DNA of 64,000 nt, taken from a virus. The position numbers and the translations under genes were made by a program. The stretch covers positions 45,614 to 109,613 of IMG/VR virus record IMGVR_UViG_3300037319_000172, one strand, 5' to 3'. The notes under the pieces were generated by a model that saw nothing but the letters and a program-made list of their open reading frames with translations, had not been told where the DNA came from and made no database searches. This document shows, piece after piece, positions 1-64,000 of the stretch; position 1 is the stretch's first letter, and every line of letters begins with the position of its first letter.

Positions 1-846
1 CTCCAACTCTGTATTATTTTGAGGTTCTTCGTTAGAATCAATTACGTCGATATCTGTTATGTTTCCATCTAATCCTATTTTTATAGATTTAGATTTATTA
101 ATTTCTTTTATAACAACTTCTCCTGTTGAATCTAAGATACTTACAAACTTATAAGTATATTTACCAGGATACGCGGGGATTTCAATATCTAACATGCCCT
201 CTGTTGTTGCTGATGTCAATACTTGTTCCTCTCCGTTGATCTGGTATTTTATTTTATATGATTGATTTTTATCGAAGTCTTTTATAGAAAATCTAGCGAT
301 GTTTGTTTTAATAGGTGCCGCTGAGTTTTCTTTATCTAAATTTCCTTGGTCTTTTATTAATTGAAAGTCTACGTTTGCAAAGAAATCTAATTCTTTATGT
401 AATGGACATGTTGTTTCGAAAAATGGATAGAATTTGAATTTATCTAATCTATCTTTATTTTCAATTGCCCACTTCTCAAGTTCACAGTATGGATTGTAAC
501 TAAGATCTGGTTCTGGTAATGCATCAAATAAATCGGCATACTTTTCCGCAAGTAGCCTGTTTTTCATTTCTTCTGAGCTTTTAATCTCATTAAATATTTC
601 CTGAAATCCTTTTTTAAAACCTTCTTCTAATACAGGCTTTTGACCTGATTCGTGTAAGTTACCAAAAGGTGTTTGTGATGTTTTAACTGCGTCGAAATAT
701 TCTTGAGCTAATATCTTACTAAAATCCGTTAAATAGTTTTCATCGGGATTCTTACTCACGTCTGTATTTGGAGAAGATCCATCAATGTTTCCACTACTCA
801 TTTGAGTGGATATGTTTTTAATAAATATAGGCCAATTTGCCGGCAT
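1..846 (-). CDS. Hypothetical virion/baseplate-region protein, partial (runs off window)
   Basis: ATG at 846 (MPANWPIFIKNISTQ...), frame appears open toward the window edge; GATAAATA motif at 867-874; follows the baseplate spike gene. Confidence 0.65.
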   Translation of the reverse strand, partial: MPANWPIFIKNISTQMSSGNIDGSSPNTDVSKNPDENYLTDFSKILAQEYFDAVKTSQTPFGNLHESGQKPVLEEGFKKGFQEIFNEIKSSEEMKNRLLAEKYADLFDALPEPDLSYNPYCELEKWAIENKDRLDKFKFYPFFETTCPLHKELDFFANVDFQLIKDQGNLDKENSAAPIKTNIARFSIKDFDKNQSYKIKYQINGEEQVLTSATTEGMLDIEIPAYPGKYTYKFVSILDSTGEVVIKEINKSKSIKIGLDGNITDIDVIDSNEEPQNNTELE

Positions 847-878
847 CTTAGTTAGGTTTTATAAAGTATTTATCCTAA

Positions 879-1598
879 TTATTTTCCAGTCTGTTGGTAA
901 TTAACATGTTCTGACTTTAAAGTTGCTATCGCTGAAACTGTAGGTGGCGTTGGAGGACCTGAAGGTCCTGTCCCTGTTGGATGAAAGTGTTTTTGATAAT
1001 CATCTAGTAGATTATTTAACCATCCTTCTAATGAAACTCCTCTAACAGCTGGTTCAGATTCATCTTCATCTCCTTCTCCAGTATTACTTAAGAATATGTT
1101 TCCTGAATCTAAAAATATCTTTTCAGTTGTTGAAATTTTAATAATGCCAGCTTCATCAATTTGTATCAAAGGTCTTTCTTTAGCACCACTTCCTCTTGTT
1201 ATTACCAAACCATCTTCGGGAGAATGATATATCCTTACATTCCTGACGGCGTCATATACTAATGAAACTACATCATGAGCTGCCTCTGACGGATCTAATA
1301 TGTCTTCTTTTAATTCTTTATTTTGGTTTATCTGAAACCAATATTCAGGGTGGTATATGTTACCATTATCAAATCTTACAGCGACAATATCACCAATACG
1401 AGGTACCATTTGTGAACCTACTGCGTCTCTATTCATTGCAGTCGCCCATGGAATAGATTCAGTTTCTAATAAGTCAAACTTACCATACACTTTTACCCTG
1501 CATCTGCTTAAGTTTGAAGGATCTACATTATCAACCACTTCTCCTAACCAATGAGTTTCTCTAATATTGTCTTTTTCAAGTTCTTTATCTGTTGCCAT
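879..1598 (-). CDS. Baseplate central spike (T4 gp5 N-terminal OB-fold / P2 gpV-like)
   Basis: GEVVDNVDP..RCRVKV, WA, VPRIGDIVAVRFDNG OB-fold motifs; C-terminal HxH (HFHP-G-GPSGPP) typical of metal-binding spike tips. Confidence 0.85.
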   Translation of the reverse strand: MATDKELEKDNIRETHWLGEVVDNVDPSNLSRCRVKVYGKFDLLETESIPWATAMNRDAVGSQMVPRIGDIVAVRFDNGNIYHPEYWFQINQNKELKEDILDPSEAAHDVVSLVYDAVRNVRIYHSPEDGLVITRGSGAKERPLIQIDEAGIIKISTTEKIFLDSGNIFLSNTGEGDEDESEPAVRGVSLEGWLNNLLDDYQKHFHPTGTGPSGPPTPPTVSAIATLKSEHVNYQQTGK

Positions 1599-2773
1599 TA
1601 ATCGTGTATATTACCTAATGATTTAGCTGCTGCGCTATTCAGCGCATCTCCTATTGTTTGATTTCCTCCAGAAGTTATTCCATGAACATTATCTGCTATT
1701 GCAGTCTGAACGCTATTTTGATTAGCAACTGGATTCGTTGCACTATCTACCCCTTGGACAAAATCTTTATACAAGTTGTTAACTCCAACATTTAATCTAC
1801 CTACTGTAGCGTTTCTAGCTTGCTGCTTTAATTCATTAACTCGGTTTATTGAAGTGTTTTTTAAATCTGTAACAGCTCTATCTGCGAATGCCATACCCTT
1901 TTTAACAGCTTGATCCTTTAAATAATCTCCTATACCGTCTATTTGCTTGTTTTCAGTATCAGGTGCTGGTGATAAATCATCCTTATTAAATCTGCTTTCT
2001 ACTATTCCATTTAAAACTCTAGATTCGATATCATATAAACCTTCATAGTTTATTGTTATTTCACCTGTTGCTGCGTCTGTTGGTGATTTTTGTAAATCTG
2101 CAAATATACTAGTTCCTGATGTAAGATCGAATTCACAAAACTTAAGTGCAAACATAAAATAAGGTCTAGCACTAGATCCTGATATTCCAGCATTTGAATT
2201 TTCTACACCAATTGACGGTTTAAAATTATCTGGAAATCCATCTAAATCAACTCCACTTACTTTAGGGTTTGTCATATTTTTAATAGATCTTACTTCAGTA
2301 ACATAAACATACATTCTAAATTTTCTTAAATTACAAGGTAATACATAAGTCCATTTTCTTTCATCGAAAACTGCAACTCTATATAAGTGCATTAAACCTG
2401 ATATTGTTAAATTGATAGATTCTAATGTTGTAATAACTAACTTAGCGTCGTCTCCTCCGAAATAAGCATTCATTGGGTTGTACTGCTGTAATCTTTCTAA
2501 ACCAGAAAGACTTTGCCAAAACCAAGGCATTTCATTGTTAATATGTTTTAATGCTTTTTTAAAGTTTTGAAGTGCTTCTAATTTCTCTGTATAATAAGGA
2601 CTACCGTTTGCCAGTTTAGCTAAAAAGTCCTCTGCTGGCTTTGATAAAAGAGGAGAGTTTGCAGCATCCGCAAAATCAAACAACATCAGAAACGACATAT
2701 AAGTCGGATCTTGATAATCGTTCTTTGATTTTTTACCCTTTCTAAAATCTGCTATTTTCTTAAAATCTGACAT
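1598..2773 (-). CDS. Putative tail-tube-like / baseplate structural protein
   Basis: 391 aa in the baseplate operon; weak resemblance to tail-tube fold segments. Confidence 0.4.
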   Translation of the reverse strand: MSDFKKIADFRKGKKSKNDYQDPTYMSFLMLFDFADAANSPLLSKPAEDFLAKLANGSPYYTEKLEALQNFKKALKHINNEMPWFWQSLSGLERLQQYNPMNAYFGGDDAKLVITTLESINLTISGLMHLYRVAVFDERKWTYVLPCNLRKFRMYVYVTEVRSIKNMTNPKVSGVDLDGFPDNFKPSIGVENSNAGISGSSARPYFMFALKFCEFDLTSGTSIFADLQKSPTDAATGEITINYEGLYDIESRVLNGIVESRFNKDDLSPAPDTENKQIDGIGDYLKDQAVKKGMAFADRAVTDLKNTSINRVNELKQQARNATVGRLNVGVNNLYKDFVQGVDSATNPVANQNSVQTAIADNVHGITSGGNQTIGDALNSAAAKSLGNIHD

Positions 2774-2800
2774 ATACTATTTATCTTGTTTTTATTAAGA

Positions 2801-4306
2801 TTATTTTTTAATAGAATCCATATTATTTAATCTACCAGGCCATTCTCTTCTCAACAGTGTCATACTTTGTCGTATTGCTCCATTCTTATAAAAATATCTA
2901 ATAGATCCTACTATATAAAATCCACTTAAAAATTCATCAACAATATTAGAAGTATCTCCGGTAACATCATCAATATCTGCTGACTGCGATGCTTCAAAAC
3001 CAAGTTCTTCTTTTTTAGCTTTTGCCGCCATGTCCGCTACAACCTGATTATACGTTTGTTGATATACTACTACTGGTATTTTTTGAAATCTATATATTGC
3101 TGGATTCCAAGAAGACAACTCAACTTCTAAAAACATTTTATTTAATTCTTGTAAGTTTTGCTGATTATGTATTCCAGAAAAGTTATAGTTTAAGTGTGTA
3201 TTTGAAGTCGCAGGATCATTATCTCTTCTTCCTACATATTTATACTTTATTTCTTGTTTATATCTCTCCTCATCCCTACGACCCTTCAGAGGCTCTACAA
3301 TGTCCTTTAGTACAGTCGATGATAAAGGCTCTATATTAAAGTTAACTAATCCTTCCTCAGAATCGTTTTCAAAGAACTGTAACACTCTTTTATATCCATT
3401 CTTTTTGGACATTCTTCCAGCATTATTTTTTAAAGAGTATTTATCAATATGTAAATTAGTGCCTTCTAATTCAGGTTTTGTAGATAATAAAAGATCTGAT
3501 TTAATTTCGTTAGTTGTATTAGATGCGTCTTTATCTACTATGTCGTTTAAGTCTATGTCCATTGCAATTAATGCTTCTTCAAAATCATCAGGTGCATTTA
3601 ACATAACATTTAAATCAACATACGTTAGATAATAAAAAGGATCTATACAAAATGTTTGAAAAGAATCATCATTAACATATGAGTGTTTTACTAGATCTTC
3701 AATAGTATCTATAATAGGCTCAAATGCTGTTATACAATTTGATTCATCGTTTGTCGTATCGACATTACTTGCGAATCCTATTTTTAAATCTGTTGCTATC
3801 TTTTCTAAATGATCTATCGTAGTACCTTTACCGTATGATTTACATTGCTCAGCGTTTATTCCTGGTATTTTCATTTCACCAGAAAAAGTGTATTTTCCTC
3901 CGCCGTCTCCCTTGATAAGCACACTGCTTGGTGGAGAATCAACTTCAGTTATGTCAAAGTCAATGTGTATGTCTTTATAGTCGTTTTTAGATCTAGCAGC
4001 CATTCTAACTGTAATTACATCGCCATCTCGTGGAAATGATTCTGCATTAAAATTAGATCCGTTATCTACAACTGTTAATTCTAAAGTAGGTAACATGCCG
4101 TCAATATTAAGTTCAAATGATTTAATATCGTTCTGGTTAAACCTATATCCATTTATTATTATCAATGGAAACTCTACTCCCATGCCTCTAGTTGTATTTG
4201 AATTCCCTGGATTATCTCCGTCCTCTTCACTATACGATTCGAATTTGTATTCATCGAGTTTTAATGTAGGTTCTAACCTTGTTAATATCTTTCCTTCTAA
4301 TGCCAT
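2801..4306 (-). CDS. Putative baseplate hub (T4 gp27-like)
   Basis: 501 aa between gp53-like and spike genes; C-terminal DEFLSGFYIV..I.Y....Q.MTLLRRE pattern of hub proteins. Confidence 0.55.
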   Translation of the reverse strand: MALEGKILTRLEPTLKLDEYKFESYSEEDGDNPGNSNTTRGMGVEFPLIIINGYRFNQNDIKSFELNIDGMLPTLELTVVDNGSNFNAESFPRDGDVITVRMAARSKNDYKDIHIDFDITEVDSPPSSVLIKGDGGGKYTFSGEMKIPGINAEQCKSYGKGTTIDHLEKIATDLKIGFASNVDTTNDESNCITAFEPIIDTIEDLVKHSYVNDDSFQTFCIDPFYYLTYVDLNVMLNAPDDFEEALIAMDIDLNDIVDKDASNTTNEIKSDLLLSTKPELEGTNLHIDKYSLKNNAGRMSKKNGYKRVLQFFENDSEEGLVNFNIEPLSSTVLKDIVEPLKGRRDEERYKQEIKYKYVGRRDNDPATSNTHLNYNFSGIHNQQNLQELNKMFLEVELSSWNPAIYRFQKIPVVVYQQTYNQVVADMAAKAKKEELGFEASQSADIDDVTGDTSNIVDEFLSGFYIVGSIRYFYKNGAIRQSMTLLRREWPGRLNNMDSIKK

Positions 4307-4307
4307 T

Positions 4308-4799
4308 TTATAGTATTATAGTGTCTCCGTTAATATCTATGTTCTTTTCTCCGTCTTTTAAAATATTCGGCGGAACGATCTGAGTAGATCCGTTTTGTTT
4401 TTCTGCCGCTTTCTTTTTTAAATAAGATGCTCTACCAGCGTCTTTAACTGTTAACCTCTTAGAATCTATAAATTGATCTTTAATAGATGTTTCTTTTGAA
4501 GTTCCTGCTTCTTTTATTGTTTTCCAAGCTTTAAATTTAATATCAAGAGGTGGAATGTTTAATACATCTCCTTCATTAATTGAAAAAGGATTAGAAATAT
4601 TATTAAACTTTAAAATTAGTTCCGAAGCATCTTCGTCGTTATAATATATTTTAGATATCATATCTATTCTACATACTTCATCCGCAGTAACAATGTGAGT
4701 TGCTATTGTTTGAGTCTCTTCTGGAAATATAACGTAAGGTTCTCCTAATCTTACCTTGTCGTCTTTTATCTTTTTATTATCTATAGATTTGAATTTCAT
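4308..4799 (-). CDS. Baseplate wedge LysM-like protein (T4 gp53 / P2 gpX-like)
   Basis: HIVTADEVCRIDMISKIYY...LILKFNNISNPFSINEGDVLNIP. Confidence 0.75.
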   Translation of the reverse strand: MKFKSIDNKKIKDDKVRLGEPYVIFPEETQTIATHIVTADEVCRIDMISKIYYNDEDASELILKFNNISNPFSINEGDVLNIPPLDIKFKAWKTIKEAGTSKETSIKDQFIDSKRLTVKDAGRASYLKKKAAEKQNGSTQIVPPNILKDGEKNIDINGDTIIL

Positions 4800-4800
4800 A

Positions 4801-6549
4801 TTATCCGTTTACTTGTTTTGTCAGCTCGCTGTCCAAGTCCGATTTTTGTTGTTTACTATATGCGTTTACATTTGTAGTATTATTGATGTCTTTCTCTCCA
4901 TCAGGTTGTATGTAGAATCTACCTCGACCTGCATTAAACATACTTTCTATTTCTGCTTTATCTCTAGGTCTTGCTGGTTTCAACGTAACTTCAACGACTA
5001 ATCTTTCTGGAAAATCCTGAACTCCCATAGGTCCTTCAAAACTAACAGAAGTATCAGTACATGCTAAGTTACCAATAACAGCAATTGGATTTAATGGATT
5101 TCCTATAGTAACATGCCATTGTCCAGTAGGATCTCCTGTTAACAATGAATTAACTGCCATACCTCCTTGTGGAGAATTAAACATTTTCATCATCGAACCT
5201 CCTAAAAGATTATTTAAAGTCTTTCCTACTCCTCCTCCTTTTATAAAATCTTTAGCACCAGCTACGATATCATCCATCGGATTTCCAGAATTTTTACCTG
5301 TTAAATCGCTAATAATAGATTTCATAAATCCTGCAGCATCTCCATTTCTTAATTTACCAATATCACCTAAAGGCCTAGCGACAGAACCATCTCCAATATA
5401 TCGAGTAGCTCCACCCCAGAAAGGTGCATTATTATATGTAAGTGCTAATATATTAGATAATTGATCTAACATTAATATTTTTGGATTAGCTCCTCCTAAA
5501 TCTCTTAGTTCATATTCGAATTTAAGTTTAAACTCTTGATCAAAGTTTAATCCAGATTCTCTTACTAAAACCTCTTTAATAACGTTTAAAGGTCCAAATA
5601 CGTGATTAGGATATGTTTCCTTAAATGAATCATAACCTGCACCTCCATTATCTAATCTAGATTGTTCGGCAGCAGATCTACCAGAAGCAGCGTTACCTGC
5701 CGCCTTAAGTATTTTATTATTATTAATGAATGATCCTGCAGTTCCTGATTGTGCTCCTCTTCTAGATTGAATTTCTTGAACAGCAGCTTCTGCCTTCTTC
5801 CAATTATACCCATGTGAAAACTTCATGATGTCTTCCAATTTATTACCGGTTGCTTCTCCTAGCCATGTTACTGCTCTCGCGATATCAGGTTGTGGAACAT
5901 TGTCGCCTGTTAATCCTTTTGGACTAATAATGTCATCGGGTGATGGGAATGAAAACCTTCTTAAAGTTATCATCATGTTATTTGGTATTTTACCAAAATA
6001 TTTAGTTAATGCAAAATCAGAATACTGATATCTATATCCTGCTCCACCGCTAGTATCTGTCATTTCTATGATTTTAGAAGCAGTTGGATTAATTAAAGTT
6101 TTAGGATCTATTTTATTAAAAAACTTAGTCTGACCTTCAACCTTAGAACCAGTTGATGTCATTGGAGTCCCTCTGAAATTAACTAAAGAGTATTTATTAA
6201 AAAGAGAGTATGGACGAGGGCCGATACTAATATTAGCATCTCCATTAACATCCTTATGTCTATATGATGCCACTGAATCTGTATAAAAAACATCTCCTCC
6301 AATGGTACCTCTATTTTCTTGAGTAGGTTCACCCTGTATTGCAGCAACATTTAAACTAGAATCTTCAACGTTAGAAGACTTTAAAGAATTCTCGTTGTTT
6401 CTAGTTCTTATCTGAGCGTTAACTCCATCAGGATTTTCAATATCAAATAAATCGTTAAGTTTATCTTTTATTGTGTTAGTTCCTAATTCACTAAGATTTG
6501 TAATTGCCTCGTTTGAGTTATTTATACCTCCACTAATGTCTAATCCCAT
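4801..6549 (-). CDS. Putative baseplate / tail-tube initiator protein (gp48/gp54-like)
   Basis: First gene of the baseplate operon; F.LKFEYEL and C-terminal NLACTDTSVSFEGP..FP..L.VEVTL tube-like motifs. Confidence 0.5.
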   Translation of the reverse strand: MGLDISGGINNSNEAITNLSELGTNTIKDKLNDLFDIENPDGVNAQIRTRNNENSLKSSNVEDSSLNVAAIQGEPTQENRGTIGGDVFYTDSVASYRHKDVNGDANISIGPRPYSLFNKYSLVNFRGTPMTSTGSKVEGQTKFFNKIDPKTLINPTASKIIEMTDTSGGAGYRYQYSDFALTKYFGKIPNNMMITLRRFSFPSPDDIISPKGLTGDNVPQPDIARAVTWLGEATGNKLEDIMKFSHGYNWKKAEAAVQEIQSRRGAQSGTAGSFINNNKILKAAGNAASGRSAAEQSRLDNGGAGYDSFKETYPNHVFGPLNVIKEVLVRESGLNFDQEFKLKFEYELRDLGGANPKILMLDQLSNILALTYNNAPFWGGATRYIGDGSVARPLGDIGKLRNGDAAGFMKSIISDLTGKNSGNPMDDIVAGAKDFIKGGGVGKTLNNLLGGSMMKMFNSPQGGMAVNSLLTGDPTGQWHVTIGNPLNPIAVIGNLACTDTSVSFEGPMGVQDFPERLVVEVTLKPARPRDKAEIESMFNAGRGRFYIQPDGEKDINNTTNVNAYSKQQKSDLDSELTKQVNG

Positions 6550-6602
6550 ATATATTATACTATTGTTTTATACGTAGTACTCTATATATTAGTATTAATT
6601 GC

Positions 6603-7193
6603 CTAACCTTTTAAGTTATCGTATTCAGGGCCCATTGGTCGGAATAAAAGTTTGTTGAAGTACTCCGGATCTTTAGGTATTCTGTCACCTAGAAACTTTT
6701 TAAGATGTGCCTCGAATACTCCTTTAGATTCGTAATAGTATTTACCCTTAGAATAAGAACGTCTAGAAGCTCTCTCATACAACTCTCTGATCTCTTTTTC
6801 AATTAAAAAGTCTTGTATATTTAAATAGAGTTCATTTATTTCATTAAGAGTTCGAGTACACATTACAGAATCTACTGTAATCATGTATGTCTCTGCATTC
6901 GCATCTAAATACTTTTGAAGTTCTTCCTTATTTTTAATACCAGATCTATTAAACCTAAATTTAGTAGCGCCACCTTTAAAGTTTTTCTCGAAGTTCATCT
7001 CGAAGAAATATCTTTTTAAGAAATTAATATCATCATAGAATTTAACTATTCTTATTTGATACTTCGGCATTGTTTCGTCAAATTTAACGTCGTAGATTAG
7101 CGCCCTAACAGGGAAAACGATATTTGAATATCGAGTGTTTGAAATAAGAGCATGTATGTATTCACCTTTACTAAATAAACGATGTCTAATCAT
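6603..7193 (-). CDS. Hypothetical protein
   Basis: 196-aa ORF overlapping upstream neighbour, co-oriented. Confidence 0.7.
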   Translation of the reverse strand: MIRHRLFSKGEYIHALISNTRYSNIVFPVRALIYDVKFDETMPKYQIRIVKFYDDINFLKRYFFEMNFEKNFKGGATKFRFNRSGIKNKEELQKYLDANAETYMITVDSVMCTRTLNEINELYLNIQDFLIEKEIRELYERASRRSYSKGKYYYESKGVFEAHLKKFLGDRIPKDPEYFNKLLFRPMGPEYDNLKG

Positions 7194-7608
7194 TGTCTAT
7201 AAATTTAATAAAATCAAATTGACCTATAATACTACGAGAAGGTACTTCATCCATGTTTAAAGAATTAAGAACAAATTCTATATCTCTATCAGTATAACTA
7301 TATACCATTTCTTTAAAGTTAAGTACAGTATCTTGTGAAAGGTCTCTAAAAGTGTATACTATTGTTGTAGTTTTTTTCTTTTCAGAATTCATAACAGTTT
7401 TAAATGAATTCATTATATTTAAACCAATGACATAATCATTAGGTTCTTTACTGTATGGATCTGATTTAATTAGTTTATTTTTAATAATAGAAAAGTCGAT
7501 AACAGTCAACTGCGGATCTTCAATAGCTCTCACGAACTTGTTGAAATCTCTTTTTGACTGATACCAAACACATTCTATTGTTAAATTATCCATTCCTTGT
7601 TGATTCAA
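7186..7608 (-). CDS. Hypothetical protein
   Basis: 140-aa ORF in tightly packed operon. Confidence 0.65.
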   Translation of the reverse strand: MNQQGMDNLTIECVWYQSKRDFNKFVRAIEDPQLTVIDFSIIKNKLIKSDPYSKEPNDYVIGLNIMNSFKTVMNSEKKKTTTIVYTFRDLSQDTVLNFKEMVYSYTDRDIEFVLNSLNMDEVPSRSIIGQFDFIKFIDND

Positions 7609-7900
7609 GATTCTGTATCTGAGCCTTGAGATTCTTTATTTTAAAGTCGATTTCCTTGTCGGTTGGTTTGTAATTAGAACCCCAACATGGATTTACTTGT
7701 ATTTGAATTTTTGAATTTGAATTTCCAAACTCTAATCCAAGATCGACACTTAGTTCTTCAATAAATTTAATCTTATTAGATACAGAATTAAATTCATAGA
7801 TTGTAGTAGACTCATAAGCCTCTCCACCTCCGTTTATATTGTCATCAGTAACGCTTTTAATAACACCGTTATCTGCCAGTTTTATATTAATCTCTTGCAT
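7586..7900 (-). CDS. Hypothetical protein
   Basis: 104-aa ORF with overlapping neighbours. Confidence 0.65.
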   Translation of the reverse strand: MQEINIKLADNGVIKSVTDDNINGGGEAYESTTIYEFNSVSNKIKFIEELSVDLGLEFGNSNSKIQIQVNPCWGSNYKPTDKEIDFKIKNLKAQIQNLESTRNG

Positions 7901-8279
7901 TCTTTCTCGCTATTAAAGATTGCTGTGCTTCTTTCCTTAGAGATTTTATTACTTTTTTGTCTTCTTTAAGAGTTTCTGGATCTCTTAATGTCTGTATAGT
8001 CCATGCTTCTTCTAATTTTAGAATTTCACTATCGTTATATCCAGTCTCAGACCAAGTTTGCTTTGACGCATTTAGTTTTAATTGAAGTTGATCTTCAATA
8101 GAATCATTAACCCTATTAGTGTGTGCGCTTTCAGCAGCAGTCCCATCTTCTCTCATTTTACCGTACCACGCCCTAGCTTGTGGAGAGAAAAAACCGAATT
8201 GATTTTTAATCTTTAAGAATCCAGCATCATTAAAATCTTGTCTTCTTTGCTTTCTTGCACTCGTAGTTCCTTTACCCAT
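7887..8279 (-). CDS. Hypothetical protein
   Basis: 130-aa ORF; GATAAATA at 8308-8315. Confidence 0.65.
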   Translation of the reverse strand: MGKGTTSARKQRRQDFNDAGFLKIKNQFGFFSPQARAWYGKMREDGTAAESAHTNRVNDSIEDQLQLKLNASKQTWSETGYNDSEILKLEEAWTIQTLRDPETLKEDKKVIKSLRKEAQQSLIARKNARD

Positions 8280-8327
8280 TATATTGTTTTAAATTAATTG
8301 ATATTAATATTTATCTGAATTAGTATA

Positions 8328-8822
8328 CTACTGGTAATATTGTTCTAGAAATGTAGTTATATTTTCTTTAACATATACGTGTAGCTTCTCTATCTCTATT
8401 TGACTAGAAGCAGCAGCTGCTATTTCTTCGTTTAAATCTTCGTCTTCCATTCCTCCTGCTAGGATAGAATACAATTCAGGAGTTGGTATATTTAAGTTAA
8501 TAGTAATAGGAACGCTAACTACATTCTTTTTACTCATTTTTGTTATCATTTTACCCATAATAGATACTGGAGCAGCTTCCACTGCTTTAGTTTCTGTAAC
8601 TGGTTTCTTATTTGTCTTAGGTGCAACACCTACTGGACTTGGAAAAGGCAGTACGCCATCGACAACAGGTTCTAGAAATTCAGACACAAGAGTTCTAAAT
8701 ATCCTTTCGCCGTTTGTAAAATTTATAAACTTTTCATCTGCGTTTAAAACATCAACAACTTCACCGAAATTGTCTCCTTTTCTCCATTGATACTGTTTTG
8801 AATTTTCTTTCACTTCTGTCAT
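8328..8822 (-). CDS. Hypothetical protein
   Basis: 164-aa ORF preceded by AAAC-N17-TATAAC (8839-8865). Confidence 0.7.
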   Translation of the reverse strand: MTEVKENSKQYQWRKGDNFGEVVDVLNADEKFINFTNGERIFRTLVSEFLEPVVDGVLPFPSPVGVAPKTNKKPVTETKAVEAAPVSIMGKMITKMSKKNVVSVPITINLNIPTPELYSILAGGMEDEDLNEEIAAAASSQIEIEKLHVYVKENITTFLEQYYQ

Positions 8823-8853
8823 TTTAAATTATTTAATAGTTATATTAAAAAAA

Positions 8854-9051
8854 CTAGTTTTGTTTATTTTTAGACTTAAGATTTTTATTATGTTCTGTAG
8901 AGAACGTATCTATATAGTCTATAGATTCTGGAGAACCTATCAATGCGTCGGGACTCGTTACGTATATTTTATAGAACATAGTCGATCCTATCATTGATAA
9001 TCTTTCTTTTAAATCTTCTAGTTCTGGTACAAATCTTTTATTAAATCCCAT
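8854..9051 (-). CDS. Small hypothetical protein
   Basis: 65-aa ORF overlapping the dCMP deaminase stop. Confidence 0.6.
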   Translation of the reverse strand: MGFNKRFVPELEDLKERLSMIGSTMFYKIYVTSPDALIGSPESIDYIDTFSTEHNKNLKSKNKQN

Positions 9052-9559
9052 TCCATGTATTTACTTGTTCAACTCCTATGCCTGCATTTTTTAATAAATC
9101 AACGCCACTCATATCTCTATAATCTTCAGTGTAATACACTTTAGATATTCCCGCTTGTATAATTAATTTAGCACATCCGAAACAAGGACATGTTGTTGTA
9201 TATAGCTCAGCGCCTAAACAACTCATCGTAGATTTTGCAACTTTCATTATTGCGTTTGATTCAGCATGTAAAACAGCAGGCTTAGTCGCTTGTGATTCTT
9301 TAGTACAAACTCCTCGATCACATTCATATCCTTGTTCCATTAAATCTAATGCAATATCTGGATTTTCATAATGATGTCTAGTAATTATAGGTTCTTCACA
9401 TACATTGTTAAAACCATGCGGCATTCCATTATATCCAAACGAAATAACTTGATGGTCTTTAACAATAATACATCCTACCTTTCTTCTTTCAGCATAACTC
9501 AATTTAGAAAACTGATAAGCTGTTTGCATGTATACTAATTCAATTGGTATCTTTGGCAT
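9041..9559 (-). CDS. dCMP deaminase
   Basis: KVGCIIV, GYNGMP, HAE and CPCxxC zinc motifs. Confidence 0.92.
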   Translation of the reverse strand: MPKIPIELVYMQTAYQFSKLSYAERRKVGCIIVKDHQVISFGYNGMPHGFNNVCEEPIITRHHYENPDIALDLMEQGYECDRGVCTKESQATKPAVLHAESNAIMKVAKSTMSCLGAELYTTTCPCFGCAKLIIQAGISKVYYTEDYRDMSGVDLLKNAGIGVEQVNTWNGI

Positions 9560-9610
9560 ATTATTATATTATTATAATATTTATACCAATTAATCTAGTA
9601 TTGTTTACGA

Positions 9611-9636
9611 AAAAAGCCCGGATAGATCCGAGCTTT
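9611..9636 (-). terminator. Intrinsic terminator
   Basis: minus strand aaagctcggatctatccgggcttttt, stem-loop plus U tract. Confidence 0.7.
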
Positions 9637-9660
9637 AAGTTAATTTATATTGTAAGTGTA

Positions 9661-10287
9661 TTAGTAGTTTTCTTGTTCTGAGATGTATTCCTCAATATCG
9701 TTTTGATCTTTTTTTGATTTTAACATCTTCACTACTTGATCAGCTATGCCTTTAACTGAACGTTCGTTGTGACCTGATTCGTAACAAAAAGAAAGCTTTC
9801 CATCCTGTTTAATAGGCCAACATATTGAGTCTGCCTCTATATCATTGTCAGCATACCATTGTTGGATCTTATATGTTTTCATATCAACAGAAAATGCCGG
9901 GTAACTTCCTCTTCTAACAGATTCAGCTACATCAATAGCGTCTCCCGATAATTCAGATTCTTTTAATTCAGTAATTTTATCAGTATAAGATTCAACCATT
10001 TTATTACAAGCTGCTTCGAATGCTTCAGTTGAATATTCTTCTTTCATTTCCTTTAATGCCCCAACAGCTAATGTAGCTATTAACGCAGCATTTTCAGACA
10101 TGTAAGATTCTACAGTGTGAGAATCATGTGCATCATCTTCGTATACTTTAGCTTCGTTCTTACAAGACTCGTAAACCTTCTCTAACATTGAAGATACTGT
10201 TTCTTCTACTTTCTCTTCTTTTTCTTTTTTAGATTCTACTTCAGCCTGCTCATTAAGATATTGGCTATATGATTTGAATTTATTCAT
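9661..10287 (-). CDS. Putative internal head protein (capsid-targeting leader)
   Basis: N-terminus MNKFKSYSQYLNE; acidic. Confidence 0.55.
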   Translation of the reverse strand: MNKFKSYSQYLNEQAEVESKKEKEEKVEETVSSMLEKVYESCKNEAKVYEDDAHDSHTVESYMSENAALIATLAVGALKEMKEEYSTEAFEAACNKMVESYTDKITELKESELSGDAIDVAESVRRGSYPAFSVDMKTYKIQQWYADNDIEADSICWPIKQDGKLSFCYESGHNERSVKGIADQVVKMLKSKKDQNDIEEYISEQENY

Positions 10288-10303
10288 TTTATCTTTCTAA
10301 TAT

Positions 10304-11314
10304 TTATTTTACAGAAAACATTTCCATTGGTTGCCTGCCAGTTTGCTTTTGAAATGCACGGACAGGTGTTTTGTATCCTTTCTTTTTATAATATTTTATT
10401 AAATTTTCTTTAGTTGATTTAAAAGAATCTACAATAGTAATGGTTCCGCTATATGTTTTCTTATGTTTGTCATTATCTACAAGTTTATATTTACTACTTT
10501 CAGTATCTAATACACCACTCGAATACAATAATGCACCGTTGTCACAAACAGAAACATAAGCACTATCATTGAATATACCCCATCCGAATTTAGTTTTACC
10601 TGTAGTTGCTGGTATGCTACCAATTGGTATTACGTATAATGGCAATACACCGCCTAGATCTGTAATTACATTTATTACGTCATCTGCATATTTTTTTAAA
10701 ATAAGTTGATCAATAATGTCGTAAAATGTTAATGGAATACTTTCATCAGCATTTACGTATATCTTATTTGCTGTTTTACGAGAAACAGTACATACTATTA
10801 CTTCATTTTCCTCTTCTATTCCATCTTTATCACCTTCGATAATACCGAAATCCATTAATTCACCATTAACTTTAAGTTTAAAGCTAATTTGCTTTCTATA
10901 ATTTTCGTTAGGATCAAGAATACGCATAATATCTCCATTAAGAGTACCAATACTATCTGAAGTGTAATACTCCATACTACCCCATGTCAACTCATGATCA
11001 GCACTTAATTTATGCTTTAATTTAGTAATCTTTTTAACGTCTGTTTTATCCCAATCATTTGCTTTGACTGTTTTTGGACCAAACGCAGATGCTTCATTAA
11101 TAGGTTGTTCCGTTATTGCTTCTTCCTGCTCTTCTACTTTAAAAGTTTCACCTTCAAATTCAAATTCAGAATCTCCAGCTTCTTTAGCCTTTCTAACTGC
11201 GTCCCCAAATGCGTTACCTTCTTCTACTTCTTCCTCTTCGTGCTTAGTTCCTTTATGTTCAAGAGTTTGTTGCTTCTTGATAGAAAACTCTTCGAATGAT
11301 TTTAATTTTGCCAT
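10304..11314 (-). CDS. Putative internal head protein
   Basis: MAKLKSFEEF leader, Glu-rich N-terminal region with EGNAF..AVRKAKEAG..EFEFEG motif, ending ...INEA. Confidence 0.55.
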   Translation of the reverse strand: MAKLKSFEEFSIKKQQTLEHKGTKHEEEEVEEGNAFGDAVRKAKEAGDSEFEFEGETFKVEEQEEAITEQPINEASAFGPKTVKANDWDKTDVKKITKLKHKLSADHELTWGSMEYYTSDSIGTLNGDIMRILDPNENYRKQISFKLKVNGELMDFGIIEGDKDGIEEENEVIVCTVSRKTANKIYVNADESIPLTFYDIIDQLILKKYADDVINVITDLGGVLPLYVIPIGSIPATTGKTKFGWGIFNDSAYVSVCDNGALLYSSGVLDTESSKYKLVDNDKHKKTYSGTITIVDSFKSTKENLIKYYKKKGYKTPVRAFQKQTGRQPMEMFSVK

Positions 11315-11347
11315 AATATATTTGTTTTTATTACTTTATATATATAT

Positions 11348-11695
11348 CTATAATATCTTATTGACTTTTAATATCAACTGAGTGGTTCCTGGAATCAATC
11401 TATGTATAACTCCTACTGGTATTTTAACATCAACACCTCTTAATAATTCAACCGGTAATTCATTATCATATTGAAATCTCCAATCATTATCTTCTAATAC
11501 TTCGAGTATTCGAGTCTCATCATCGGCATGCCATTTATAAAGGTAATCAGGATATCCTGTTTCAAATGTTCTAATAACTATAGAATCTGATATGATGTGT
11601 TCAGTAAATGGTTTGGTTTGGTCATTTATATTAGACACAAGTTGTTCCATCGTCATATCACCACACTTACATGATTTACATTTACAATCTACCAT
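11348..11695 (-). CDS. Cupin-like protein
   Basis: WHADDE...W.FQ.D...IP.G.IHRLI cupin-type motifs. Confidence 0.6.
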   Translation of the reverse strand: MVDCKCKSCKCGDMTMEQLVSNINDQTKPFTEHIISDSIVIRTFETGYPDYLYKWHADDETRILEVLEDNDWRFQYDNELPVELLRGVDVKIPVGVIHRLIPGTTQLILKVNKIL

Positions 11696-12228
11696 GGGTT
11701 ATCGCTTTTAAGTCCTAATTGCTTTCCAAAAAGTGTAGGCCCATAACATGCCCAGAATCCAGCTTTCATTGGATCCATCTTTTTAGTTTGATCACATTGA
11801 TGTCTAGCCCAAAAACTAGCAGCCTTTCCTGCATCATCGTTTTTAACTGTAAGATTAGGATCTCCCCACTCTACTTTCTTTGCTAATACATTTCCTTCTT
11901 TGTCCTTTCTACCGCCGTCTCTATATACTATAAACTTCTTACCTCCTCCTCTTTCTGGAGAATCTAATTTTACTTTAACTGTTTTTCCTCCTCTTGGAGT
12001 ATATAGTGCAGGTTTACCTACATCTAGATTTTTAGCCATCCATCCGCTAGGTCCTTTAAGAATAACATTATTCTTGTCCCAATACTGTTTTACTTCTTCA
12101 AACAACTTTGAATAAGAATCGCTTCCTAATCTAAAAAAAGAAGTAGTAAGATCTAAATCTTCTTTAATATGTGCCTTTAGCTCCGGAGATACGTTATCCC
12201 AATCTTCAAATGTTTTTATAAATTTCAT
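11689..12228 (-). CDS. Putative internal head protein, conserved T4-like phage domain (DUF6321-like)
   Basis: MKFIKTFEDW leader; KKF.VY...KV.WGDPN....SFWARH.C...AGFWAC. Confidence 0.6.
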   Translation of the reverse strand: MKFIKTFEDWDNVSPELKAHIKEDLDLTTSFFRLGSDSYSKLFEEVKQYWDKNNVILKGPSGWMAKNLDVGKPALYTPRGGKTVKVKLDSPERGGGKKFIVYRDGGRKDKEGNVLAKKVEWGDPNLTVKNDDAGKAASFWARHQCDQTKKMDPMKAGFWACYGPTLFGKQLGLKSDNPW

Positions 12229-12237
12229 ACTAGTATT

Positions 12238-12540
12238 TTATTTCATGTTATCTATTAAGTCCTGTCTTCCTAATTGTTTATAAACTTCTTTACGAACCTT
12301 TTCCATCTTCTCAGCATACTTTGGATCTTCTTTACGATTAAACACAACCTGCTGTGTTAATGATCCACTTATCTTTTTAACATCTTTATCACGAGTCTTT
12401 ATTAACCATGCTGCTAAATCCTTGATACCTAAATCCTTGAATCTTCCTTCAGCCTCAGGAGCATCTGACTTATGAAAGTCAGGAGCACCTGCTGGTTTCT
12501 TTTCATTTAAATATTCCTCAAATATTTTTATAAATTTCAT
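12238..12540 (-). CDS. Putative internal head protein
   Basis: MKFIKIFEEYLNE leader. Confidence 0.6.
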   Translation of the reverse strand: MKFIKIFEEYLNEKKPAGAPDFHKSDAPEAEGRFKDLGIKDLAAWLIKTRDKDVKKISGSLTQQVVFNRKEDPKYAEKMEKVRKEVYKQLGRQDLIDNMK

Positions 12541-12541
12541 A

Positions 12542-13003
12542 TTATTCTTTTTCTGGTTTCCATGGAAGTTTAGAATCTTTACCAGAGTCTCTCACTTCTT
12601 TCGCTAGATCTTTGTCTGCGTTTTGCCAAGTTCCTTTTCCTTTGTCTAAGAATGCATTAACTCTAGCATATCCCCATGCTTCCTGTGGTACTCCAGGGTG
12701 GTGGCTTGAATTCCAAGCTCCCATTCCTCTTCGCATTACAGCTCTTATAATTCCTATTGGTACTCCAGAGCTTTTAGCTTTTTTATCAAGAGCAGTGTTT
12801 ACTCCTTTTCCAGCAAGTTTTGCTCTAGAAGTTGTTTTCTCTTTGTCTTCAGCCTCACCGATAAAATTAGGCGTGTTATCATGATTACATTTATGACATA
12901 AAAATACATCATTACCCCCATCTTGAATTTTCCAATCCCATCCGCAACCGTCACACGTTATAGTGTTAACTGTGAATTCTTCAAATAATTGCAAATACTT
13001 CAT
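12542..13003 (-). CDS. Zn-ribbon plus DUF5824-like protein, putative internal head protein
   Basis: MKYLQLFEEF leader; CxxC..CxxC; KKAKSSG.P...V.RRGMGAW..SH.PG...AW.YARVNAF. Confidence 0.6.
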   Translation of the reverse strand: MKYLQLFEEFTVNTITCDGCGWDWKIQDGGNDVFLCHKCNHDNTPNFIGEAEDKEKTTSRAKLAGKGVNTALDKKAKSSGVPIGIIRAVMRRGMGAWNSSHHPGVPQEAWGYARVNAFLDKGKGTWQNADKDLAKEVRDSGKDSKLPWKPEKE

Positions 13004-13803
13004 TATAATTCCTTTTCTATTTTTTTGTTTAGCTTAATAATTTCTTTATTGTTTGATACTATACTTTCTTCTTTTGACTCTACATTAAAATATTTCCAAC
13101 TTTTAATAAGTTGCAATTTACGATCTAACTGTGCCTTATCGAATTTACTTTCATCAAAATCGTAGTTTTTATCTGCACCGTTCTTAACAACTCCAGCCCA
13201 TGTGTATATTACAAAATCATCATCTTTATTTTGAACTTCCTGCCAAACATCCTCATCAGTTAATTTTGAATTCCTTTGTAAATCTACTGTTAGTCTTTCG
13301 ATTCTTTCTTTTTTTCTAATAACCTCTGTATTTAATTTTTCTAATTTAGATAACTTTTTAATTCTAGCAGAATAAGCCTTAGACCTTTCGCTTCTACCAG
13401 TTACTGGAAGATTCGTTTTAGTAATATATCTATAGTGTCTTACTTGAATTTGTCCACTTGCAATAATTACATCAGTTTCTAATCTATATCCTTTATCCTC
13501 TCTTAATACTCCTGCATTTATTTTCATAGTACCATTCCTTCCTCGAGATGTATTGATATCTGTAAGAGTATCTGTTGGTAGTGTGTATTTTTCTAAAGAT
13601 TTAAGTAGATTTAATGTTATATCCAATCGAGTGCTTTCTGCGTCTAGCTTAGAGAACTCTCTTTTCATTTCGTGAGTATAGTAGTGTTCAACATCCTTAA
13701 TCATTTTAAGAATGTTAGGTTCTATTGCTGATAATATAGAATCTATTAAGTCGTTTGACTTAGATTCGTTTAAAAATTGATCGTATGTTTTAATTCTATT
13801 CAT
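13003..13803 (-). CDS. Putative internal head protein
   Basis: MNRIKTYDQFLNES leader; coiled-coil C-terminus. Confidence 0.55.
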   Translation of the reverse strand: MNRIKTYDQFLNESKSNDLIDSILSAIEPNILKMIKDVEHYYTHEMKREFSKLDAESTRLDITLNLLKSLEKYTLPTDTLTDINTSRGRNGTMKINAGVLREDKGYRLETDVIIASGQIQVRHYRYITKTNLPVTGRSERSKAYSARIKKLSKLEKLNTEVIRKKERIERLTVDLQRNSKLTDEDVWQEVQNKDDDFVIYTWAGVVKNGADKNYDFDESKFDKAQLDRKLQLIKSWKYFNVESKEESIVSNNKEIIKLNKKIEKEL

Positions 13804-13813
13804 GTAGTATATA

Positions 13814-14743
13814 TTAAGATAAAATTAGCTCATTCATGAATTCTTTTCTGTATTTGATTAAAGCTAATTCTTTTGCTTTAACTTCTAGTTCTATATCAAT
13901 ATCCATGTTATAAGTTTCAATTTTTTCATAAATATAATCAGCATGAGCTCTTAGTATAACTGAATCATCTTCGTGTAATTTTTTTGAAGAAGAATAGTGA
14001 CATAGTTGACGAATGCCGGCTGGCCATGTTTTAGCACATAATTCTAATGCATCTTTTTCAGGCATTGGATCTTCATAACATCTATGGTGGTGGTAATCAA
14101 ACGTGATTGGAGTGCCACATGATTCGAATATTCTATATAAATCTTCTACGCCGTATTGAGAAGGCTTGTCATCATTTTCTAGAACCAATCTTGTTTTAAC
14201 AGTTTCAGGTAAACTTGGCCATACATCTATAAATCTTTGTATTGCAGCTTCTTTATCGCCATAAGAACCGCCAACGTGTATATTCATAGCAGAGTTATGA
14301 TCTCTAGCAAATCCCATTAAATCCATGATTTCGCCAGACTTACGCAATTCATTGATAGCACTTACAACAACTTTAGGAGTTGGACTTACTAGCACGCAGA
14401 ATTGACCAGGATGAAACGTTAATCTTTGGCCGTATGATCTTGCTAAAGTACCTGCACCTTTAAGTAGGTTTTTAATAACTGTATAGTTTGGCATTTCGCT
14501 GAATTCGTATTCACTCATCCAAGGAAACATACTAGAACTCATTCGATACATTGTAATTCCTTGTGAATGATTCCACTTTATAATTTCAATAAGATCTCGA
14601 AGGTTAGCTTCAGCTAATTCACTTGCATATTTTATACCTTTGGCAGTAAATGTACGTTTGATCATACTTCTACCTATTTTAATATCTTTTTCTTTTTGGA
14701 GAGTTAAATTAATACAACAATATCCGTAGTCTGCTTTTCCCAT
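13814..14743 (-). CDS. uvsE: UV-damage endonuclease (UvsE/UVDE)
   Basis: GYCCIN, YRMSS.MFPW, HPGQF, NIHVGG, LENDDK, FDYHHH, HAD, ELEVKAKE. Confidence 0.93.
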   Translation of the reverse strand: MGKADYGYCCINLTLQKEKDIKIGRSMIKRTFTAKGIKYASELAEANLRDLIEIIKWNHSQGITMYRMSSSMFPWMSEYEFSEMPNYTVIKNLLKGAGTLARSYGQRLTFHPGQFCVLVSPTPKVVVSAINELRKSGEIMDLMGFARDHNSAMNIHVGGSYGDKEAAIQRFIDVWPSLPETVKTRLVLENDDKPSQYGVEDLYRIFESCGTPITFDYHHHRCYEDPMPEKDALELCAKTWPAGIRQLCHYSSSKKLHEDDSVILRAHADYIYEKIETYNMDIDIELEVKAKELALIKYRKEFMNELILS

Positions 14744-14752
14744 GTTTTGATG

Positions 14753-14793
14753 TTTATTAGTTATATGTAAATATAATACTTTTAATTGATATA
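14753..14793 (-). promoter_or_regulatory. Class E (early-type) promoter motif
   Basis: TATCAATTAAAAGTATTATATTTACATATAACTAATAAA upstream of uvsE. Confidence 0.75.
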
Positions 14794-14810
14794 CGAAAAT
14801 AAAGAGTGAT

Positions 14811-15071
14811 TTAATCTACGTATTCTGATACGTTTTCTAATGTAAACCATTTTTTAGGTCTTCCGTCTATTTGTTTAAACTGATTATATTCTGATTCTGA
14901 ATATGCGTAAGCTGCTGCCGCAAAGAATCCGTTATCTACTACGCATACCATGTTTTCTATGAATGCAGAATCATCAACATGAATCGCTCCCATTTTTGAT
15001 AGCTTTTCACATTTTGAATTGAATGAACTTCCTAATTGAATTCCTTTGATTTGATTTACGTATTTTCCCAT
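14811..15071 (-). CDS. Hypothetical phage protein
   Basis: 86-aa ORF, VCVVDNGFF.AA.YAY. Confidence 0.65.
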   Translation of the reverse strand: MGKYVNQIKGIQLGSSFNSKCEKLSKMGAIHVDDSAFIENMVCVVDNGFFAAAAYAYSESEYNQFKQIDGRPKKWFTLENVSEYVD

Positions 15072-15081
15072 GTTTTTTTGT

Positions 15082-15420
15082 TTATTTTAAATTATTTTTA
15101 CGGTAATTAGCAACTGACTTAATAATAATTTCTAATCTTGTATCAGGGTTATGTTCTAATACTCTTATAGTATTCATATAGTTACCATACTCTGATTTTA
15201 CCAACCTTTGCTTATTTAATTGGTAAATTACGCGTTGTTTGCTTTTAGTATAATATGATGTATGTGTATAAGATCTTCTAACGTATCCAGATGCGTAGCT
15301 TAAATAATTAACATCCATAAGAACATCACTGAAACATCTAGTTCCATTTTTCTTTTGTGTTTTTGATGTAGTTTCAACTAATTTAATAGAGTGTAATTTG
15401 GTGTTTAAGTAATTTTGCAT
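15082..15420 (-). CDS. Hypothetical early protein
   Basis: 112-aa ORF directly after a class E promoter. Confidence 0.65.
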   Translation of the reverse strand: MQNYLNTKLHSIKLVETTSKTQKKNGTRCFSDVLMDVNYLSYASGYVRRSYTHTSYYTKSKQRVIYQLNKQRLVKSEYGNYMNTIRVLEHNPDTRLEIIIKSVANYRKNNLK

Positions 15421-15430
15421 AATATGATTG

Positions 15431-15470
15431 TTATTAGTTATAAGTAAATATAATCATTTTATATGATATA
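15431..15470 (-). promoter_or_regulatory. Class E promoter motif
   Basis: TATCATATAAAATGATTATATTTACTTATAACTAATAA. Confidence 0.75.
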
Positions 15471-15497
15471 CGAAAATCCTAGGACTATACTTTTGTT

Positions 15498-15516
15498 ATT
15501 TATAATCATTATAGAT
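15498..15516. promoter_or_regulatory. Palindromic operator (Fur/PerR-like box)
   Basis: ATTTATAATCATTATAGAT; 13-bp core 33 nt from the promoter TATC element. Confidence 0.65.
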
Positions 15517-15526
15517 AAGACTGCAT

Positions 15527-15549
15527 AAAAAAAGGGACCGAAGTCCCTG
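15527..15549 (-). terminator. Intrinsic terminator with UUCG tetraloop
   Basis: agggac-ttcg-gtccc-ttttttt. Confidence 0.85.
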
Positions 15550-15567
15550 ATCGACTGGCAGTCAATC

Positions 15568-15912
15568 TTATTTCCAAAAAACCTGGATGCATAATATACC
15601 AAATGATAATATTATACACAGTAGTGTTTTCGTTGTTATTCCCTCATCCATCATAAAGTAAGTTATCGTGGTAAAAGTAATAATTCCACATGCGAATCCA
15701 ATAAACCTGCCTGGCCATATAGATCCATCGTAGTATTCTGCAACGTATCTAGTGGCATATATAAAAATATAGCTTATTATTGTTCCACCTGTTATAGATA
15801 ATATAATTGGATTCCTTTTAAACCAAGGCCATATAAATTGACCGTTAGTTTGAAACCAAATGAGCGCCTGTGCTAGCGTGAACAGCGCAACTCCAGTTAT
15901 TAATCCTCTCAT
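15568..15912 (-). CDS. Small 4-TM membrane protein (SMR/DMT-like)
   Basis: 114 aa with four hydrophobic segments. Confidence 0.55.
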   Translation of the reverse strand: MRGLITGVALFTLAQALIWFQTNGQFIWPWFKRNPIILSITGGTIISYIFIYATRYVAEYYDGSIWPGRFIGFACGIITFTTITYFMMDEGITTKTLLCIILSFGILCIQVFWK

Positions 15913-16551
15913 TTAAAATAATTCCCCTGATGTGGTTAGTAGATGAGATATGAAACTATCTCTATGGTGTATATTTGATCCTGTTTCTCTAATCGCAGTT
16001 ATATGTTGTTTAGTACCGTATCCTTTATTTGAATTCCAGCCATATATCATGAATTCTTCATTTTCGCTTAATTCTTTCATTAAAGAATCTCTTCCAGTTT
16101 TAGCAAGAATAGAAGCTGCTGCAATTGATGTGTATTTATTATCACCACCGACTATTGTCTCAAACGGAACTCCATCATATCCATGAAATTGATCTCCGTC
16201 TACTAATATAAAATCAAATTGTTTTTCGTTTTTATCTAGATTTACTAAACATCTTCGCATTCCTTCTAGAGTTGCTCTAAGAATATTCATATGTTCTATG
16301 TCTTTTACATCGACATGTTCTACATGATACGCTATTGCATTCTCTAAAACGATTTCACGAGCTAGTTTTCTTTCCTTTTCGTTAAGAAGTTTTGAGTCTT
16401 TAATTAATGGATGTTGAAAATTATGAGGCATTATACAAGCAGCAACAGTAACGGGGCCCGCTAGAGCGCCTCTTCCTGCCTCATCAATTCCAACTTCTGT
16501 TATTGTTATATCTTTATTGAATGATCCTTTTAGTAAGATGTGTTTAGACAT
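15913..16551 (-). CDS. rnhB: Ribonuclease HII
   Basis: GIDEAGRGALAGPV, DSK, VDG, GD....IAAASILAK, NKGYGTK.H. Confidence 0.95.
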   Translation of the reverse strand: MSKHILLKGSFNKDITITEVGIDEAGRGALAGPVTVAACIMPHNFQHPLIKDSKLLNEKERKLAREIVLENAIAYHVEHVDVKDIEHMNILRATLEGMRRCLVNLDKNEKQFDFILVDGDQFHGYDGVPFETIVGGDNKYTSIAAASILAKTGRDSLMKELSENEEFMIYGWNSNKGYGTKQHITAIRETGSNIHHRDSFISHLLTTSGELF

Positions 16552-16597
16552 ATATAGTTATTTTAGATATTATACTTAAATATCTGGAATAGTTTAC

Positions 16598-17314
16598 TTA
16601 TTCGTTGTCTAATTTCCATTTATCATACCTTTTAACTACATCTATAAGAATTTTAGCTCTTACGATATCTTTTTCAGTAAATGCGTGGTGTCCAATTCCT
16701 TTAATACCTTTCATTAATTCTGTAAAAGGTTCTATTCCTGCAGAATTCTTAGATATATCATATTGACTCACATCACCTGTTATGATCACTTTAGAAGTCT
16801 TTCCCATTCTGGTAACAAATAACATTAACTGTTTAAATGTTGCATTCTGTGCTTCATCAAGTATCATCAGTGAGTCGTCATACGTGTCTCCTCTCATAAA
16901 TGCTAAAGGTCTAAATTGTATTATCTCAGACTGTACTAATTGTTCTGTTAGAACTGGTCCTATTATTTTAGTTAAGTTAGAAATATATGATTGCATATAT
17001 GGATCTATTTTTTCTCCGATATCTCCTGGAAGAAATCCTAACTTTTCTCCAGCCTCTTGAATAGGCTTACATAAAATAATGTTTTTGATTTTGTTATCTG
17101 CAAATAATTTTAATGCAGCGTAACATGCTGTGAATGTTTTTGAAGTTCCAGCAGGACCTGAACAAAAGGTTATATCATTCTCTAATATATTTTGTAGATA
17201 CGCTTTTTGAGATTGTCTTAATTGCGCTTTTATATCTGCTGGTTTAATAATGACTTTACGTCTGTTAATTCTGTTGTTATCGTTTCCGTTTGTGTTTTCA
17301 GAATTCTTCTTCAT
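16598..17314 (-). CDS. phoH: PhoH-family ATPase
   Basis: GPAGTSKT, LGFLPGD, RGDT, LDEAQN, GDVSQYD. Confidence 0.93.
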   Translation of the reverse strand: MKKNSENTNGNDNNRINRRKVIIKPADIKAQLRQSQKAYLQNILENDITFCSGPAGTSKTFTACYAALKLFADNKIKNIILCKPIQEAGEKLGFLPGDIGEKIDPYMQSYISNLTKIIGPVLTEQLVQSEIIQFRPLAFMRGDTYDDSLMILDEAQNATFKQLMLFVTRMGKTSKVIITGDVSQYDISKNSAGIEPFTELMKGIKGIGHHAFTEKDIVRAKILIDVVKRYDKWKLDNE

Positions 17315-17333
17315 ATAATGTTAGTTGTTATGT

Positions 17334-17591
17334 TTAATCCCCTGCCATTTCGACAAGTTCTTTCAATTTCATTAATTTATCGCACTTCTCATACTCTTCC
17401 AATCTTTCGAAATACTGAACTAAGATATCGATAAATTCGCTTCTTTGTCCAATACCGTGAGGTATCTCGATTATATCATTTCCCTCTTTGAAAACGACAA
17501 ATCTATTCACTGTCTTTGTGAAGTTACGTGTTATTGTGTAATACGAAGATCTCATTAAAGAGTCTCTGTCTTCTCCTAGGATATCTTTCAT
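17334..17591 (-). CDS. Small UVR/M-domain-like protein
   Basis: C-terminal YFERLEEYEKCDKL. Confidence 0.6.
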   Translation of the reverse strand: MKDILGEDRDSLMRSSYYTITRNFTKTVNRFVVFKEGNDIIEIPHGIGQRSEFIDILVQYFERLEEYEKCDKLMKLKELVEMAGD

Positions 17592-17699
17592 TTGATTGAT
17601 TTATTTTTATACTCTGCCATTATATTCTATATATTAAGTAGTGCCTTGTGGTACTGACATAATATGAATTAAAGTATAATGATATTATATTATCAAATG

Positions 17700-17888
17700 T
17701 TATTCCTGGTTATTAAATTTGTTTTCAACGTACTTTGCTTTTTGCATTTTAGTACGCTTCTCGACTGAAGGTTTCGTATAATCTTTTCCTTCTCTAAGGG
17801 CTTTAGTTTGCCCTGTTCTGTTTACTTTATATTTGAATGACTTTAAAGCCTTTTCAATGTTTCCTTTTTCTACTTTTATTATTAACAT
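17700..17888 (-). CDS. rpsU: Ribosomal protein bS21 (Bacteroidota-type)
   Basis: MLII....NIEKALK.FK.K...TG....LRE...Y.KPSV.KR...QKA.Y. Confidence 0.88.
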   Translation of the reverse strand: MLIIKVEKGNIEKALKSFKYKVNRTGQTKALREGKDYTKPSVEKRTKMQKAKYVENKFNNQE

Positions 17889-18136
17889 TCTAGTTTGTCA
17901 ATGATTTTTTTAATATTAGAACATTTCTCATATTCCTCGCATCCTTTAAAAAAGTTTAATATGTTAGTTAACGCTTCAACCTTCTCTAAAGGATCTGTGT
18001 TACTTTTAATAGCTCGATCTTCGTCATTAATAACTGCATTGTAAATCATGTTCATCATTGTTTCTTTGGAACCTTCCTGCAGATTTTCAATTCTGTTTGA
18101 ATCATTACCATCGTATGTGTCATCTAGCTCATGCAT
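17882..18136 (-). CDS. Small UVR/M-domain-like protein
   Basis: FFKGCEEYEKCSNIKK; overlaps dnaJ stop and rpsU start. Confidence 0.6.
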   Translation of the reverse strand: MHELDDTYDGNDSNRIENLQEGSKETMMNMIYNAVINDEDRAIKSNTDPLEKVEALTNILNFFKGCEEYEKCSNIKKIIDKLEC

Positions 18137-18923
18137 TGTCTAACTCTTTAATTTTTTTAATGTGTTCTAATTGTTTTTCGTTTAATGTAATATTTGATGT
18201 TCTTAATTTAACCATCAAATTACCGTATTGGTTGGTATTATATATCGGAAATCCCATACCAACAATTCTTAAAATTTTACCATCAAATGAGTTCTTAGGT
18301 ACCTTTATCTTTACGCTATTAACTTTAGTTGTAACTGTAAAGTCTCCTCCTAATAACATATCATAGAACGGCATATTATAATCTAACCATATATCTCCAT
18401 TAGTTACTATCATCTCAGGATCAGGCATTATATTCATTATTAGAATAGCGTCTCCGTGTGGAGCTCCTGTATTTATAGGATGTGGCATTCCCTTTCCATT
18501 CAATTTTAGTCTTGCTCCTTCATGAATTCCTTTAGGAATTCTTACATTGAAAACGTTTTGACCTGTATTTATTTTTCTAGTTGTACCACTAAATACTTCT
18601 TCTAATGTAAGTTTTATTCTAAAGGTAATATCGTTTCCTCTAGCTCTTTGATTAAAAACATCATCGAACATATTTGAAAAGCCTCCATTGTTGTTTCGAA
18701 ACATGTCATAAAAACCAGAATTGCTTTCGATACTATTTTTAATATCGTATTCTTTTTTCTTGGTTGAGTCGTTTAAAGTATCGTAAGCTTCAGATATCTT
18801 TTTAAATTTATCCTCAGATCCTCCCACATCAGGATGGTGCTTCTTGACTAAGTTTCTGTAAGACTTTTTAATCTCACTAGCAGATGCCTCCTTATTTATA
18901 CCAAGAACCTCATAGTAACTCAT
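18129..18923 (-). CDS. dnaJ: DnaJ/CbpA-type co-chaperone (no Zn finger)
   Basis: YYEVLG..HPD J-domain plus DnaJ C-terminal domains (G..LKL.GKGMP, G.L.V). Confidence 0.9.
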   Translation of the reverse strand: MSYYEVLGINKEASASEIKKSYRNLVKKHHPDVGGSEDKFKKISEAYDTLNDSTKKKEYDIKNSIESNSGFYDMFRNNNGGFSNMFDDVFNQRARGNDITFRIKLTLEEVFSGTTRKINTGQNVFNVRIPKGIHEGARLKLNGKGMPHPINTGAPHGDAILIMNIMPDPEMIVTNGDIWLDYNMPFYDMLLGGDFTVTTKVNSVKIKVPKNSFDGKILRIVGMGFPIYNTNQYGNLMVKLRTSNITLNEKQLEHIKKIKELDNA

Positions 18924-18925
18924 TA

Positions 18926-19099
18926 CTATTTGTCTTCTTTAGTTGGAGCAGGTCTCTGTTGTTTTGCAGGTTTCTTTGATTTGTTAGCTTCTTTAATTTG
19001 ATTTCTCTTAAAGTTAACGTCTCTTTTCTGAGAATTCTCCATAAGTTGAGCTATTCTCTCTAATGATACTGCGATTCTTTCTACTTGTTCTTCTGTCAT
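18926..19099 (-). CDS. Small hypothetical protein (57 aa, not in ORF track)
   Basis: MTEEQVERIAVSLERIAQLM...; GATATATA at 19107-19114; abuts dnaJ. Confidence 0.6.
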   Translation of the reverse strand: MTEEQVERIAVSLERIAQLMENSQKRDVNFKRNQIKEANKSKKPAKQQRPAPTKEDK

Positions 19100-19122
19100 G
19101 GTTTATTATATATCTTATATTG

Positions 19123-19392
19123 TTACTGGAACAATTCCATTTTCTTTTTAAGCTTTGCACACTTTTCGTATTCCTCTAATTCCTGAAAGTAAAACATAGT
19201 CTCTTCTATAATGTTTAGAATGATATCGGGATCCCGTGTTTTATCCGCGTCGATTCCATGTTTGATTATAGCGTCATAGTTAGCGCGTGCAAGGCGGTCC
19301 TTGAGGTTCTCGAGGTGATCGATGTCTTCTTGTGTAGGTTCTTCATTTTCGTAATCCTCATTAAAGTCTTGTTCAAATTCAAAATCGTCCAT
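19123..19392 (-). CDS. Small acidic UVR/M-domain-like protein
   Basis: YFQELEEYEKCAKLKK; has its own class E promoter. Confidence 0.62.
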   Translation of the reverse strand: MDDFEFEQDFNEDYENEEPTQEDIDHLENLKDRLARANYDAIIKHGIDADKTRDPDIILNIIEETMFYFQELEEYEKCAKLKKKMELFQ

Positions 19393-19402
19393 GTTGTATG
19401 TG

Positions 19403-19443
19403 TTTATTAATTATAAGTAAATATAATCATTTTAATTGATATA
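19403..19443 (-). promoter_or_regulatory. Class E promoter motif
   Basis: TATCAATTAAAATGATTATATTTACTTATAATTAATAAA. Confidence 0.75.
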
Positions 19444-19475
19444 AAAAAATCCTGGTGAAAAACTTTCATTTATTT

Positions 19476-20201
19476 TTAAATAATTTCCATGTTTGACATT
19501 TTTAACATGACATTCATGGTAGCTTTTACATCTCCTTCGCAATATTTCATAATGTTCTCTATATTACCATTCCAATAGTGTTCAGAAACTTCGTAGTTTT
19601 TCATAGCATCTTTTGGTGATGGTATATTAAATAGATTACAAATCAAATCTAATGATGAACTGTTATATCCACCGAACTTCCAAATTTCATATGTATCTAA
19701 TAGACAGTTTTCCCATGGTTTCTGTTTTTGAAAGTGAAACATAGTAGGCGGCATTATACCATTTACTAAGGATCTCTTTACAATCCAAGGCATATCGAAT
19801 TTCTTTATGTTATGTCCTATTAGTTTTACACTAGGATTTTTATTAAATACTGCACGCATAGTTCCGTTAAACTCTTCTAGTATTTTATTTTCATCTTCTC
19901 CATAAAAAGATTTAATCTTAGAACCTATTGGCATTCCTATTTCATCAAAAGAAATCTGACCTATAGAAATAGTATTAATCTTTCCGAATTCAGCGTGAAT
20001 GCTTGCATTCTTTTCATATAGTTCGGCGTCTGTTAAGCCTTCATGTCCTTCTTCATATTTTCGAATACTCTCAGCTTTCTTTAACCAAAGATCGTGTAAT
20101 CCTTCGTTTGCATTCTTTTTTAAATCCGATAAGGTTTTGTATTGTGAGCATGTTTCTATATCAATAAATAACATTCCCTTTAGTTCACTTGAATTATACA
20201 T
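19476..20201 (-). CDS. 3'-5' exonuclease (PolB-exonuclease-like)
   Basis: FIDIET, GHNIKKFD, KPWE..LDT, SL.L...F.IPSPK, YCEGDV. Confidence 0.85.
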   Translation of the reverse strand: MYNSSELKGMLFIDIETCSQYKTLSDLKKNANEGLHDLWLKKAESIRKYEEGHEGLTDAELYEKNASIHAEFGKINTISIGQISFDEIGMPIGSKIKSFYGEDENKILEEFNGTMRAVFNKNPSVKLIGHNIKKFDMPWIVKRSLVNGIMPPTMFHFQKQKPWENCLLDTYEIWKFGGYNSSSLDLICNLFNIPSPKDAMKNYEVSEHYWNGNIENIMKYCEGDVKATMNVMLKMSNMEII

Positions 20202-20203
20202 GT

Positions 20204-20557
20204 TTAGTAGTATTTAACGTCGTCGTATGTTAGACCGATATCTCGAATAGATACTGGATATTTTGTAGATGCTCCTTGTGTTAATTCATTTTCATAAGAT
20301 ATTATTGTAAAATATTTCTCATTATGTAATTTAGTTAAACTATCGCTTGTCGCGATAATGGAACCTTTAATAACACTTCCTGCGAATCTAAAGAAGTATA
20401 CTCCTCCTATTTTAGGAGACTTTACTGTGATTTTTCTTTGTATCTTTTTCTTTGCCATATACATATTATACAATGTAATTAGAAAAGGTTTATAAATCGT
20501 TCCATGAGGAATGTTCCCTAGCCTCACGGATCCTTGTATAAACTTCATAATTGACAT
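20204..20557 (-). CDS. Hypothetical protein (true start probably MAKKKI, ~20459)
   Basis: AAAC-N17-TATAAT at 20465-20491 lies just upstream of the internal Met. Confidence 0.55.
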   Translation of the reverse strand: MSIMKFIQGSVRLGNIPHGTIYKPFLITLYNMYMAKKKIQRKITVKSPKIGGVYFFRFAGSVIKGSIIATSDSLTKLHNEKYFTIISYENELTQGASTKYPVSIRDIGLTYDDVKYY

Positions 20558-20723
20558 TAATCTCTAAGAATCCTCCAGTAATACTTCCTGGTAAATCTTT
20601 AGGATTAATCCAATAATATGGAAGCCTATTAGTTCTTTCGTTGATAAAATCAAATAATGCATCTACCTCCATATGGTGGACGTATATTACAATATTCATA
20701 CAATTCATATTTGGGTATGCCAT
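20490..20723 (-). CDS. Small hypothetical protein
   Basis: 77-aa ORF adjacent to the oxygenase gene. Confidence 0.5.
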   Translation of the reverse strand: MAYPNMNCMNIVIYVHHMEVDALFDFINERTNRLPYYWINPKDLPGSITGGFLEINVNYEVYTRIREAREHSSWNDL

Positions 20724-20726
20724 AGT

Positions 20727-21320
20727 TTATTTATAATGTCCTCCACCTAACCAAAGAACGAATGATTTTCTAATACCCTTAGTTACGGGTCTAACTGAAT
20801 GAACTAGATAACTTGGAAATAATACGACAGTACCTTTTCCTCTTGGAGCAATAAGATTATTAGTATTTAGGCTTTCTCCTCCCATCCAGAAACAAAGGTC
20901 TCCTCCTTCGTATTCGCTTGAATCAGATAACTGAACTGTTATTGATATTTTTCTAACAGACATACTATCGTTTCCAACATCTTGATGCCAGTCATATTTC
21001 CCTAGTTCGTCAGCATTGTATTCAGTATATTGTATTAATTCAGGGGCTGAAGTTGCATCAAATTTCCACATTGTGTCATTCGCTTCGCTAGCGAATACTA
21101 TTAGTTTTTCGTACAACCAATTCCACTCTGTAGTTTGTGGAATCCATTTTATATTTGATTTACGATCAGGTGTTATTCCTCCATCTGTCACTGCTCTGAC
21201 GTAATCTAGATTATTAACGCCGTCTTCAATCCATCTTAATTCCTCAGATGTGAATCCTTTATCAAACCAATAATAGTCCACTGCTTTGTTTTGATTAGGT
21301 TCGAATATATTACTTCTCAT
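20727..21320 (-). CDS. 2OG-Fe(II) oxygenase (PKHD / prolyl-hydroxylase-like)
   Basis: Y.WHQD, RKIS..VQLS...YEGG.L, FPS...H.V.PVT.G.RKS.V.W. Confidence 0.9.
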   Translation of the reverse strand: MRSNIFEPNQNKAVDYYWFDKGFTSEELRWIEDGVNNLDYVRAVTDGGITPDRKSNIKWIPQTTEWNWLYEKLIVFASEANDTMWKFDATSAPELIQYTEYNADELGKYDWHQDVGNDSMSVRKISITVQLSDSSEYEGGDLCFWMGGESLNTNNLIAPRGKGTVVLFPSYLVHSVRPVTKGIRKSFVLWLGGGHYK

Positions 21321-23196
21321 TTTCGTTATATGTTATATTAACTATTCCTTCTTCTTCACCATACCTTGATTCTGTATTTATAGGATAGCTTGGATTCTCT
21401 TCATATGCCCAGTCATGTTGTCCTAACTCTTCAAATCTTAATTTTATCTTTTCGTTATAATACATTGATATAGTTCGGGTTCTTCTTTGAATATCTGCTC
21501 TAGATAAATCATGAGTGTTCCTGTGCCCTGCATTACTATATAGAAATTGAATGTAACTTAGTTTAGGTATCTTACACATTAATGTATGTAAAAAGGTTCT
21601 AACGATTAATTCATAATCATCAACAACTGTTAAACTTCTGTTATGTCCTCCTATTTCGAAATATGTAGTTCTTCTCCATGCTCTAATGTGATTAGGCACT
21701 CCAACAATATGTCTTATTGTTTTAGGATTGATATTCTGTTGATTAGCAGGTGATAACATTCTACCTTGATATTCTTCATCTCTATAGTTACCGTATCCTA
21801 ATGCAAATCCAGGTTCGTATTTATGATTCTCCCATTGTTCATTTACTTCTGCAGTATCTCCGTAAAAGAATCCGCATTCAGGATGTTTTTGTGCTGCCTT
21901 GTGTAAATCTTCAGCACATGTTTCCGCTAATAGATCGTCATGATCTAGTTCTGCAAGAATATATCCTTTAGCCATTACATTAGATCTCCATTTAACTTCT
22001 CCAATAACTCCACCTGATTTTTCTCTAAAGTCATACACTCTAACTCTTGGATCGTTTTTCGCAATCTCTTCAGCTATTTTTAGTGTTTTACCTCCATCAG
22101 TAGAATCATTCATTAATATCCATTCCCAGTTTCCATAAGATTGTCTAGCAACTGATTCGTATGTGTTCCATAACTTATCTCCTGTATTATAAATAGGAGT
22201 AGTAAATGATATTAAGCTCTGATCATTTAAATTAGTAGGATCTAACATCGCGTTTTCTGAAACACTATATGCGATATCACCAACTAGGTTCATGTCTCCG
22301 TCATCATCTATGTTTATCCACTTTCTTCTAAATTGAAGAGGTAAACTGCAAAGTGTAGGAAATGAATCAGAACTTTCTCCTCTAGTAACTATAGAGTCTG
22401 GTTTAAATTCAGAAATAACTTTACTTATATTATCATCATTTTTAACATACATTACTGTTAAATTATTATCTTCATAATCCAATACCTTTGATGTCTTTAA
22501 CTGAGGTCTTCCTTCACCGACATACAACACTCTTGGTAGTTTAGGAGTTGACTCCTTTTGTAATTTATTATAGTGTGAAAGTATTTCATCTATCCAAACG
22601 AAGCGACTCGGGTGATCCTTGTAAACTTCATCAATAAAGAATCCGTCTGCTGCATAATCTGCAGTGAATCCATATTCATCAAAAAGATCTCCTCTTAATA
22701 ATACTTGAGCGATATCTGTTTTCTGATAACCTGTATTTTGTGGAGTTGCTTCCCTATATTTTAATCCTGTAAAATCTTTACCATTGACATCTTGTCCGAC
22801 AACAATCATTACTTTATCTGAATTACTAGGAATCGTTAAATGTTCTTCTATTCTTTGATAAAAATCGGAATGCATTATATTATCATCATCTAGTAAATAA
22901 AACCAACCAGATCCTCGAGTAACCATATCGGATTCGTGTGAAACTATATGTCTTATTAAGTCAGTAGTTTCAGGATACATCATCCCTCCTTTTTTACCTT
23001 TGATAAAATGTATTGTTGTATTTTCTTGATCTAATTCTGCAAGTACCTCTGCGTCAATATCCTTAAGCGATCCTGTATCAAACATGATGTGCCAATGGAT
23101 ATCTACATTTGCTGTTTTAGAATTATCAAAAACTGTAGGTTTGATTTTTAAAAGATTAGACGTACGGGTACACCTTGTTATTACATTAATTTTCAT
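21310..23196 (-). CDS. Tandem GT-A (GT2) glycosyltransferase
   Basis: Two GT-A domains (YLLDDDN; TPIYN..SV.RQ...WEW...ND.STD, ELDHDD, DDYEL). Confidence 0.85.
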   Translation of the reverse strand: MKINVITRCTRTSNLLKIKPTVFDNSKTANVDIHWHIMFDTGSLKDIDAEVLAELDQENTTIHFIKGKKGGMMYPETTDLIRHIVSHESDMVTRGSGWFYLLDDDNIMHSDFYQRIEEHLTIPSNSDKVMIVVGQDVNGKDFTGLKYREATPQNTGYQKTDIAQVLLRGDLFDEYGFTADYAADGFFIDEVYKDHPSRFVWIDEILSHYNKLQKESTPKLPRVLYVGEGRPQLKTSKVLDYEDNNLTVMYVKNDDNISKVISEFKPDSIVTRGESSDSFPTLCSLPLQFRRKWINIDDDGDMNLVGDIAYSVSENAMLDPTNLNDQSLISFTTPIYNTGDKLWNTYESVARQSYGNWEWILMNDSTDGGKTLKIAEEIAKNDPRVRVYDFREKSGGVIGEVKWRSNVMAKGYILAELDHDDLLAETCAEDLHKAAQKHPECGFFYGDTAEVNEQWENHKYEPGFALGYGNYRDEEYQGRMLSPANQQNINPKTIRHIVGVPNHIRAWRRTTYFEIGGHNRSLTVVDDYELIVRTFLHTLMCKIPKLSYIQFLYSNAGHRNTHDLSRADIQRRTRTISMYYNEKIKLRFEELGQHDWAYEENPSYPINTESRYGEEEGIVNITYNENEK

Positions 23197-23206
23197 TTAG
23201 TATGGT

Positions 23207-24145
23207 TTATTGTTGTATGTCAAAAAAGAACATGTGAAAAAATCGTGAGTTATCTATTGCGTCTCCGAAGTATTCGGTTGCTGCGTGTATCTGTGATGAG
23301 TTGAAAATTACGAGTCTATTATATACGTTACCAATATCATCTATCTTTTCAAATAGAGTTCCATCGTAAAAGTTCATAGCTTCGTTTGTTCCTTTAAATG
23401 TGTGAAAGTATTCATCTCCCATTCTAGATTCCTGTCCTGGAAAAGAATTTATACCTGTTACTTTACTTCGGTACATTGATGTTCCAGTAGGTGCAGGTGC
23501 GTTTGGTGTTAAGTATACCATTGCGGCATACATTTGAGAATCTACATGATAAACAATAGGCTGATCAGCAGTACAATATTGAAATACACCATTAGCGTAT
23601 CCTACATTGTTCCAGTTTGTTATCTTTCTACCTAATATTTCTTCTAACTTTTCTTTAGTTCCATCTAGTATAAATCTAGAATTTGATCTCTGTCCTTTAT
23701 GATAATCCGATGGAGTGTATTCAAGGTTTTGCATCGCATATTCTCTAACAAGATCTGGATCTGCATAGAAATTATCTACAACAATGACATCTTTATCTGT
23801 TGGGTTAAACCCTGATGAAACAGCTGCCCATTTTCCTATAGAAACAAACTCTTCAGGTTCTTCACCATTAAAACTTATTCTTAATTTAGAATTTATTAAA
23901 TGTTTGGGAATAGATATGTTGAATCCAGTGCAAAAGTCTAAAGATCCTTCATAGTATCTAGATACATCTATCCTAGGTTCCCATTCTATTTTTAATTTAA
24001 TATCTTCTATTAATAAATCTATAAAGTTAATTTTTCTATCGCTGTTTGTAGAACCTATCCAACCTCTTACATTCCATGTTGAATCTAATCCTTCAGATAC
24101 TTCATCAACATTAAGTAATATATTTTTAATATTAGTAGTATGCAT
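23207..24145 (-). CDS. 2OG-Fe(II) oxygenase-like protein (DUF6445-like) with N-terminal accessory domain
   Basis: VVDNFY.DPD.VREYA, HVD, VYLTP, GT, YNRLVIF....HAA..YFG...R....FF. Confidence 0.75.
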   Translation of the reverse strand: MHTTNIKNILLNVDEVSEGLDSTWNVRGWIGSTNSDRKINFIDLLIEDIKLKIEWEPRIDVSRYYEGSLDFCTGFNISIPKHLINSKLRISFNGEEPEEFVSIGKWAAVSSGFNPTDKDVIVVDNFYADPDLVREYAMQNLEYTPSDYHKGQRSNSRFILDGTKEKLEEILGRKITNWNNVGYANGVFQYCTADQPIVYHVDSQMYAAMVYLTPNAPAPTGTSMYRSKVTGINSFPGQESRMGDEYFHTFKGTNEAMNFYDGTLFEKIDDIGNVYNRLVIFNSSQIHAATEYFGDAIDNSRFFHMFFFDIQQ

Positions 24146-24197
24146 TCTTATTTCTTTAATTATTATACGATTAATTTGCTATTTGTTTATATATTAC

Positions 24198-24229
24198 AAA
24201 AAAAAGGATCCCATTTCTGAGATCCTTTT
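24198..24229 (-). terminator. Intrinsic terminator after collagen genes
   Basis: aaaaggatc..gatcc-ttttttt stem-loop. Confidence 0.7.
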
Positions 24230-24255
24230 AACTATTTATATTTACTATTTATTAT

Positions 24256-27219
24256 TTAGAAACGTCCTCTACCTCCACCTCCACCTGGTCCTGAGCTTAT
24301 TTCTTCTTTTCTGTTGTGTGTTACTATTCCGTTTGCTATATAAACGTCATCGTTTTCAACATCCAATCTCCATACTCTCTGATGTACTCCTTCAAATAAA
24401 GGACTCATTGTAATCGTATCGACTACGATTTTACTAAATGAATCTTTAAGTAATAAGAAATCTCCCTGTAGTAGTTCAGATGTTTTTAAAGTTCGCCATT
24501 CACCATTTCTCTCTGCAATATGTAAATGGTCTGCTGAAGCTTCTATTATTCCATTAATATTGTATGAATACATTACTAGTATTTCAACGTTAGAAGTTAC
24601 TGTTGATTCTGAAAATGTAGCGTTTAATTCGCTTGATCTCCATTCTTTTAAAACAGCATATTCATCTGAATCAGGCATGGTGTCTATATGTACTGATTTT
24701 ACGATATTTCCTACTTCTACATTTTCTATACTTTTAAAAGAACCATCATTCATTTCAATTTGTGTTCCTTCTATTAAACAGCCGGGTCCGCCTCCTGTAT
24801 TTATTATAGAAGTTACTAATCCATTAGATAATCCGATAAAAATATTACTAGTACTAAAACTCCTATCTGAATCTGAACCTCCAGACAAAGTACGTCCTCT
24901 ATATCCTTGAGGTCCTCTTGAATTATAATTCCCATTATTTCCTCTGTAACCTTGAGCTCCTCTTGGTCCACCATTTCCTTGAGCTCCTCTTGGACCTTTA
25001 TATCCACCGGGTCCATTATTACCTTTTGTACCTTGAGCTCCTTGAGCTCCTCTAGCAGCAACTCCGTAATTTGTACCTTGTGATCCTTTTGGTCCTTTAG
25101 GTCCTTGATTTCCTGTTAATCCCTTTACGGTAGATGTTGTTCCTTGAGATCCTTGAGGACCTTGAGGACCCGTTGAACCTGTATTTCCTTGAAATCCTCT
25201 TGGCATAGCACCTTGAGCTCCTTGAGCTCCTTGATATCCTTTATATCCTTTATATCCTCTATCATAAAAACCACTAAAACCTTGAGGTCCAGTAAGTCCT
25301 TTATTACCTTGAGCTCCTCTTTGCTTAGCTCCAATAGCTCCTGTAGGTCCTGCTTCTCCTTTCACTCCTGTAGGTCCTCGGTTAGTAGCTCCTTCGAATC
25401 CATCAGCTCCTCCATCTCCTACAGTTCCTTTATCTCCTCTTGGATTATTACCTTGAGATCCTTTATATCCTCCATCTCCTTTAAGACCTTGAGATCCTCT
25501 TGGAAAAGCACCTTGATATCCAGTAGGACCTGCGTCTCCTAGAGCTCCTTGAGGCCCTACTGGTGAATCTCCAGTATTACCTTGAGATCCTTGAGTTCCT
25601 TGAGTTCCTCTAAGTCCTTGTGGATCATCTCCTATATGTCCTTGAGCTCCTTTAGTTCCTTGATTTCCTTTAGTTCCTTGCGGTTCGTATCCTGGATTTC
25701 CCTTAGATGCTTGAGTTCCTTGAACTCCTCTATCTCCTCTTGGATTGTATCCTTGATATCCACCAGGACCTCCGTTTCCTTGAGCTCCTTGATCTCCTCT
25801 AGGTGTTGCTCCTTGTGCTCCTTTATATCCTTGATCTCCTTGAAAACCTTCATATCCTTTAGGACTTGCTCCTTTTGATCCTTTTAATCCTTGATCTCCT
25901 TTAGGACCTGCTGGTGATACGGGTGTACTACCTTGATTTCCTTGAGCTCCTTTATTTCCTTGATGACCTCTATGTCCTGTTGGATTTGCTCCTTTAAATC
26001 CTCTATCTCCCTGGTTTCCTTGAAAACCTTCATATCCTGTAGGACTTGCTCCACCAGTTCCTTGATTTCCTTGAGTTCCTTTATCTCCTTCATATCCTGT
26101 AGGTTCTGCTCCTGGTAAACCATTTTGTCCTGTAGCTCCTTTATCTCCTTTGAATCCTGTTAAACGATCTCCTTGTGATCCTTTATTTCCTTTATCTCCT
26201 TTGAATCCTTTATAACCTTTAATACTATCTCCTTGATTTCCTTGATTTCCTATAAAACCAGTATCACCTGATATTGCTGGATTTGTTGATCCTTGAGAAC
26301 CTTTAGGTCCATCAGGTCCATCCTCTCCTTTAATTCCTTTAGGGCTTGCTCCAGTAGTTCCTTTAAATCCTAATTCACCACTTTCACCTTTAAGTCCTAT
26401 TGGTGAAGCTCCTTTATTTCCAGTATCTCCTTGTGCACCGTCTGGTCCAGAATCTGGAGACAATGTAATACCTTGATCTCCTCTAAAACCCTGAGCTCCT
26501 TGATTTCCTTGATTTCCTTTTATATTATCACCAATAGCACCTTGATTTCCTTGAGCTCCTCTATCTCCTTCAGGTCCTGTTGGACTATCTCCATCAGCTC
26601 CTTTATCTCCATTAGGGCCATCATCTCCTTTAGCTGCAGTATCTGTAGCTCCTTGAGGTCCTCTTGGTCCCTCAGTTCCTTTATCTCCTTTATAACTAGT
26701 AATTAGATTACCGTCTAATCCCTTATGGCCTTGATCTCCAATAGATCCTATAGCTGCTTCTTCTGTTTTACCTTTAGAACCTTGAGCTCCCTTAGATCCC
26801 TTAGATCCTTGTTCACCCTGTGGACTAAATCCATCATCTCCTTGGAATCCAGTAGGACCTTGAGGCTCATCACCATCAATTCCTAAAAGACCTTGACTAC
26901 CTTGAAAACCAACTTCCCCTTCAAAGCCTTCATCTCCTATTGGATTATCTCCCTGTATTCCACGCTCTCCTTCAATACCTGTAGGTTCTTCACCTTCTAA
27001 TCCTTGATCTCCTTTTAACCCTTGATTTCCTTGATTTCCTTGATCTCCTTTTAACCCTTGATTTCCTTGATCTCCTTGGAATCCTTGATCTCCAGTTAAT
27101 CCTTGATCTCCTTGAAATCCTTGATCTCCTATAAATTCTGAGTAAGCATTTTTATCGAAATTACCGACATGTAGAGGAGTTTCTCCCCCTACTGTCGATC
27201 CTGTTCTTAACTTTGCCAT
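24256..27219 (-). CDS. Collagen-like fibre protein with C-terminal Hint (BIL-type) domain
   Basis: Gly-X-Y from aa 31 to ~775 with periodic interruptions; CLIEGT...SADH...Y.ANGIVTHN. Confidence 0.88.
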   Translation of the reverse strand: MAKLRTGSTVGGETPLHVGNFDKNAYSEFIGDQGFQGDQGLTGDQGFQGDQGNQGLKGDQGNQGNQGLKGDQGLEGEEPTGIEGERGIQGDNPIGDEGFEGEVGFQGSQGLLGIDGDEPQGPTGFQGDDGFSPQGEQGSKGSKGAQGSKGKTEEAAIGSIGDQGHKGLDGNLITSYKGDKGTEGPRGPQGATDTAAKGDDGPNGDKGADGDSPTGPEGDRGAQGNQGAIGDNIKGNQGNQGAQGFRGDQGITLSPDSGPDGAQGDTGNKGASPIGLKGESGELGFKGTTGASPKGIKGEDGPDGPKGSQGSTNPAISGDTGFIGNQGNQGDSIKGYKGFKGDKGNKGSQGDRLTGFKGDKGATGQNGLPGAEPTGYEGDKGTQGNQGTGGASPTGYEGFQGNQGDRGFKGANPTGHRGHQGNKGAQGNQGSTPVSPAGPKGDQGLKGSKGASPKGYEGFQGDQGYKGAQGATPRGDQGAQGNGGPGGYQGYNPRGDRGVQGTQASKGNPGYEPQGTKGNQGTKGAQGHIGDDPQGLRGTQGTQGSQGNTGDSPVGPQGALGDAGPTGYQGAFPRGSQGLKGDGGYKGSQGNNPRGDKGTVGDGGADGFEGATNRGPTGVKGEAGPTGAIGAKQRGAQGNKGLTGPQGFSGFYDRGYKGYKGYQGAQGAQGAMPRGFQGNTGSTGPQGPQGSQGTTSTVKGLTGNQGPKGPKGSQGTNYGVAARGAQGAQGTKGNNGPGGYKGPRGAQGNGGPRGAQGYRGNNGNYNSRGPQGYRGRTLSGGSDSDRSFSTSNIFIGLSNGLVTSIINTGGGPGCLIEGTQIEMNDGSFKSIENVEVGNIVKSVHIDTMPDSDEYAVLKEWRSSELNATFSESTVTSNVEILVMYSYNINGIIEASADHLHIAERNGEWRTLKTSELLQGDFLLLKDSFSKIVVDTITMSPLFEGVHQRVWRLDVENDDVYIANGIVTHNRKEEISSGPGGGGGRGRF

Positions 27220-27262
27220 TTGTATTATTTGTTTATTTTTATATTATTATATTTAAAGTAGC

Positions 27263-29785
27263 TTAACTATGATTCTTAGTAGTAATAAATCCATTGACTA
27301 CCTGTAAAACGTTATTAGAGTTATCTCTGAATTGACCGTTAAATCCAGTACCAGCACTAGTACTTCCATTAGGTCCTTTATATCCTTGAGGTCCTACTCC
27401 GTATCCTGAACCAGAAGATCCCTGTGGTCCAGTCGATGCTCCTCCTTTATATCCTTGATCTCCTTTTGGACCAGTAGATGCTACATTTCCATAGACTCCT
27501 TGAGGTCCTTTATATCCTTTTGGCCCTTTTGATCCTGAATTACCTTTAGCACCCTTATCACCTTGAGGTCCATTAGTACCTTGATTACCTTTAGGTCCGC
27601 TTGTTCCTTGATGTCCCTGATAACCTTGCGTTCCTTGGGCTCCTTGGGCTCCGTAATAACCAGCGCTTCCTTGAGATCCTGTTCTACCAATTCGTCCTTT
27701 ATTACCTTGATCTCCTTGAACACCAGGACCGCCTGAAGATGCTTGTGTTCCCTTTGCACCTGTGTTCCCTTTTAATCCCCTGTGTCCTTTATCAATTCCT
27801 CCTTGATTAACTCCTTTAACTCCTTGATCTCCTTGAGCTCCTTGATATCCTGTTGGAGAAGTATTACCATCTGCACCAACTCCACCTTGAGCTCCTCGAT
27901 CTCCTTGAACACCTCGTAGTCCATTAGAACCCTTAGCCCCTTCATCTCCTTTATTTCCTTTGAATCCTTGATATCCTTGAGGTCCTGTTAGACCTTTAGC
28001 TCCTTTAGAACCTTGAGTTCCTTGGAATCCTTTGGGCCCCTTTGATCCGGTACCTCCTTTAAGTCCTTTATCTCCTTTAAATCCTTGATATCCTCTATCT
28101 CCGACTTCTCCTTTTACTCCGTCAGGTCCTTTAACTCCTGTAAGTCCTTTAAAACCTTGAGATCCTTGATTTCCTTGTGAACCAGGCTCTCCTTTAAGTC
28201 CTATAGGACCATCATACCCTTGATATCCTTGAGGTCCATCATCACCTGTATCTCCTTTACTTCCTTGAGTTCCTCGAAATCCTTCATGTCCTTTACTTCC
28301 TTTAACATTCGATTCACCGGTAAACCCTTTAAATCCTAGATCTCCTTCATTTCCAATGACTCCTTGTACTCCCTCATCTCCTTTAAATCCTTTATCTCCT
28401 TTAGATCCTTGATTACCCTGAGATCCTGTAGCTCCAATACGTCCTTTATCTCCGTCTAGTCCTTTATAACCTTGTGATCCTTCTGCACCTTGATCTCCAT
28501 CATATCCTTTTAGTCCTTTAAATCCTTGATCTCCTGTATTACCAGTAGAACCTTGATTTCCAGTTGCTCCTTTATATCCAGTGTTTCCTTGATCTCCCTT
28601 AACTCCTTTAACTCCTTGATCTCCAGCAGTTCCTTTTGATCCTTGATTTCCTTGATCTCCGTCTAGTCCTGTATTTCCTTTAGATCCTTGGTCTCCTTTA
28701 TCTCCTTTTAAACCAGTATCTCCTTTATCTCCAGTTGCTCCCGTACTAGCGTTGAATCCTTTAAGACCTTGAGACCCTTTTGATCCTTTTGATCCTTGAT
28801 TTCCATCAGATCCTTTAAATCCTAAATCACCGTTATCTCCTTGATCTCCAATATTACCTTGATTTCCTTTAGAACCTGTAGTACCTTGATTTCCTTGATT
28901 TCCTTTATTTCCTTGAGATCCTTGATTACCTTTATCTCCGATAACCCCTTGAAAACCTTTTAAACCATTAGAACCTTGAGGTCCTTGTGATCCATCAGTT
29001 CCTTGATATCCTGTATCACCTTTAAATCCTTTAAATCCAGATTCACCTGCTGCAGAAGGAGATGCTGTATCTCCAATATTACCTTTGAATCCTTGATCTC
29101 CCTTTGATCCTTGATTTCCTTGAATACCGATAACACCCTGAGATCCTTTATTACCTTGATCACCTTGAGTACCTTGAGTACCTGCAGATCCTGTATATCC
29201 TTGAGTACCTTGATCTCCTTGATCTCCTTTTAATCCTTGATCTCCAGTTGCTTGTTTGTTTCCTTGAAAACCTCGAAGACCTTGATCTCCTTTAGTTCCT
29301 TGAGGTCCTTCATTACCTTGAAAACCTCGATCTCCTTGATCTCCAGTTCCTCCGCTAGATCCTGTATCTCCAGTATTTCCTTTAACTCCTTGATCTCCTT
29401 TAATACCAACTTCTCCTTGATTTCCGGTTTGGCCCTGAGTTCCTTGATCTCCAACTTCTCCTTGATCTCCTTTAATACCAACTTCTCCTTGGTTTCCTTT
29501 ATCTCCAATATTACCTTGATTTCCAAAAAGACCTTGATCTCCTTGATTACCATTAGTTCCTTGTTGTCCTTGTACTCCTTTATCTCCGTCAAATCCTTGA
29601 TCTCCTTTAGTTCCTTGATCACCATTATCTCCGATATCACCTAAAGCCCCTTGAGAACCTTGGCTTCCTAAGAAACCAGGTTCTCCCTGTGGTCCAACAA
29701 ATTCGGGAAAATCAGTACTATTTAGGTTCCCACTATGTAACACTGTGTTACTATCAAGTGTAGTTCCTAATATAAATTTAGCCAT
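27263..29785 (-). CDS. Collagen-like fibre protein
   Basis: Gly-X-Y from aa 31 to ~809. Confidence 0.88.
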   Translation of the reverse strand: MAKFILGTTLDSNTVLHSGNLNSTDFPEFVGPQGEPGFLGSQGSQGALGDIGDNGDQGTKGDQGFDGDKGVQGQQGTNGNQGDQGLFGNQGNIGDKGNQGEVGIKGDQGEVGDQGTQGQTGNQGEVGIKGDQGVKGNTGDTGSSGGTGDQGDRGFQGNEGPQGTKGDQGLRGFQGNKQATGDQGLKGDQGDQGTQGYTGSAGTQGTQGDQGNKGSQGVIGIQGNQGSKGDQGFKGNIGDTASPSAAGESGFKGFKGDTGYQGTDGSQGPQGSNGLKGFQGVIGDKGNQGSQGNKGNQGNQGTTGSKGNQGNIGDQGDNGDLGFKGSDGNQGSKGSKGSQGLKGFNASTGATGDKGDTGLKGDKGDQGSKGNTGLDGDQGNQGSKGTAGDQGVKGVKGDQGNTGYKGATGNQGSTGNTGDQGFKGLKGYDGDQGAEGSQGYKGLDGDKGRIGATGSQGNQGSKGDKGFKGDEGVQGVIGNEGDLGFKGFTGESNVKGSKGHEGFRGTQGSKGDTGDDGPQGYQGYDGPIGLKGEPGSQGNQGSQGFKGLTGVKGPDGVKGEVGDRGYQGFKGDKGLKGGTGSKGPKGFQGTQGSKGAKGLTGPQGYQGFKGNKGDEGAKGSNGLRGVQGDRGAQGGVGADGNTSPTGYQGAQGDQGVKGVNQGGIDKGHRGLKGNTGAKGTQASSGGPGVQGDQGNKGRIGRTGSQGSAGYYGAQGAQGTQGYQGHQGTSGPKGNQGTNGPQGDKGAKGNSGSKGPKGYKGPQGVYGNVASTGPKGDQGYKGGASTGPQGSSGSGYGVGPQGYKGPNGSTSAGTGFNGQFRDNSNNVLQVVNGFITTKNHS

Positions 29786-29837
29786 AATTGTTTATTTTAT
29801 TTTTATATGTTATGTTATATATTTTAAATATATGTGT

Positions 29838-32591
29838 CTATTTAAACATTCCTCCAGATATTCTATCAGATGAAGAACTGTCTGAATTAACCGAACCTTG
29901 ATATCCTCCTGTTCCATGATTTCCTTGATAACCTCTAGGTCCTCCAGTTCCATTACTTCCTTGAGCTCCTTTTAATCCTTGAGCTCCTTGCGTTCCATTA
30001 GGTCCTTTATATCCTACAGCACCTTGAGGTCCTCTTCCTCTATGAGCACCTGTCGTACCTTTATCACCGTTATCTCCCTGTGATCCGGCAGTACCAGCGG
30101 TTCCTGTAAATCCTTTTACTAAAGCTCCGACATGTCCTTTAGATCCTTGAGGTCCTGTAGCTCCTTTTAATCCTTTTCTCCCGGTATATCCTGTTAAAGT
30201 ACTATTAGTTCCTTTAACTCCTTGGTTACCTTGAGTTCCTTGATTTCCAGTTGCTCCTTGAAATCCACGTTGTCCTTGAACTCCTTTTGTATTTATGTCT
30301 CCTTGAGGTCCTCTATCACCTTGATATCCTTGATCTCCTTTATGTATACTCAAAGGATTTGGACCTGTATTTCCAGTTTGGCCCTGCATTCCTCTAAATC
30401 CTTGAGCTCCTTGAGATCCGTTAGGTGAAACAGTTCCCTGAGATCCTCTAAATCCTATATCTCCTTTGTATCCTTTATCTCCTTTACCTCCAACAGTTCC
30501 TTGATCTCCTTGATCTCCTCTTTGTCCTTTTAATCCATCAGGACCAGAAGCTCCTACAGTACCTTGGTGTCCTCTATATCCGTCAAAACCTTTATCTCCA
30601 CCTCCACCTGTTGCACCTGTTGCGCCTTTATCTCCTGTTGGTCCTTTATAACCATTAGTTCCTTTATCTCCGACAGGGCCTGCAGTACCTTGAGATCCTT
30701 GAGATCCGACAAAACCTATAAATCCTTTATCTCCTCTAGCTCCTTGATCTCCAGTTGGTCCTTGAATAGTGCCAATAATTCCTTTGAATCCTTGATCTCC
30801 TTTAGTTCCAGTATTACCTTGGAATCCTCTGTATCCCGCATCTCCTTTAGTTCCTATGTCTCCTTGAGTACCTACAGTACCTTGAGATCCTTGAGATCCT
30901 CTAGATCCTTTAGAACCTTGATCTCCTCGATCTCCTGAAGTACCTTGATCTCCTTGAGTTCCTTGTAGTCCTTTAAATCCTGTTGGTCCAGCAATACCGG
31001 TAGTTCCGGTAGTTCCAATATTTCCTGTTAATCCTTTGTCTCCTTGAAATCCTCTATCACCTACAGTTCCTTGATCTCCTTGAGTTCCTTTTCTATTAGT
31101 TAATGTAGTTGCATTTACTCCTTGATTACCTCTGGGTCCAGTATCTCCATTAGGTCCTACAAGACCTTTATCTCCTTTATCTCCTTGAAATCCTCTTGCT
31201 CCAGTATTTCCTTGAGATCCTCTATATCCTGATCCTGTTGATGATGTTGATTGATTAATTCCTTGATTACCTTGAACTCCAGTTGCTCCTTTGTCTCCAG
31301 TTGCTCCTTTATTTCCTTTGTCTCCTTGAACTCCTCTAACACTATCATTACCATCAGATCCCTTATCTCCTTTATCTCCTTGAGATCCTTTATCACCCTG
31401 AACTCCCAATGATCCTTGAGTTCCTTGAGTTCCAATAAGACCATCAGATCCTTTATCACCCTGAGCTCCTGTTACACCGATAAATCCGTCATCACCTTTA
31501 GTTCCTTTAAATCCTTGATCTCCAATAGATCCATTAACTCCTTGAGAACCAATTTCTCCTTTATCTCCTTGAAATCCATTGTCTCCTTTAAGACCTTCTA
31601 ATCCTTGATCTCCTTTAGTTCCTTGTTGTCCAATGTTTCCTGTTGTTCCAATAGTATCATCTTGTCCTTTAGTACCTGTCGATCCTTTGTCTCCAACGAA
31701 TCCTTGATCTCCAATAGAACCAGTTACTCCTTCTTCACCTTGATCTCCTTTACGTCCTCTAAATCCTTCAAATCCTTGATTACCTTTAGTACCGACTCTA
31801 CCTTGAAAACCAGGTTCACCATCAATACCTTGAGGTCCTCTATCACTATCTAGTCCTTTATGTCCTTGATCTCCTCTATCACCTTGATCTCCTTGATCTC
31901 CTATAGTACCATCAAATCCTTTACTACCAACTCCTCCACCGGATCCAGAACCTCCTTGTGCTCCTGTATCTCCAATAGCACCTTGATCTCCTTGATTTCC
32001 TTGGTCTCCTATTGGACCTGCAATACCTTCAGCGCCATTCTCTCCTTTAACACCTTGATCTCCTTTAATTCCTTGATCTCCTTTTTCTCCGATATTTCCA
32101 GTTTCACCTTGATGTCCTCTAGTTCCTTGATCTCCAATAGGACCTATAGATCCTTGAAAACCAGGATCTCCTTTTAATCCTATAAATCCAGGTTCACCTT
32201 GATCTCCGTCATGTCCTACAACTCCTTCATTTCCTTTATCTCCTTCAAAACCTTTATCACCAGTAGGTCCTTGAACTCCTTTATCTCCTTTTAAAGAAGG
32301 AAAGTTATTAGGTTCAAAGTTATTTGGTGTTAGTATTTGGTTATTATTAATTGTCGAATCCGACTTTAATATACCAATACCGTCAAACGTACTGTTAGAT
32401 ATAATAGCGTTGTCGCTTTTTCTAAAAGATAATACGTCTCCAGAAGGAAACGTATTTAGCTCTTGAAAATAAGATGGTGTATGAACAATATTAGTACCTT
32501 TATCGATACCAGATCTTCCAGACGTTTCGTCTAGATTAGCTTGGAATTCACCAGTAGTTTGTACCAGTTTTATCGCTATGTTATTTGCCAT
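29838..32591 (-). CDS. Collagen-like fibre protein
   Basis: Gly-X-Y from aa 102 to ~901. Confidence 0.88.
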   Translation of the reverse strand: MANNIAIKLVQTTGEFQANLDETSGRSGIDKGTNIVHTPSYFQELNTFPSGDVLSFRKSDNAIISNSTFDGIGILKSDSTINNNQILTPNNFEPNNFPSLKGDKGVQGPTGDKGFEGDKGNEGVVGHDGDQGEPGFIGLKGDPGFQGSIGPIGDQGTRGHQGETGNIGEKGDQGIKGDQGVKGENGAEGIAGPIGDQGNQGDQGAIGDTGAQGGSGSGGGVGSKGFDGTIGDQGDQGDRGDQGHKGLDSDRGPQGIDGEPGFQGRVGTKGNQGFEGFRGRKGDQGEEGVTGSIGDQGFVGDKGSTGTKGQDDTIGTTGNIGQQGTKGDQGLEGLKGDNGFQGDKGEIGSQGVNGSIGDQGFKGTKGDDGFIGVTGAQGDKGSDGLIGTQGTQGSLGVQGDKGSQGDKGDKGSDGNDSVRGVQGDKGNKGATGDKGATGVQGNQGINQSTSSTGSGYRGSQGNTGARGFQGDKGDKGLVGPNGDTGPRGNQGVNATTLTNRKGTQGDQGTVGDRGFQGDKGLTGNIGTTGTTGIAGPTGFKGLQGTQGDQGTSGDRGDQGSKGSRGSQGSQGTVGTQGDIGTKGDAGYRGFQGNTGTKGDQGFKGIIGTIQGPTGDQGARGDKGFIGFVGSQGSQGTAGPVGDKGTNGYKGPTGDKGATGATGGGGDKGFDGYRGHQGTVGASGPDGLKGQRGDQGDQGTVGGKGDKGYKGDIGFRGSQGTVSPNGSQGAQGFRGMQGQTGNTGPNPLSIHKGDQGYQGDRGPQGDINTKGVQGQRGFQGATGNQGTQGNQGVKGTNSTLTGYTGRKGLKGATGPQGSKGHVGALVKGFTGTAGTAGSQGDNGDKGTTGAHRGRGPQGAVGYKGPNGTQGAQGLKGAQGSNGTGGPRGYQGNHGTGGYQGSVNSDSSSSDRISGGMFK

Positions 32592-32625
32592 ATCTTTATT
32601 TAGTTATTTTTATTATTTATCAGTT

Positions 32626-33168
32626 TTATATAAACGTAAAGTTTACATCTCCATTAGAGCTTCTATCTATTTTGAAATCGACAACACCATTAGTATCTTC
32701 GAATTCAATAGATTTACCATCTGCTATTGTTACTGACTCTCCATCAAATTCTCCTGTATCTCCTTTAGTTCCTTTTTCACCTTGGAAACCTTGATCTCCT
32801 TTAAAACCTTGATCTCCTTTAGTTCCAACTTCTCCTTGGAATCCTTGATCTCCTTGATCTCCTTGAAAACCTTGATCTCCTTTAGTTCCTTTTTCACCTT
32901 GATCTCCTTGATCTCCTTTAGTTCCTTTTTCACCTTGATCTCCTTGAAAACCTTGATCTCCTTTAATTCCTTTTTCACCTTGAAAACCTTGAAAACCTTG
33001 ATCTCCAACTTCTCCTTGGAATCCTTGGTCTCCTGTTTCACCTTTTAATCCTTGGTCTCCTTTAGTTCCTTTTTCACCTTGAAAACCTTGATCTCCAGTA
33101 TTACCTTGATGTCCTGCCCCTTGGTCTCCTTGAGGACCTGCGGTAGAAATATATGCTGAATATGCCAT
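32626..33168 (-). CDS. Short collagen-like protein
   Basis: ~40 GDQ/GFQ/GEK/GTK triplets plus small beta-rich C-terminus. Confidence 0.85.
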   Translation of the reverse strand: MAYSAYISTAGPQGDQGAGHQGNTGDQGFQGEKGTKGDQGLKGETGDQGFQGEVGDQGFQGFQGEKGIKGDQGFQGDQGEKGTKGDQGDQGEKGTKGDQGFQGDQGDQGFQGEVGTKGDQGFKGDQGFQGEKGTKGDTGEFDGESVTIADGKSIEFEDTNGVVDFKIDRSSNGDVNFTFI

Positions 33169-33196
33169 AGTTTGATTTATCTTATTTATTTTTTAT

Positions 33197-33961
33197 TTAG
33201 TCTAATGAGTTTCTTTCGTATACTATATCAAAAACGTCTCCGCCTCCGATTTCATATCCTGCGTTATCTGAGTTCCAAAACATTGTGTCTCCTGCTGCTA
33301 AATCTGCAACTGACTTAGAAGTAGTTCCTCCGTCTGCTGAGAAATATACATCTCCTGTTTTATCTCCGTAAGTTTCTGTAATTGCTACACCGTTAATATA
33401 AACCTGCACAGTTGAATCTGCAAAAGGAGTAAAATCTAAAGTAATACCAGTAGATGACCCATCACCATTTGATTCTAAAGGCGTTAAGTCTGCTTGTGTG
33501 TGTTCTACACCTTGAGATATTGCAACTGCACCTAAACTAGGTCTCCATGGCAATACTTGCGCTTGTTTGTTTGTAATCGCTTGTAATATAGGATTACTAT
33601 AAGGAAATGTAGGATTAGATGCATTAACAAATTCTGTTATAGAACCTGTATTTGTATCATCAACTACGTAAAAAGTACCTGGAGTTAATTCCCATGAACT
33701 AATTGTAATGTTACCAATCTGTACTGCTACAAATTCTGAAGAACTTGTTGCTTCTTCAACAACTAATCTACCTAACTTATCGGCAGTCTTAGAATCTGCT
33801 AGAACCCAAGTTCCGTTAAAAAAACCTATAACATTCCCAGGAACAAAACCATGAGAAGCTTGTGTATAGCTTGATTTCAAAGACCCTGAAAGCGTCTGAA
33901 GGTCTAATGAATTTAGCTTAGCCTGTAGTCCCTCTATTTGCTTAATTTTTAATTGTGACAT
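33197..33961 (-). CDS. Virion structural protein (fibre-associated)
   Basis: C-terminal domain paralogous to that of 38268-39467; GATATATA at 34026-34033. Confidence 0.6.
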   Translation of the reverse strand: MSQLKIKQIEGLQAKLNSLDLQTLSGSLKSSYTQASHGFVPGNVIGFFNGTWVLADSKTADKLGRLVVEEATSSSEFVAVQIGNITISSWELTPGTFYVVDDTNTGSITEFVNASNPTFPYSNPILQAITNKQAQVLPWRPSLGAVAISQGVEHTQADLTPLESNGDGSSTGITLDFTPFADSTVQVYINGVAITETYGDKTGDVYFSADGGTTSKSVADLAAGDTMFWNSDNAGYEIGGGDVFDIVYERNSLD

Positions 33962-34085
33962 ATATTTTTCTTTTTTTTATAATTTATTTGACGAAAAAGC
34001 GTGTCTACTCTTTCAATACTGATTTTATATATCTGGTTTAGTAGTGTTCATTAGTTTAATAGGGCCATAATATTGTAATATAATA

Positions 34086-34676
34086 ATGATACATACTTTA
34101 ATGAATAACAATACTAAGAAAATAGTAAGAGATTACATATACTTTACTGAAACATTAGATGATGTTAAATCAACTTCTCAAGCTGCCGAGGGTCAATTCC
34201 GTAGTGCGATGAGTAAACACAATGAACCTGCACTTGAAGCACTATCACCTCCTAAGGGTACTCCTCCTATTAGTAAAATAGAGGATGAAGAGCATGTTAA
34301 ATTCGAAGATAAAAACTTTAAAAAGCTTTTTAGAAAATTAGTAGTTAAATGCCATCCAGATAAATTAGATGATTCCTATTCTGAAACAGAAGGAATGTTC
34401 TTAAAAGAATGTTATGAAAATTTAACTAAAAGTAATCAAACATATGATTGGGGAATGCTATTAAGAGTGTCAATTGATTTAAAAGTGGATGTACCTGATT
34501 TAAGCGATGAAAACTTAAAAAACATTATCGATAACATAGAATCTATTAAGAATAACATTAGTAAATTTGAAGGATCCATGGCATATAAATGGTATACCCT
34601 TCCTGATGAAAATGAAAAGAAAGGGTATTTAGAAAATTGTGCTAAAATATTTATGTTTAGTTTAAGTAAGCGTTAA
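34086..34676 (+). CDS. J-domain protein
   Basis: FKKLFRKLVVKCHPDK; only plus-strand gene in this block. Confidence 0.7.
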   Translation: MIHTLMNNNTKKIVRDYIYFTETLDDVKSTSQAAEGQFRSAMSKHNEPALEALSPPKGTPPISKIEDEEHVKFEDKNFKKLFRKLVVKCHPDKLDDSYSETEGMFLKECYENLTKSNQTYDWGMLLRVSIDLKVDVPDLSDENLKNIIDNIESIKNNISKFEGSMAYKWYTLPDENEKKGYLENCAKIFMFSLSKR

Positions 34677-35452
34677 ACATCCCATACTCCATTCATATGA
34701 CATCTAACATATGTCGGTTGAGAATATAGTGCGCCGTTCTTATATCTACCTTGTACTTCCTTTATAAAGAAAATATCTTCAGAAATACTACTAGAAATAA
34801 CGTCCTGCCATTTGTTTGATATATTACTGACATGCATGAATAACCACGGAGCCATTATCTGTCTACCTTTTGCAAATTGCATTGGTTTCCAAGTTTCTGG
34901 TAATCCTGCAAGTTCTACACTTTCAATAGTATTAGGATCTATTATACCAGTTAAATTCTTTTCTGTTCCAGTAACTCGGCTGTTATCATACCAAGATCCA
35001 TTAATCCACCATGTCTTTTCAGGTTCTGCGTTATATTCTAATAATGCTGACATAGTATGATTAGGCATTATGTAATCGTCTGAATCCATATAAGTTATAA
35101 GAGATCCGGTTGATGCTGCTATTCCAAGTTGCCTAGCTGCTCCTCTATAGTAGGTTCCTTCTTCCATTTCTTCATACATTTTTGGAGTATTAGATCTGTC
35201 ATAATATACAAATTTAATATTAGCATTTTCTTTATGAGATCTATTATATAGCTGGTGCGTCTTGTTACATCCGTCTGCTACTATAATCAATTCACAATTT
35301 TTATAAATTTGGTTGTTAAAACTTTCAACTGCCCTATGAAATTTATTAATAGAATCTTCTCTTGCTCCTGGATATTTTTCCAGATTAACTTGCATTATTA
35401 TTGATATTTTAACTTTATCTAAAGCTTCGTATATTTCTTTAAAATCGTTCAT
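34673..35452 (-). CDS. GT2-family glycosyltransferase
   Basis: RAVESF..Q....ELIIVADG, ARQLG, YMDSDD, ED. Confidence 0.8.
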   Translation of the reverse strand: MNDFKEIYEALDKVKISIIMQVNLEKYPGAREDSINKFHRAVESFNNQIYKNCELIIVADGCNKTHQLYNRSHKENANIKFVYYDRSNTPKMYEEMEEGTYYRGAARQLGIAASTGSLITYMDSDDYIMPNHTMSALLEYNAEPEKTWWINGSWYDNSRVTGTEKNLTGIIDPNTIESVELAGLPETWKPMQFAKGRQIMAPWLFMHVSNISNKWQDVISSSISEDIFFIKEVQGRYKNGALYSQPTYVRCHMNGVWDV

Positions 35453-36648
35453 TATTTATATAAGTTTGTTTTCCAATTATATTCGTATGACAACTCATGT
35501 TTATTTGGATTAAATAAGTTGTCTATAAGTTTTTTATATGTATCAACCAATTCAGGGTTAGTTGACGTATATCTATTTAGTATTGGTTTGTTTTTTTCAA
35601 TGTATTCTTCAATGTTTTTATCATGATCCTGCAATGCAATTTTAAGTTGCTCAGCGCCTTTTGTTATATTAAATCCTTCATAATAATATCCTCCATCCTT
35701 AATCATGTCTGCATTATGAACAAGTGGGTACCCGTAGTACATTGCGTCTAAATATGCATAGTTTAATGGGTTTTCCCATTGGTGTGAAATGACAATATCG
35801 GTTTCACTTGAAAGGAACGTTGAAATAGGATATCTACCTACAAATTTTATTTTATTATCGCTTGAATTAACTATATCGAAATGCTTAATCATATCAAGAT
35901 AGTATTTATTTGTAATAAGCTTTTTACCTGAACCTATAAATATTTGCTTGAATGAAGCTTCACCTAAATCTCTAAATATCTTTTCAGCAATCATGATTGG
36001 TATTAATGAATATTTTACAACATTCAAATTAGGTTCCATTACTGATAGCTTCTTTTTATGCTGAGCCTTTGGTGTATACTTAGGAGTTTTCTTTCCGGCT
36101 TTTGTTAGTAATTTATCAAAATCATCTAAAGGTTCTGGATCCCAAACAAAAGGAACGATATGTACTTGTGAATCGTTCTGTCTATATATAGTCTTATAAT
36201 ATTCTAAGTTCTGATATTCTTGTTGAGGTATAATCCAAGTTGCGTCATGTCCGCTATCCCATGAAGGCTTCTCTCCTTCACTTGCTTTATCAAATAATAC
36301 TCTTTCCATATCTACAACATAACTATTGCCGCATTGATATTTTACTATTTTTATATTTGGATTAGATTCTTTAATCTTTTTTATTCTACTAGTAGGCAAT
36401 GAAGATCCTATCATGAATAACAAATCTAATTTGTTTTCCATGTCTATAAATTTAGCTATTTTATATTTACTATAATCCCAATTTACTTTGGTTAAATCAT
36501 CAACTGCAGTCCCAGTGTCTAATATGTAAACATCTAGCCCTTCGATCTGGCCTAGCATTTTTGATAAATTCAAAGCATTTAGTTTAATACCATTGATCCA
36601 CATGCTTTCGTATTCGGTATTTAGCGATATTGATATTCCTACTTTCAT
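35452..36648 (-). CDS. DUF2827-like putative glycosyltransferase
   Basis: W.NGI..N, CGN.Y, VPFVWDP, MEPN.NVVK...P, SHQWENPLNY.Y.D....YPLVHN. Confidence 0.7.
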   Translation of the reverse strand: MKVGISISLNTEYESMWINGIKLNALNLSKMLGQIEGLDVYILDTGTAVDDLTKVNWDYSKYKIAKFIDMENKLDLLFMIGSSLPTSRIKKIKESNPNIKIVKYQCGNSYVVDMERVLFDKASEGEKPSWDSGHDATWIIPQQEYQNLEYYKTIYRQNDSQVHIVPFVWDPEPLDDFDKLLTKAGKKTPKYTPKAQHKKKLSVMEPNLNVVKYSLIPIMIAEKIFRDLGEASFKQIFIGSGKKLITNKYYLDMIKHFDIVNSSDNKIKFVGRYPISTFLSSETDIVISHQWENPLNYAYLDAMYYGYPLVHNADMIKDGGYYYEGFNITKGAEQLKIALQDHDKNIEEYIEKNKPILNRYTSTNPELVDTYKKLIDNLFNPNKHELSYEYNWKTNLYK

Positions 36649-36679
36649 AAACAGTTATTGTATTTATTTATATATTTAA

Positions 36680-36705
36680 AAAAGAAAGGGTCCCGAAGGA
36701 CCCTT
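36680..36705 (-). terminator. Intrinsic terminator with UUCG tetraloop
   Basis: aagggtcc-ttcg-ggaccctt-tctttt. Confidence 0.85.
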
Positions 36706-36742
36706 AAATTAAAACTATGAATTAAATACTTTCGTATTTTTC

Positions 36743-38104
36743 TTAGAATTGGTAAACGAATACTACTGTATCCTCTGAATCGATTGTGTACCCTGGAGTA
36801 GACAATGTAACTGCTGCTCCTGCGATAGATTCTGCAAATACTCTTGATCCGTTAACGAATACATCTACTAGAGATAATTGAGCCTCTTGGACTGTATTTG
36901 CTAATGTATATACTAAACCATTTCCTGCGAAAGATTCAGTTGCCATTTGATCATCTTCGATTATAGCTGCTTCTACAGTATCTAATCTTCCAGCTAAAGC
37001 TGCATCAGCGTTAGCTAAATTGATTACATCCTCGTTAGTTGCAGAAATCTCAGAAGATAGTTCTGTTTGTAAATCAAGTACATCTGCATTTGTTGCAGAA
37101 ATCTCAGAAGATATTTCTCCATCAATTCTTGTAACATCAGAGTTAGTATCTGCAATCTCATTGTTTAAATTCAAGATTACTGCTGCTAAAGCGTCGTCAT
37201 TTACAGTATCAACCGCGTTGATGATAGAAACTACATCTGCGAAAGAGTCTGGATCTGCGTCTACTGCGTTTAATATAGATGCGAACTTGTTTGAAGTTGC
37301 AAGTACCTCAGTAGATAAAGCTCCATCAATTCTTGTAACATCTGCATTAGTATCAGCAATTTCACTTGCTAATTCTCCATTAAGTCTTGTAACCTCAGAG
37401 TTAGTTGCAGCTATTTCACCTGCTACTTCCCCATCAATTCTTATAACTTCAGAGTTAGTTGCAGAAATCTCTGCAGATAAAGCTACTTCTAAAGCGTCAA
37501 CTGAATCAACTAAATCTCCAGAAACTTCTCCTAATCTAGCATCGATAGAAGTTACATCTCCATTAGTCGCATTGATTTCAGTAGCTAATTCTCCGTTAAG
37601 TCTTGTAACTTCTGAATTAGTTGCTGTGATTTCAGCAGCTATTGCAGCGTCGATTCTTGTAACATCTGAATTAGTTGCAGCTATCTCGTTGTTTAAATTC
37701 GAGATTACTACTGCTAAAGCGTCGTCATTTACAGTATCAACCGCGTTGATGATAGAAACTACATCTGCGAAAGAGTCTGGATCTGCACCAACTGCATCTA
37801 AAATAGCAGAAAACTGAGTTGAAGTAGAAAGTATCTCTGTAGATAATGCTTCATCAATTCTTGTAACGTCTGCGTTAGTATCAGCAATTTCACTTGCTAA
37901 TTCTCCTTCAACTCTTACAAAATCAGAACTAGTTGCAGAAATCTCTGCTTCTAAATCGTTATTAACTCTTATAGCTTCAGTAGATATTTCATCTTTAACG
38001 TACCTTGCGATGTCTGCCGTATTGGCAATCTCAAAGTTAGAAGTTGCCCCCCAGTTTACTGTGCTTAAAAAATCCTTAATTTGTTTTGAACGAATTTGTG
38101 CCAT
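36743..38104 (-). CDS. Acidic coiled-coil fibre protein with ~18-aa repeats
   Basis: Repeats of EIxATNxDVTRID; large internal duplication; C-terminal beta domain (VFVNG). Confidence 0.7.
   Translation of the reverse strand: MAQIRSKQIKDFLSTVNWGATSNFEIANTADIARYVKDEISTEAIRVNNDLEAEISATSSDFVRVEGELASEIADTNADVTRIDEALSTEILSTSTQFSAILDAVGADPDSFADVVSIINAVDTVNDDALAVVISNLNNEIAATNSDVTRIDAAIAAEITATNSEVTRLNGELATEINATNGDVTSIDARLGEVSGDLVDSVDALEVALSAEISATNSEVIRIDGEVAGEIAATNSEVTRLNGELASEIADTNADVTRIDGALSTEVLATSNKFASILNAVDADPDSFADVVSIINAVDTVNDDALAAVILNLNNEIADTNSDVTRIDGEISSEISATNADVLDLQTELSSEISATNEDVINLANADAALAGRLDTVEAAIIEDDQMATESFAGNGLVYTLANTVQEAQLSLVDVFVNGSRVFAESIAGAAVTLSTPGYTIDSEDTVVFVYQF
37183..37787. repeat. 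Internal direct repeat, 528-nt period
   Basis: ~75-nt identical blocks starting at 37183 and 37711 (encoding DPDSFADVVSIINAVDTVNDDALA). Confidence 0.8.
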
Positions 38105-38267
38105 ATTGTTTATTGTGTTATATTTTGGCCTAACAACCTTATTGTCGTTAGTGATTTATATATCTCACATAAGCGGGTGGACGTGTATATAATACACGTA
38201 ATATGTTAATAGAATTCAAAAAAATGAAAAAATGAGAAAACCCAATTAATATAGACCGATTAAGCTC

Positions 38268-39467
38268 CTATAATAGATCTGCTCGTGCAGTCTCGTATGT
38301 CAAGTTGACTTCGTCACCTGCCTCTAAATCATACCCTGCTATGTTTCCGTTCCAGTATAATATGTGGCCTGCTCTGATTTCAGATATATCAACAGGAGTT
38401 AACCCTCCATCATTTGAGAAGTAAGAGTCTTTGTCTTTATTACCATTTCCTACTTCTACCGTTATTCCGTTTACTTCAACATGCACATAAGATTCTGCAT
38501 ACGGATTATATGTTAATTGTACTGTTGTATTTGCTGAGTTACCTATTGTTGCAGCTGGGTTTATATTCTTATCAACAAATGCTAATATTCCTTCAATATT
38601 GTTATTTACATCTAATTGAAAAGTAATATCCTGTCCAATTTCCCATATTGTTTTAGTAACACCAGGGCCTGTTGACTGCGTCTCGAATGTAATATCTAAT
38701 TTTATACCATCGGCATCTTCACTATCTCCTCCTCCTGTTATAAGATCAAGTCTTTCCCATGCTGTTATTTTATAAATAGCATATAGATTTGTTGGTTCCA
38801 TATCAAATATTGTTAATATTCCTGTAGCTCCATAAGATACTCTATTTATTAAAAAGTTTTCTAATGATGATAATCTAATACCATTTGAATCTAAATTTTT
38901 AAATATAATTGAAGTTACTTCGCTTGGGGTTTTTGAATCAACTGAAACACTTCCTTGGAAATTAGGATCTGAACCATCTATATTTTCTATCTGAAATACT
39001 CCTTCAACTGAAGACTTTTGTATAATTGTTGTCGTGTTATTATTATTTTCAGGATTATTAGGGTTTGCGTTTGAAACAAGAGATCCTAATTTTAAATTAG
39101 GAAATACATAACTTTTAGATTGAGGATAGTAGTTTTCGTAGAATATACTAACCTGTACTGTTATCAGTCCTACTCCTAAGTTTAAAGATTGACTTTCATC
39201 TATTAAAAAACTTATTTTTCCGGAATTCCCTGCTCTATCTACTGTAAGTTGAGAAGAAACTCCTGGAATTGGAGGTTCCGCGTATTGTAATACTTTTCTA
39301 TCTTCTATAAAAACAGCTACTCCAAATGAAGTTGGTTGGTTTAAATTTAATATAGTTCCTATATAGTCTTTATATAGTATAATGTCATATGTTTGTGAAT
39401 TACCAGAAATAACGTTGATTTCTTCTTCAATAAATGCTATTATATCGTCGTTTGCTACGTAAGCCAT
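38268..39467 (-). CDS. Virion structural protein
   Basis: C-terminal P.A.S.V.V..NG...YFS.DGG.T......AG....WN...AGY....GD domain shared with 33197-33961. Confidence 0.6.
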   Translation of the reverse strand: MAYVANDDIIAFIEEEINVISGNSQTYDIILYKDYIGTILNLNQPTSFGVAVFIEDRKVLQYAEPPIPGVSSQLTVDRAGNSGKISFLIDESQSLNLGVGLITVQVSIFYENYYPQSKSYVFPNLKLGSLVSNANPNNPENNNNTTTIIQKSSVEGVFQIENIDGSDPNFQGSVSVDSKTPSEVTSIIFKNLDSNGIRLSSLENFLINRVSYGATGILTIFDMEPTNLYAIYKITAWERLDLITGGGDSEDADGIKLDITFETQSTGPGVTKTIWEIGQDITFQLDVNNNIEGILAFVDKNINPAATIGNSANTTVQLTYNPYAESYVHVEVNGITVEVGNGNKDKDSYFSNDGGLTPVDISEIRAGHILYWNGNIAGYDLEAGDEVNLTYETARADLL

Positions 39468-39509
39468 TATTTATTAAGTATTTTTTATATATATTCTAAT
39501 AAATTAACT

Positions 39510-40193
39510 CTATTTTGTTAATTTATGATATAAAGAGTATCTTGATATTGGGAGTATACATTCTTCGTGATCTTCGTTTAATTTGTGATCTATTCTCCAG
39601 AATCTTTTATCGTCTATTTCTTTTTTTGAATTTACTATGTATTCTATTATATCTGGAACCCCTTTCAAATCGATATCTACCTTCTTAAGTATTAAATCAT
39701 CCCATTCTCCTACTAATTTATAAGGGTTATTATATGAATAAGTTAATATGTTAGTATTTTTATCTATTATAAAAACAATGCCTTTTATTTTTGTTGGCAT
39801 AGTTCTAGGAATTTCTGTTACTGTCAGTTTTGAAGCGATAGATCTCCACTTTACCCTAATCATTCTAAATAAAGATTCGAATTCTTCAATTGCAATTTCT
39901 ACTAATTGGTATATGTGAAATATGTCATCTTCGGTTTCAGGATATTCGTAGTCGAGAGACATCGTGTCTAGATTTATCCCAGTAAGTACTCTGAGCCTGT
40001 CATCTATCTCGTTCTTTTTATTTTTAAGTTTATATAAGTCTTCTAATTGGTATTCTACTTCAGTTAATGCCTCATGTAAAAATCCGGCTTTAATCATAGA
40101 CATTAACTTTTGAGTTGCCCCTAATAGTTTATATCTTTTTAATTCAAAGTCGAAAGGTAAATCGGTTAGCCAGTTTTTATGTAATATCTTCAT
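39510..40193 (-). CDS. Hypothetical protein
   Basis: 227 aa, W....DFELK.Y.LL N-terminus. Confidence 0.65.
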   Translation of the reverse strand: MKILHKNWLTDLPFDFELKRYKLLGATQKLMSMIKAGFLHEALTEVEYQLEDLYKLKNKKNEIDDRLRVLTGINLDTMSLDYEYPETEDDIFHIYQLVEIAIEEFESLFRMIRVKWRSIASKLTVTEIPRTMPTKIKGIVFIIDKNTNILTYSYNNPYKLVGEWDDLILKKVDIDLKGVPDIIEYIVNSKKEIDDKRFWRIDHKLNEDHEECILPISRYSLYHKLTK

Positions 40194-40251
40194 CAGATAT
40201 ATTTATCCGAATATCGTAGGCGTATAGTGTGATTATGAAGGTAATATTGTA

Positions 40252-40566
40252 TTATAAATGTTCTTTGTCTTTTTCTTCTTTTATTACTTTAAAGGTATCT
40301 GCCGCTTCAGTACCTTCTAGAGCAAGACCCCATTGTAATATAAACCAATGTGCTTCTTTTAAAGCCATTTCTTTGTTTAACTTTAAAACTTCTCGAATTC
40401 TGCTAACACTATGGTTTATGAAAGCTTCTTCTCTTTCTTTAGTAGTTCGGTATTCCATATACCATTGTGGATTTCCTTTAACATCTTCGTAAGTTACACC
40501 ATGATGTTTAAGTTGTTCATTTATTAATTCAATAAACAGTTCTCTTGTTTTCTCTCGCTTTGTCAT
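40252..40566 (-). CDS. Hypothetical protein
   Basis: 104-aa ORF. Confidence 0.65.
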   Translation of the reverse strand: MTKREKTRELFIELINEQLKHHGVTYEDVKGNPQWYMEYRTTKEREEAFINHSVSRIREVLKLNKEMALKEAHWFILQWGLALEGTEAADTFKVIKEEKDKEHL

Positions 40567-40591
40567 ATTACTTTATTATTAGATTATTATA

Positions 40592-40786
40592 TTATAATGA
40601 TATAAGACTGGCGAAAGTGTCCATGTCGCTCAAACGAATAAAATCGTCTGAAGTTAAGGAAACCATCACCATGTCAGTCATAGGATTAAAAGAAATCTCA
40701 ATCATATCTTCTAGATTATTATAATCTTTTAATATGTTAGTTAGATACTCTATTTTATTCTGTCTTATGTAAAAATATACTTTCAT
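40592..40786 (-). CDS. Small hypothetical protein
   Basis: 64-aa ORF. Confidence 0.55.
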   Translation of the reverse strand: MKVYFYIRQNKIEYLTNILKDYNNLEDMIEISFNPMTDMVMVSLTSDDFIRLSDMDTFASLISL

Positions 40787-40803
40787 AATCCTATATTATT
40801 ATA

Positions 40804-41475
40804 TTATCTTTTTTTAATTATCTCATCAATAATTCCATACTTCTTAGCTTCTTCTGCATTTAACCAAAAATCTCTGGTTGCATCTTTCATAACTACTTCC
40901 GCTTTTTTACCGCAATATTCTCCTAACAATACAAATAATTCCTTATTTACATCTTGCCAGTTTTTCCAATCTATTTCAGCATCTTGTATATTACCACTAA
41001 ATCCTCCAGAAGACTGGTGTAACATAGTAGTAGAGTGACGTAGAGACATTCTCTTACCCTTGGTTCCTGCTCCTAATAATACTGAACCCATTGACGCGGC
41101 CATACCAGTGTTGATCGTACGTATATCACATTTAATGTAATCCATAACATCTACCATAGAAAGACCAGATTTAACTGAACCTCCTGGTGAATCAACATGC
41201 ATTGTAATATCCTCTGCTGATGTAGTATCTAGAAACATTAATTGTGCCTGAACTATTGTAGACATATTGTCGTTAACTGGACCTGCTACCCAAAGTAATC
41301 TATCCATCATCAATCTTGAAAATATATCCATTTGAGTTGCTCTAAGTTCTCTCTCTTCTAAAATGTAAGGAGTCATTGAGTTCTCTACTTGTTTCTCGTA
41401 ATAATTCATGTTAGAAGAACTAACATTATGATCGCTCATTGCGAACTTCCTAAAATCTTTACTATTGTAATCCAT
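40804..41475 (-). CDS. clpP: ClpP protease subunit
   Basis: TPYILEER...MDIFSRLMMDR, SPGG, GMAASMG, HQ, RD.W..AEEA..YGIID. Confidence 0.95.
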   Translation of the reverse strand: MDYNSKDFRKFAMSDHNVSSSNMNYYEKQVENSMTPYILEERELRATQMDIFSRLMMDRLLWVAGPVNDNMSTIVQAQLMFLDTTSAEDITMHVDSPGGSVKSGLSMVDVMDYIKCDIRTINTGMAASMGSVLLGAGTKGKRMSLRHSTTMLHQSSGGFSGNIQDAEIDWKNWQDVNKELFVLLGEYCGKKAEVVMKDATRDFWLNAEEAKKYGIIDEIIKKR

Positions 41476-41773
41476 GTTCTATTATTAGTTTTGATATTTT
41501 TTCACAAGTCTCGTATTCCTCGTTTTCTTTATAATACTCTAGAGCTTTCGTTAACGACTTAACATAACCTTCTCCTTCTAATTTTGCTTCCATAACATCT
41601 CCTCCAGGATCTACTAAGTAGCATAATACATCTAAGCTAAAATTGCTAGTTAAATTAAATTCTATAAATTCCAATACTCTCTTATAAAATCCTTCTTTAT
41701 CTTTTATTGGTCCTTCTAGAGATGTTTCTATTCCATCGGCATTAATATCAAAATACGGCGTATCTCCTATCAT
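41462..41773 (-). CDS. Small UVR/M-domain-like protein overlapping clpP start
   Basis: ALEYYKENEEYETCEKI; 14-nt overlap with clpP. Confidence 0.62.
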   Translation of the reverse strand: MIGDTPYFDINADGIETSLEGPIKDKEGFYKRVLEFIEFNLTSNFSLDVLCYLVDPGGDVMEAKLEGEGYVKSLTKALEYYKENEEYETCEKISKLIIEHGLQ

Positions 41774-41777
41774 TGTA

Positions 41778-42632
41778 TTATGTTAATCTAATATTAAGAT
41801 AGTCTCTTAATATATTATTATAAGTTATTTGTTTGCTTCCAGTAGAAACTGCTTCATTAATCTCTTTCATGAAGTTAATACCATGATCAGTTATTAACAT
41901 ATTATCTTTTGTTAATGTACATAAAGGATTTTCTATATTCATTGTGTAGTTCTTACCTTGATCTTCGCTTTCTGCGACTATCTTAGTAGCCATATCGAAG
42001 TGTCTTTCGTAAAAGTGTATATTATCAGCACAATGGTAGTAAGTTCCTAATTCTAACTCAGGATATGTTTCTAACAACCATAATCTCATGTGTTGGTGTA
42101 TAAAACTAAAATAAGGTGCATCGAATGTAAGACCATAGAATATATCATTAGATCTCATTTGAACTTTCATGTTTAGTTTATTGTCTCTTATAAAAAAGTT
42201 GAGGTACATTGTACATACGAAATCTTTATTACCTTCAAACTGAAACTTAGGTTGATTTAAAAAAGATACAGCTTGTCTAGTATTCTTGTCTTTCTTTAAA
42301 GATTCTAACGCAAATTGTAATTGACCACCAAAAAGAAGGTAACCGTAATTTGAATTTATATTATTAGTTCCGGTATTCGTTAAAGTAGACCACATCTTTG
42401 AAAATTGACCGATATAATCAACATCACGATCTCTATTAAGATACCAACATAGTTCTCCACCGAAATACTTCCAGTTAAAAGCTCTACTATCAAAATGTGC
42501 TATTGTTTTAGTTGGATCAAATTCTATAGTTTGAATAGTGTGTTCCTTAACCTTCATATCTCGAGGTTGAGAAACATCACCATCATTTTCTATATTTAAA
42601 ATTAAATCTTTGAATTTATTATTAAATGTCAT
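41778..42632 (-). CDS. Thymidylate-synthase-fold enzyme, dCMP hydroxymethylase-like (T4 gp42 type)
   Basis: EL.WY, INSNYG, DFVCT, MRSNDIFYGLTFD (Asp at the E. coli ThyA N177 position), H.YERH. Confidence 0.75.
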   Translation of the reverse strand: MTFNNKFKDLILNIENDGDVSQPRDMKVKEHTIQTIEFDPTKTIAHFDSRAFNWKYFGGELCWYLNRDRDVDYIGQFSKMWSTLTNTGTNNINSNYGYLLFGGQLQFALESLKKDKNTRQAVSFLNQPKFQFEGNKDFVCTMYLNFFIRDNKLNMKVQMRSNDIFYGLTFDAPYFSFIHQHMRLWLLETYPELELGTYYHCADNIHFYERHFDMATKIVAESEDQGKNYTMNIENPLCTLTKDNMLITDHGINFMKEINEAVSTGSKQITYNNILRDYLNIRLT

Positions 42633-42670
42633 ATATTATATTATTAAAGTAACTTACTAATATTATACTA

Positions 42671-44647
42671 CTATTTTAAAGAAAGTTTATCTTCTCCTTT
42701 TTTATGTGAGATTGAATATGCTTTAGTTCCAATAATCATTGATTTATCAATTATAGCATCCGCTAAAATATCTTCAACATAATTTTGGACTGCTCTCTTA
42801 AGAGGACGTGCACCATATAAAGGATCGTATCCTTGTTCTGCTAAAAATCCTTTTGCTGCTTTATTTATTTTAATAGTATATCCTTGCTTGTCTAGTCTTT
42901 TTATTACTTTATTCAATTCAATATCTACAATTTTAATCATATCATCTCTTGTTAAAGAATCAAATAAAATCATATCATCTAATCTATTTAAGAATTCAGG
43001 TGCAAACTTGTTTTTAAGTTCTTTTCTGATAATAGTTTCAACATGTGATTTATTAGAAGCGATAGATGTTTTACTTTCAAATCCAATTCCTGCTCCAAAA
43101 TCTGATACTTTCTTAGCACCAACATTTGATGTCATTATAATAATTGTATTTGTAAAATCTACAGTTCTTCCTAGAGAATCAGTTAATCTACCTTCGTCTA
43201 AAACTTGTAATAAAGTATTGAATGTATCAGGGTGAGCTTTTTCAACCTCATCAAATAATACAACAGAATAAGGCTTACGTCTTACTGCTTCTGTTAATTG
43301 ACCACCAGATTCATGTCCAACATAACCAGGAGGAGATCCAATTAATTTACTTACATTAAACTTTTCTTGATATTCTGACATATCAATTCTAATAATAGAA
43401 TCTTCGTCTCCGAAATAATAATTAGCTAACGCTTTTACTGTTTCAGTTTTACCTACACCAGTTGGTCCGATAAACATAAAGGATCCTATTGGTTTTTTAG
43501 ATGAACTAACTCCAGTTCTAGATCTTTTAATTACTTTACATAAACCAGTAACTGCAGAATCTTGACCTATTATCATTTCTTTTAAATTAGCTTCCATATC
43601 CATAATGATTTGACTTTCGTCATCTGTCATTCTTGAAATTGGAATTCCAGTAGCATCAGATATTGTTTCTGCAATATCATCATAGGTTACCGGTCTTCTA
43701 TTGATTCGTAAATCATGTTGCCATTTTGTTACAGTCGCATCAATAGCATCTCTTTGCTTAATTTCAGCATCTCTGAATTTAGCAGCCTTTTCGTAGTCTT
43801 GTTCCTCAACAGCGTCTACTTTTTGTTGTTTAATTTCTTCAACTCTTTTTTCAGACTCTTTAATATGTTCTGGCATTTTAACCTGAGCTAAATGTACTTT
43901 AGCGCCAGCTTCATCCATTAAATCAATTGCTTTATCTGGTAATTCTCTAGAAGTAACATATCTATCTGATAATTCAACACAAGCTTTAAGAGCTTCTTCA
44001 GTATATTCAACAGCATGATATTCTTCGTAGTTTCCTTTAATTCTATTTAATATCTCAATAGAATCCTCAATTGAAGGTGGATCAATAAAAACTTCTTGGA
44101 ATCTTCTAGTAAGAGCTCCGTCAGTTTCTATGTTTTCTCTATATTCATCTAATGTAGTTGCACCAATACATTGTACCTGTCCTCTCGCAAGGGCTGGTTT
44201 TAAAATGTTACTAGCATCTAATGAACCACTAACCCCTCCAGCTCCGACTAAAGTATGTATCTCATCAATAAATACTATAATGTCTGGATTTGATTTTAAT
44301 TCATCAACTATCTTTTTCATTCTTTCTTCAAACTCTCCACGATATTTCGTACCTGCAACAATTGTCGCCATGTTTAAAGATATTATCTTTTTATTAGTAA
44401 GAGTCATCGCAACTTTCTTATCTACGATTCTTTGAGCGATTGCTTCTACTAGTGCAGTTTTACCTACACCAGGATCTCCTAATATAATAGGGTTGTTTTT
44501 CTTTCTTCGAGAAAGTATTTGACAAATCCTATAAACTTCTTTGTCTCTTCCAATAATTGGATCTAATTTACCTGCCGCAGCAGCTGCAGTTAAGTCTTCT
44601 CCGAACTGGTCAATTAATGGGGTCTTAACTTGTTTCTTATTTGCCAT
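42671..44647 (-). CDS. clpC: ClpC-like AAA+ unfoldase lacking the N-terminal domain
   Basis: Two NBDs (GDPGVGKT, GPTGVGKT), GTKYRGEFE and GYVG pore loops, UVR M-domain (EQDYEKAAKFRD), IGF loop; 658 aa starting at KTPLIDQFG. Confidence 0.9.
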   Translation of the reverse strand: MANKKQVKTPLIDQFGEDLTAAAAAGKLDPIIGRDKEVYRICQILSRRKKNNPIILGDPGVGKTALVEAIAQRIVDKKVAMTLTNKKIISLNMATIVAGTKYRGEFEERMKKIVDELKSNPDIIVFIDEIHTLVGAGGVSGSLDASNILKPALARGQVQCIGATTLDEYRENIETDGALTRRFQEVFIDPPSIEDSIEILNRIKGNYEEYHAVEYTEEALKACVELSDRYVTSRELPDKAIDLMDEAGAKVHLAQVKMPEHIKESEKRVEEIKQQKVDAVEEQDYEKAAKFRDAEIKQRDAIDATVTKWQHDLRINRRPVTYDDIAETISDATGIPISRMTDDESQIIMDMEANLKEMIIGQDSAVTGLCKVIKRSRTGVSSSKKPIGSFMFIGPTGVGKTETVKALANYYFGDEDSIIRIDMSEYQEKFNVSKLIGSPPGYVGHESGGQLTEAVRRKPYSVVLFDEVEKAHPDTFNTLLQVLDEGRLTDSLGRTVDFTNTIIIMTSNVGAKKVSDFGAGIGFESKTSIASNKSHVETIIRKELKNKFAPEFLNRLDDMILFDSLTRDDMIKIVDIELNKVIKRLDKQGYTIKINKAAKGFLAEQGYDPLYGARPLKRAVQNYVEDILADAIIDKSMIIGTKAYSISHKKGEDKLSLK

Positions 44648-44708
44648 ATTTCTAATTAATATTTATAAGTATTATAATGGTTTAAATGGTTTTGTTTCGG
44701 CATTTTAT

Positions 44709-44738
44709 AAAAAAAAAGAGCTAGTTTTAAGCTAGCTC
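44709..44738 (-). terminator. Intrinsic terminator
   Basis: gagctag-cttaaaa-ctagctc-ttttttttt. Confidence 0.85.
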
Positions 44739-44814
44739 CAGTTTTATAAAATATATGTTGATATTGTATGCACGCAATTAAAGTGAATTGCTTTCGTTCT
44801 AATTATATATCCTT

Positions 44815-45036
44815 TTAAAAATTGACAGATCGCATAGTACAACTTGGGCATAATACTGCATTTGTCTGTTCAGTAACTTCAGTCCACTCTTTACAATCAC
44901 TGTTTCCGTCTTCAGGTGCAAAATCAGAATATTTACTAAGTGATCTTTTAGAGTTTTGACAAATCATAGAGATAGAAGCACTTCCATTTTCTCTAGTTGT
45001 CTTTTTAGTTTTCCAGTTATTATTAGTTTTAGCCAT
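44815..45036 (-). CDS. Small Cys-containing (possible Zn-binding) protein
   Basis: C..C..CPSC. Confidence 0.55.
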   Translation of the reverse strand: MAKTNNNWKTKKTTRENGSASISMICQNSKRSLSKYSDFAPEDGNSDCKEWTEVTEQTNAVLCPSCTMRSVNF

Positions 45037-45047
45037 ATTTATTTTAT

Positions 45048-45599
45048 TTAATTATTAATTATATTATTGTAACACTCTTTTATAATTATAGCATCCCATA
45101 GTGCATTATGTTTTTGTAATTCTTCTTTGGTTCCAGCACGTGCTAGTTTCTCTCTAGATATATCAGGATCGATCCCTTTAATTTTAAGTAAGGTACATAA
45201 GTCGAAAGGTATATAATATACATTTTTAGGAATATTAAAAGCATGACCGAACATCTCATTAAAAAGAACCCAATCATATGCTAAACAATCGCTCCACATT
45301 TCAACTTCATTAAATTGCTTAAGCCATTTTTCTAGAGTATATTTTATTAACTCAGTGCTTCCATACATTTCAGTATAATCACCATTATTCCAAAAGAGAT
45401 CAGTTCCTGTTTTATTGTGAAATTTTAGATTTTTAATAACATTTGTTTGTAACCAATCATCGATCTGTGTTACATCATAATCAGTAAATTCAGCGTAAAA
45501 TGTTTTTCCGCATTCTGAAATAATTCCAATACTTATTAAAGTTGTTTTTTGATGGAGTCCTGTAAACTCAGTATCAAAAAATAATTTTGTTTTCGGCAT
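45048..45599 (-). CDS. DEDDh 3'-5' exoribonuclease (Rv2179c/DUF5051-like)
   Basis: FFDTEFTGL...LISIG, YDWV, HNALWDA. Confidence 0.85.
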   Translation of the reverse strand: MPKTKLFFDTEFTGLHQKTTLISIGIISECGKTFYAEFTDYDVTQIDDWLQTNVIKNLKFHNKTGTDLFWNNGDYTEMYGSTELIKYTLEKWLKQFNEVEMWSDCLAYDWVLFNEMFGHAFNIPKNVYYIPFDLCTLLKIKGIDPDISREKLARAGTKEELQKHNALWDAIIIKECYNNIINN

Positions 45600-45610
45600 A
45601 TTTATTTTAT

Positions 45611-45817
45611 TTAATTGCTATAATGATCCCATTTATGTTTTCCACACTTACAAGTAGCATGTGATCCTTCTAATGAAACAAAACCAGTACATATCTTCGG
45701 TGTTATTCTGTCTATATTTTCGTTTGCAGAAATAAGCATCTCTATTAGTTGATACTTTTCCATAGTATCATACATTTTTACTTTTTCCTCATAAGTCATA
45801 TTTACAGTATGGTACAT
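45611..45817 (-). CDS. Small hypothetical protein
   Basis: 68 aa, C..F......CKCGKH..DH; AAAC-N17-TATAAT upstream. Confidence 0.6.
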   Translation of the reverse strand: MYHTVNMTYEEKVKMYDTMEKYQLIEMLISANENIDRITPKICTGFVSLEGSHATCKCGKHKWDHYSN

Positions 45818-46019
45818 TGTATTATTTTATTATTATACTCCTTTATTACTGATTGTTTCAATAAAATGGGCAGCAAAACTTTAAGAAGACGTATCTAGGT
45901 GATTAATTGAAAGTTTTCACCTAAAAAAGTAAAAATTGACCTATTATTTTGTCTTCTTTGTCATTTACTGATTCTTATATTCCTTATTCTTCATTTGTTT
46001 CTATTTTTTGATTGTTTAG

Positions 46020-47200
46020 AGTTACTATTAGTACTTAGAGGGTTCTATGAGTGGTTAAAAATTTTTATTTTCACAACATACAATTAATTCCACCTTCATC
46101 ATTTAATCCTTTAAAGTCTAAAGTAGTTTAAAGTAATTAATACGTGTTAAAGTCGGGGAAAATAATTTCCAGTCACATTCATTAATCAAAAAAACCCAAA
46201 AACCCAAATCCATACCAACACCAAAATTGTAGGGCGGAGCCCAAAGGGACCCCTTAAGAACCTTTGACAATTGGAATATCTGAAGAGGTAAAAAACCCTG
46301 GGAGAAATATCCGTAGAGAAAATATCGGGGTCCCTTCCATTGCGCCGGGGAGCCGGGTCCCTTACTACACATTTACTACTGAATGACCTATTTAAAGTTC
46401 CACAGAGTTTGGGTGAAGATTGGGTTTTTTTATATTTCCCCTTCCTACCCTTATAAGATTCTCTCCCCTCTTAGTATTCAGAAGAGTATTCAATAGGATT
46501 ATTATTATATTATAAGACTAAGAGTTCTTGTAGTACGCCCCACCCCAATCTTTTTAGGGTACTTTCTTTTTGAGTTTGGTAAATTCTCTTTCTTTTTTAT
46601 TTGGAGTACTTAAAGTCTTAAAGTCATGTGAGTACTTAGAGTATGTGATCGCTTTAACCCACTGAGGTTGAGTGAGAGAACTTGTGAGTGGCCCTTCTCC
46701 CTCCCTACTCAACCTTCAAGCTTAAAGACATAACTTATACTCACAAGTATCAGATTTGTTTCATAATTATCGAAGTTTATTTATTAACAGTCTCCCCATC
46801 TCCAAGTCTTAGAGTACTTAGAGGATCTTGTAGAGTGTGTGCCAACCCGCTAACGGGGTACGGGTGGGCCTTCCTTCCCGGGAGAATTCGGGGGCACTGG
46901 TGGACATTGGATGCTAGGTTTTGTATCTTTATAGAATATCTGAACGGATTGGAAGGGGGATCCCCCAGAATACTCTGAGTCCGTCGAAGAGGGTAGAAGT
47001 AGTCGGATTTCCCGGGGAGCCAGATGGTGCCCATTCTACTAAGTGTTTTTTGATATATGTTTATTATTAATATTACTATAGTCCTTACCCCTCCCCCAGA
47101 GCTCCTACCTTAATTCAGGTTTTGACGGCTCTCAGATTCCAAGCCTAGCGCCGGCGGCTTGGAGCCTCCCAGGTCGCTATACTGCTCATGAGCCTTGGAG
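46020..47200. other. Long non-coding, locally GC-rich tract (candidate origin / genome end / ncRNA)
   Basis: No convincing ORF; AGTACTTAGAG-type repeats; several GC palindromes. Confidence 0.5.
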
Positions 47201-47207
47201 TGTCCGG

Positions 47208-47363
47208 CTAGCGTTTGGCTTGTAGCGCGCGTTCTGCTTGCTTAGCATCGACTGCTTCTGAGTATTGCATGATTAGTCCTTGTAGGTCCGGGTGATATGG
47301 AGTCTTAAGCTTCATATTTAGTATCTGGGCTTGTAGTTCTTGTAGTTTGCTCTGGGTACTCAT
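47208..47363 (-). CDS. Small hypothetical protein (51 aa, not in track)
   Basis: MSTQSKLQELQAQILNMKLKTPYHPDLQGLIMQYSEAVDAKQAERALQAKR; followed by hairpin at 47138-47163. Confidence 0.55.
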   Translation of the reverse strand: MSTQSKLQELQAQILNMKLKTPYHPDLQGLIMQYSEAVDAKQAERALQAKR

Positions 47364-47492
47364 GGCTAATAGGATTTGTTTAGTTAGTATTGGGCCCTGT
47401 CAGTCTATTGACATAGAGCACTCTTATTGGTTACTGGTATTAATTACTATAGGCATTATATATCTGTCCCTCTCTGATAACCTCTATTGGCT

Positions 47493-47840
47493 CTAGTAGA
47501 ATGATGCTAGTAACCTTTGAGTATCTGTATGTGTTGCTACTCTGAATGAATCTTCTTGGACCTGTAGGTTCTTACTACCTTTATACTCCTTCTTAGCCAT
47601 TTGTATTGCAGCTTCTCTGGTAACTGCCTGGTTAGAGTTCCATCCGCCACCCTCGAAGTTAAAGTTCCAGGTTTTGTTAGAGGCTGTATACTCTAATAAG
47701 AATTGCTTTTCCTCTATAATAGGTAGGAGAGCTTCGTGTCCGGTTCCTTTCTTAACTACACTCTTTAAGGCTCTTACTTGTCTCTTTAGTAAGGCTGTTG
47801 CTTCTCGGTTTGCTTTCTTGGTCTTGATTCCGTCTATCAT
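47493..47840 (-). CDS. Hypothetical early protein
   Basis: 115 aa after class E promoter. Confidence 0.7.
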   Translation of the reverse strand: MIDGIKTKKANREATALLKRQVRALKSVVKKGTGHEALLPIIEEKQFLLEYTASNKTWNFNFEGGGWNSNQAVTREAAIQMAKKEYKGSKNLQVQEDSFRVATHTDTQRLLASFY

Positions 47841-47849
47841 GGTTACATC

Positions 47850-47888
47850 TATTAGTTATATGTAAATATACACATTATTATTGATATA
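47850..47888 (-). promoter_or_regulatory. Class E promoter motif
   Basis: TATCAATAATAATGTGTATATTTACATATAACTAATA. Confidence 0.75.
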
Positions 47889-47918
47889 TCGGGCCCTCGG
47901 GCTAAAAGTTATTAACAA

Positions 47919-48131
47919 TTACCTGGCATCACATACTAGGCCTATTCTCCAGGTCCAATCTCTCTTCTCACAGTATTCTATTGCTTGAGCTACTGTTTTG
48001 AGTTCTGGGTGCGAAACTACTTGTTCATTCTCTATATCCCATATCTCGTAGACATTTATAAACTTGTAGTAGTCTATTATAAACTTCTCCTTGGCTCCTA
48101 CATGTTCGTCTATGTATGCTTTGATTTTCAT
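47919..48131 (-). CDS. Hypothetical early protein
   Basis: 70 aa. Confidence 0.6.
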   Translation of the reverse strand: MKIKAYIDEHVGAKEKFIIDYYKFINVYEIWDIENEQVVSHPELKTVAQAIEYCEKRDWTWRIGLVCDAR

Positions 48132-48142
48132 AGTGTTCTAAT

Positions 48143-48337
48143 TTAGTATTGTAACTGTCCGTGTGCATTCTCTAATACAAATCCAGAGTCGTCTGATAAT
48201 ATGTCCAATTCAGCGTCCGTGAGTTGTCTTCCCTTATAAGTTGCTGATGCGATGAATGCGTCGCAGAACTTTGGGTAATCGGACATATCTATGCCTTCTA
48301 CCTCTACGTTCGTTAATTGAGTCTTGTCTATTGTCAT
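48143..48337 (-). CDS. Hypothetical acidic early protein
   Basis: 64 aa, GID..DYP.FCDAFI; class E promoter upstream. Confidence 0.7.
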   Translation of the reverse strand: MTIDKTQLTNVEVEGIDMSDYPKFCDAFIASATYKGRQLTDAELDILSDDSGFVLENAHGQLQY

Positions 48338-48347
48338 AATGCTAGTA

Positions 48348-48386
48348 TTTATTAGTTATATGTAAATATACACAATATTATTGATA
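48348..48386 (-). promoter_or_regulatory. Class E promoter motif (leftward of divergent pair)
   Basis: TATCAATAATATTGTGTATATTTACATATAACTAATAAA. Confidence 0.75.
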
Positions 48387-48425
48387 CTTGGGCCCTCTTT
48401 TGGGTTTATTTTCATCAAAAGCGCT

Positions 48426-48444
48426 ATTTATAATGATTATAAAC
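48426..48444. promoter_or_regulatory. Palindromic operator between divergent promoters
   Basis: ATTTATAATGATTATAAAC (contains TTATAATNATTATAA). Confidence 0.7.
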
Positions 48445-48471
48445 TACAAATTGGTTGCAATTAAGTTGTTC

Positions 48472-48512
48472 TATATCAATTAAAATGATTATATTTACTT
48501 ATAACTAATAAA
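48472..48512 (+). promoter_or_regulatory. Class E promoter motif (rightward)
   Basis: TATATCAATTAAAATGATTATATTTACTTATAACTAATAAA. Confidence 0.8.
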
Positions 48513-48522
48513 TACATACAAA

Positions 48523-48945
48523 ATGAACAAATTAATCAACACCACCGGAATTCACACAGTTAACTACATCGACGGACGCACAGGATCTTTTCGTACTATT
48601 ACTAAATGTCGCGCAGGTTATATGACTTGTACGAACATCAGACCATTTGAAAACGATCGTGCTAACGAGAACAAAGAAGTCTTAATGACCGGATACAAGC
48701 GTAACACATTGCAAGCTATCGAATTTCAGCCAGAAGGATCAGACTACTGGTTAACTATATTCGCTAGAGTCGGTAAGACAATTAAACTAATCGACGAATC
48801 TATCCTAGTAGACTTAACAGTTGGTACTATCAACGGACTATGGGATAATACTAACTTAATGTGTATGCATCAATATAAAGCAGTTGGAGCTAAAACATGG
48901 GCCGATAAAGCCTTTACTATGAATGTAGAGGTTGAGGTTGCTTAA
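48523..48945 (+). CDS. Hypothetical early protein
   Basis: 140 aa after class E promoter. Confidence 0.75.
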   Translation: MNKLINTTGIHTVNYIDGRTGSFRTITKCRAGYMTCTNIRPFENDRANENKEVLMTGYKRNTLQAIEFQPEGSDYWLTIFARVGKTIKLIDESILVDLTVGTINGLWDNTNLMCMHQYKAVGAKTWADKAFTMNVEVEVA

Positions 48946-48964
48946 TACCTCTACTAAGGTTCCT

Positions 48965-48983
48965 ATCTATAATCATTATAAAT
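48965..48983. promoter_or_regulatory. Palindromic operator
   Basis: ATCTATAATCATTATAAAT. Confidence 0.7.
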
Positions 48984-49010
48984 AGGAATCTTTTTTACTT
49001 TAAATTGTTC

Positions 49011-49049
49011 TATATCAATTAAAATGATTATATTTACTTATAACTAATA
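49011..49049 (+). promoter_or_regulatory. Class E promoter motif
   Basis: TATATCAATTAAAATGATTATATTTACTTATAACTAATA. Confidence 0.8.
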
Positions 49050-49071
49050 GATAAACACAAAAACACTAATT

Positions 49072-49362
49072 ATGAAAAAAGCACTTAGACACTACGAACA
49101 ATGGGCAATCACTGAAAGCTTACAATTTTTAAACTCTTACCTAGACGGTGTGAAGGTTCAAGATCAAACTATCTTATGTAGAGATATTGCAGATGAATTA
49201 GACCGGACCTATTCTGCTGTTAAGATCAGAGTTTTAGAAGTTCACAGAATCCTTACTGGTGAAAAAGACTTTCCAAACGTATCTCCTAACATGGTCGTAG
49301 CAGTATCACAAATATTAAAAGAACGTAACCTTTCTACGGGTAGAGCACAATTATTATTTTAA
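49072..49362 (+). CDS. Putative helix-turn-helix protein
   Basis: CRDIADELDRTYSAVKIRV HTH-like segment. Confidence 0.55.
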   Translation: MKKALRHYEQWAITESLQFLNSYLDGVKVQDQTILCRDIADELDRTYSAVKIRVLEVHRILTGEKDFPNVSPNMVVAVSQILKERNLSTGRAQLLF

Positions 49363-49415
49363 TTGAAACTTTTTAACTATTAACGGTATAATAATAAATC
49401 AAAACAAACTATATT

Positions 49416-50552
49416 ATGAGCATTCAAACACTATCTTCAAACCTTATTACTTTACGTAAACAAGAGAGCATCAACGCTCAATCTTTACGAAGAACCCTTC
49501 CTTTCCGCGATATCAATATGATTGACGAAAAAACTATTGAGTATAAAGGTACTCGCATTGAAATTACCAAACAAGCTTTTAAATCTTTACTTTCCCTAGT
49601 AGGTATGAGTCAGTCATTTGCTGATAAGTTTACAAAGCTGTTTAACCCTGATACTAAAGCACAATTCATTAATACTATGAAGAATGCAATGGCATCTAAT
49701 TCTGGTCGTCTCAGTAACGTTACTCTGGTTCTTAACCCTACTACTAAAGCGGTTATCTTATTTGGTAAAGAAGACAAACTTCAAATATCAAACGAGCAGA
49801 TGATTAATGTTGCTGAGAATATGATCGGTGATAGTTCTATGGGAGTTTCCCGATGGGCTACTGATCCTGCAACCGGTATCATTACTATCGACGCACACAA
49901 TCCTAATGCAGAATTCAAGATATTAGGTCTTAATGAAGAGGTCTTTACTGGAGGAGTTACATTCAAAAACAGTCCGATGAAAGGATTCGAAGTAATGCCA
50001 TACGTTAACAGACAATGGTGTACTAATGGACTTACTGCTTCTATAGCATCTGAGTCTTATCAATTACACTCTTTAGATAATAAGAACATGGAAGGGTTCT
50101 TCGAGAGTATGCAAGATCTACGTCGCAACAACTACGCACCGGAAGGATTCGCAGATAGAGTTCGTCAAGCAAATGCTACACCGGCTTCAATGCAAGAAAT
50201 GAGATTCGCTCATAACTTAATAGAGAAGCATGCCGGAGAAAGAGCAGAACAATGGATACCTCTACAAGAGAATATGAATCAATATAATAAAGCCGGATTC
50301 GAGATGATGTCAAACGATCAAATGAAGATGGCTAAGAGTAATCAATCAGTATGGAGTGTTATTAATGGTGTAACCCACTTTAGTACACACGGAGCTTCTA
50401 TTATTGATACTAACATGCAACACCATAACGAAGCAGAGATCCAAGCTCGTATTGGTAACCTATTAGGCAAAAAGTCTTTCGATCACGAAAACACGATGCC
50501 AAACCCATTCAGTTCTAATGAGCTTCTACAATCAGGAGCTATGATGAACTAA
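49416..50552 (+). CDS. DUF932-like protein
   Basis: G.TFKNS......V.PYV.RQWCTNG; S.WS..NGVT.F.TH. Confidence 0.6.
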   Translation: MSIQTLSSNLITLRKQESINAQSLRRTLPFRDINMIDEKTIEYKGTRIEITKQAFKSLLSLVGMSQSFADKFTKLFNPDTKAQFINTMKNAMASNSGRLSNVTLVLNPTTKAVILFGKEDKLQISNEQMINVAENMIGDSSMGVSRWATDPATGIITIDAHNPNAEFKILGLNEEVFTGGVTFKNSPMKGFEVMPYVNRQWCTNGLTASIASESYQLHSLDNKNMEGFFESMQDLRRNNYAPEGFADRVRQANATPASMQEMRFAHNLIEKHAGERAEQWIPLQENMNQYNKAGFEMMSNDQMKMAKSNQSVWSVINGVTHFSTHGASIIDTNMQHHNEAEIQARIGNLLGKKSFDHENTMPNPFSSNELLQSGAMMN

Positions 50553-50576
50553 ATATAGTTTGATTTTATAATTATA

Positions 50577-50647
50577 AGTAAGGGTGGCGTTGTTTCCATC
50601 CTTTCTTTTAGACAGAGTAAGGCTGGCGTAGTTTCCAGCCTTTCTTA
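50577..50647 (+). terminator. Tandem duplicated terminator-like hairpins
   Basis: aagggtgg-cgttgttt-ccatcctt-tctttt and aaggctgg-cgtagttt-ccagcctt-tctt. Confidence 0.7.
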
Positions 50648-50664
50648 TGAAGTTCGGCCAGCCT

Positions 50665-50683
50665 ATCTATAATCATTATAAAT
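50665..50683. promoter_or_regulatory. Palindromic operator
   Basis: ATCTATAATCATTATAAAT. Confidence 0.7.
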
Positions 50684-50712
50684 TATAAATCAGTTGCCTT
50701 TAAATTGTCAGG

Positions 50713-50750
50713 TATCAATTAAAATGTTTATATTTACATATAACTAATAA
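50713..50750 (+). promoter_or_regulatory. Class E promoter motif
   Basis: TATCAATTAAAATGTTTATATTTACATATAACTAATAA. Confidence 0.8.
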
Positions 50751-50767
50751 TCATTAAAACACCAATT

Positions 50768-51052
50768 ATGAAATACGCACAAATCCTTTTCCACATCGCA
50801 AATTCAAACTTATCTTCAGAAGAATTAGTAACTCTTAACTCTTTCGTTATAGATACTCTTAAAGCTAAACGTAACATGGAAGGAGCTCTAATCAAGCAAT
50901 CTCTTAGAGTTGGTTCTACAGTTATGGTAGATCATCCAAATCAAAAAGGAATTAAATTCACTGTTGAATCTATTAGAAGAACTAAAGCTACTATCGTAGA
51001 TGGATCAGGAACTAGAGCTAGTGCTCCCTTGAATATGTTAATTCCAATGTAA
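50768..51052 (+). CDS. Small SH3/KOW-like early protein
   Basis: LRVGSTVMV......FTVESIRRTKATI. Confidence 0.6.
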   Translation: MKYAQILFHIANSNLSSEELVTLNSFVIDTLKAKRNMEGALIKQSLRVGSTVMVDHPNQKGIKFTVESIRRTKATIVDGSGTRASAPLNMLIPM

Positions 51053-51080
51053 TTGCAAAATATATGTTTAAAAGTTTTCA

Positions 51081-51121
51081 TATATCAATAAAAAAACTTA
51101 TATTTACCTATAACTAATAAA
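51081..51121 (+). promoter_or_regulatory. Class E promoter motif
   Basis: TATATCAATAAAAAAACTTATATTTACCTATAACTAATAAA. Confidence 0.75.
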
Positions 51122-51132
51122 CACACCACAAT

Positions 51133-52224
51133 ATGCAACAATACATGATTACCCAGACCGAGAACTTTTACACCTTAACAAATGTAACTACCGGACAAAC
51201 TTTAGAAATCAGAGCTTCTCACGACAAGTTCCAATATGTAGAGAAAGAAGATTTAAAAGGCGAGCGTATCATAAACATAAATGGTGGCAAGTTTACCTCA
51301 TCAAAAGACTACAGACAATACTATAAGAAAGCAAACGCTCCAGTAGCAATTCCAAAGGCTCCAGTAGTAGTTACCTTAACCAAGTTAGACGACTTAGAGA
51401 TCAACGACAGTCTATTCATTCCGATGAAGACCAATACAGTATTTGACAAGTTCGTATCTACAGACGGTGGCTTTATGCCGGGTACAAACATCATGGCAGC
51501 CGGAGCACCCGGTGTCGGCAAGACTACAGTCCTATTAGACTTACTAGCAAACCAACACGAAGCTGGTAAGAAGGTCTTATTTATCTCTGCTGAAATGTCT
51601 CAGATCGACATGGCAAGATACCTAAAAAGATTTCCAAGATGGGGTCAATTACCTATCTTATTCTTAGCAGACTACACAGACTCTTGTCCACAAACCGTAA
51701 TCAACCAAGTCCTAAACGAAGGATATGATTTGGTCCTAACAGACTCTTATACAGAAGTAAACGACACAGTAAAAGAAGCTTGTAACCTAACCCGTGGTAA
51801 AGTGGAAAAATGGTTCCTAGATCTTATGATCGCCCACAACAAAGGTGGTAACAAGGCAAGTATCTATACTACCTTTATAACTATTTTACAATTATCTAAA
51901 GGAGGTACTTTCGTTGGCTCAAACAAATTAAAGCATATGACCACTTCGATGATGAAACTAGATTGGGAAGGCGGAGAGAATGCAGGTCGAAGATACATGG
52001 AATTCTCAAAGAACCGATGTGGCTCAGTAAATAAAAAACTATACTTTACTATAGAGGATGGAGTAGGATTCGACGAAGCCCGATACGCTAGAGACCTATT
52101 CAACGACGAGTTAGTATCTACAGAAAAGAAAGCATTAGAGTCAGAAGCAAACGCCTTTGACAAGTTATTTGGATTCGACGCAGAGGTTGACTCAGAAGAG
52201 CTAGCCGCAGATATAAAAGAATAA
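51133..52224 (+). CDS. RadA/Sms-like RecA-fold ATPase (no Zn finger, no Lon-like domain)
   Basis: GAPGVGKTT, LFISAEMS, TDS, K.G.FVGS..LKH, SKNR.G. Confidence 0.75.
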   Translation: MQQYMITQTENFYTLTNVTTGQTLEIRASHDKFQYVEKEDLKGERIININGGKFTSSKDYRQYYKKANAPVAIPKAPVVVTLTKLDDLEINDSLFIPMKTNTVFDKFVSTDGGFMPGTNIMAAGAPGVGKTTVLLDLLANQHEAGKKVLFISAEMSQIDMARYLKRFPRWGQLPILFLADYTDSCPQTVINQVLNEGYDLVLTDSYTEVNDTVKEACNLTRGKVEKWFLDLMIAHNKGGNKASIYTTFITILQLSKGGTFVGSNKLKHMTTSMMKLDWEGGENAGRRYMEFSKNRCGSVNKKLYFTIEDGVGFDEARYARDLFNDELVSTEKKALESEANAFDKLFGFDAEVDSEELAADIKE

Positions 52225-52241
52225 AGGTAGATTATTAGTTA

Positions 52242-52278
52242 AGAATCCTGACAAAATGTGGTGTTTCTGTCAGGATTC
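52242..52278. terminator. Strong hairpin after RadA-like gene
   Basis: gaatcctgaca...tgtcaggattc 11-bp stem. Confidence 0.6.
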
Positions 52279-52907
52279 GCCCTATTTGGGGGATTGTATG
52301 GCCCAAAGGGAAACTAGGGTACTTTTTGGCTCCTTAGAGTACTCGCAGTCATGGTAAAATTCGCTCCTGGTGGGTGAGCCAATTGGGCGTGGGGTTTAAG
52401 GTACCTGTAGGAACATTACTTAAAGGCTTACTTATATCAATTTATGAGGTAATAGGAGTACCCTTAGATACTATGAGGTACCTTACAGGCTTAGGATACA
52501 AGGGAGTGGCTATCTTTTATATCTTATAGAATACGGGGTACATGGGTAGCTTACTTACTTATACTCTTATATAGGCTTATGTGTATATCTCTTTTATTTA
52601 GGTTTACCGTATTACGTGGATTGTTGTTTACTTGTCTTCTCTTGTCTCTTCTTAGATTCTTATTATTTGTATTGTTTTGGGGAAGCTTTCTTCCTTTCTT
52701 TTTATTATATTTTTATTGTTGTTTTGCTTGCACTTCTTGAGCTCCCATACTGCTGGCTCTATTATCTATTTACTAGAACCTCTGGTTTACCTGGTTATCC
52801 TGGTTGGTTCCTCGTGTTTGTGGTACATATTTATACTTCTTTAGGATCGGGTTCTTAAGGAGTGAGCCTATATATCTTGCTTTCTTTTTGTCACCTGTAG
52901 AGGTCTT

Positions 52908-52926
52908 ATCTATATTGATTATAAAT
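52908..52926. promoter_or_regulatory. Palindromic operator (degenerate)
   Basis: ATCTATATTGATTATAAAT; core 43 nt from the promoter element. Confidence 0.55.
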
Positions 52927-52965
52927 AACCTTTTGATTGAAAAGAAAGAGCCTAGGATTTTACGG

Positions 52966-53004
52966 AATCAATTAAAATGCTTATATTTACTTATAACTAA
53001 TAAA
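52966..53004 (+). promoter_or_regulatory. Class E promoter motif
   Basis: AATCAATTAAAATGCTTATATTTACTTATAACTAATAAA. Confidence 0.78.
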
Positions 53005-53014
53005 CACACTTACT

Positions 53015-53194
53015 ATGACATTCCAGACTGAAAGAACTATCGAGAGAATGATTACTGAAGACGGACAAATTGATATTACTATTGTAGATCAAGAGACCGG
53101 AGAATCTGAAGACATCTTACTAGTAAACGATAACTGGGAGTTTGTAAAGTCTGAGATTGAAGGTTATGAGAATGGCTACGATGTCTACTTATAA
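53015..53194 (+). CDS. Small highly acidic early protein (59 aa, not in track)
   Basis: MTFQTERTIERMITEDGQIDITIVDQETGESEDILLVNDNWEFVKSEIEGYENGYDVYL directly after class E promoter. Confidence 0.7.
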   Translation: MTFQTERTIERMITEDGQIDITIVDQETGESEDILLVNDNWEFVKSEIEGYENGYDVYL

Positions 53195-53230
53195 ACCTTT
53201 CTTTATACTAACTATTAAATCTATTTCATC

Positions 53231-53755
53231 ATGAATTTCCCACACCACTCTGGCCTTTCTAGTACTCGTAAAAAATACTCTGATACTTATTTAGAAGATA
53301 CCGCTAGAGTCATATCAACTCTTTGTAAATTAGAAAACTGTGGCTGGCATAATAAAGCTATTCGTCAGTTACTTGGTGGCTTTCAACATTGTATCGAACG
53401 CGAAGAAGGCTATCAATATGGTTTGAGTGAAGGCTTTATGGAGAATGTAGAATTGGCAACTGGTACCCGATATAACCCTAATTCTAAAGCATTTAGAGTA
53501 GAGCATGCGGTTCCTTTAATCTGTATTATTAAACATATTAGAGATACTGAATTTGATACTATTGACTCTCTTGTTTCTTTCTTAAAAGATGAGTTTTCTA
53601 TCTACCTTATTACTTTAGAAGAAGACCTTTTATTATCAGATGCTGGACTTGGTATGAAACAACCTGAAGGCTCTACTGTATTTGATATGACTGCTAGATA
53701 TGATGCTGTCGGTATTAAAACTTTTAGAAAACCTGGCATCGTTATTAACTCTTAA
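53231..53755 (+). CDS. Hypothetical protein, possible degenerate HNH-fold
   Basis: VEHAVP...LIT.EED..L...G....P....RY...GI. Confidence 0.5.
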   Translation: MNFPHHSGLSSTRKKYSDTYLEDTARVISTLCKLENCGWHNKAIRQLLGGFQHCIEREEGYQYGLSEGFMENVELATGTRYNPNSKAFRVEHAVPLICIIKHIRDTEFDTIDSLVSFLKDEFSIYLITLEEDLLLSDAGLGMKQPEGSTVFDMTARYDAVGIKTFRKPGIVINS

Positions 53756-53766
53756 AATATTTAATT

Positions 53767-53919
53767 ATGACTATCTATACTGTACTACCTTATTATTATA
53801 GAACCTCTATAATGGAGGGTTCTGTGAAATCCTTTACTACTTATGATGCTGCTGTTTCTTATGCAGATGATACTAGTGATTGTTGTTCTATTGTTGAAAG
53901 CGAAATTTCTGGTTTTTAA
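53767..53919 (+). CDS. Small protein, paralog of 53996-54280 (50 aa, not in track)
   Basis: MTIYTVLP...VKSFTTY..A..YA.D..D...I.E.E..GF. Confidence 0.7.
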   Translation: MTIYTVLPYYYRTSIMEGSVKSFTTYDAAVSYADDTSDCCSIVESEISGF

Positions 53920-53945
53920 TTAAAATAAGTCACCTTAGATTTTTT

Positions 53946-53986
53946 TATATCAATTAAAATGCTTATATTTACTTATAACTAATAAA
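53946..53986 (+). promoter_or_regulatory. Class E promoter motif
   Basis: TATATCAATTAAAATGCTTATATTTACTTATAACTAATAAA. Confidence 0.8.
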
Positions 53987-53995
53987 CATATAATT

Positions 53996-54280
53996 ATGAC
54001 TATTTATACCGTAATACCTTTATCTCTTGTTGAAGACATTCTTAATAACAAGAACACTGTGAAATCTTTTACTGACTACGAAAAAGCTCGTATTTATGCC
54101 GAAGACTCTACTGATATTAGAACTATTATTGAAAATGAAGTTGTTGGTTTTGTTGAAGATGCAGAAATGCTTGCATGTAAGCATTTAATAAACGGTACAT
54201 ATCAAGTTGTTGGTCTGGTTTCAGGTACTGTGTATCTACAAGACACTTATACAGTATGTCAAGAATGGATGAATTTATAA
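53996..54280 (+). CDS. Hypothetical early protein
   Basis: 94 aa. Confidence 0.7.
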   Translation: MTIYTVIPLSLVEDILNNKNTVKSFTDYEKARIYAEDSTDIRTIIENEVVGFVEDAEMLACKHLINGTYQVVGLVSGTVYLQDTYTVCQEWMNL

Positions 54281-54290
54281 ATAATTAATT

Positions 54291-54668
54291 ATGAAAGAAT
54301 ATACAAAAGACGTTGAACAATTCAACAAACAATTTAAAGAACGATTAGACCGCATGGAGCGTACTATTTGGGTTGAAGAACTATTTAAGAAACCATGGCC
54401 ATGTAGTGATGACAAAAAACCACTAACTCCTAAATTAGCTAACTACATGATTGGAGATACTGATGATTACGGAAGATTAGTACATATCAAAGGAAGATGG
54501 AGTGGTTACTCACCAAGACATGCTTCAATGAGAGCAGCTATTCAATTAGATAGTGTAGAAATATACATTACTGGCTTTTATACAGCAGAACTTATTACTG
54601 ATGAGGATAAAGATGATCGTATTGCTGATCTACAAAGACAAATAGACGAACTAACTACTTTAAACTAA
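54291..54668 (+). CDS. Hypothetical early protein
   Basis: 125 aa. Confidence 0.7.
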   Translation: MKEYTKDVEQFNKQFKERLDRMERTIWVEELFKKPWPCSDDKKPLTPKLANYMIGDTDDYGRLVHIKGRWSGYSPRHASMRAAIQLDSVEIYITGFYTAELITDEDKDDRIADLQRQIDELTTLN

Positions 54669-54672
54669 TATT

Positions 54673-54990
54673 ATGAAAGAATTTAATTGGATAGAAGAAT
54701 TAAAAGAAAAGTCTTTAAAGTATGATTGTCATGGTAATCATGATAACTTTAGAGTGTTTGGTTTTAAAGGTGATATCAATAGGTATCTTAGACATTCTGA
54801 GAAATTTAACGGGGAAGAACGAATATTTAATTCATTAGCAGATAGAAAACTAGAATGGCAAAGACACCTTGACGCATCTATCTTAATATACACAATGTAT
54901 AGTGGCTCATTAAACTGGAACTCATTATATAGAAACTCAAAAGGAGTATACTTTAAAAAAGGTACTGATAAATTTTACATTAAAGAATAA
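54673..54990 (+). CDS. Hypothetical early protein
   Basis: 105 aa. Confidence 0.7.
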   Translation: MKEFNWIEELKEKSLKYDCHGNHDNFRVFGFKGDINRYLRHSEKFNGEERIFNSLADRKLEWQRHLDASILIYTMYSGSLNWNSLYRNSKGVYFKKGTDKFYIKE

Positions 54991-54997
54991 ACAAAAC

Positions 54998-55225
54998 ATG
55001 AAAAGACCATTGATTACACCAGACCAAATCGTTGAAGAGATTGGCTCCTTAACAGATATTCAAGAGATTGCAAACTACTTATATGTCAACTTTGATAGAG
55101 TCACTGGACTAGATCTTGACAGAAGAGACGAATCAATAATATTCCCGGATGAGATTTATGAAATAACAGATCATTATGAATTAGATGAGTTTGATTTCGT
55201 CGAAGAGTGGGAACTTTGTTACTAA
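54998..55225 (+). CDS. Highly acidic small protein
   Basis: 75 aa, D/E- and aromatic-rich. Confidence 0.7.
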   Translation: MKRPLITPDQIVEEIGSLTDIQEIANYLYVNFDRVTGLDLDRRDESIIFPDEIYEITDHYELDEFDFVEEWELCY

Positions 55226-55243
55226 CTAATAAAACTATATAAA

Positions 55244-55414
55244 ATGAAAACAACAGGAAGATGGTCAGAACATGAAGAACTAGAACTAACACCAGAAAAA
55301 CCTTTCTTAGAAGATATCTATGAGGATATGGCAAAGATTGATAAACACTACAACAAAACAACGGCAGCTTATATAAAAAAGAAGATGTGTGCTGCTATAT
55401 TAGGTAACATCTAA
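55244..55414 (+). CDS. Small hypothetical protein (56 aa, not in track)
   Basis: MKTTGRWSEHEELELTPEKPFLEDIYEDM... Confidence 0.55.
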   Translation: MKTTGRWSEHEELELTPEKPFLEDIYEDMAKIDKHYNKTTAAYIKKKMCAAILGNI

Positions 55415-55457
55415 ACAAAATTAAAATAAACAGTATAACTTTAAAATAAATAGAAAT

Positions 55458-55676
55458 ATGATTCCAAATTATAAAACAGTATTATCAGAAACAGCAACAT
55501 TAGAAGAAATAGCAGCTTATATCTTTGATAACTATAACAATGATCCTGAATTCTTAGCAGCTTTGAATTATGAAAGAATGCCATTTCCTGATGGAGTACA
55601 AGAAGTATTAGACGCTCATGATGTACTTGTTGATGAATTATTAGATGCTATGACCAAGTATATTCAGACTTACTAA
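55458..55676 (+). CDS. Acidic small protein, paralog of 54998-55225
   Basis: shared EIA.Y...N...FPD...E..D pattern; AAAC-N17-TATAAC upstream. Confidence 0.65.
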   Translation: MIPNYKTVLSETATLEEIAAYIFDNYNNDPEFLAALNYERMPFPDGVQEVLDAHDVLVDELLDAMTKYIQTY

Positions 55677-56167
55677 TCACAAATTAATTTAACTTCTTCA
55701 AAAGCCTCAACCTCCCACGGTCTACTCATGTATTCTGTGGTAAAGGGGTATAGTTTGCCTTTCCATATAAATCCTTCTCTTACTCTCTTTAAATCTCCAC
55801 TCCAAATCTGATTAACATGCACTAATTCGTGTATTAAAGTTTCTTCTAAATCATACTCTGTATATATTGGATTTAGATCAATGATAAACCAACCACTCGA
55901 GATCTCTCGGGTAATTCCTAGAATCCTAGGATAAAGGGGTGAGTATTTAATTAGAACCACAGGTTGTTGAAAGAGAGGGACCCTAAAGAACTTTTCATTA
56001 AGCTGTATTGTTGAACTTGTAATAAGTCTTTCTATCCCTGGATCTGGTTTTAAAATCTGTCCACTAAGTTGTAACGAAAACAAAAGCACTATAATAAACC
56101 TCCACATGATTATTTGTATATTTTTAATTTCTTTAAAGAATATAAGATACTGTGTATTGCAAAACAA
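55673..56167 (-). CDS. Zincin-like metallopeptidase with signal peptide (probable start MWRFII, ~56107)
   Basis: TLIHELVHVNQ (HExxH), Y..RPWEVEA. Confidence 0.7.
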   Translation of the reverse strand: MFCNTQYLIFFKEIKNIQIIMWRFIIVLLFSLQLSGQILKPDPGIERLITSSTIQLNEKFFRVPLFQQPVVLIKYSPLYPRILGITREISSGWFIIDLNPIYTEYDLEETLIHELVHVNQIWSGDLKRVREGFIWKGKLYPFTTEYMSRPWEVEAFEEVKLICD

Positions 56168-56565
56168 AGGACTGCAACTGATTCAAACCAAAATAAAGTA
56201 ATGGCCGGTATCAGGAAGGCAGCTGATATTACTGGTAAAGCTAAGTAGTTAAATCTCTTGTCCTTTATTATATTGTATGTTGTGTATATAAAGAATAAAC
56301 CAGCTACTATATTGTGGGTCCATGTAAAATCATAAGTATTAAAGCTTGCAACCCCAATAAGAAGCAACCCAGATATGACATTGTCACTCACAGCGTAACT
56401 TAAGCCAACTAATAGTAAACCAATCAATAGGATATAAGAAGCTTCCGTATCGTGATATACACTAAATGAATATTTGATTATACCTGTTTCTATATAAAGA
56501 GCTAGCGGTAAGAATACCACAGTAACTGAGCATAATAAGTTAAATAGAATACCGAGTCTCTTCAA
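56110..56565 (-). CDS. Multi-pass membrane protein
   Basis: ~5 hydrophobic segments, S.Y..T and H...A..FF motifs. Confidence 0.6.
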   Translation of the reverse strand: MKRLGILFNLLCSVTVVFLPLALYIETGIIKYSFSVYHDTEASYILLIGLLLVGLSYAVSDNVISGLLLIGVASFNTYDFTWTHNIVAGLFFIYTTYNIIKDKRFNYLALPVISAAFLIPAITLFWFESVAVLCFAIHSILYSLKKLKIYK

Positions 56566-56608
56566 TTTGTGTTAATATCTTTATCTATGTATCCAGATTA
56601 TTAAGCAC

Positions 56609-56638
56609 AAAAAACCCTACTTATTAAGGTAGGGTTAA
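56609..56638 (-). terminator. Intrinsic terminator
   Basis: aaccctac-cttaataa-gtagggtt-tttt. Confidence 0.75.
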
Positions 56639-56645
56639 ATTCTTT

Positions 56646-56759
56646 CTATTTATTTCTATTTCTTATCCATTTTACTGCAGAAACACCAGTTAATAGTATT
56701 CCAAATGCTGAAAATACTCCTATTAATATAAGTAGTATTGTTGTAGATATTGCTTCCAT
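56646..56759 (-). CDS. Single-TM membrane peptide (37 aa, not in track)
   Basis: MEAISTTILLILIGVFSAFGILLTGVSAVKWIRNRNK. Confidence 0.5.
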   Translation of the reverse strand: MEAISTTILLILIGVFSAFGILLTGVSAVKWIRNRNK

Positions 56760-56764
56760 TATTG

Positions 56765-56965
56765 TTATTTTAAGTCCTTACTAAGAACATTCATAAAATT
56801 ATCGAAGTTATGCTTACCATATTCTTCTCTAAGTACTTTTCCAACAGCAAGGGCAAAGTCTTTATATCCCATAGAGTCATCTATTTTTATAATAGCTTTA
56901 TCTATTGCAGTTGCTAATGAATCTGAATCTTTAGATTCGTTAATAAATTCTTCAAACTTTTTCAT
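56765..56965 (-). CDS. Putative internal head protein
   Basis: MKKFEEFINES leader. Confidence 0.6.
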   Translation of the reverse strand: MKKFEEFINESKDSDSLATAIDKAIIKIDDSMGYKDFALAVGKVLREEYGKHNFDNFMNVLSKDLK

Positions 56966-56973
56966 AATATTTT

Positions 56974-57360
56974 CTATAATTCACCTGCTTTAAATGCCTT
57001 GTATAATAATCCAAGATCTCCAAGAACAGAACCTGTTGAACCTAAATAATCTCCAACCTCATCACTAAAATCTAAATCTGAACCGTTATTTCCAGACATA
57101 ATCTTTAATTTGTAAGGAGATCTGTTATTTCTAGCTGAGTATGTATATTGCAAAACATCACCGTTACTAAAATTAATTTCAACAGCGGTTTCGTTTTCTC
57201 CAATATCACCTTCAACCTCTAATATAGTAATAGGCTGTGCTACTATTTTAAATTTACTTATTGCTTTTTTCTCGTCTCTTTCTGAGAACGGCTCTTCAAC
57301 GTCTACATCAAATCTTGCAGCTTCACTTATATAACTTTCAAATAATTGTACTTTCTTCAT
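56974..57360 (-). CDS. Putative internal head protein
   Basis: MKKVQLFESYISEA leader. Confidence 0.6.
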   Translation of the reverse strand: MKKVQLFESYISEAARFDVDVEEPFSERDEKKAISKFKIVAQPITILEVEGDIGENETAVEINFSNGDVLQYTYSARNNRSPYKLKIMSGNNGSDLDFSDEVGDYLGSTGSVLGDLGLLYKAFKAGEL

Positions 57361-57369
57361 AATATTGTT

Positions 57370-58587
57370 TTATTGTTTATTTAATGATTTTGTTAAGCCA
57401 TCTTTAAAAGCCTTTATACCTATTCTACCAGATTCTATTCTATCAAAAATAGAATTAGAATAATTAGCTAATACATAAGTACTTGTTCCTCCTCCTTCGT
57501 CCGTAACTACATCGAAATCAAATTCTACAACTTCTTTGTTACTTAACGTTACTTTTGATTTATAACCTATAGTCCATTTTCTACCATTATTCATAGCGTC
57601 TTTACCTTGATATGTTATTGCATAACCGTTATGTGGTTGGTAGTTGATATCAAGTCCTAAATCTAATATTACTTTAGAAATTGGTCCTGCAAATGAATCT
57701 TGTAACTTTTTACCAGCCATTTTAGTTATTTTATCTAAATACTTTTGTGGAACTTCAGCATTATCATAAGTATTTTGTATTTCATCAGGAGTTGCTCCTA
57801 ATTCTAAAGCCTTTTGGCCTAAAGCTCTAAACATTGAACTAGATAATGGGTAACTAGTATCCATATCTGCTTGTTTTAGTTCAGAATTGCTTAGTTTTAA
57901 ACCTGCTACAAATCTAGCAGTAGCCTTTTCTTTGTTTTTGATAGATTTAGAAACTCTTTCACCATCATCTCCTTTTAAAACTAAAGAAATCATACGATCC
58001 CAGTCTTTTGCAGCGATCATAGCTTCATTAACTTGGTAGTTTTCATTTAAAAACTCCTCGTATAATTTTATTCTTTTCATAACCTTTGGATTATCTATAT
58101 TTTCTTTATATATCTTAGTAACTTGTTCGATAGATCTTATAAACTCATCTTCAGGTACTCTATGTCCTCCTTCGTATTCAGTATATGTAAAACTACCAAT
58201 TGCATGCTTTTTAAAGTAATTTCTTACTGCCTTTCCACTAACAACGTTATCACTTTTACCTAAATACACGTTATGTTTTGACTTTTTCATTCCAGATTCA
58301 TCTACAACTGGATCAAATGATCTATCTTCAACCGCAGGATTGAATAGAATAGTCTCTATCCCTAGTTTAGAACCTATAAGATATGAAACATATCCTCCCA
58401 TTGATGATCCTATAATTAAATCAGGCTTAAGGCGTTTAATATCACTAAACAGTTTATCAAATGTCTTTTCATCCCTATAATTTATAGATGGGGCATAAAC
58501 TTCTTTAAAGTTTGCCCTCATAAATATTATCTTTGGGTCTTTTTCATTAATACTAGACTCTAGGCCGTGCAAGTATGCTATTTTCAT
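57370..58587 (-). CDS. YqiA/YcfP-like alpha/beta hydrolase fused in-frame to a putative internal head protein
   Basis: YLHGLES, GSSMGG, NPA, D.V, GGH; internal MKRIKLYEEFLNE at 58080. Confidence 0.75.
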   Translation of the reverse strand: MKIAYLHGLESSINEKDPKIIFMRANFKEVYAPSINYRDEKTFDKLFSDIKRLKPDLIIGSSMGGYVSYLIGSKLGIETILFNPAVEDRSFDPVVDESGMKKSKHNVYLGKSDNVVSGKAVRNYFKKHAIGSFTYTEYEGGHRVPEDEFIRSIEQVTKIYKENIDNPKVMKRIKLYEEFLNENYQVNEAMIAAKDWDRMISLVLKGDDGERVSKSIKNKEKATARFVAGLKLSNSELKQADMDTSYPLSSSMFRALGQKALELGATPDEIQNTYDNAEVPQKYLDKITKMAGKKLQDSFAGPISKVILDLGLDINYQPHNGYAITYQGKDAMNNGRKWTIGYKSKVTLSNKEVVEFDFDVVTDEGGGTSTYVLANYSNSIFDRIESGRIGIKAFKDGLTKSLNKQ

Positions 58588-58658
58588 GTTTATGTATTTC
58601 TTGTATTTATAAATATAATCAAAAAAGTTGACATAAAAAAATATATGCCTACTTATTA

Positions 58659-59249
58659 TTATACTTTAGGTCGACCTATTAATATTTTATCATGCATCGA
58701 TCCTCCTAGTTTTCTAGAATACCAACCATTACCTGGATTACCGTCTTTGTCTCCGATCCATTCTACCTTTTTACCTATAACCTTTTCAACAGTAGCTTCA
58801 TCTGATACAACAGGAACACCATACTTGTCTATTAATATCTGTGCGATCTTACCTGAAACTTCAATATAGAATCCTAGTTTATTAAGGTCTTTACCTCTTG
58901 CTGTAATGTATGCTCTTTTAGCCTGACTTGTTCCATCATGTCCTATTCCAGAATATTTAACACCAAATTTAGTTTTCTTACCAAACATTATCATGTCAAA
59001 ATTATTGTCTCCGTGTATATCTAATCCTTCCCAGTAGTTCCAATCAGGATCTGTGAATACATCTTCAGGTGATTTGATTTTTGCATGTCCTCCTATTTCA
59101 GCGTAAGCTGTCGAGATTAAATCATAGAATTCACCAGATAATTCAGGATGCTTCTTATGATTAAACTTCATAACTTTACCTCTTTTAGGATTAAATACTT
59201 CTCCACTTCCTTCGTTTAGAAACTCTTCATATAATTTAATTCTTTTCAT
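58659..59249 (-). CDS. Putative internal head protein
   Basis: MKRIKLYEEFLNEG leader. Confidence 0.6.
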   Translation of the reverse strand: MKRIKLYEEFLNEGSGEVFNPKRGKVMKFNHKKHPELSGEFYDLISTAYAEIGGHAKIKSPEDVFTDPDWNYWEGLDIHGDNNFDMIMFGKKTKFGVKYSGIGHDGTSQAKRAYITARGKDLNKLGFYIEVSGKIAQILIDKYGVPVVSDEATVEKVIGKKVEWIGDKDGNPGNGWYSRKLGGSMHDKILIGRPKV

Positions 59250-59253
59250 TATA

Positions 59254-59604
59254 TTATTCCTTTAAGTTTATTACCTTAGCGATATCTTCCCAAGTCTCTT
59301 TTCCTTTTAGCTTTAAAACTGTTTTATCTCCTACTACAAAATCTCTACCATCAACATAGGCATCATAGCCTAAAGGTTCTAAAATATCTCCAACCATCAT
59401 TGATTTATTGTTACTAGCAAATCCTCTTGGTAATTTAGAACCGTACGCTGATTTTATATCATCTCTATCAAAAGCTGACATCCAGATTTCTTCTTTGAAT
59501 TCACTTTTATTTTTTATCAAGTAATTTACTGTTATCTGCGCAAGTCCTGGATCTAGCGCTCTAGCCTCGTTTACAAATTCTTCGTATAATTTAATTCTTT
59601 TCAT
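59254..59604 (-). CDS. Putative internal head protein
   Basis: MKRIKLYEEFVNEA leader. Confidence 0.6.
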   Translation of the reverse strand: MKRIKLYEEFVNEARALDPGLAQITVNYLIKNKSEFKEEIWMSAFDRDDIKSAYGSKLPRGFASNNKSMMVGDILEPLGYDAYVDGRDFVVGDKTVLKLKGKETWEDIAKVINLKE

Positions 59605-59608
59605 AATA

Positions 59609-59806
59609 TTATTTTATTTTTAATAGAACTTCTATGAGCTCCGCATATGAGTTATATATCGAGATAAATCTCAGTGAAAGTATCTCATTACTTTTAATCT
59701 TTTTAACTATATCTTTTATAGTATCATGAGACACTCTACCTGTATCTACGTATTTTATCCATTCTTCTTCAGACATTATATAGGTTTTGTTGAATTTGTT
59801 TTCCAA
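59609..59806 (-). CDS. Small hypothetical protein
   Basis: 65 aa (start may be the internal Met). Confidence 0.5.
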   Translation of the reverse strand: MENKFNKTYIMSEEEWIKYVDTGRVSHDTIKDIVKKIKSNEILSLRFISIYNSYAELIEVLLKIK

Positions 59807-60945
59807 TCATATTCTTGTTTTACAAAAATACCATCCATTAGATTAGATGTTAATCTTTTATATGTTTCAATAAGTTCTGGGTTGTTTACAGTGTATCTCT
59901 TGATTTGTTCTCTCATAACATTAATACAATCAATATTATGATCTGTGATAGCTCGCTTAATCTGGTTAACTCCTCCTGTGACATCCTGTCCTTTATAGTA
60001 GTAACCAATATCTTTACATAAATCTGCGTTATGAACTAGTGGATATCCTACCCAAGCTACATCAAAATATAAATAATTTAAGTTATTATTCATCTGCCAG
60101 CTAAGCACGATGTCTGTTGATTTTAAAACCTCAAGTGTTGGCTTTCTAGGAAGAGCTTTGAATTTTTTTAATAAGTCAATGTTACCTTTTTGTAACAGTT
60201 GTATTAAATCTTTATTTGTTGAAAGCTTTTCAGTAGACCATGAATGTATTCCATCTATTTTAATTCCATCATCAAGAGCTCTAGAACATATCACTGTAGG
60301 AATTATAGTGTTTTTCATCAAACTCATATTAGGTTCCATGATAGCTATATTTAGTGCATTGTGTTTTTCCCAATTAGGAAACTTAGAATTATTCTGGTAT
60401 GATTCAACTAACAAAGGATCCCATATAAAAGGAACTACAGTTACGTTTCTATTACTATTGTTTAAAAATCCAAAAAAGTCATGATTAGTTTCTTCATGTT
60501 GCGGTACATACCATATTGCGTCTGCTGTTTGAGTTTTCTGTATTTTAGTGTCTTTGTGTTTTCTTTTATCGTGTGCTCCGTATATTATTGTCTCGGACAT
60601 TGTGATAAACTCATTACCACATTTATAGCTAATTAGTTTTATGCTAGGTTTATTTTTCTTTAAATGATTAAAGATTCTAGGTGTAATCGCAATACCTAAT
60701 GATACGACAATATCCCATTCCATTGATAGACTTTCTTTAAATCCTATAATTTTAAGGTTTTCTATTCCTAGTGTCTTAAATTCTTTACTTGCTCTACCAT
60801 CTACAAGAGAATCATCTGTTGATATCAAATAAGGATCCCATCCCATCTTTTTATATACCATTGATAGATACATTCCATTTTGATTTATTCCGCTACTAAA
60901 CAAACTAGTAGCAAGATCTACAGTTATTCCTATTCTTTTTATCAT
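59776..60945 (-). CDS. DUF2827-like putative glycosyltransferase (paralog of 35452-36648)
   Basis: F.SGINQN, CGNE, VPFIWDP, MEPN.S..K, S.Q..N.LNYLY.D....YPLVHN. Confidence 0.7.
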   Translation of the reverse strand: MIKRIGITVDLATSLFSSGINQNGMYLSMVYKKMGWDPYLISTDDSLVDGRASKEFKTLGIENLKIIGFKESLSMEWDIVVSLGIAITPRIFNHLKKNKPSIKLISYKCGNEFITMSETIIYGAHDKRKHKDTKIQKTQTADAIWYVPQHEETNHDFFGFLNNSNRNVTVVPFIWDPLLVESYQNNSKFPNWEKHNALNIAIMEPNMSLMKNTIIPTVICSRALDDGIKIDGIHSWSTEKLSTNKDLIQLLQKGNIDLLKKFKALPRKPTLEVLKSTDIVLSWQMNNNLNYLYFDVAWVGYPLVHNADLCKDIGYYYKGQDVTGGVNQIKRAITDHNIDCINVMREQIKRYTVNNPELIETYKRLTSNLMDGIFVKQEYDWKTNSTKPI

Positions 60946-61496
60946 TTCTTAGCTAAATGTGTTTTGATCTTAACATCTTTAAGTTCTCTATCAAGTTCCT
61001 TAATAAGTTTGATGTTATGTTTATCATCATCGAAGAATGTAATGTCAGTATATCCGCTCTCTACAAAGAACCTCATGGCATCTTTCTTTCTTTCCTGTAT
61101 GTTACCGGTTAATCCATGAATAGGATCGTTGACAGCCCATATGAAATCTCTTTTGATATGAAAACCAACATGGTATCTTAACCACTCGTATATCATATTC
61201 TGATTGTCACGTGCAGTTATAACACCAATAGCTACTCCTTTTTTGTAATTCTTTTTAAGAATATTAAAGTATCTATCAATCATCTTACCTGCTTTCATAA
61301 TCTCTAAAGATTGAAATTGTGAAAAATCTAAAATATGAGTTGAGTTTTTTTCGTAGTTGTTAAATTCTTCAGGAGTAAGTTCATATCTTTCTCCTTTCTT
61401 TTTATCATAAACTATAATCTTCGCACTTGAAACAACAATAGTATCGTCCAAGTCGAATATTAGAATTTTGTCAGAAGTCATCTTCTCATTAAGCAT
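60942..61496 (-). CDS. HAD-superfamily phosphatase
   Basis: FDLDDT, ITAR, K, FFDDD. Confidence 0.8.
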   Translation of the reverse strand: MLNEKMTSDKILIFDLDDTIVVSSAKIIVYDKKKGERYELTPEEFNNYEKNSTHILDFSQFQSLEIMKAGKMIDRYFNILKKNYKKGVAIGVITARDNQNMIYEWLRYHVGFHIKRDFIWAVNDPIHGLTGNIQERKKDAMRFFVESGYTDITFFDDDKHNIKLIKELDRELKDVKIKTHLAKK

Positions 61497-61694
61497 ACAC
61501 TATATATTAACGATTAATCCTGTTAATTACAACAGAAACTAAGTATGACACCAGGAAAGATGTTGGATTAATAGATAATCTACCTATAGGTTCCTTATAT
61601 TCCTGGCTTCTTCTAAATGATATTTGATTAAATGTACTCACTTTAATAATTACTTTATATTTATTATACAGTAAAGTATGCAAATGTTTCTAAA

Positions 61695-63119
61695 TTAAGG
61701 CCTGTTATCTCTTTCATTTACTCCTTCGCTAGATCCAGTACCTGATCCTGAACTTCCTCCTCCTGATTGAGGAGACTCGCTCGGTCCACTTCCTGATCCA
61801 CTTCCTGAAGTACTACTTCCACTTCCTGGAGGATTCCTTGGTCCATCATTAAAATCGTCACCACTATCAACTCCACCTCTACAATCTTTAAGTTGTGAAT
61901 TGCTTACATATCCATTAGTGTCTACTTTAATAATACTATACCAGTCTGATACATTATTACTGCTACTTATACCATAATACCTTGCACTTCCATTGAATCT
62001 TGTATTTCCTGTTGATGTCGTGTATAAGTAACGTCCGTTTTGATTTCCAACAGAATCTCCGACACTATATACTGCCGTTTGAGTTCTGTATACTCCTCCA
62101 TCACAGAAGTCAATTGTATTATTTTTACCTGTTGTTACGTAAAATCTATTTCTAACAACCGGTGACGCACTAGTCCTTAAACCACCTGATGTTTCACATC
62201 CGTTCACATCCGTTACAAAATAACTATAATTTGTACTTTCATTTAATCCTGTAATAGTATGATTACCTTCAGGCCTTCCTGTTAATGTTTTTACAGTAAA
62301 AGATGCTTTTTTAACGATAATAGTATAACTATTTCCTGTTCCTCCGTTTATAGCTAATATAAAGCTGTTAGCTGTCACACTACTCTTAATAGCATTTACT
62401 GCTGATGAAGGTTCTGTCACAGATCTAGATCCATATCCTACAAAGCCTTCAGCGTCTGTTACTGTTAATTCGAAAAAACCAGCGGTTACTTGTGAAAAGT
62501 AAATACCATCAACGTTACTAAGAACAGTTCCGTCTTTTTTCCATACATTAGATGATGGCCTTGTTTCTCCGTATACTGTGTGACCAAGTGATGTCGTTCC
62601 TCCTTTACAATCAATAGTAGAAGAATATAAATTAACTACAACTTGCCTATCTGATTCATCTGTATTAGGATCACCATCTGTCGTTCCGGTTCCACACTGT
62701 GCGCCATATGCTGCAACTACAGTCCCAGAGTATGTTATTGAATCGATACGTACACACATTGGTCCTGTATCCGTATCTGGTGCTAACGTTATATTAAATC
62801 CAGGCCCATCACATGGTAGTCCTTTAACAGTTCCTCCGTTTGAACCTCCTTCAAAAATAACACTATCGCACTCGTATTCTGTTGTACTATTTCCTATGTT
62901 ACATGCTCCTAAAACCTCAACAGATACTTGAGATGACTTCGATAAACTGCCACTTTGTACACATCTACTTCTTGTGTTACTTTGATAAGCAAGTACAGTC
63001 TCGTTAAAAGGAGTACCATCACACTCTAGTCCTTGTATCGTTCCGTTGCTACTGCCTCCGTTCCATCTTACTTCGGAACAAATTACTTTATCTTCAAAAT
63101 CTGAAAAGGTATTTAACAT
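61695..63119 (-). CDS. Cys-rich virion/adhesin protein with SprB-like and FN3-like repeats
   Basis: C.GG...G.FELTVTDAEG; INGGTG.SY; ITGL...T.YSYFVTDVNGC; G/S-rich tail. Confidence 0.6.
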   Translation of the reverse strand: MLNTFSDFEDKVICSEVRWNGGSSNGTIQGLECDGTPFNETVLAYQSNTRSRCVQSGSLSKSSQVSVEVLGACNIGNSTTEYECDSVIFEGGSNGGTVKGLPCDGPGFNITLAPDTDTGPMCVRIDSITYSGTVVAAYGAQCGTGTTDGDPNTDESDRQVVVNLYSSTIDCKGGTTSLGHTVYGETRPSSNVWKKDGTVLSNVDGIYFSQVTAGFFELTVTDAEGFVGYGSRSVTEPSSAVNAIKSSVTANSFILAINGGTGNSYTIIVKKASFTVKTLTGRPEGNHTITGLNESTNYSYFVTDVNGCETSGGLRTSASPVVRNRFYVTTGKNNTIDFCDGGVYRTQTAVYSVGDSVGNQNGRYLYTTSTGNTRFNGSARYYGISSSNNVSDWYSIIKVDTNGYVSNSQLKDCRGGVDSGDDFNDGPRNPPGSGSSTSGSGSGSGPSESPQSGGGSSGSGTGSSEGVNERDNRP

Positions 63120-63140
63120 TAATTATATTTCTTTTTTAAA

Positions 63141-64000
63141 TTACATTTGATTACTACAACTGTCATGTATTAACGTAAGAGTAACACTGTATCCACTAGC
63201 ACCCGTAAGAGTACCGCTTTTATATCTTATACCATATATATTCTCTTCATTAATTCCAACATTACCTATGTTTGCAGAATATATCATAGTATTTGCAGCA
63301 TGTGTGTATGTGTGTATCACTGTAGTATTTCCATTTTTAGCTCTAGTATAGACTTCTATTACGACAGCACTTGTACTTCTATTGGCACCATATGTTGCGT
63401 ATATTCTAGTTACATTATATTTATCAAAATCAGCCCCGTTAGGAATTATAACATAAGCATTTGATAGTTTTGATGCTAAAACGTTAGAGCCATAAGCTAC
63501 TGGGTTAAGTGTAATATAATCGTAGCATGTCCCTGTTCCAGTAGATCCTTTTATTCCTTTATCACCTTGAGCTCCTTTATCTCCTTTACCGCCTTTTAAT
63601 CCTTGATGTCCTTGGGCTCCTTTTTCACCTTGAGCTCCTACTTTTCCTTGAGCTCCTATTTCTCCTTTTAATCCTTGAGCTCCTTTTTTACCTTGATCTC
63701 CTATTTTACCTTGATGTCCTTGATCTCCTATTTCACCTTGATGTCCTTGAGCTCCTTTTTCACCTTGATCTCCTTGGGCTCCTATTTTACCTTGATGCCC
63801 TTGAGCTCCTTTTAATCCTTGATGTCCTATTTCACCTTGATGTCCTTGAGCTCCTTTTTCACCTTGATCTCCTTGATCTCCTATTTTACCTTGATGTCCT
63901 TGATCTCCTATTTTACCTTGATCTCCTATTTTACCTTGATGTCCTTGATCTCCTACTTTTCCTTGATCTCCTTGAGCTCCTTTTAATCCTTGAGCTCCTT
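63141..64000 (-). CDS. Collagen-like fibre protein, partial (5' end outside window)
   Basis: GAQ/GDQ/GHQ/GKI triplets, then ~130-aa globular C-terminus; TAA at 63141-63143. Confidence 0.85.
   Translation of the reverse strand, partial: GAQGLKGAQGDQGKVGDQGHQGKIGDQGKIGDQGHQGKIGDQGDQGEKGAQGHQGEIGHQGLKGAQGHQGKIGAQGDQGEKGAQGHQGEIGDQGHQGKIGDQGKKGAQGLKGEIGAQGKVGAQGEKGAQGHQGLKGGKGDKGAQGDKGIKGSTGTGTCYDYITLNPVAYGSNVLASKLSNAYVIIPNGADFDKYNVTRIYATYGANRSTSAVVIEVYTRAKNGNTTVIHTYTHAANTMIYSANIGNVGINEENIYGIRYKSGTLTGASGYSVTLTLIHDSCSNQM

Follow-up and report, generated by a model that had tools for sequence, protein, structure and literature searches.

ClpC is normally held off through its N-domain and through contacts made by the tip of its M-domain, and its known adaptors act via both. 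In the S. aureus protein, the M-domain tip carries F436, a residue on which both M-domain contacts and MecA binding depend (PMC5699869). Engineered ClpC that lacks the N-domain (ΔN ClpC) forms ring dimers through the M-domain and makes rods with ClpP; it shows proteolytic activity only when F436 is mutated (PMC12583610). Because contacts of the M-domain tip keep ΔN ClpC inactive, a protein that mimics the tip would have a role in such a system. In plastids, five stand-alone UVR-domain proteins were among the 59 enriched interactors of a CLPC1 trap (PMC8889267). The UVR motif (PF02151), present at the UvrB C terminus and in UvrC, the ClpC M-domain, McsA, and plant CLPF, EXE, and UVR1-4, is a helix-turn-helix of ~35 residues.

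The window analyzed here is a stretch of 64,000 nucleotides from the 109,613-bp record of an uncultured marine jumbo phage, and positions are counted from its first nucleotide. An earlier note had proposed that four small proteins encoded in it, here called P1 to P4, end in a mimic of the ClpC M-domain motif and form a modular adaptor set for an N-domain-less phage ClpC or for host ClpC. The phage ClpC (positions 42671 to 44647, minus strand; 658 aa) consists of D1, M-domain, and D2, with Pfam matches to AAA, AAA_lid_9, UVR, AAA_2, and ClpB_D2-small. Clp_N is absent, and alignment with an 818-aa S. aureus-type ClpC begins at the NTD-D1 linker, which confirms that the protein has no N-domain. 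It is alike in D1, M-domain tip, and D2 to ClpC of the S. aureus and B. subtilis ClpC-ClpP systems with MecA, and it starts at the linker where the engineered ΔN construct also begins (PMC5699869, PMC12583610). Unlike that construct, it lacks the N-domain naturally, and judged by its sequence the phage protein is a natural ΔN ClpC. Its UVR motif, residues 266 to 293 (43769 to 43852, minus strand; PF02151 at 28.4 bits in six-frame translation and 23.3 bits as protein), is the sole Pfam UVR match in the record. Alignment pairs Y285 with S. aureus F436 and R292 with R443, and both phage residues are invariant in 11 phage ClpC homologs of 655 to 691 aa.

The phage clpP gene (40804 to 41475, minus strand; 223 aa; Pfam CLP_protease, 6.1e-57) lies two genes downstream of clpC, and P4 (41462 to 41773, minus strand; 103 aa) overlaps it by 14 nt (41462 to 41475). 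Between clpC and P4 is a thymidylate-synthase-like gene (41778 to 42632, minus strand; Pfam Thymidylat_synt, 1.2e-18). This gene is an unrelated member of the clp block, and the synteny among sister phages is partly inherited. No homologs of MecA, McsB, or ClpS were detected in the phage. P1 to P4 gave no Pfam, NCBIfam, or PHROG match, and the known ClpC adaptor families (MecA, McsB/McsA, ClpS, YpbH, and MdfA) were not among the fold matches listed; in contrast to the MecA system, the proposed phage partner is a hairpin protein of ~100 aa that is dissimilar to MecA.

We found all four open reading frames (ORFs) on the minus strand, with the coordinates and C termini that had been reported for them. 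P1 (17334 to 17591; 85 aa) has a helix, a beta-hairpin insert, and a C-terminal UVR-like hairpin with EEYEKC at 17382 to 17399, and it is backed by the ORF, the motif, and orthologs of 68 to 96% identity at 44 IMG/VR loci. P2 (17882 to 18136; 84 aa), identified by ORF, motif, and AlphaFold model, has an acidic N-terminal tail and a three-helix core in which the hairpin comes last (EEYEKC at 17921 to 17938). P3 (19123 to 19392; 89 aa; ORF and motif) has a strongly acidic and aromatic N-terminal tail on a core like that of P2, with EEYEKC at 19159 to 19176. P4 has a beta-alpha-beta-beta-alpha-alpha fold with the hairpin last, EEYETC at 41504 to 41521, and a second invariant Cys, C51. In a six-frame translation of the whole record, the pattern EEYE.C has exactly four matches, each inside one of these proteins and 11 to 15 residues before the C terminus. 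Residue frequencies predict 0.01 matches, and 100 shuffled versions averaged 0.02 and never had more than 1, so we rejected a chance origin; the shared C-terminal motif is real. With the hairpin removed, profile-profile comparisons between the four ortholog groups gave P values from 0.011 to 0.73, and the description of the N-terminal halves as unrelated is fair, yet every case modeled with AlphaFold adds one helix packed against the hairpin.

P1 to P3 surround dnaJ and rpsU, as the earlier note had said, in the order PhoH, P1, bS21, P2, DnaJ, a 57-aa ORF, and P3, which is conserved across 44 IMG/VR loci. P2 overlaps the end of dnaJ (18129 to 18923, minus strand; a DnaJ-like co-chaperone with J-domain and DnaJ_C) by 8 nt and the start of rpsU (17700 to 17888, minus strand; a homolog of ribosomal protein bS21, PHROG 21469, 4e-06) by 7 nt. 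This conserved order, with P2 overlapping both of its neighbors, could mean that P1 to P3 are accessory factors of the interleaved chaperone and translation genes (DnaJ, bS21, and PhoH), for example, BAG-like three-helix co-chaperones of host DnaK. BAG domains do occur among the structural matches (Z of 6.1 to 6.3), but such scores do not rise above the noise for helical bundles, and family members in other phages do not adjoin DnaJ or bS21; we regard this explanation as quite improbable.

We then compared the hairpin with UVR. In hhalign, the family core scored 19.9 against a profile of 17 UVR motifs (P = 4.6e-4, with a probability of only 33%), with EEYEKC aligned in register over (D/E)YE-x-AA. 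None of 150 column shuffles reached this score (maximum, 12.9), and the reversed UVR profile still scored 15.1. In the alignment, the invariant Tyr of the family falls on Y285 of the phage ClpC, the counterpart of S. aureus F436 at the M-domain tip. Pfam UVR matched none of P1 to P4, whether as proteins (E up to 1) or in a six-frame search of the record (E up to 10). At E < 1 it matched 2 of 141 relatives, and a member from phage G020 scored 22.6 bits, above the gathering cutoff of 21.5 bits. A UVR model built in this analysis recognized ~9 of 148 representatives at E < 0.01, always at the hairpin, and those with the highest scores contain C-x2-RD. Among Atlas clusters that have a Pfam family, the nearest is viral and has UVR in 39% of its members, at a score of 0.84 that serves as a lead only. 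The claim that the motif matches the ClpC M-domain therefore holds only as a weak, in-register resemblance in hhalign, whereas Pfam UVR misses all four proteins.

In both UVR and the family hairpin, a small residue comes after an acidic-aromatic-acidic turn, (D/E)(Y/F)E. Compared with the UVR signature [FY]-E-x-A-A-x-x-R-D, P1 to P4 keep the Tyr and Glu, have an invariant Cys instead of the first Ala, and lack the Arg-Asp pair, which is found in a subset of family relatives. We consider the hairpin very probably a variant, carrying Cys, of the UVR motif, [FY]E-x-AA-x2-RD. The Cys occupies the position of the first packing Ala of UVR and is for that reason probably buried, which makes the redox control that had been suggested for it unlikely, and we set that idea aside.

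AlphaFold models contain a helix-turn-helix hairpin of ~35 residues, as in UVR, both in the P2 core (helices 27 to 43 and 47 to 61; pLDDT, 93.7) and in P4 (helices 67 to 83 and 87 to 99; pLDDT, 87). In contrast to UVR, the family hairpin always packs on at least one extra helix, giving a small globular domain. The family consensus is [YF]F-x3-EEYEKC-x2-L-x2-I, in which Tyr, Cys, Leu, and Ile share one helix face (i, i+3, i+6, and i+10) and probably pack against the preceding helix. We infer that the acidic residues of EE-x-EK and the Tyr are placed at the hairpin tip and that the hairpin is a protein-protein docking module. Foldseek found no PDB match at E ≤ 0.001 for the P2-core or P4 model, and a profile search of PDB sequences returned nothing below an E value of 0.89. 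Wide searches with VIA-align gave only generic TPR-like and three-helix bundles (best Z, 8.8 and 5.7), the best fold matches being TPR-like (separase, Hif1, ComR, Rap, and Sti1). The hairpin resembles a TPR unit in its pattern of aromatic, small, and hydrophobic residues, but it stands alone and does not form an array of repeats, and the Z values are those of any helical bundle; the weak matches listed for P1 to P4 and their relatives included no Pfam TPR family. ClpC, UvrB, MecA, and ClpS were absent from the fold matches listed, which does not of itself exclude families outside those matches. A ClpS-like or MecA-like fold for P4, found nowhere among the matches listed, was set aside.

Relatives of P1 to P4 fall into 574 close and at least 845 distant clusters (50% identity), nearly all of 49 to 152 aa, with one entry of 3014 aa, and more than 600 IMG/VR stretches carry the family pattern. 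Its members come from phages whose hosts are probably Bacteroidota, and some Bacteroidota genome bins contain them as well. Pfam, NCBIfam, and PHROG have no model for P1 to P4 or the cellular relatives. A tblastn search with P1, P2, and P4 against 50,697 GenBank phage records gave no match, and a search of GenBank phage records with a family relative gave one weak match; a full-text literature search for EEYEKC returned no paper. It is thus very probable that P1 to P4 are genuine genes and that they belong to a very large, unnamed family of ~50- to 150-aa proteins that have a C-terminal hairpin and variable N-terminal parts. Even without a link to ClpC, these proteins define a new domain family of phages and Bacteroidota genome bins with a Cys-type UVR hairpin.

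The breadth of the family, most of which occurs without clp genes, also fits a different account. The hairpin may be a general self-association or scaffold module (compare the C-terminal UVR dimers of UvrB) or a fold-stabilizing signature like the TPR consensus, in accessory or host-takeover proteins with non-Clp partners, and the clp context of P4 may be inherited. We give this account serious if tentative consideration. The Tyr, Cys, Leu, and Ile are spaced as a buried helix face, and the fold matches are generic TPR-like bundles. Gene contexts in other phages, read from IMG/VR loci, and in genome bins are unrelated to Clp: genome-bin members, which were sought with a degenerate DNA pattern, lie in a NADAR/PcfJ mobile-element region and in a hydrogenase/UbiA neighborhood. 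The 507 longer relatives, nearly all of 138 to 222 aa and without a Pfam domain, include two with DUF3846 and none fused to Clp, a J-domain, or another informative domain. However, a self-association or scaffold role leaves unexplained the near-invariant, exposed EE-x-EK tip over 845 clusters, the in-register match to the M-domain tip, and the retention of P4 in the clp block despite divergence to 29% identity.

Evidence for a link to Clp centers on P4. Eight of 11 related records keep the order clpC, thymidylate-synthase-like gene, P4, and clpP, and a ninth has the first three genes without clpP, so that P4 adjoins clpC in 9 of the 11 sister-lineage records; across these, P4 is 29 to 65% identical versus 66 to 92% for ClpC. 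Complex prediction of phage ClpC with P4 gave an ipSAE of 0.33 versus 0.11 for the best control (contact agreement between runs, at least 94%; partner pLDDT, at least 76), which weakly supports binding; a weak pass is more often wrong than right. In the benchmark, whose counts apply here only roughly because the prediction used our own alignments, the mark was reached by 58 of the 80 solved complexes and, among 110 mismatched pairs, by 2, and passes at 0.60 or below comprised 7 of the 80 solved complexes and both of the passing mismatches. Outside this lineage, the co-occurrence with clpC fails. ClpC was found in 12 of 45 family-carrying records, mostly fragments, and in one of the four that are at least 90% complete; neither ClpC nor ClpP was found in the other three near-complete genomes (G016, G020, and G033), and two huge phages with an N-domain-less ClpC have no family member. 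The idea of a modular ClpC adaptor set is partly supported: P4 alone is tied to the protease, by its place in the clp block, whereas for P1 to P3 the motif is the sole link to Clp.

Pairing of UVR with UVR is the contact mode of UvrB and UvrC, and the family could instead act as decoys or recruiters of host UVR proteins (UvrB, UvrC, or a ~200-aa Bacteroidota nuclease-UVR protein) that block or redirect excision repair or a nuclease during infection. Potential targets are at hand, as all five Bacteroidota genomes checked encode UvrB, a ClpC-like protein, and a ~200-aa protein with EDYE-x-AS-x-IRDEI at its C-terminal end, and two have a UVR match of UvrC length. Decoys would also account for the single copies in Clp-less phages. 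We saw no neighborhood link to repair genes, and decoys do not explain why P4 is in the clp block; to this explanation we give little credence.

Returning to ClpC as the partner, P4 would be cotranscribed with N-domain-less clpC and clpP, its tip would dock on the M-domain tip (Y285/R292), and docking would switch on or steer the phage protease. P1 to P3 and the single copies in Clp-less phages might also bind through this tip, with phage ClpC, host ClpC, or a different UVR-bearing protein as the target. Host ClpC is a candidate because a ClpC with a UVR M-domain is encoded in the Bacteroidota genomes checked. We consider this docking mechanism, including use of the tip by P1 to P3, rather doubtful, and we hold the whole explanation of family, docking module, and ClpC mechanism only tentatively. 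In an unlikely, more specific version, Bacteroidota phages would encode stand-alone mimics of the M-domain tip: P4 would cap Y285, dissolving inactive head-to-head ring dimers and licensing phage ClpCP, paralogs with other N termini would deliver clients, and single copies would act on host ClpC. If true, this version would represent a new, modular control of an AAA+ protease in which the repressor coiled coil is the point of action. An N-domain-less viral ClpC with small tip-copying proteins would be a natural experiment on the ClpC switch and would offer a first handle on an unnamed family of at least 845 clusters.

The timed proteolysis program that had been proposed for the four proteins is unsupported, as the promoter calls beneath it were not reproduced. 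Intergenic spacers are absent upstream of P2 and P4, and P4 thus has no promoter spacer of its own. The clpC gene has a T4-late-like sequence, TATAAATA, 20 nt upstream of its start.

The window, which is the final 64 kb of a 109,613-bp IMG/VR record (33% G+C; 35% complete by CheckV estimate), carries all four ORFs that the earlier note had described as sharing a C-terminal motif. All lie on the minus strand and end in the C termini quoted for them: P1 (17334-17591, 85 aa), P2 (17882-18136, 84 aa), P3 (19123-19392, 89 aa), and P4 (41462-41773, 103 aa). Six-frame translation of the entire record gave exactly four matches to EEYE.C, one in each ORF and 11 to 15 residues before the stop, against a chance expectation of 0.01 from residue frequencies and a mean of 0.02 over 100 shuffles. 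The recurrence of the motif in P1 to P4 is not due to chance. Calling their N-terminal halves unrelated was fair, because the four ortholog groups showed no significant similarity to one another once the hairpin that bears the motif was removed (hhalign P = 0.011 to 0.73).

P1 to P4 very probably belong to a large unnamed family whose hallmark is a UVR-like hairpin of the Cys type. Among proteins of 46 to 181 aa, a profile of the four retrieved 574 at E ≤ 0.01, and a profile of the 62-position core retrieved 845 clusters (50% identity), nearly all 50 to 130 aa long, across which F-x3-EEYEKC-x2-L was nearly invariant. Over 600 IMG/VR stretches contained the hairpin pattern. The family had no match among Pfam, PHROG, and NCBIfam models or PDB sequences, and no informative fusions were found among its longer relatives. 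AlphaFold modeled the P2 core confidently as a small helical domain (pLDDT 93.7) and P4 as a beta-alpha-beta-beta-alpha-alpha fold (pLDDT 87), with a further helix packed on the hairpin in both models; the matches listed by fold searches were generic TPR-like and three-helix bundles only. Members of the P4 subfamily (alignment A5) share two invariant Cys residues: C90 of the hairpin and C51, which lies in the beta-strand 'LC'.

Pfam UVR made no call on P1 to P4 and reached E < 1 in only 2 of 141 relatives. A UVR profile was assembled from the phage ClpC and from 16 motifs found in five Bacteroidota genomes, and hhalign aligned it with the family core at a score of 19.9 (P = 4.6e-4, probability 33%) in exact register, with EEYEKC over (D/E)YE-x-AA. 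Column shuffling never produced this score in 150 trials (maximum, 12.9); the reversed UVR profile still gave 15.1. The same profile matched about 9 of 148 family representatives at E < 0.01, in the hairpin every time, and the top-scoring representatives read ...EEYEKC-x2-(I/L)RD. One family member, that of phage G020, scored above the Pfam UVR cut-off (22.6 versus 21.5 bits). The nearest Atlas cluster with a Pfam family was viral and had UVR in 39% of its members (score, 0.84); we treat it as a lead only. We concluded that the hairpin is a Cys-type offshoot of the UVR motif or a close counterpart of such an offshoot. The invariant Tyr of the family occupies the same position as the residue at the M-domain tip.

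The description of the phage ClpC as lacking its N-domain was borne out. The protein has 658 aa with AAA, AAA_lid_9, UVR (residues 266 to 293), AAA_2, and D2-small domains by Pfam, and its alignment with an 818-aa S. aureus-type ClpC from a GenBank record opens at the linker after the N-domain. It is a natural counterpart of engineered ΔN ClpC, whose hexamers pair head-to-head through their M-domains; the engineered protein also assembles into rods with ClpP and lacks proteolytic activity unless F436 is mutated (PMC12583610). Because of that inactivity, a mimic of the M-domain tip would have a job. The UVR motif of the S. aureus-type ClpC has its aromatic residue at position 436 and its Arg at 443, and mutation of these two positions disrupts head-to-head contact between M-domains and activates ClpC (PMC5699869). 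They correspond to Y285 and R292 of the phage protein, which do not vary among 11 phage ClpCs. In one sister phage (record G005; L274:765-4380), ClpC comes in two pieces of 431 and 370 aa, separated by about 0.9 kb and a 96-aa ORF; insertion of a mobile element, an intron, or disruption could account for the split.

The earlier note had proposed the four proteins as a candidate set of ClpC adaptors with a constant docking tip. For P1 to P3, nothing besides the shared motif connects them to Clp, and the proposal is otherwise unsupported; what stands concerns P4, through its position in the clp block and a weak complex prediction. Of 11 sister records, 8 retain the order ClpC, thymidylate-synthase-like, P4, ClpP, one of them with a 279-aa gene inserted before clpP, and a ninth keeps the first three genes with clpP not nearby; identity in these records is 29 to 65% for P4, 66 to 92% for ClpC, and 81 to 94% for ClpP. 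The prediction for full-length ClpC with P4 gave an ipSAE of 0.33 versus 0.11 for the best control, with at least 94% contact agreement between runs and a partner pLDDT of at least 76; no interface was given. Of 80 solved complexes, 58 reached the mark for such predictions, as did 2 of 110 mismatched pairs; at ≤0.60, only 7 of those 80 complexes and both passing mismatches did so. These counts apply only roughly to the ClpC-P4 run, in which our own alignments were used. The prediction lends weak support to a ClpC-P4 association. Five of the 59 enriched CLPC1-trap interactors in plastids are stand-alone UVR-domain proteins (PMC8889267). The adaptor reading is partly supported; for P4, it is mechanistically attractive and less likely than not.

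The main rival, which we find plausible while short of probable, holds that the hairpin serves self-association or docking in general, that its partners have no connection with Clp, and that P4 owes its position to inherited gene order. The distribution of the family counts against a tie to ClpC. Among 45 IMG/VR records with the family, most of them fragments, ClpC occurs in 12 and ClpP in 12, and only one of the four records at least 90% complete has Clp genes (ClpC, ClpP; 348 kb). Records G016, G020, and G033 have one family copy each and no Clp genes. Conversely, the family is absent from two huge phages that encode an N-domain-less ClpC (701 and 657 aa). One of them, the 635-kb LR745206.1, has three other small open frames of 100 to 206 aa above the Pfam UVR cut-off; the matches (296136-296207, 316883-316975, and 525964-526059) are canonical UVR, not of the Cys type, and none adjoins clpC.

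P1 to P3 lie in a separate block ordered RNase HII, PhoH, P1, bS21, P2, DnaJ, a 57-aa ORF, P3, and PolB-type exonuclease; the 57-aa ORF (18926-19099), Lys/Gln-rich and between P3 and dnaJ, has no family match. P2 shares 8 nt with the end of dnaJ and 7 nt with the start of rpsU, and P4 shares 14 nt with clpP and begins 4 nt past the thymidylate-synthase-like gene; therefore, neither P2 nor P4 has a promoter spacer of its own. We could not reproduce the different promoter classes reported for these genes, and a sigma-70 scan was at background (18 sites versus 21.9 expected). A T4-late-like TATAAATA lies at 44660-44667, 20 nt upstream of the clpC start codon, and the window has 16 copies of it on the minus strand and 8 on the plus strand. 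In record G022, whose ClpC is 51% identical, the ORF between clpC and clpP (L269:3443-3814, 123 aa) is not a hairpin protein and presumably resembles a methylglyoxal-synthase-like domain.

T9SS sorting domains on neighbors of family genes in other phages point to Bacteroidota hosts. Each of the five Bacteroidota genomes checked encodes UvrB, a ClpC-like protein (about 850 aa) whose M-domain bears UVR, and a protein of about 200 aa ending in a UVR motif, and two of the five have a UvrC-length UVR match; family copies in phages that lack Clp genes therefore have candidate targets in the host. Searching prokaryote genomes with a degenerate DNA pattern gave at least 120 stretches, of which about 50 were small ORFs with a C-terminal hairpin, mostly in Bacteroidota bins. 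Some of these copies are probably on mis-binned phage contigs. Others are on large contigs, and for two of these, proteins of 69 and 153 aa, the match is limited to the hairpin part. The 69-aa protein follows a 144-aa ORF near NADAR and PcfJ-like genes (L144:2287-2934), a mobile-element context typical of conjugative elements, and the pair, 4 nt apart, is present in four Flavobacteriales bins (L144, L197, L135, and L200). The 153-aa Bacteroidales protein lies among hydrogenase, HAD, and UbiA genes. A contig labeled as a Rickettsiales MAG (L176; CBDHFF010000001.1, 120,283 bp) encodes a family member closely resembling the one in the complete 119,868-bp phage G020, which the contig also matches in length; it probably represents a phage genome placed in the MAG during binning.

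Follow-up and report, generated by a model that had tools for sequence, protein, structure and literature searches.

Fibre genes and candidate fibre-modifying enzymes in a collagen-rich block of a huge uncultured marine phage

Among the described systems closest to the locus reported here are the animal PLOD/LH–COLGALT1–LH3 machinery and mimivirus L230, where, as at this locus, collagen triple-helix proteins have an Fe(II)/2OG oxygenase together with GT-A glycosyltransferases (GTs) that act on them or are encoded next to them. Mimivirus reportedly encodes this collagen lysine pathway itself (PMC5802723; PMC9546862). In BclA of Bacillus anthracis, threonines in the triplets of the collagen-like region are O-glycosylated directly, with no hydroxylation step (PMC6222408). 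Outside the collagens, the Fe/2OG enzyme CanE is able to hydroxylate a ribosomal peptide in a lasso cluster (canucin). Collagen prolyl hydroxylase (P4H) acts on proline at the Y position of the triplet. Mycobacteriophage-encoded GTs reportedly decorate structural proteins of their own virions, capsid and tail-tube (work attributed to Freeman et al. 2023); the present locus resembles that system in pairing phage-encoded GTs with the phage's own structural proteins as putative targets, and differs from it in having an oxygenase and collagens, which play no part there. The GTs in fibre regions of marine phages have been read as modifiers of O-antigen, cell wall or DNA (PMC7029224; PMC12801897), and a preprint associates DUF2827, as a putative GT, with trimeric autotransporter adhesins.

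A fibre block with four collagen-like genes

The window analysed is a stretch of 64,000 nucleotides within a 110-kb contig that represents approximately 35% of the phage genome. Between 20.2 and 40.2 kb, the window is taken up by the fibre block of this huge phage, which is marine and uncultured; it contains four collagen-like fibres, one coiled-coil fibre, other fibre proteins and enzymes. The original prediction had placed four collagen genes between oxygenases and a GT on one side and a J-protein, a GT2 and a DUF2827 protein on the other, and all of these genes were found at the positions claimed. One flank holds the PF13640 oxygenase, which is prolyl-hydroxylase-like, the two-domain GT and the DUF6445 oxygenase; the other holds the J-like protein, the GT2 and DUF2827. 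Apart from the J-like gene, all are encoded on the minus strand. The only PF13640 gene and the only two PF00535 genes of the contig fall within the block, and gene order is kept in relatives down to approximately 45–50% identity, so the clustering of the enzymes is not due to chance. Inspection of the translations and Pfam searches revealed no genes for sugar-nucleotide synthesis in the block, and none for a flippase or polymerase.

The four collagen-like proteins all exceed the PF01391 cut-off of 27.2 bits. Fibre A (24256–27219, 987 residues, 185 bits) has 218 triplets distributed over 36 runs with many interruptions, and motifs read from its translation indicate a C-terminal Hint-like domain. 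Fibres B (27263–29785, 840 residues, 358 bits) and C (29838–32591, 917 residues, 352 bits) have 248 and 251 triplets, respectively, the longest run in B being 49, and the short protein D (32626–33168, 180 residues, 81 bits) has 43. A fifth collagen-like gene (63141–63998, minus strand) has 52 consecutive triplets and a C-terminal globular domain; it is incomplete, extending past the end of the contig. Over 746 triplets, Y is occupied principally by glutamine (249, 33%), lysine (169, 23%) and threonine (77, 10%). Aspartate is the commonest X residue (152), lysine is nearly absent from X, and proline is found 54 times at X versus 7 times at Y. These counts agree with the earlier description of proline mostly at X, with Y led by glutamine and lysine and some threonine.

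Further members of the block accompany the collagens. A 254-residue fibre-associated protein (33197–33961, minus strand), which gave no Pfam or PHROG match, always precedes the collagens and keeps its position in relatives. Outside the region first predicted lie orf399 and orf227 (38268–40193, minus strand), conserved members of the fibre block that are syntenic in relatives; neither matched Pfam, and the orf399 homologues at loci L004, L005 and L010 bear collagen repeats. The sole plus-strand gene of the region encodes J196 (34086–34676), an atypical J-like protein that scores 23.4 bits against DnaJ, under the cut-off of 27.8, and has an internal HPD motif invariant in six homologues. Only some relatives carry this accessory gene, whose product may serve as an optional folding helper.

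The DUF6445 oxygenase and its two-domain glycosyltransferase

The DUF6445 oxygenase (23207–24145, minus strand; PF20043, 46 bits) was modelled (pLDDT 86.7) as an N-terminal β-sandwich, residues 1–102 approximately, followed by an Fe(II)/2OG double-stranded β-helix at about 113–312; across 24 homologues, H200-x-D202, H287 and R301 do not vary. Neighbouring GT2x2 (21310–23196, minus strand) matches PF00535 at residues 331–468 only (64 bits). The N-terminal half is weakly GT-A-like: 5 of 20 homologues match PF00535 there (best E-value 7e-5), and a DDD run is nearly invariant, with D104 wholly so and D103 and D105 each present in at least 90%. The original description as a double GT2 therefore holds for the C-terminal domain and is only partly shown for the protein as a whole.

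Synteny in relatives, a check proposed in the original prediction, was compared over the 62 IMG/VR loci with DUF6445: the cassette is conserved, and DUF6445 and its GT are linked to collagens in most loci. The gene immediately downstream of DUF6445 is the GT in 53 of the 62. Upstream, 51 loci have a collagen gene, which adjoins DUF6445 in 40 of them; in five more, the upstream sequence is too short to show one. The linkage extends beyond these phages. Thiothrix/Thiolinea chromosomes carry a four-gene island, apparently between dnaE and rnhB/lpxB as judged from N-terminal sequences, that consists of DUF6445, a GT, a 164-residue gene and a PF01391 collagen. The Thiolinea DUF6445 protein is 40% identical to the phage protein over its full length, N-domain included, and its GT is orthologous to the C-terminal GT2 domain of GT2x2, matching residues 345–580 (29% identity, E-value 3e-26). 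The DUF6445 protein of Synechococcus phage DSL-LC02 is 44% identical, and its gene is clustered with those for a putative mannosyltransferase and a TPR/FkbM/radical-SAM-SPASM protein and with four genes annotated as fibres; collagen-like repeats are present in three of these four. The DUF6445 proteins of the huge marine phages, Thiothrix/Thiolinea and the T4-like cyanophage form separate, well-supported clades on long branches, so that DUF6445, GT and collagen co-occur in three deeply separated lineages. The linkage to collagen is not absolute. In the subclade L059–L062 (record G001), which lacks DUF2827 and PF13640, the DUF6445/GT pair lies approximately 20 kb from the collagens; at L021, DUF6445 adjoins non-collagen fibres and RmlC; and in cyanophage S-SSM7 it sits inside a nucleotide-sugar/GT cluster and has no fibre nearer than 9 kb, a context just as compatible with glycan tailoring or with modification of the host envelope.

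A further indication of substrate comes from DUF6445 homologues that comprise the catalytic domain only (31–41% identity). A lasso-cyclase (Asn_synthase-like) homologue accompanies them in 15 of 17 loci and a B-protease (Transglut_core3-like) homologue in 9 of 17; Pfam confirmed four of the cyclases and two of the proteases, and in the loci inspected these genes directly adjoin DUF6445. Fusions to TPR also occur, in both oxygenase families, DUF6445 and PF13640. The lasso-peptide context suggests peptide substrates for the DUF6445 family, in likeness to CanE, although the phage protein differs from the lasso-peptide hydroxylases in its extra N-domain and in being paired with a GT and collagens.

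Because DUF6445 stands beside collagen-like genes together with a GT in Thiothrix and in the cyanophage as well, the enzymes probably decorate fibres, and we consider it rather probable that DUF6445, its GT and the other enzymes of the block modify the fibres of this phage; the assignment of substrates is drawn from gene neighbourhood. Modification would most likely take place in the host cytoplasm before assembly and would be divided between two sub-modules, with the DUF6445 oxygenase and GT2x2 serving the collagens, and DUF2827 and the small GT2 serving the coiled-coil fibre. DUF6445, the putative core collagen-linked enzyme, travels with the collagen genes along with its downstream GT, and we infer that the pair oxidise and glycosylate collagen-like proteins. 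The acceptor chemistry would be neither lysine- nor proline-based, DUF6445 also persisting beside collagens with almost no proline. The candidate acceptors are Thr/Ser and Gln/Asn, the sole features that every linked collagen shares. Threonine or serine at X or Y is abundant in most cassette-linked collagens, those of Thiolinea and DSL-LC02 included, a point of likeness to BclA. We know of no dedicated 2OG oxygenase partner of the DUF6445 kind for that protein.

DUF2827 and the coiled-coil fibre

The DUF2827 protein (35452–36648, minus strand; PF10933, 312 bits) is putatively a GT-B-like glycosyltransferase of fibrous proteins and adjoins, here and in relatives, the family-2 glycosyltransferase GT2_259 (34673–35452, minus strand; PF00535, 38.5 bits). 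As predicted, a second DUF2827 paralogue (59776–60945, minus strand), 32% identical to the first (E-value 8e-58), lies near another collagen, approximately 2.2 kb or two genes from the partial fifth gene; the relative G004 likewise has a second copy. Sequence comparison with the PDB gave no match for DUF2827, and the nearest clusters outside the family by language-model features belong to GT56 (score 0.92), a weak lead. Its designation as a putative GT thus draws on the preprint and this lead, with none of the basis coming from sequence.

In the phage clade, DUF2827 follows a coiled-coil fibre of the coil453 type wherever both genes are visible, and it is tied more consistently to this neighbour than to the collagens. 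Repeats are evident in the translation of coil453 (36743–38104, minus strand, 453 residues), whose Pfam matches are weak coiled-coil ones only, including Baculo_PEP_C, which also matches one bacterial adhesin. In bacteria (Burkholderiales), two to three DUF2827 copies follow YadA-type trimeric autotransporter adhesins, and YadA stalk and anchor proteins were found directly upstream in all four loci tested. The phage and Burkholderiales proteins belong to the same Pfam family, are 33–38% identical and have the same place, immediately behind a gene for a long trimeric fibre; the differences are that the upstream phage fibre is a 453-residue coiled-coil protein without YadA domains and that the phage has one copy per site rather than two to three in tandem, the function being putative in both. 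Because DUF2827 follows the coiled-coil fibre here as it follows adhesins in bacteria, coil453 is the likeliest substrate, and DUF2827 and GT2_259 may together glycosylate it.

The PF13640 oxygenase and alternative readings

The second oxygenase, 2OG_197 (20727–21320, minus strand; PF13640, 50.4 bits, over the family cut-off), is an accessory gene found in only some relatives. Across 65 sequences, H112-x-D114, H174 and R184 never vary, giving the HxD...H...R pattern shared with the PF13640/P4Hc prolyl hydroxylases (PBCV-1 vCPH, Pseudomonas PPHD, PHD2, OGFOD1). These are also its best folds, with Z-scores of 17–20 over nearly the whole chain, although identity is only 16–21%. The model (pLDDT 95) matches TaPHD (Z 19.9), PPHD (19.8), OGFOD1 (17.8) and vCPH (17.4) ahead of L230 (14.3) and LH3 (13.7); for DUF6445, the corresponding order is OGFOD1 (13.7), TaPHD (12.9), PPHD (12.2), vCPH (11.4), L230 (10.4) and LH3 (9.8). 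Structural comparison with PLOD and P4H, proposed in the original prediction, thus brought out a resemblance to prolyl hydroxylases and ranked L230 and LH3 lower for both oxygenases. The Z-scores fall smoothly in both cases, and the model-based matches therefore appear generic and do not give the substrate. We regard 2OG_197 as an optional prolyl-hydroxylase-like accessory, with the difference from collagen P4H that the proline of the phage collagens is at X, not Y.

The original prediction also proposed that the phage may hydroxylate and glycosylate its fibres, possibly through hydroxylysine. Modification of the fibres is supported by the DUF6445/GT/collagen association in three lineages and by that of DUF2827 with adhesins; the hydroxylysine route is not supported. 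That one oxygenase is a Y-position lysyl hydroxylase whose product the GTs glycosylate, as in PLOD/LH3 with COLGALT1 and in mimivirus L230, is suggested by the adjacent oxygenase and GT genes, by lysine at Y in 169 of 746 triplets with almost none at X, and by the presence of L230 and LH3 among the fold matches, but we hold it to be very improbable because the same enzymes persist beside collagens with 0% lysine and the oxygenases are nearer in fold to prolyl hydroxylases. Y-position lysine varies from 0 to 27% among relatives' collagens adjoining these enzymes; at L026–L028, L029, L058, L064, L065 and L004 it is 0–0.8% with DUF6445 and GT kept, and in some lineages 2OG_197 too is kept beside near-lysine-free collagens. 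The Thiolinea collagen has 3% and those of DSL-LC02 0%. Neither oxygenase belongs to the LH family by sequence, phmmer searches of the PDB at E-values up to 1 found no lysyl hydroxylase for either, and L230 ranks 22nd and 29th in the fold searches, behind protein prolyl hydroxylases. The oxygenase encoded by 23207–24145 also differs from those enzymes in belonging to the unstudied DUF6445 family and in having an N-terminal β-sandwich of its own. Nor does inherited gene order in collinear genomes of one phage family, with no functional coupling, seem other than very unlikely as an account of the arrangement: most of the 62 loci are from one clade, and a flanking exonuclease and orf117 are also conserved, but the trio recurs in bacterial chromosomes and a T4-like cyanophage among entirely different flanking genes, in DUF6445 lineages set apart by long branches.

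A stronger contender, though still an unlikely one, is that the enzymes act on the phage DNA or on the host envelope (O-antigen, capsule, cell wall) and merely sit beside the fibres in a plastic host-recognition region. GTs in pelagimyophage and cyanophage fibre regions have been interpreted in this way (PMC7029224; PMC12801897), and the S-SSM7, L021 and G001 contexts described above fit it. The caution in the original prediction that 2OG oxygenases and GTs are common near the fibres of aquatic phages is correct. Set against this alternative are the Thiothrix island, where the same oxygenase and GT adjoin collagen among four genes, the lasso-peptide clusters, which make peptide substrates likely for the DUF6445 family, the tracking of fibrous adhesins by DUF2827 in bacteria, and a fibre block without sugar-nucleotide synthesis, flippase or polymerase genes. 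Fibre modification is thus the reading we prefer. For 2OG_197 alone, it is conceivable, if rather doubtful, that the enzyme is a PHD/PPHD/OGFOD1-type prolyl hydroxylase of a non-fibre host or phage protein, such as a ribosomal protein or a translation factor, and that its position is incidental. Its top folds are enzymes of the PHD type, among whose substrates are EF-Tu and RPS23; with 8088 representatives, most of them stand-alone and some 200 residues long, its family is very large; and it is gone from many relatives that keep collagens. It is nevertheless the sole PF13640 gene in 110 kb and lies inside the fibre block, and collagen proline at X is higher in lineages that have it (8–40% versus mostly 3–11%), an association without statistical power because it comprises only two to three independent contrasts. 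Proline at Y is non-zero in all lineages with 2OG_197, with small non-zero values in three loci without the gene.

The phage and the order of its fibre genes

The window is the final 64 kb of an AT-rich viral contig of 109.6 kb, the completeness of which is estimated by CheckV to be around 35%. The closest match to its UvsW-type helicase (56%) comes from a 462-kb uncultured phage, and related IMG/VR records extend to 175–256 kb. Comparison of both flanks with 50,697 phage records using megablast gave no match, and neither did a tblastn search of the same records with the DUF2827 protein. Taken together, these matches lead us to regard the contig as part of the genome of a huge marine phage, for which no cultured close relative was found. 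An identity as a T4-like pelagimyophage (PMC7029224) was considered and dropped because PHROG searches with the large proteins yielded nothing T4-like.

Nearly all of the genes, from approximately 44.6 kb down to position 1, are carried on the minus strand. Downstream of the four collagen-like genes lie a 312-residue DUF6445 protein (DUF6445_312, 23207–24145, minus strand), a 628-aa glycosyltransferase (21310–23196, minus) and a 197-aa PF13640 oxygenase (2OG_197, 20727–21320, minus). Upstream are a fibre-associated protein of 254 aa, a J-like protein on the plus strand (34086–34676), a 259-aa GT2 (34673–35452, minus), a DUF2827 protein (35452–36648, minus) and a repetitive coiled-coil protein of 453 aa (36743–38104, minus). 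Translations and Pfam profiles thus bear out the gene list originally drawn up for 20.7–36.6 kb, and all of the PF13640 and PF00535 genes of the whole 110 kb fall within this block. A 658-aa ClpC-like AAA+ ATPase (phrog_4871, E 4e-241) is encoded at 42671–44647 on the minus strand.

For analysis of synteny, 73 IMG/VR loci were collected. The conserved order, which persists down to about 45–50% protein identity, runs orf227, orf399, coiled-coil fibre, DUF2827, GT2, (J), 254-aa protein, one to five collagens, DUF6445, two-domain glycosyltransferase, (2OG_197), orf117 and exonuclease; the J-like protein and 2OG_197, in brackets, are optional across relatives. Among the 62 loci with DUF6445, a collagen lies upstream of it in 51, being directly adjacent in 40, and the glycosyltransferase follows directly in 53. 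In one subclade (L059–L062; record G001), DUF6445 and the glycosyltransferase lie some 20 kb from the collagens, and DUF2827 and PF13640 are absent. In L059–L063 and L067, a 657-aa protein, a ClpC-like homologue judging by its N-terminal sequence, is situated directly upstream of DUF6445 at the place usually taken by the collagens. A 7-kb contig labelled as a Bifidobacterium breve MAG (L093, CALPIE020000118.1) also carries the phage cassette, with the 254-aa fibre protein, the coiled-coil fibre, DUF2827 at 43%, the J-like protein and GT2; the contig is probably phage DNA that was misassigned in binning. Synteny within the phage clade, taken alone, could be mere inherited gene order, and the argument against this is carried by independent contexts outside the clade.

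Collagen-like fibres and the enzymes beside them

To our knowledge, the general view is that the collagen-like proteins of prokaryotes and phages fold without being hydroxylated or glycosylated, modifications needed by animal collagens, with BclA glycosylation and mimivirus L230 as the known exceptions. The four proteins encoded here, all on the minus strand, belong to PF01391 (cut-off 27.2 bits): A (24256–27219, 987 aa, 185 bits), B (27263–29785, 840 aa, 358 bits), C (29838–32591, 917 aa, 352 bits) and D (32626–33168, 180 aa, 81 bits), with the longest Gly-X-Y runs reaching 49 triplets. Over 746 triplets, Asp is the commonest residue at X (20%), the Y position is occupied by Gln (33%), Lys (23%) and Thr (10%), and Pro occurs 54 times at X and 7 times at Y. 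This is the pattern that had originally been noted, with Pro mostly at X and Y rich in Gln and Lys with some Thr. The C-terminus of collagen A (24256–24800, minus strand) contains a Hint/intein-like domain with Cys1 in the sequence CLIEGT, followed by VTHN plus Arg and a short Gly-rich tail; this domain has no Pfam match at E ≤ 0.01 and no homologue among the collagens encoded at the 73 related loci.

2OG_197 scores 50.4 bits against PF13640 (cut-off 27), which places it among the prolyl 4-hydroxylase-like 2OG oxygenases. In its HxD...H...R(xS) motif, H112, D114, H174 and R184 are invariant and S186 is nearly so. The predicted structure (pLDDT 95) is most similar to Trichoplax PHD (Z 19.9), Pseudomonas PPHD (19.8) and OGFOD1 (17.8), followed by the PBCV-1 collagen prolyl hydroxylase (17.4) and PHD2 (17.3), while the lysyl hydroxylase folds of mimivirus L230 (14.3, rank 22) and LH3 (13.7) score lower. 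DUF6445_312 belongs to PF20043 (46.4 bits, cut-off 24) and is predicted to consist of an N-terminal β-sandwich and a C-terminal double-stranded β-helix, in which H200, D202 and H287, forming the metal-binding triad, and R301 are invariant. Its fold matches are OGFOD1 (Z 13.7, over residues 113–312), PHD (12.9) and PPHD (12.2), below which Z declines smoothly through small-molecule oxygenases to L230 at 10.4 (rank 29).

The Pfam matches of the two oxygenases are those to PF13640 and PF20043, and phmmer searches of the complete set of PDB chains (E ≤ 1) returned no lysyl hydroxylase or L230 for either. From their sequences and models, we take both to be genuine 2OG oxygenases, and by sequence neither is a lysyl hydroxylase. 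The proposed structural comparison with PLOD and P4H did not favour the former: both proteins rank prolyl hydroxylases above L230, within a shared fold that the models indicate to be generic and from which alone the substrate cannot be read. An Atlas look-up of the DUF6445 N-domain returned solely unnamed clusters (<0.9), and literature searches found no paper mentioning DUF6445 and nothing on the function of PiuC. Full-length DUF6445 genes make up at least 1162 clusters.

The C-terminal domain of the 628-aa glycosyltransferase matches PF00535 at 64.3 bits and carries an invariant DxD-type motif, DHDD, at residues 418–421. The N-terminal half of the window's own protein has no Pfam match, and a profile search against PDB sequences gave nothing usable; 5 of 20 homologues of this half match PF00535 (best E 7e-5), and D104 is invariant, with D103 and D105 nearly so. 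Of the double GT2 originally predicted, the C-terminal domain therefore stands as a clear GT2, and the N-terminal half appears weakly GT-A-like. A prediction of the complex of this enzyme with DUF6445, made with our own alignments, scored 0.00 and is uninformative either way. The 259-aa protein is also a member of GT2 (PF00535, 38.5 bits). The J-like protein scores 23.4 bits against PF00226, below the cut-off of 27.8, and its HPD and flanking helix residues are invariant in six homologues. A canonical DnaJ, with a J domain of 77 bits and a DnaJ_C of 96 bits, is encoded at 18129–18923 on the minus strand, at a distance of 2 kb from the block; the J-like protein would therefore be a second, atypical J protein. 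Its homologue in L005 (13063–14265, minus strand) is extended at the C-terminus by about 200 residues that include a P-loop-like GHPRTGTG motif; assignment of this extension as a sulfotransferase was dropped, as it has no Pfam match.

DUF6445 and DUF2827 in independent contexts

In six Thiothrix/Thiolinea genomes, a small island flanked by dnaE-like and rnhB/lpxB-like genes (judged from N-terminal sequences) contains a full-length DUF6445, a glycosyltransferase, a 164-aa gene and a PF01391 collagen. This DUF6445 is 40% identical to the phage protein, N-domain included, and the first 243 residues of the glycosyltransferase match residues 345–580 of the phage enzyme (29% identity, E 3e-26). In the cultured T4-like Synechococcus phage DSL-LC02, a DUF6445 with 44% identity is accompanied by a putative mannosyltransferase and a TPR/FkbM/radical-SAM-SPASM protein, in a cluster with four annotated fibre genes, three of which have collagen-like GTQ/GTT repeats. 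The gene directly upstream of this DUF6445 (L086, 6812–8962), annotated as an FkbM methyltransferase, encodes 717 residues comprising TPR, FkbM methyltransferase and radical SAM/SPASM regions; the typical substrates of SPASM enzymes are peptides. Among other cyanophages, DUF6445 follows tail-fibre genes alongside another 2OG oxygenase in S-WAM2, is fused to TPR about 7 kb from collagen-like repeats in the Synechococcus phage S-SCSM2R, and is found inside a nucleotide-sugar/glycosyltransferase cluster in S-SSM7. The purified virion proteome of S-SCSM2R contains a 2OG-Fe(II) oxygenase, ORF269, annotated 'prolyl 3,4-dihydroxylase ofd1' (PMC12801897).

Loci from diverse bacteria encoding only the catalytic domain of DUF6445 include a lasso-peptide cyclase homologue in 15 of 17 cases and a B-protease homologue in 9 of 17. 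Pfam confirmed four of the cyclases and two of the proteases, and the genes are directly adjacent where inspected. Since the Fe/2OG enzyme CanE hydroxylates a lasso precursor, these contexts make it plausible that the DUF6445 family acts on peptides; in an attempt to read residue specificity, no precursor peptide beside DUF6445 was identifiable with confidence. In a tree of the catalytic domains, good support was obtained for each of four groups (phage, Thiothrix, DSL-LC02/S-SCSM2R and lasso), and these extend on long branches from an unresolved node, which argues that the link to collagen has survived in anciently diverged lineages.

The DUF2827 protein of the block matches PF10933 at 312 bits over 362/362 profile positions. 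As originally noted, a second paralogue (59776–60945, minus strand), 32% identical to the first, lies near another fibre and collagen at 59.8–64 kb. A 2026 preprint describes DUF2827 genes, often two to three in tandem, beside trimeric autotransporter adhesins, reports structural homology to glycosyltransferases and proposes a cytoplasmic glycosyltransferase function. We recovered 80 bacterial DUF2827 loci; four were tested, and in all four, YadA stalk and anchor domains are present in the large gene immediately preceding DUF2827. Within the phage clade, DUF2827 comes after the coiled-coil fibre in every locus showing both genes, and the adhesin parallel suggests that DUF2827 and its GT2 neighbour serve this fibre rather than the collagens. 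A profile search with DUF2827 against PDB sequences gave no usable match, and its language-model neighbours are GT56 (0.92, a weak lead with just 153 shared features); the preprint and this lead, with no sequence match, point weakly to a putative glycosyltransferase. In L118, labelled a Synechococcus MAG, four copies of DUF2827 with a large ORF upstream show a Polaromonas-like layout. Beside the second paralogue of the window are a HAD-like protein with a DxDxT motif (60942–61496, minus; PF03767 at E 0.009) and a fibre-like protein of 474 aa whose tail is rich in Ser and Gly (61695–63119, minus). Just past these genes the contig breaks inside a collagen gene, suggesting assembly failure in repeats.

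Acceptor residues and the role of the locus

The original prediction raised the possibility that the oxygenases generate hydroxylysine at Y, to be glycosylated in the manner of PLOD or L230. Among relatives keeping DUF6445 and the glycosyltransferase, the share of Lys at Y varies between 0 and 27%, and several of the lineages with 0–0.8% retain 2OG_197 as well. The Thiolinea collagen (524 aa; Ala/Ser/Thr at X, Gln/Thr/Asn at Y) has 3% Lys at Y and no Pro, and those of DSL-LC02 (Thr/Ala at X, Thr/Gln at Y) have no Lys and 1–3% Pro. As these linked collagens have little or no Lys and little or no Pro, DUF6445 cannot depend on Lys or Pro. The persistence of the enzymes beside Lys-poor collagens, together with the lack of a lysyl hydroxylase match in the PDB searches and the fold ranking above L230 of prolyl hydroxylases, makes the hydroxylysine route very improbable. 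All of the linked collagens share two features and no others: Gln (or Asn) at Y, and an abundance of Thr or Ser. In BclA, Thr is O-glycosylated directly (PMC6222408); because such a route requires no oxygenase, DUF6445 would be left with hydroxylation of another residue or with tailoring of the glycan. Lineages bearing 2OG_197 have more Pro at X and less Lys at Y (two to three independent contrasts, with no statistical power), and all have Pro at Y, although small non-zero values occur in three loci without the enzyme too. A tie between 2OG_197 and collagen Pro content is suggestive at most, and the same holds for the candidate role as a peptidyl-proline hydroxylase to which this trend and the fold ranking point.

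The main rival is the published view, according to which phage glycosyltransferases of this kind modify the host envelope or DNA (PMC7029224, PMC12801897). The Thiothrix island weakens this explanation, as do the peptide (lasso) and adhesin contexts, and we consider it unlikely for the genes described here. Overall, the gene content and its comparison among lineages lead us to favour, with some reserve, a fibre-modification locus; the general claim of the original prediction is in this respect supported, its substrates and chemistry are inferred, and its hydroxylysine mechanism is disfavoured. In the literature searched, no paper proposes that phage enzymes modify collagen; added here are the DUF2827–adhesin parallel, the lasso-peptide and radical-SAM/SPASM contexts, and the survey of Lys and Pro across relatives.

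More tentatively, DUF6445 with its N-terminal β-sandwich might represent a new class of hydroxylase for collagen-like proteins that targets neither Pro nor Lys but another residue (Gln/Asn at Y, or Thr/Ser) and is paired with a dedicated glycosyltransferase, the two forming with the collagen gene a horizontally mobile three-gene maturation unit in huge marine phages, cyanophages and Thiothrix. If so, the chemistry by which prokaryotic collagen is modified would differ from those found in animals and giant viruses. If the set of oxygenase, glycosyltransferase and collagen gene is conserved and transferable, many aquatic phages and some bacteria would chemically tailor their fibres, which would matter for how hosts are recognized, how stable the fibres are and how grazers or immune recognition are evaded. 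The many 'auxiliary' glycosyltransferases and 2OG oxygenases encoded by marine phages, for which modification of LPS or DNA is the usual assignment, would then also have to be read differently. Testable functions are thereby offered for two DUF families, DUF6445 and DUF2827, and the 180-aa collagen, the four-gene Thiolinea island and cultured DSL-LC02 provide small expressible test systems. In a further relative (L021), DUF6445 adjoins non-collagen fibres, and RmlC (dTDP-4-dehydrorhamnose 3,5-epimerase, 203 bits) is encoded two genes after it, at 11645–12190, providing a link to deoxy-sugar supply.

Follow-up and report, generated by a model that had tools for sequence, protein, structure and literature searches.

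Triple helices built from three different collagen chains are known from animals, where complement C1q (A, B and C chains) and collagen IV are ABC heterotrimers. Among viruses, Mimivirus encodes collagens together with the L230 hydroxylase/glycosyltransferase; we know of no heterotrimer or shared lattice described for these proteins. A review of heterotrimeric collagens names no bacteria, viruses or phages (PMC12562938). The bacterial proteins Scl1/2 and BclA and the EPcl proteins of E. coli prophages are described as homotrimers, encoded by single genes and equipped with their own trimerisation domains (PMC8968730, PMC3368898). In designed collagen-mimetic heterotrimers of ABC composition (PMC7824840; bioRxiv 10.1101/2024.05.21.595195), the chains carry axial pairs of the Lys-Asp/Glu and cation-pi types. 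Mixed ABC collagens have so far been described for animals, not for phages or bacteria, and the case presented here is a computational one. We consider it probable, at roughly 80%, that three phage proteins, chains C, B and A, contribute one strand apiece to one heterotrimeric collagen triple helix.

The trio comes from an uncultured marine phage. The window analysed is a stretch of 64,000 nt (positions 45,614-109,613 of IMGVR_UViG_3300037319_000172), and all coordinates below are window positions. Genes C, B and A lie in tandem on the minus strand. Chain C (29838-32591; 917 aa; predicted middle strand) begins with a 71-aa N-terminal extension (32379-32591) and a 30-aa pre-helix segment that it shares with the other chains (32289-32378; 101 aa together with the extension). 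Its helix covers residues 102-901 (29889-32288; 800 aa, 12 interruptions) and is followed by a 16-aa tail. Chain B (27263-29785; 840 aa; predicted leading strand) has a 30-aa pre-helix segment (29696-29785), a helix at residues 31-809 (27359-29695; 779 aa, 10 interruptions) and a 31-aa tail. Chain A (24256-27219; 987 aa; predicted trailing strand) has a 30-aa pre-helix segment (27130-27219), a helix at residues 31-777 (24889-27129; 747 aa, 34 interruptions) and 210 non-collagen residues after it. The Pfam Collagen model (PF01391) is matched above its cut-off of 27.2 bits by each of the proteins (E 1.3e-55, 1.7e-109 and 1.4e-107).

The helix lengths parsed from the translations agree with the Gly-X-Y spans of ~745, ~779 and ~800 aa given in the initial annotation. 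The ungapped alignment of the 30 pre-helix residues that it reported is also real: the strings are residues 2-31 of A, 2-31 of B and 73-102 of C, and ungapped identities are 13/31 for A-B, 8/31 for A-C and 7/31 for B-C, each with a shuffle p <= 5e-5. Chains A, B and C are paralogues with N-terminal and C-terminal motifs in common. Their short C-terminal tails end in a common x-N-G-hydrophobic motif, and both the pre-helix segments and the short tails are conserved per chain type. As reported earlier, the N-terminal extension occurs on C only and the large C-terminal domain on A only. A division of labour among the chains, proposed on these grounds, holds as a description: the extension belongs to C, and the Hint-like domain or Gly-rich tail belongs to A. 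The extension of C has no PHROGs or Pfam match. In relatives, globular inserts are restricted to B or C.

The Hint/intein-like domain of A (24313-24780, minus strand) runs from Cys814 to His-Asn969, and an 18-aa Gly-rich tail follows (24259-24312, minus strand). It has the motifs expected of the Hint superfamily, namely an N-terminal block with Cys, a block B with His, and His-Asn at the C-terminal end, all invariant in three orthologues; block A resembles the PI-SceI intein (E 0.009). The Pfam models Hom_end_hint and Intein_splicing give best scores of 15.7-17.5 bits, under their cut-offs of 32-36. The +1 nucleophile of splicing inteins (Cys, Ser or Thr) is absent; each of the three orthologues has Arg at +1 after His-Asn. 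Judging from its motifs, this domain therefore more probably cleaves than splices. An AlphaFold2 model of the C-terminal domain, built from a three-sequence alignment, had a mean pLDDT of 37 and was unusable.

The neighbouring genes, all on the minus strand, include candidate collagen modifiers downstream of A: a DUF6445 oxygenase-like protein (23207-24145), a 628-aa GT2 glycosyltransferase (21310-23196) and a 2OG-Fe(II) oxygenase (20727-21320). A second GT2 glycosyltransferase (34673-35452) and a DUF2827 protein (35452-36648) lie upstream of the trio. As in Mimivirus, the viral collagen genes adjoin genes of the 2OG oxygenase and glycosyltransferase type. A terminator-like hairpin with a 12-bp stem and a T run lies just 3' of gene A (24202-24229, minus strand) and none was found in the C-B and B-A gaps; C, B and A are probably co-transcribed. 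The order D-C-B-A (D being a further collagen gene) recurs in ~13 non-redundant related phage lineages, with these oxygenase and glycosyltransferase genes again downstream. When 50,697 phage records were searched by tblastn for cultured relatives, with the neighbouring glycosyltransferase as query, nothing closer than 36% identity emerged, and among bacterial and archaeal genome contigs one 2-kb fragment was found, which gave no host clue. Neither the contig nor any of three related partial records matched the T4 major capsid family PF07068, a result that carries no information, as the control genomes were unmatched too.

When levels are counted from the first helix Gly, one lattice of 21 levels (7 triplets) fits all three chains, with A one residue short at nearly every point. 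The helix of A consists of repeated 20-residue units, GxxPx(Gxx)5, each of which spans 21 lattice levels, and B and C are broken at a subset of the lattice points where A skips. Of the interruptions pooled over lineages, 281 of 374 in A start at phase 0 (mod 21), 73 of 94 in B at phase 0 or 3, and 63 of 97 in C at phase 0, 3 or 18. Break points common to B and C in the window are 147, 210, 315, ~610, 630, 651 and 738; the breaks of B also include 462. The initial annotation had cautioned that the many more interruptions of A would fit separate homotrimers as well. The excess itself stands, at ~3 times the number in B or C. The caution is answered by where they fall: the interruptions are strictly periodic, one every 20 residues, a feature that the annotation does not mention, and on the lattice of B and C each amounts to one skipped level. 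Interruption types are also coupled across chains. In the window, interruptions of A lack the usual Pro in 7 of 8 cases where B or C is interrupted vs 6 of 22 elsewhere (p 0.005), and the pooled lineages give an odds ratio of 4.9 for the same coupling. A 21-residue periodicity in the composition of B and C is present; it is modest and was not used as support.

Helix lattice length varies between phages from 552 to 837 levels, and the three chains vary together. Lattice lengths of A/B/C in relatives are 570/573/567, 696/699/693, 660/666/660, 723/729/723, 789/789/786 and 831/831/828. The expectation that the three lengths would be co-conserved is borne out, and far more strongly than foreseen: in 9-10 of 13 lineages the chains differ by no more than a few residues. 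Exceptions involve whole 21-level units; C has one unit more in one relative (L010), and in another (L020) A has two units fewer than B and C. In the window the lengths are 777/780/789, with an excess of 9 levels in C (21 if the untuned map is applied). Among close relatives, length changes involve an equal number of units at a matching position in all three genes. From L026 to L024 the chains gain 120/126/126 residues (A/B/C) at ~200-210, and from L013 to L014 they gain 60/63/63 at ~385-417.

The best-surviving alternative, which we nevertheless regard as improbable, is that the genes encode three separate homotrimeric fibres (AAA, BBB and CCC) whose equal length is enforced, for example, by side-by-side anchoring or bundling. 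Such fibres would tolerate small length mismatches, and the imperfect match seen for C in the window, C in L010 and A in L020 counts against a mixed helix. So do globular inserts of 154-182 aa that sit in B or C singly, with no counterpart in the other two chains: a mixed helix could hold them only as loops, and a homotrimer could carry them, in three copies, just as well. A 172-aa insert module has no PHROGs or Pfam match. However, equal fibre length alone does not demand co-located indels in three genes. What is conserved, moreover, is the number of units and not the number of residues; with one residue fewer per unit, a fibre of composition AAA would fall ~4.8% short of the length of BBB or CCC.

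Inter-chain contacts bear on the same question. Axial pairs were counted at offsets fixed in advance from triple-helix geometry, with shifted registers as the background. In the pooled lineages, Lys/Arg to Asp/Glu pairs number 184 vs 83.8+-12.4 from B to C (shift 0), 199 vs 85.7+-12.8 from C to A (shift 0) and 121 vs 55.9+-9.0 from A to B (shift +1). At precisely the stagger offsets, the cross-chain z values are 7-9, and their significance is overstated because the pool takes in related lineages. The enriched offsets match a helix staggered by one residue in which B leads, C is in the middle and A trails. Gln to aromatic pairs (z 8-10) and Lys/Arg to aromatic pairs (z 5.4-6.5) give a register identical to that of the charge pairs. 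Under separate homotrimers the signal should lie within chains, yet self axial pairs are at background (z 0.3 for A, 0.6 for B and -0.4 for C), without the KGD/KGE-type pairing of homotrimers. The contact pairs also co-evolve within genomes, with a mean z of 3.4/3.75/2.4 for chains of one genome vs 0.2-0.6 across clades.

The window itself gives 40 pairs vs 23.9+-3.7 in triplet shuffles over the first 115 triplets with the untuned map, and 75 vs 42.4+-4.9 over the whole helix, a weaker signal than in several relatives. A first rule for C, which counted an 8-residue interruption as 9 levels, was discarded; with it the register was lost past position 345. A segment scan beyond this point returned an offset of -10 to -11, and each of the two 8-residue interruptions of C was therefore assigned one triplet slot. 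This revised rule was picked after the charge-pair optimum had been seen; it is backed independently by break points that then coincide and by the Gln-aromatic pairs, which agree.

Other mixed compositions, such as B2C or BC2 with A as its own periodically interrupted homotrimer, appear less probable still. They could draw on the B-C signal, which is the clearest in the window, on the break positions common to B and C, and on two lineages in which CAC slightly outscores BCA. Over 27 combinations of composition and register, BCA tops the ranking in 8 of 12 lineages and takes second place in the other 4. Contacts of C with A, and of A with B at +1, match those of B with C in strength in the pool and in most lineages, and the unit count and indel positions of A track those of B and C, as does its interruption type at their breaks. 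These points argue against a helix of B and C only.

It is very improbable that the chains have no physical coupling, and that lattice and lengths merely record descent from an ancestral gene of 7-triplet repeats, with the cassette swapped as a block between phages. The genes are indeed paralogous, their length changes come as whole repeat units, and exchange of a cassette would move matched sets together. Descent, however, does not account for independent duplications at one lattice position: from L021 to L022 the chains gain 40/42/42 residues at 230/243/242 (A/B/C) by three separate tandem duplications, each a near-identical copy of that gene's own sequence. Nor does it explain the directional, genome-specific cross-chain pairs. 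Gene conversion among A, B and C is ruled out, because in-register X/Y identity between the paralogues is at background (these comparisons replaced BLASTP of B vs C, which was Gly-dominated and uninformative).

The mixed three-chain fibre first proposed for this locus is thus supported by the lattice lengths, the co-located indels and a single BCA register: the helices are equal, their interruptions correspond and the contacts favour a mixed helix over homotrimers. In the ABC helix, the paralogous 30-residue pre-helix segments would set a common origin for the three chains, and the short tails with their x-N-G-hydrophobic ends may assist chain alignment. From this origin the chains would keep a fixed one-residue stagger, B leading and A trailing, over ~780 axial levels, or ~220 nm at an axial rise of 0.286 nm per residue. 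Directional inter-chain pairs, namely Lys/Arg(Y)-Asp/Glu(X), Lys/Arg(Y)-aromatic(X) and Gln(Y)-aromatic(X), would hold the register. Where Gly is replaced in B and C at the skip points of A, all three strands would be non-canonical. Fibre length would be tuned by gain or loss of whole units, necessarily co-located in the three genes. The ends would be asymmetric, with the 71-aa extension of C as a likely virion anchor and with a putative self-cleaving Hint-like domain or a Gly-rich tail on A. The sequences themselves show the lattice, the matched helix lengths, the co-located indels and the contact enrichment; from these we infer physical co-assembly, the identity of the anchoring end, a function in adhesion, and that the oxygenases and glycosyltransferases encoded nearby modify the chains. 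More speculatively, because the superhelix of a 7/2 triple helix completes about one turn in 21 levels, the skips of A, one per turn, would face one side and sum to a curved or coiled fibre. A tentative extension, which we think rather unlikely as a whole, is a register-locked ABC collagen outside animals that is curved or coiled over ~220 nm, adjusts its length through matched tandem duplications, and has its distal end processed or attached by the Hint-like thioester chemistry of A.

Like C1q and collagen IV, the phage trio has three distinct chains from separate clustered genes, equal helices with corresponding interruptions, and non-collagenous end segments that are potentially chain-selecting. 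Unlike them, it is ~780 levels long with almost no Pro, lacks a trimerisation domain of the C1q/NC1 type (its end segments are 30 and ~25 residues) and carries in A a systematic one-residue deletion every 7 triplets. As in the designed ABC helices, directional pairs from leading to middle, middle to trailing and trailing to leading chain would fix composition and register, and self pairs are not favoured. The phage chains differ in being natural, ~25 times longer and low in pair density, with periodic interruptions and end domains. The register of the trio is derived from statistics rather than from NMR or crystallography.

If the ABC reading is true, bacterial viruses reached the animal-type heterotrimer independently, and simple contacts between residue pairs, together with very short end segments, can set chain composition and stagger in Pro-poor chains. 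Protein engineers, for whom long heterotrimeric collagens are hard to obtain today, would then have a natural template that can be produced recombinantly. The ~13 lineages, at 552-837 levels, would offer rich comparative data on three genes co-evolving in register. The periodic deletion in one strand is a kind of interruption so far unstudied. Defects at Gly positions are the type of change that underlies human collagen diseases.

Like Scl1/2, BclA and EPcl, the phage chains are Pro-poor Gly-X-Y rods, rich in charged and polar residues, of the kind found in surface or tail fibres. The neighbouring collagen D (32626-33168, minus strand; 180 aa), which lies directly upstream of C and is unmatched in length to the trio, fits that homotrimer type in relatives; A, B and C do not fit it. 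The window copy is short, with a self-pair z of 1.5. In relatives collagen D is long and, unlike A, B and C, carries self-complementary charge pairs (z 2.6-7.2).

Three adjacent collagen genes lie on the minus strand of the window and were lettered as they were found: A (24256-27219, 987 aa), B (27263-29785, 840 aa) and C (29838-32591, 917 aa). All three products match the Pfam Collagen model far over the cut-off. The Gly-X-Y spans estimated in the initial annotation were borne out by parsing (747, 779 and 800 residues in A, B and C), and the three 30-residue segments quoted there are exactly those that precede the first helix Gly. The ungapped likeness claimed for these segments also holds (13/31, 8/31 and 7/31 identities, each with a shuffle p ≤ 5e-5), as do a further N-terminal extension on C only (71 aa), a long post-helix part on A only (210 aa) and an excess of interruptions in A (34 vs 10 in B and 12 in C). 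What had been missed is that A's interruptions are periodic, recurring every 20 residues in a unit GxxPx(Gxx)5.

The source is a 109.6-kb IMG/VR virus record (CheckV completeness 35%) of low G+C, with tightly packed, co-directional genes. A short fourth collagen, D (32626-33168, minus strand, 180 aa), lies directly upstream of the trio. A strong terminator-like hairpin directly follows gene A (24229-24202, minus strand) and none was found in the C-B and B-A gaps, so that D-C-B-A looks like a single transcription unit. Relatives were gathered from viral and metagenome collections (about 60 loci), using a neighbouring glycosyltransferase as a non-repetitive handle. The D-C-B-A arrangement recurs in about 13 non-redundant lineages, mostly marine, and more distant relatives have a D-type collagen only. 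Chain types could be told apart by their own pre-helix segments, which are conserved per chain type across lineages. X/Y identity between paralogues within one genome is at background and that between orthologues is 26-69%; there has therefore been no homogenisation by gene conversion.

The three chains share a lattice of 21 levels (seven triplets) counted from the first helix Gly. In the window, breaks in B fall at six multiples of 21 (147, 210, 315, 462, 630 and 651), and breaks in C at 147, 210 and 315. When an interruption in A of length 2 mod 3 is counted as one skipped level, and one of 1 mod 3 as one bulged residue, A's interruptions also fall at multiples of 21, from 105 to 672. Across all lineages, 281/374 interruptions in A are at phase 0, 73/94 in B at phase 0 or 3, and 63/97 in C at phase 0, 3 or 18. 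At points where B or C is also interrupted, the Pro that normally leads A's interruption is mostly missing: 7/8 of A's interruptions in the window are of this non-Pro type at B/C break points vs 6/22 elsewhere (p 0.005), and the pooled lineages give an odds ratio of 4.9. On a revised map in which each 8-residue interruption of C is counted as one triplet slot, a rule picked after a segment scan, C's late breaks (609, 633, 654 and 738) adjoin both those of B (612, 630, 651 and 738) and A's non-Pro interruptions at 609, 630 and 651. X/Y composition also shows a modest period of 21 residues over the first 252 helix residues of B and C in all lineages; for example, the Y position immediately before a lattice point favours Thr or Asn, and small residues are favoured immediately after it.

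Conservation of the three lengths in relatives had been proposed as a check, and the lattice lengths proved near-equal, with exceptions by whole units of 21 levels (20 residues in A). Lengths of A/B/C are 570/573/567 in the related phage locus L026, 696/699/693 in L024, 660/666/660 in L013, 723/729/723 in L014, 789/789/786 in L021 and 831/831/828 in both L022 and L023; small mismatches are thus present. The window gives 777/780/801 on the untuned map; counting C's two 8-residue interruptions by the post hoc rule brings its length to 789. The exceptions are L010, whose C is longer by one unit, and L020, whose A is shorter by two. Counted in residues, A falls ~4-5% short of B in every case; what is conserved is the number of units, not of residues.

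Alignments of close relatives revealed three independent concerted changes. From L026 to L024 the A/B/C chains gain 120/126/126 residues (6 units) at helix positions 202-213/210/194, from L013 to L014 60/63/63 residues (3 units) at 406/404-417/383-410, and from L021 to L022 40/42/42 residues (2 units) at 230/243/242. Since raw position 230 in A corresponds to lattice position ~241, the starts of the last event in the three chains agree on the lattice to within 1-2 residues. In each gene this event is a near-perfect tandem duplication of that gene's own, unrelated sequence, and the duplicated form is found in at least 4 independent assemblies. If total length were all that is constrained, the changes would not be expected to share one position. 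L020 (Ga0213869_10001098) has the 2-unit duplication in B and C, not in A (789/837/834), a natural mismatched state that is either an evolutionary intermediate or a tolerated 12-nm mismatch.

In a triple helix, a basic Y residue of one strand contacts an acidic X residue in the next triplet of the strand lagging by one residue (the KGD/KGE effect), and an axial Lys-Asp pair has been used in ABC heterotrimer design (PMC7824840; bioRxiv 10.1101/2024.05.21.595195). We counted such pairs on the lattice in 11 lineages against 58 shifted registers, with offsets fixed before any computation and the partner placed one triplet further for the trailing-to-leading contact. At shift 0, pooled counts were 184 vs 83.8±12.4 (B to C) and 199 vs 85.7±12.8 (C to A); at shift +1, A to B gave 121 vs 55.9±9.0. 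The remaining ordered chain pairs in these lineages are at background, self pairs having z of 0.3, 0.6 and -0.4, pooled scores that take in related lineages. These signals are mutually consistent and make up a single cycle, with B leading, C in the middle and A trailing. Among 27 compositions/registers, BCA ranks first in 8/12 lineages and second in the others. The window alone gives 40 pairs in the first 115 triplets of the untuned map vs 23.9±3.7 in triplet shuffles (p ≤ 2e-4), and 75 vs 42.4±4.9 over the whole helix. Two further residue classes, counted independently, give the same register: pairs of Gln(Y) with aromatic(X) have their maxima (z up to 10) at shifts -1 and 0 from B to C and from C to A, and at 0 and +1 from A to B, while pairs of Lys/Arg(Y) with aromatic(X) have theirs at shift 0 from C to A (z 6.5) and +1 from A to B (z 5.4). 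Chain pairs from the same genome have mean z of 3.4/3.75/2.4 and cross-clade pairs 0.2-0.6; the contacts are genome-specific and therefore co-evolving, not a fixed periodic pattern.

The three-chain heterotrimer suggested in the initial annotation thus gains support, at the level of sequence, from equal lattice lengths, co-located indels and directional cross-chain pairs. The simplest model for all observations is one mixed triple helix, B-C-A, of ~780 levels (~220 nm), and we put the probability that the chains co-assemble in this way at about 0.8. Three separate length-matched homotrimers (AAA, BBB, CCC) would suit the globular inserts found on single chains of some relatives at least as well, but they are unlikely, as they leave unexplained why self pairs stay at background, why cross pairs are directional, why indels are co-located and why unit counts are kept but residue counts are not. 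A helix of B and C beside a fibre of A is more doubtful still: the C to A and A to B signals contradict it, and A takes part in every unit change. A reading by common descent only, with uncoupled chains, leaves the parallel duplications and genome-specific contacts unexplained and is very improbable. In the mixed B-C-A helix, 20 residues of A would span 21 levels at each unit. Since a 7/2 triple helix makes roughly one superhelical turn in 21 levels, A's skips might, speculatively, all point the same way and so curve the fibre. Full-text literature searches found no phage or bacterial collagen heterotrimer, and a 2025 review of heterotrimeric collagens makes no mention of bacteria, viruses or phages (PMC12562938).

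The tails of A, B and C have a similar short end motif, Asn-Gly followed by hydrophobic residues. After its helix, chain A of the window carries a Hint/intein-like domain (24313-24780, minus strand, ~156 aa), shared with L017 and L010 and absent in other lineages, where A ends instead in a Gly/Pro-rich tail. The domain scores under the cut-offs of Pfam models; its invariant Cys block resembles the PI-SceI intein (E 0.009), and it also has a His block and ends in His-Asn. The residue at position +1 is Arg, so self-cleavage is more likely than splicing. The domain is flanked by a conserved Gly-Gly-Gly-Pro stretch on one side and a Gly-rich tail on the other; in orthologues lacking it these two are contiguous, so it looks like an intein-type insertion. 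Two mobile globular modules occur in B or C of some relatives (L010:4206-4757, L011:5473-6036, also L017, L018 and L025), never in A and in none of the window chains. One (172-182 aa) has a conserved YDVEF-type motif at its end, and the second (154 aa) matches CBM_4_9 weakly (E 1.3e-3), which hints at glycan binding. Most large inserts are at lattice points (252, 252, 336, 546 and 507). We infer roles for the chain ends and an adhesion function for the fibre.

Collagen D is uninterrupted. In relatives it reaches at least 531-725 aa, running off the fetched DNA (L015:3-2180, L011:1-1848, L014:1-1596), and there this single-gene collagen has strongly enriched KGD/KGE-type self pairs (z 2.6-7.2), the signature expected of a homotrimer and absent from A, B and C. 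The window's short D gives no clear signal at z 1.5.

The flanks (20727-24145 and 34673-36648, minus strand) encode two 2OG oxygenase-type proteins (PF13640, DUF6445), two GT2 proteins and a DUF2827 protein. Downstream of the trio are the DUF6445 oxygenase-like protein, a 628-aa GT2 glycosyltransferase and the 2OG-Fe(II) oxygenase; upstream are the second GT2 and the DUF2827 protein. Together these are a candidate hydroxylation and glycosylation set, whose oxygenases and glycosyltransferases may modify the collagens. A small DnaJ-like gene (34086-34676) is on the opposite strand to the collagen genes. Another collagen (63141-63998, minus strand), cut by the contig end, has a ~110-aa globular C-terminal domain. 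Two proteins of 753 and 775 aa encoded outside the window (G000:C1:19418-24062) look like fibre proteins; close to the N-terminus, each has one collagen stretch of 14 triplets.
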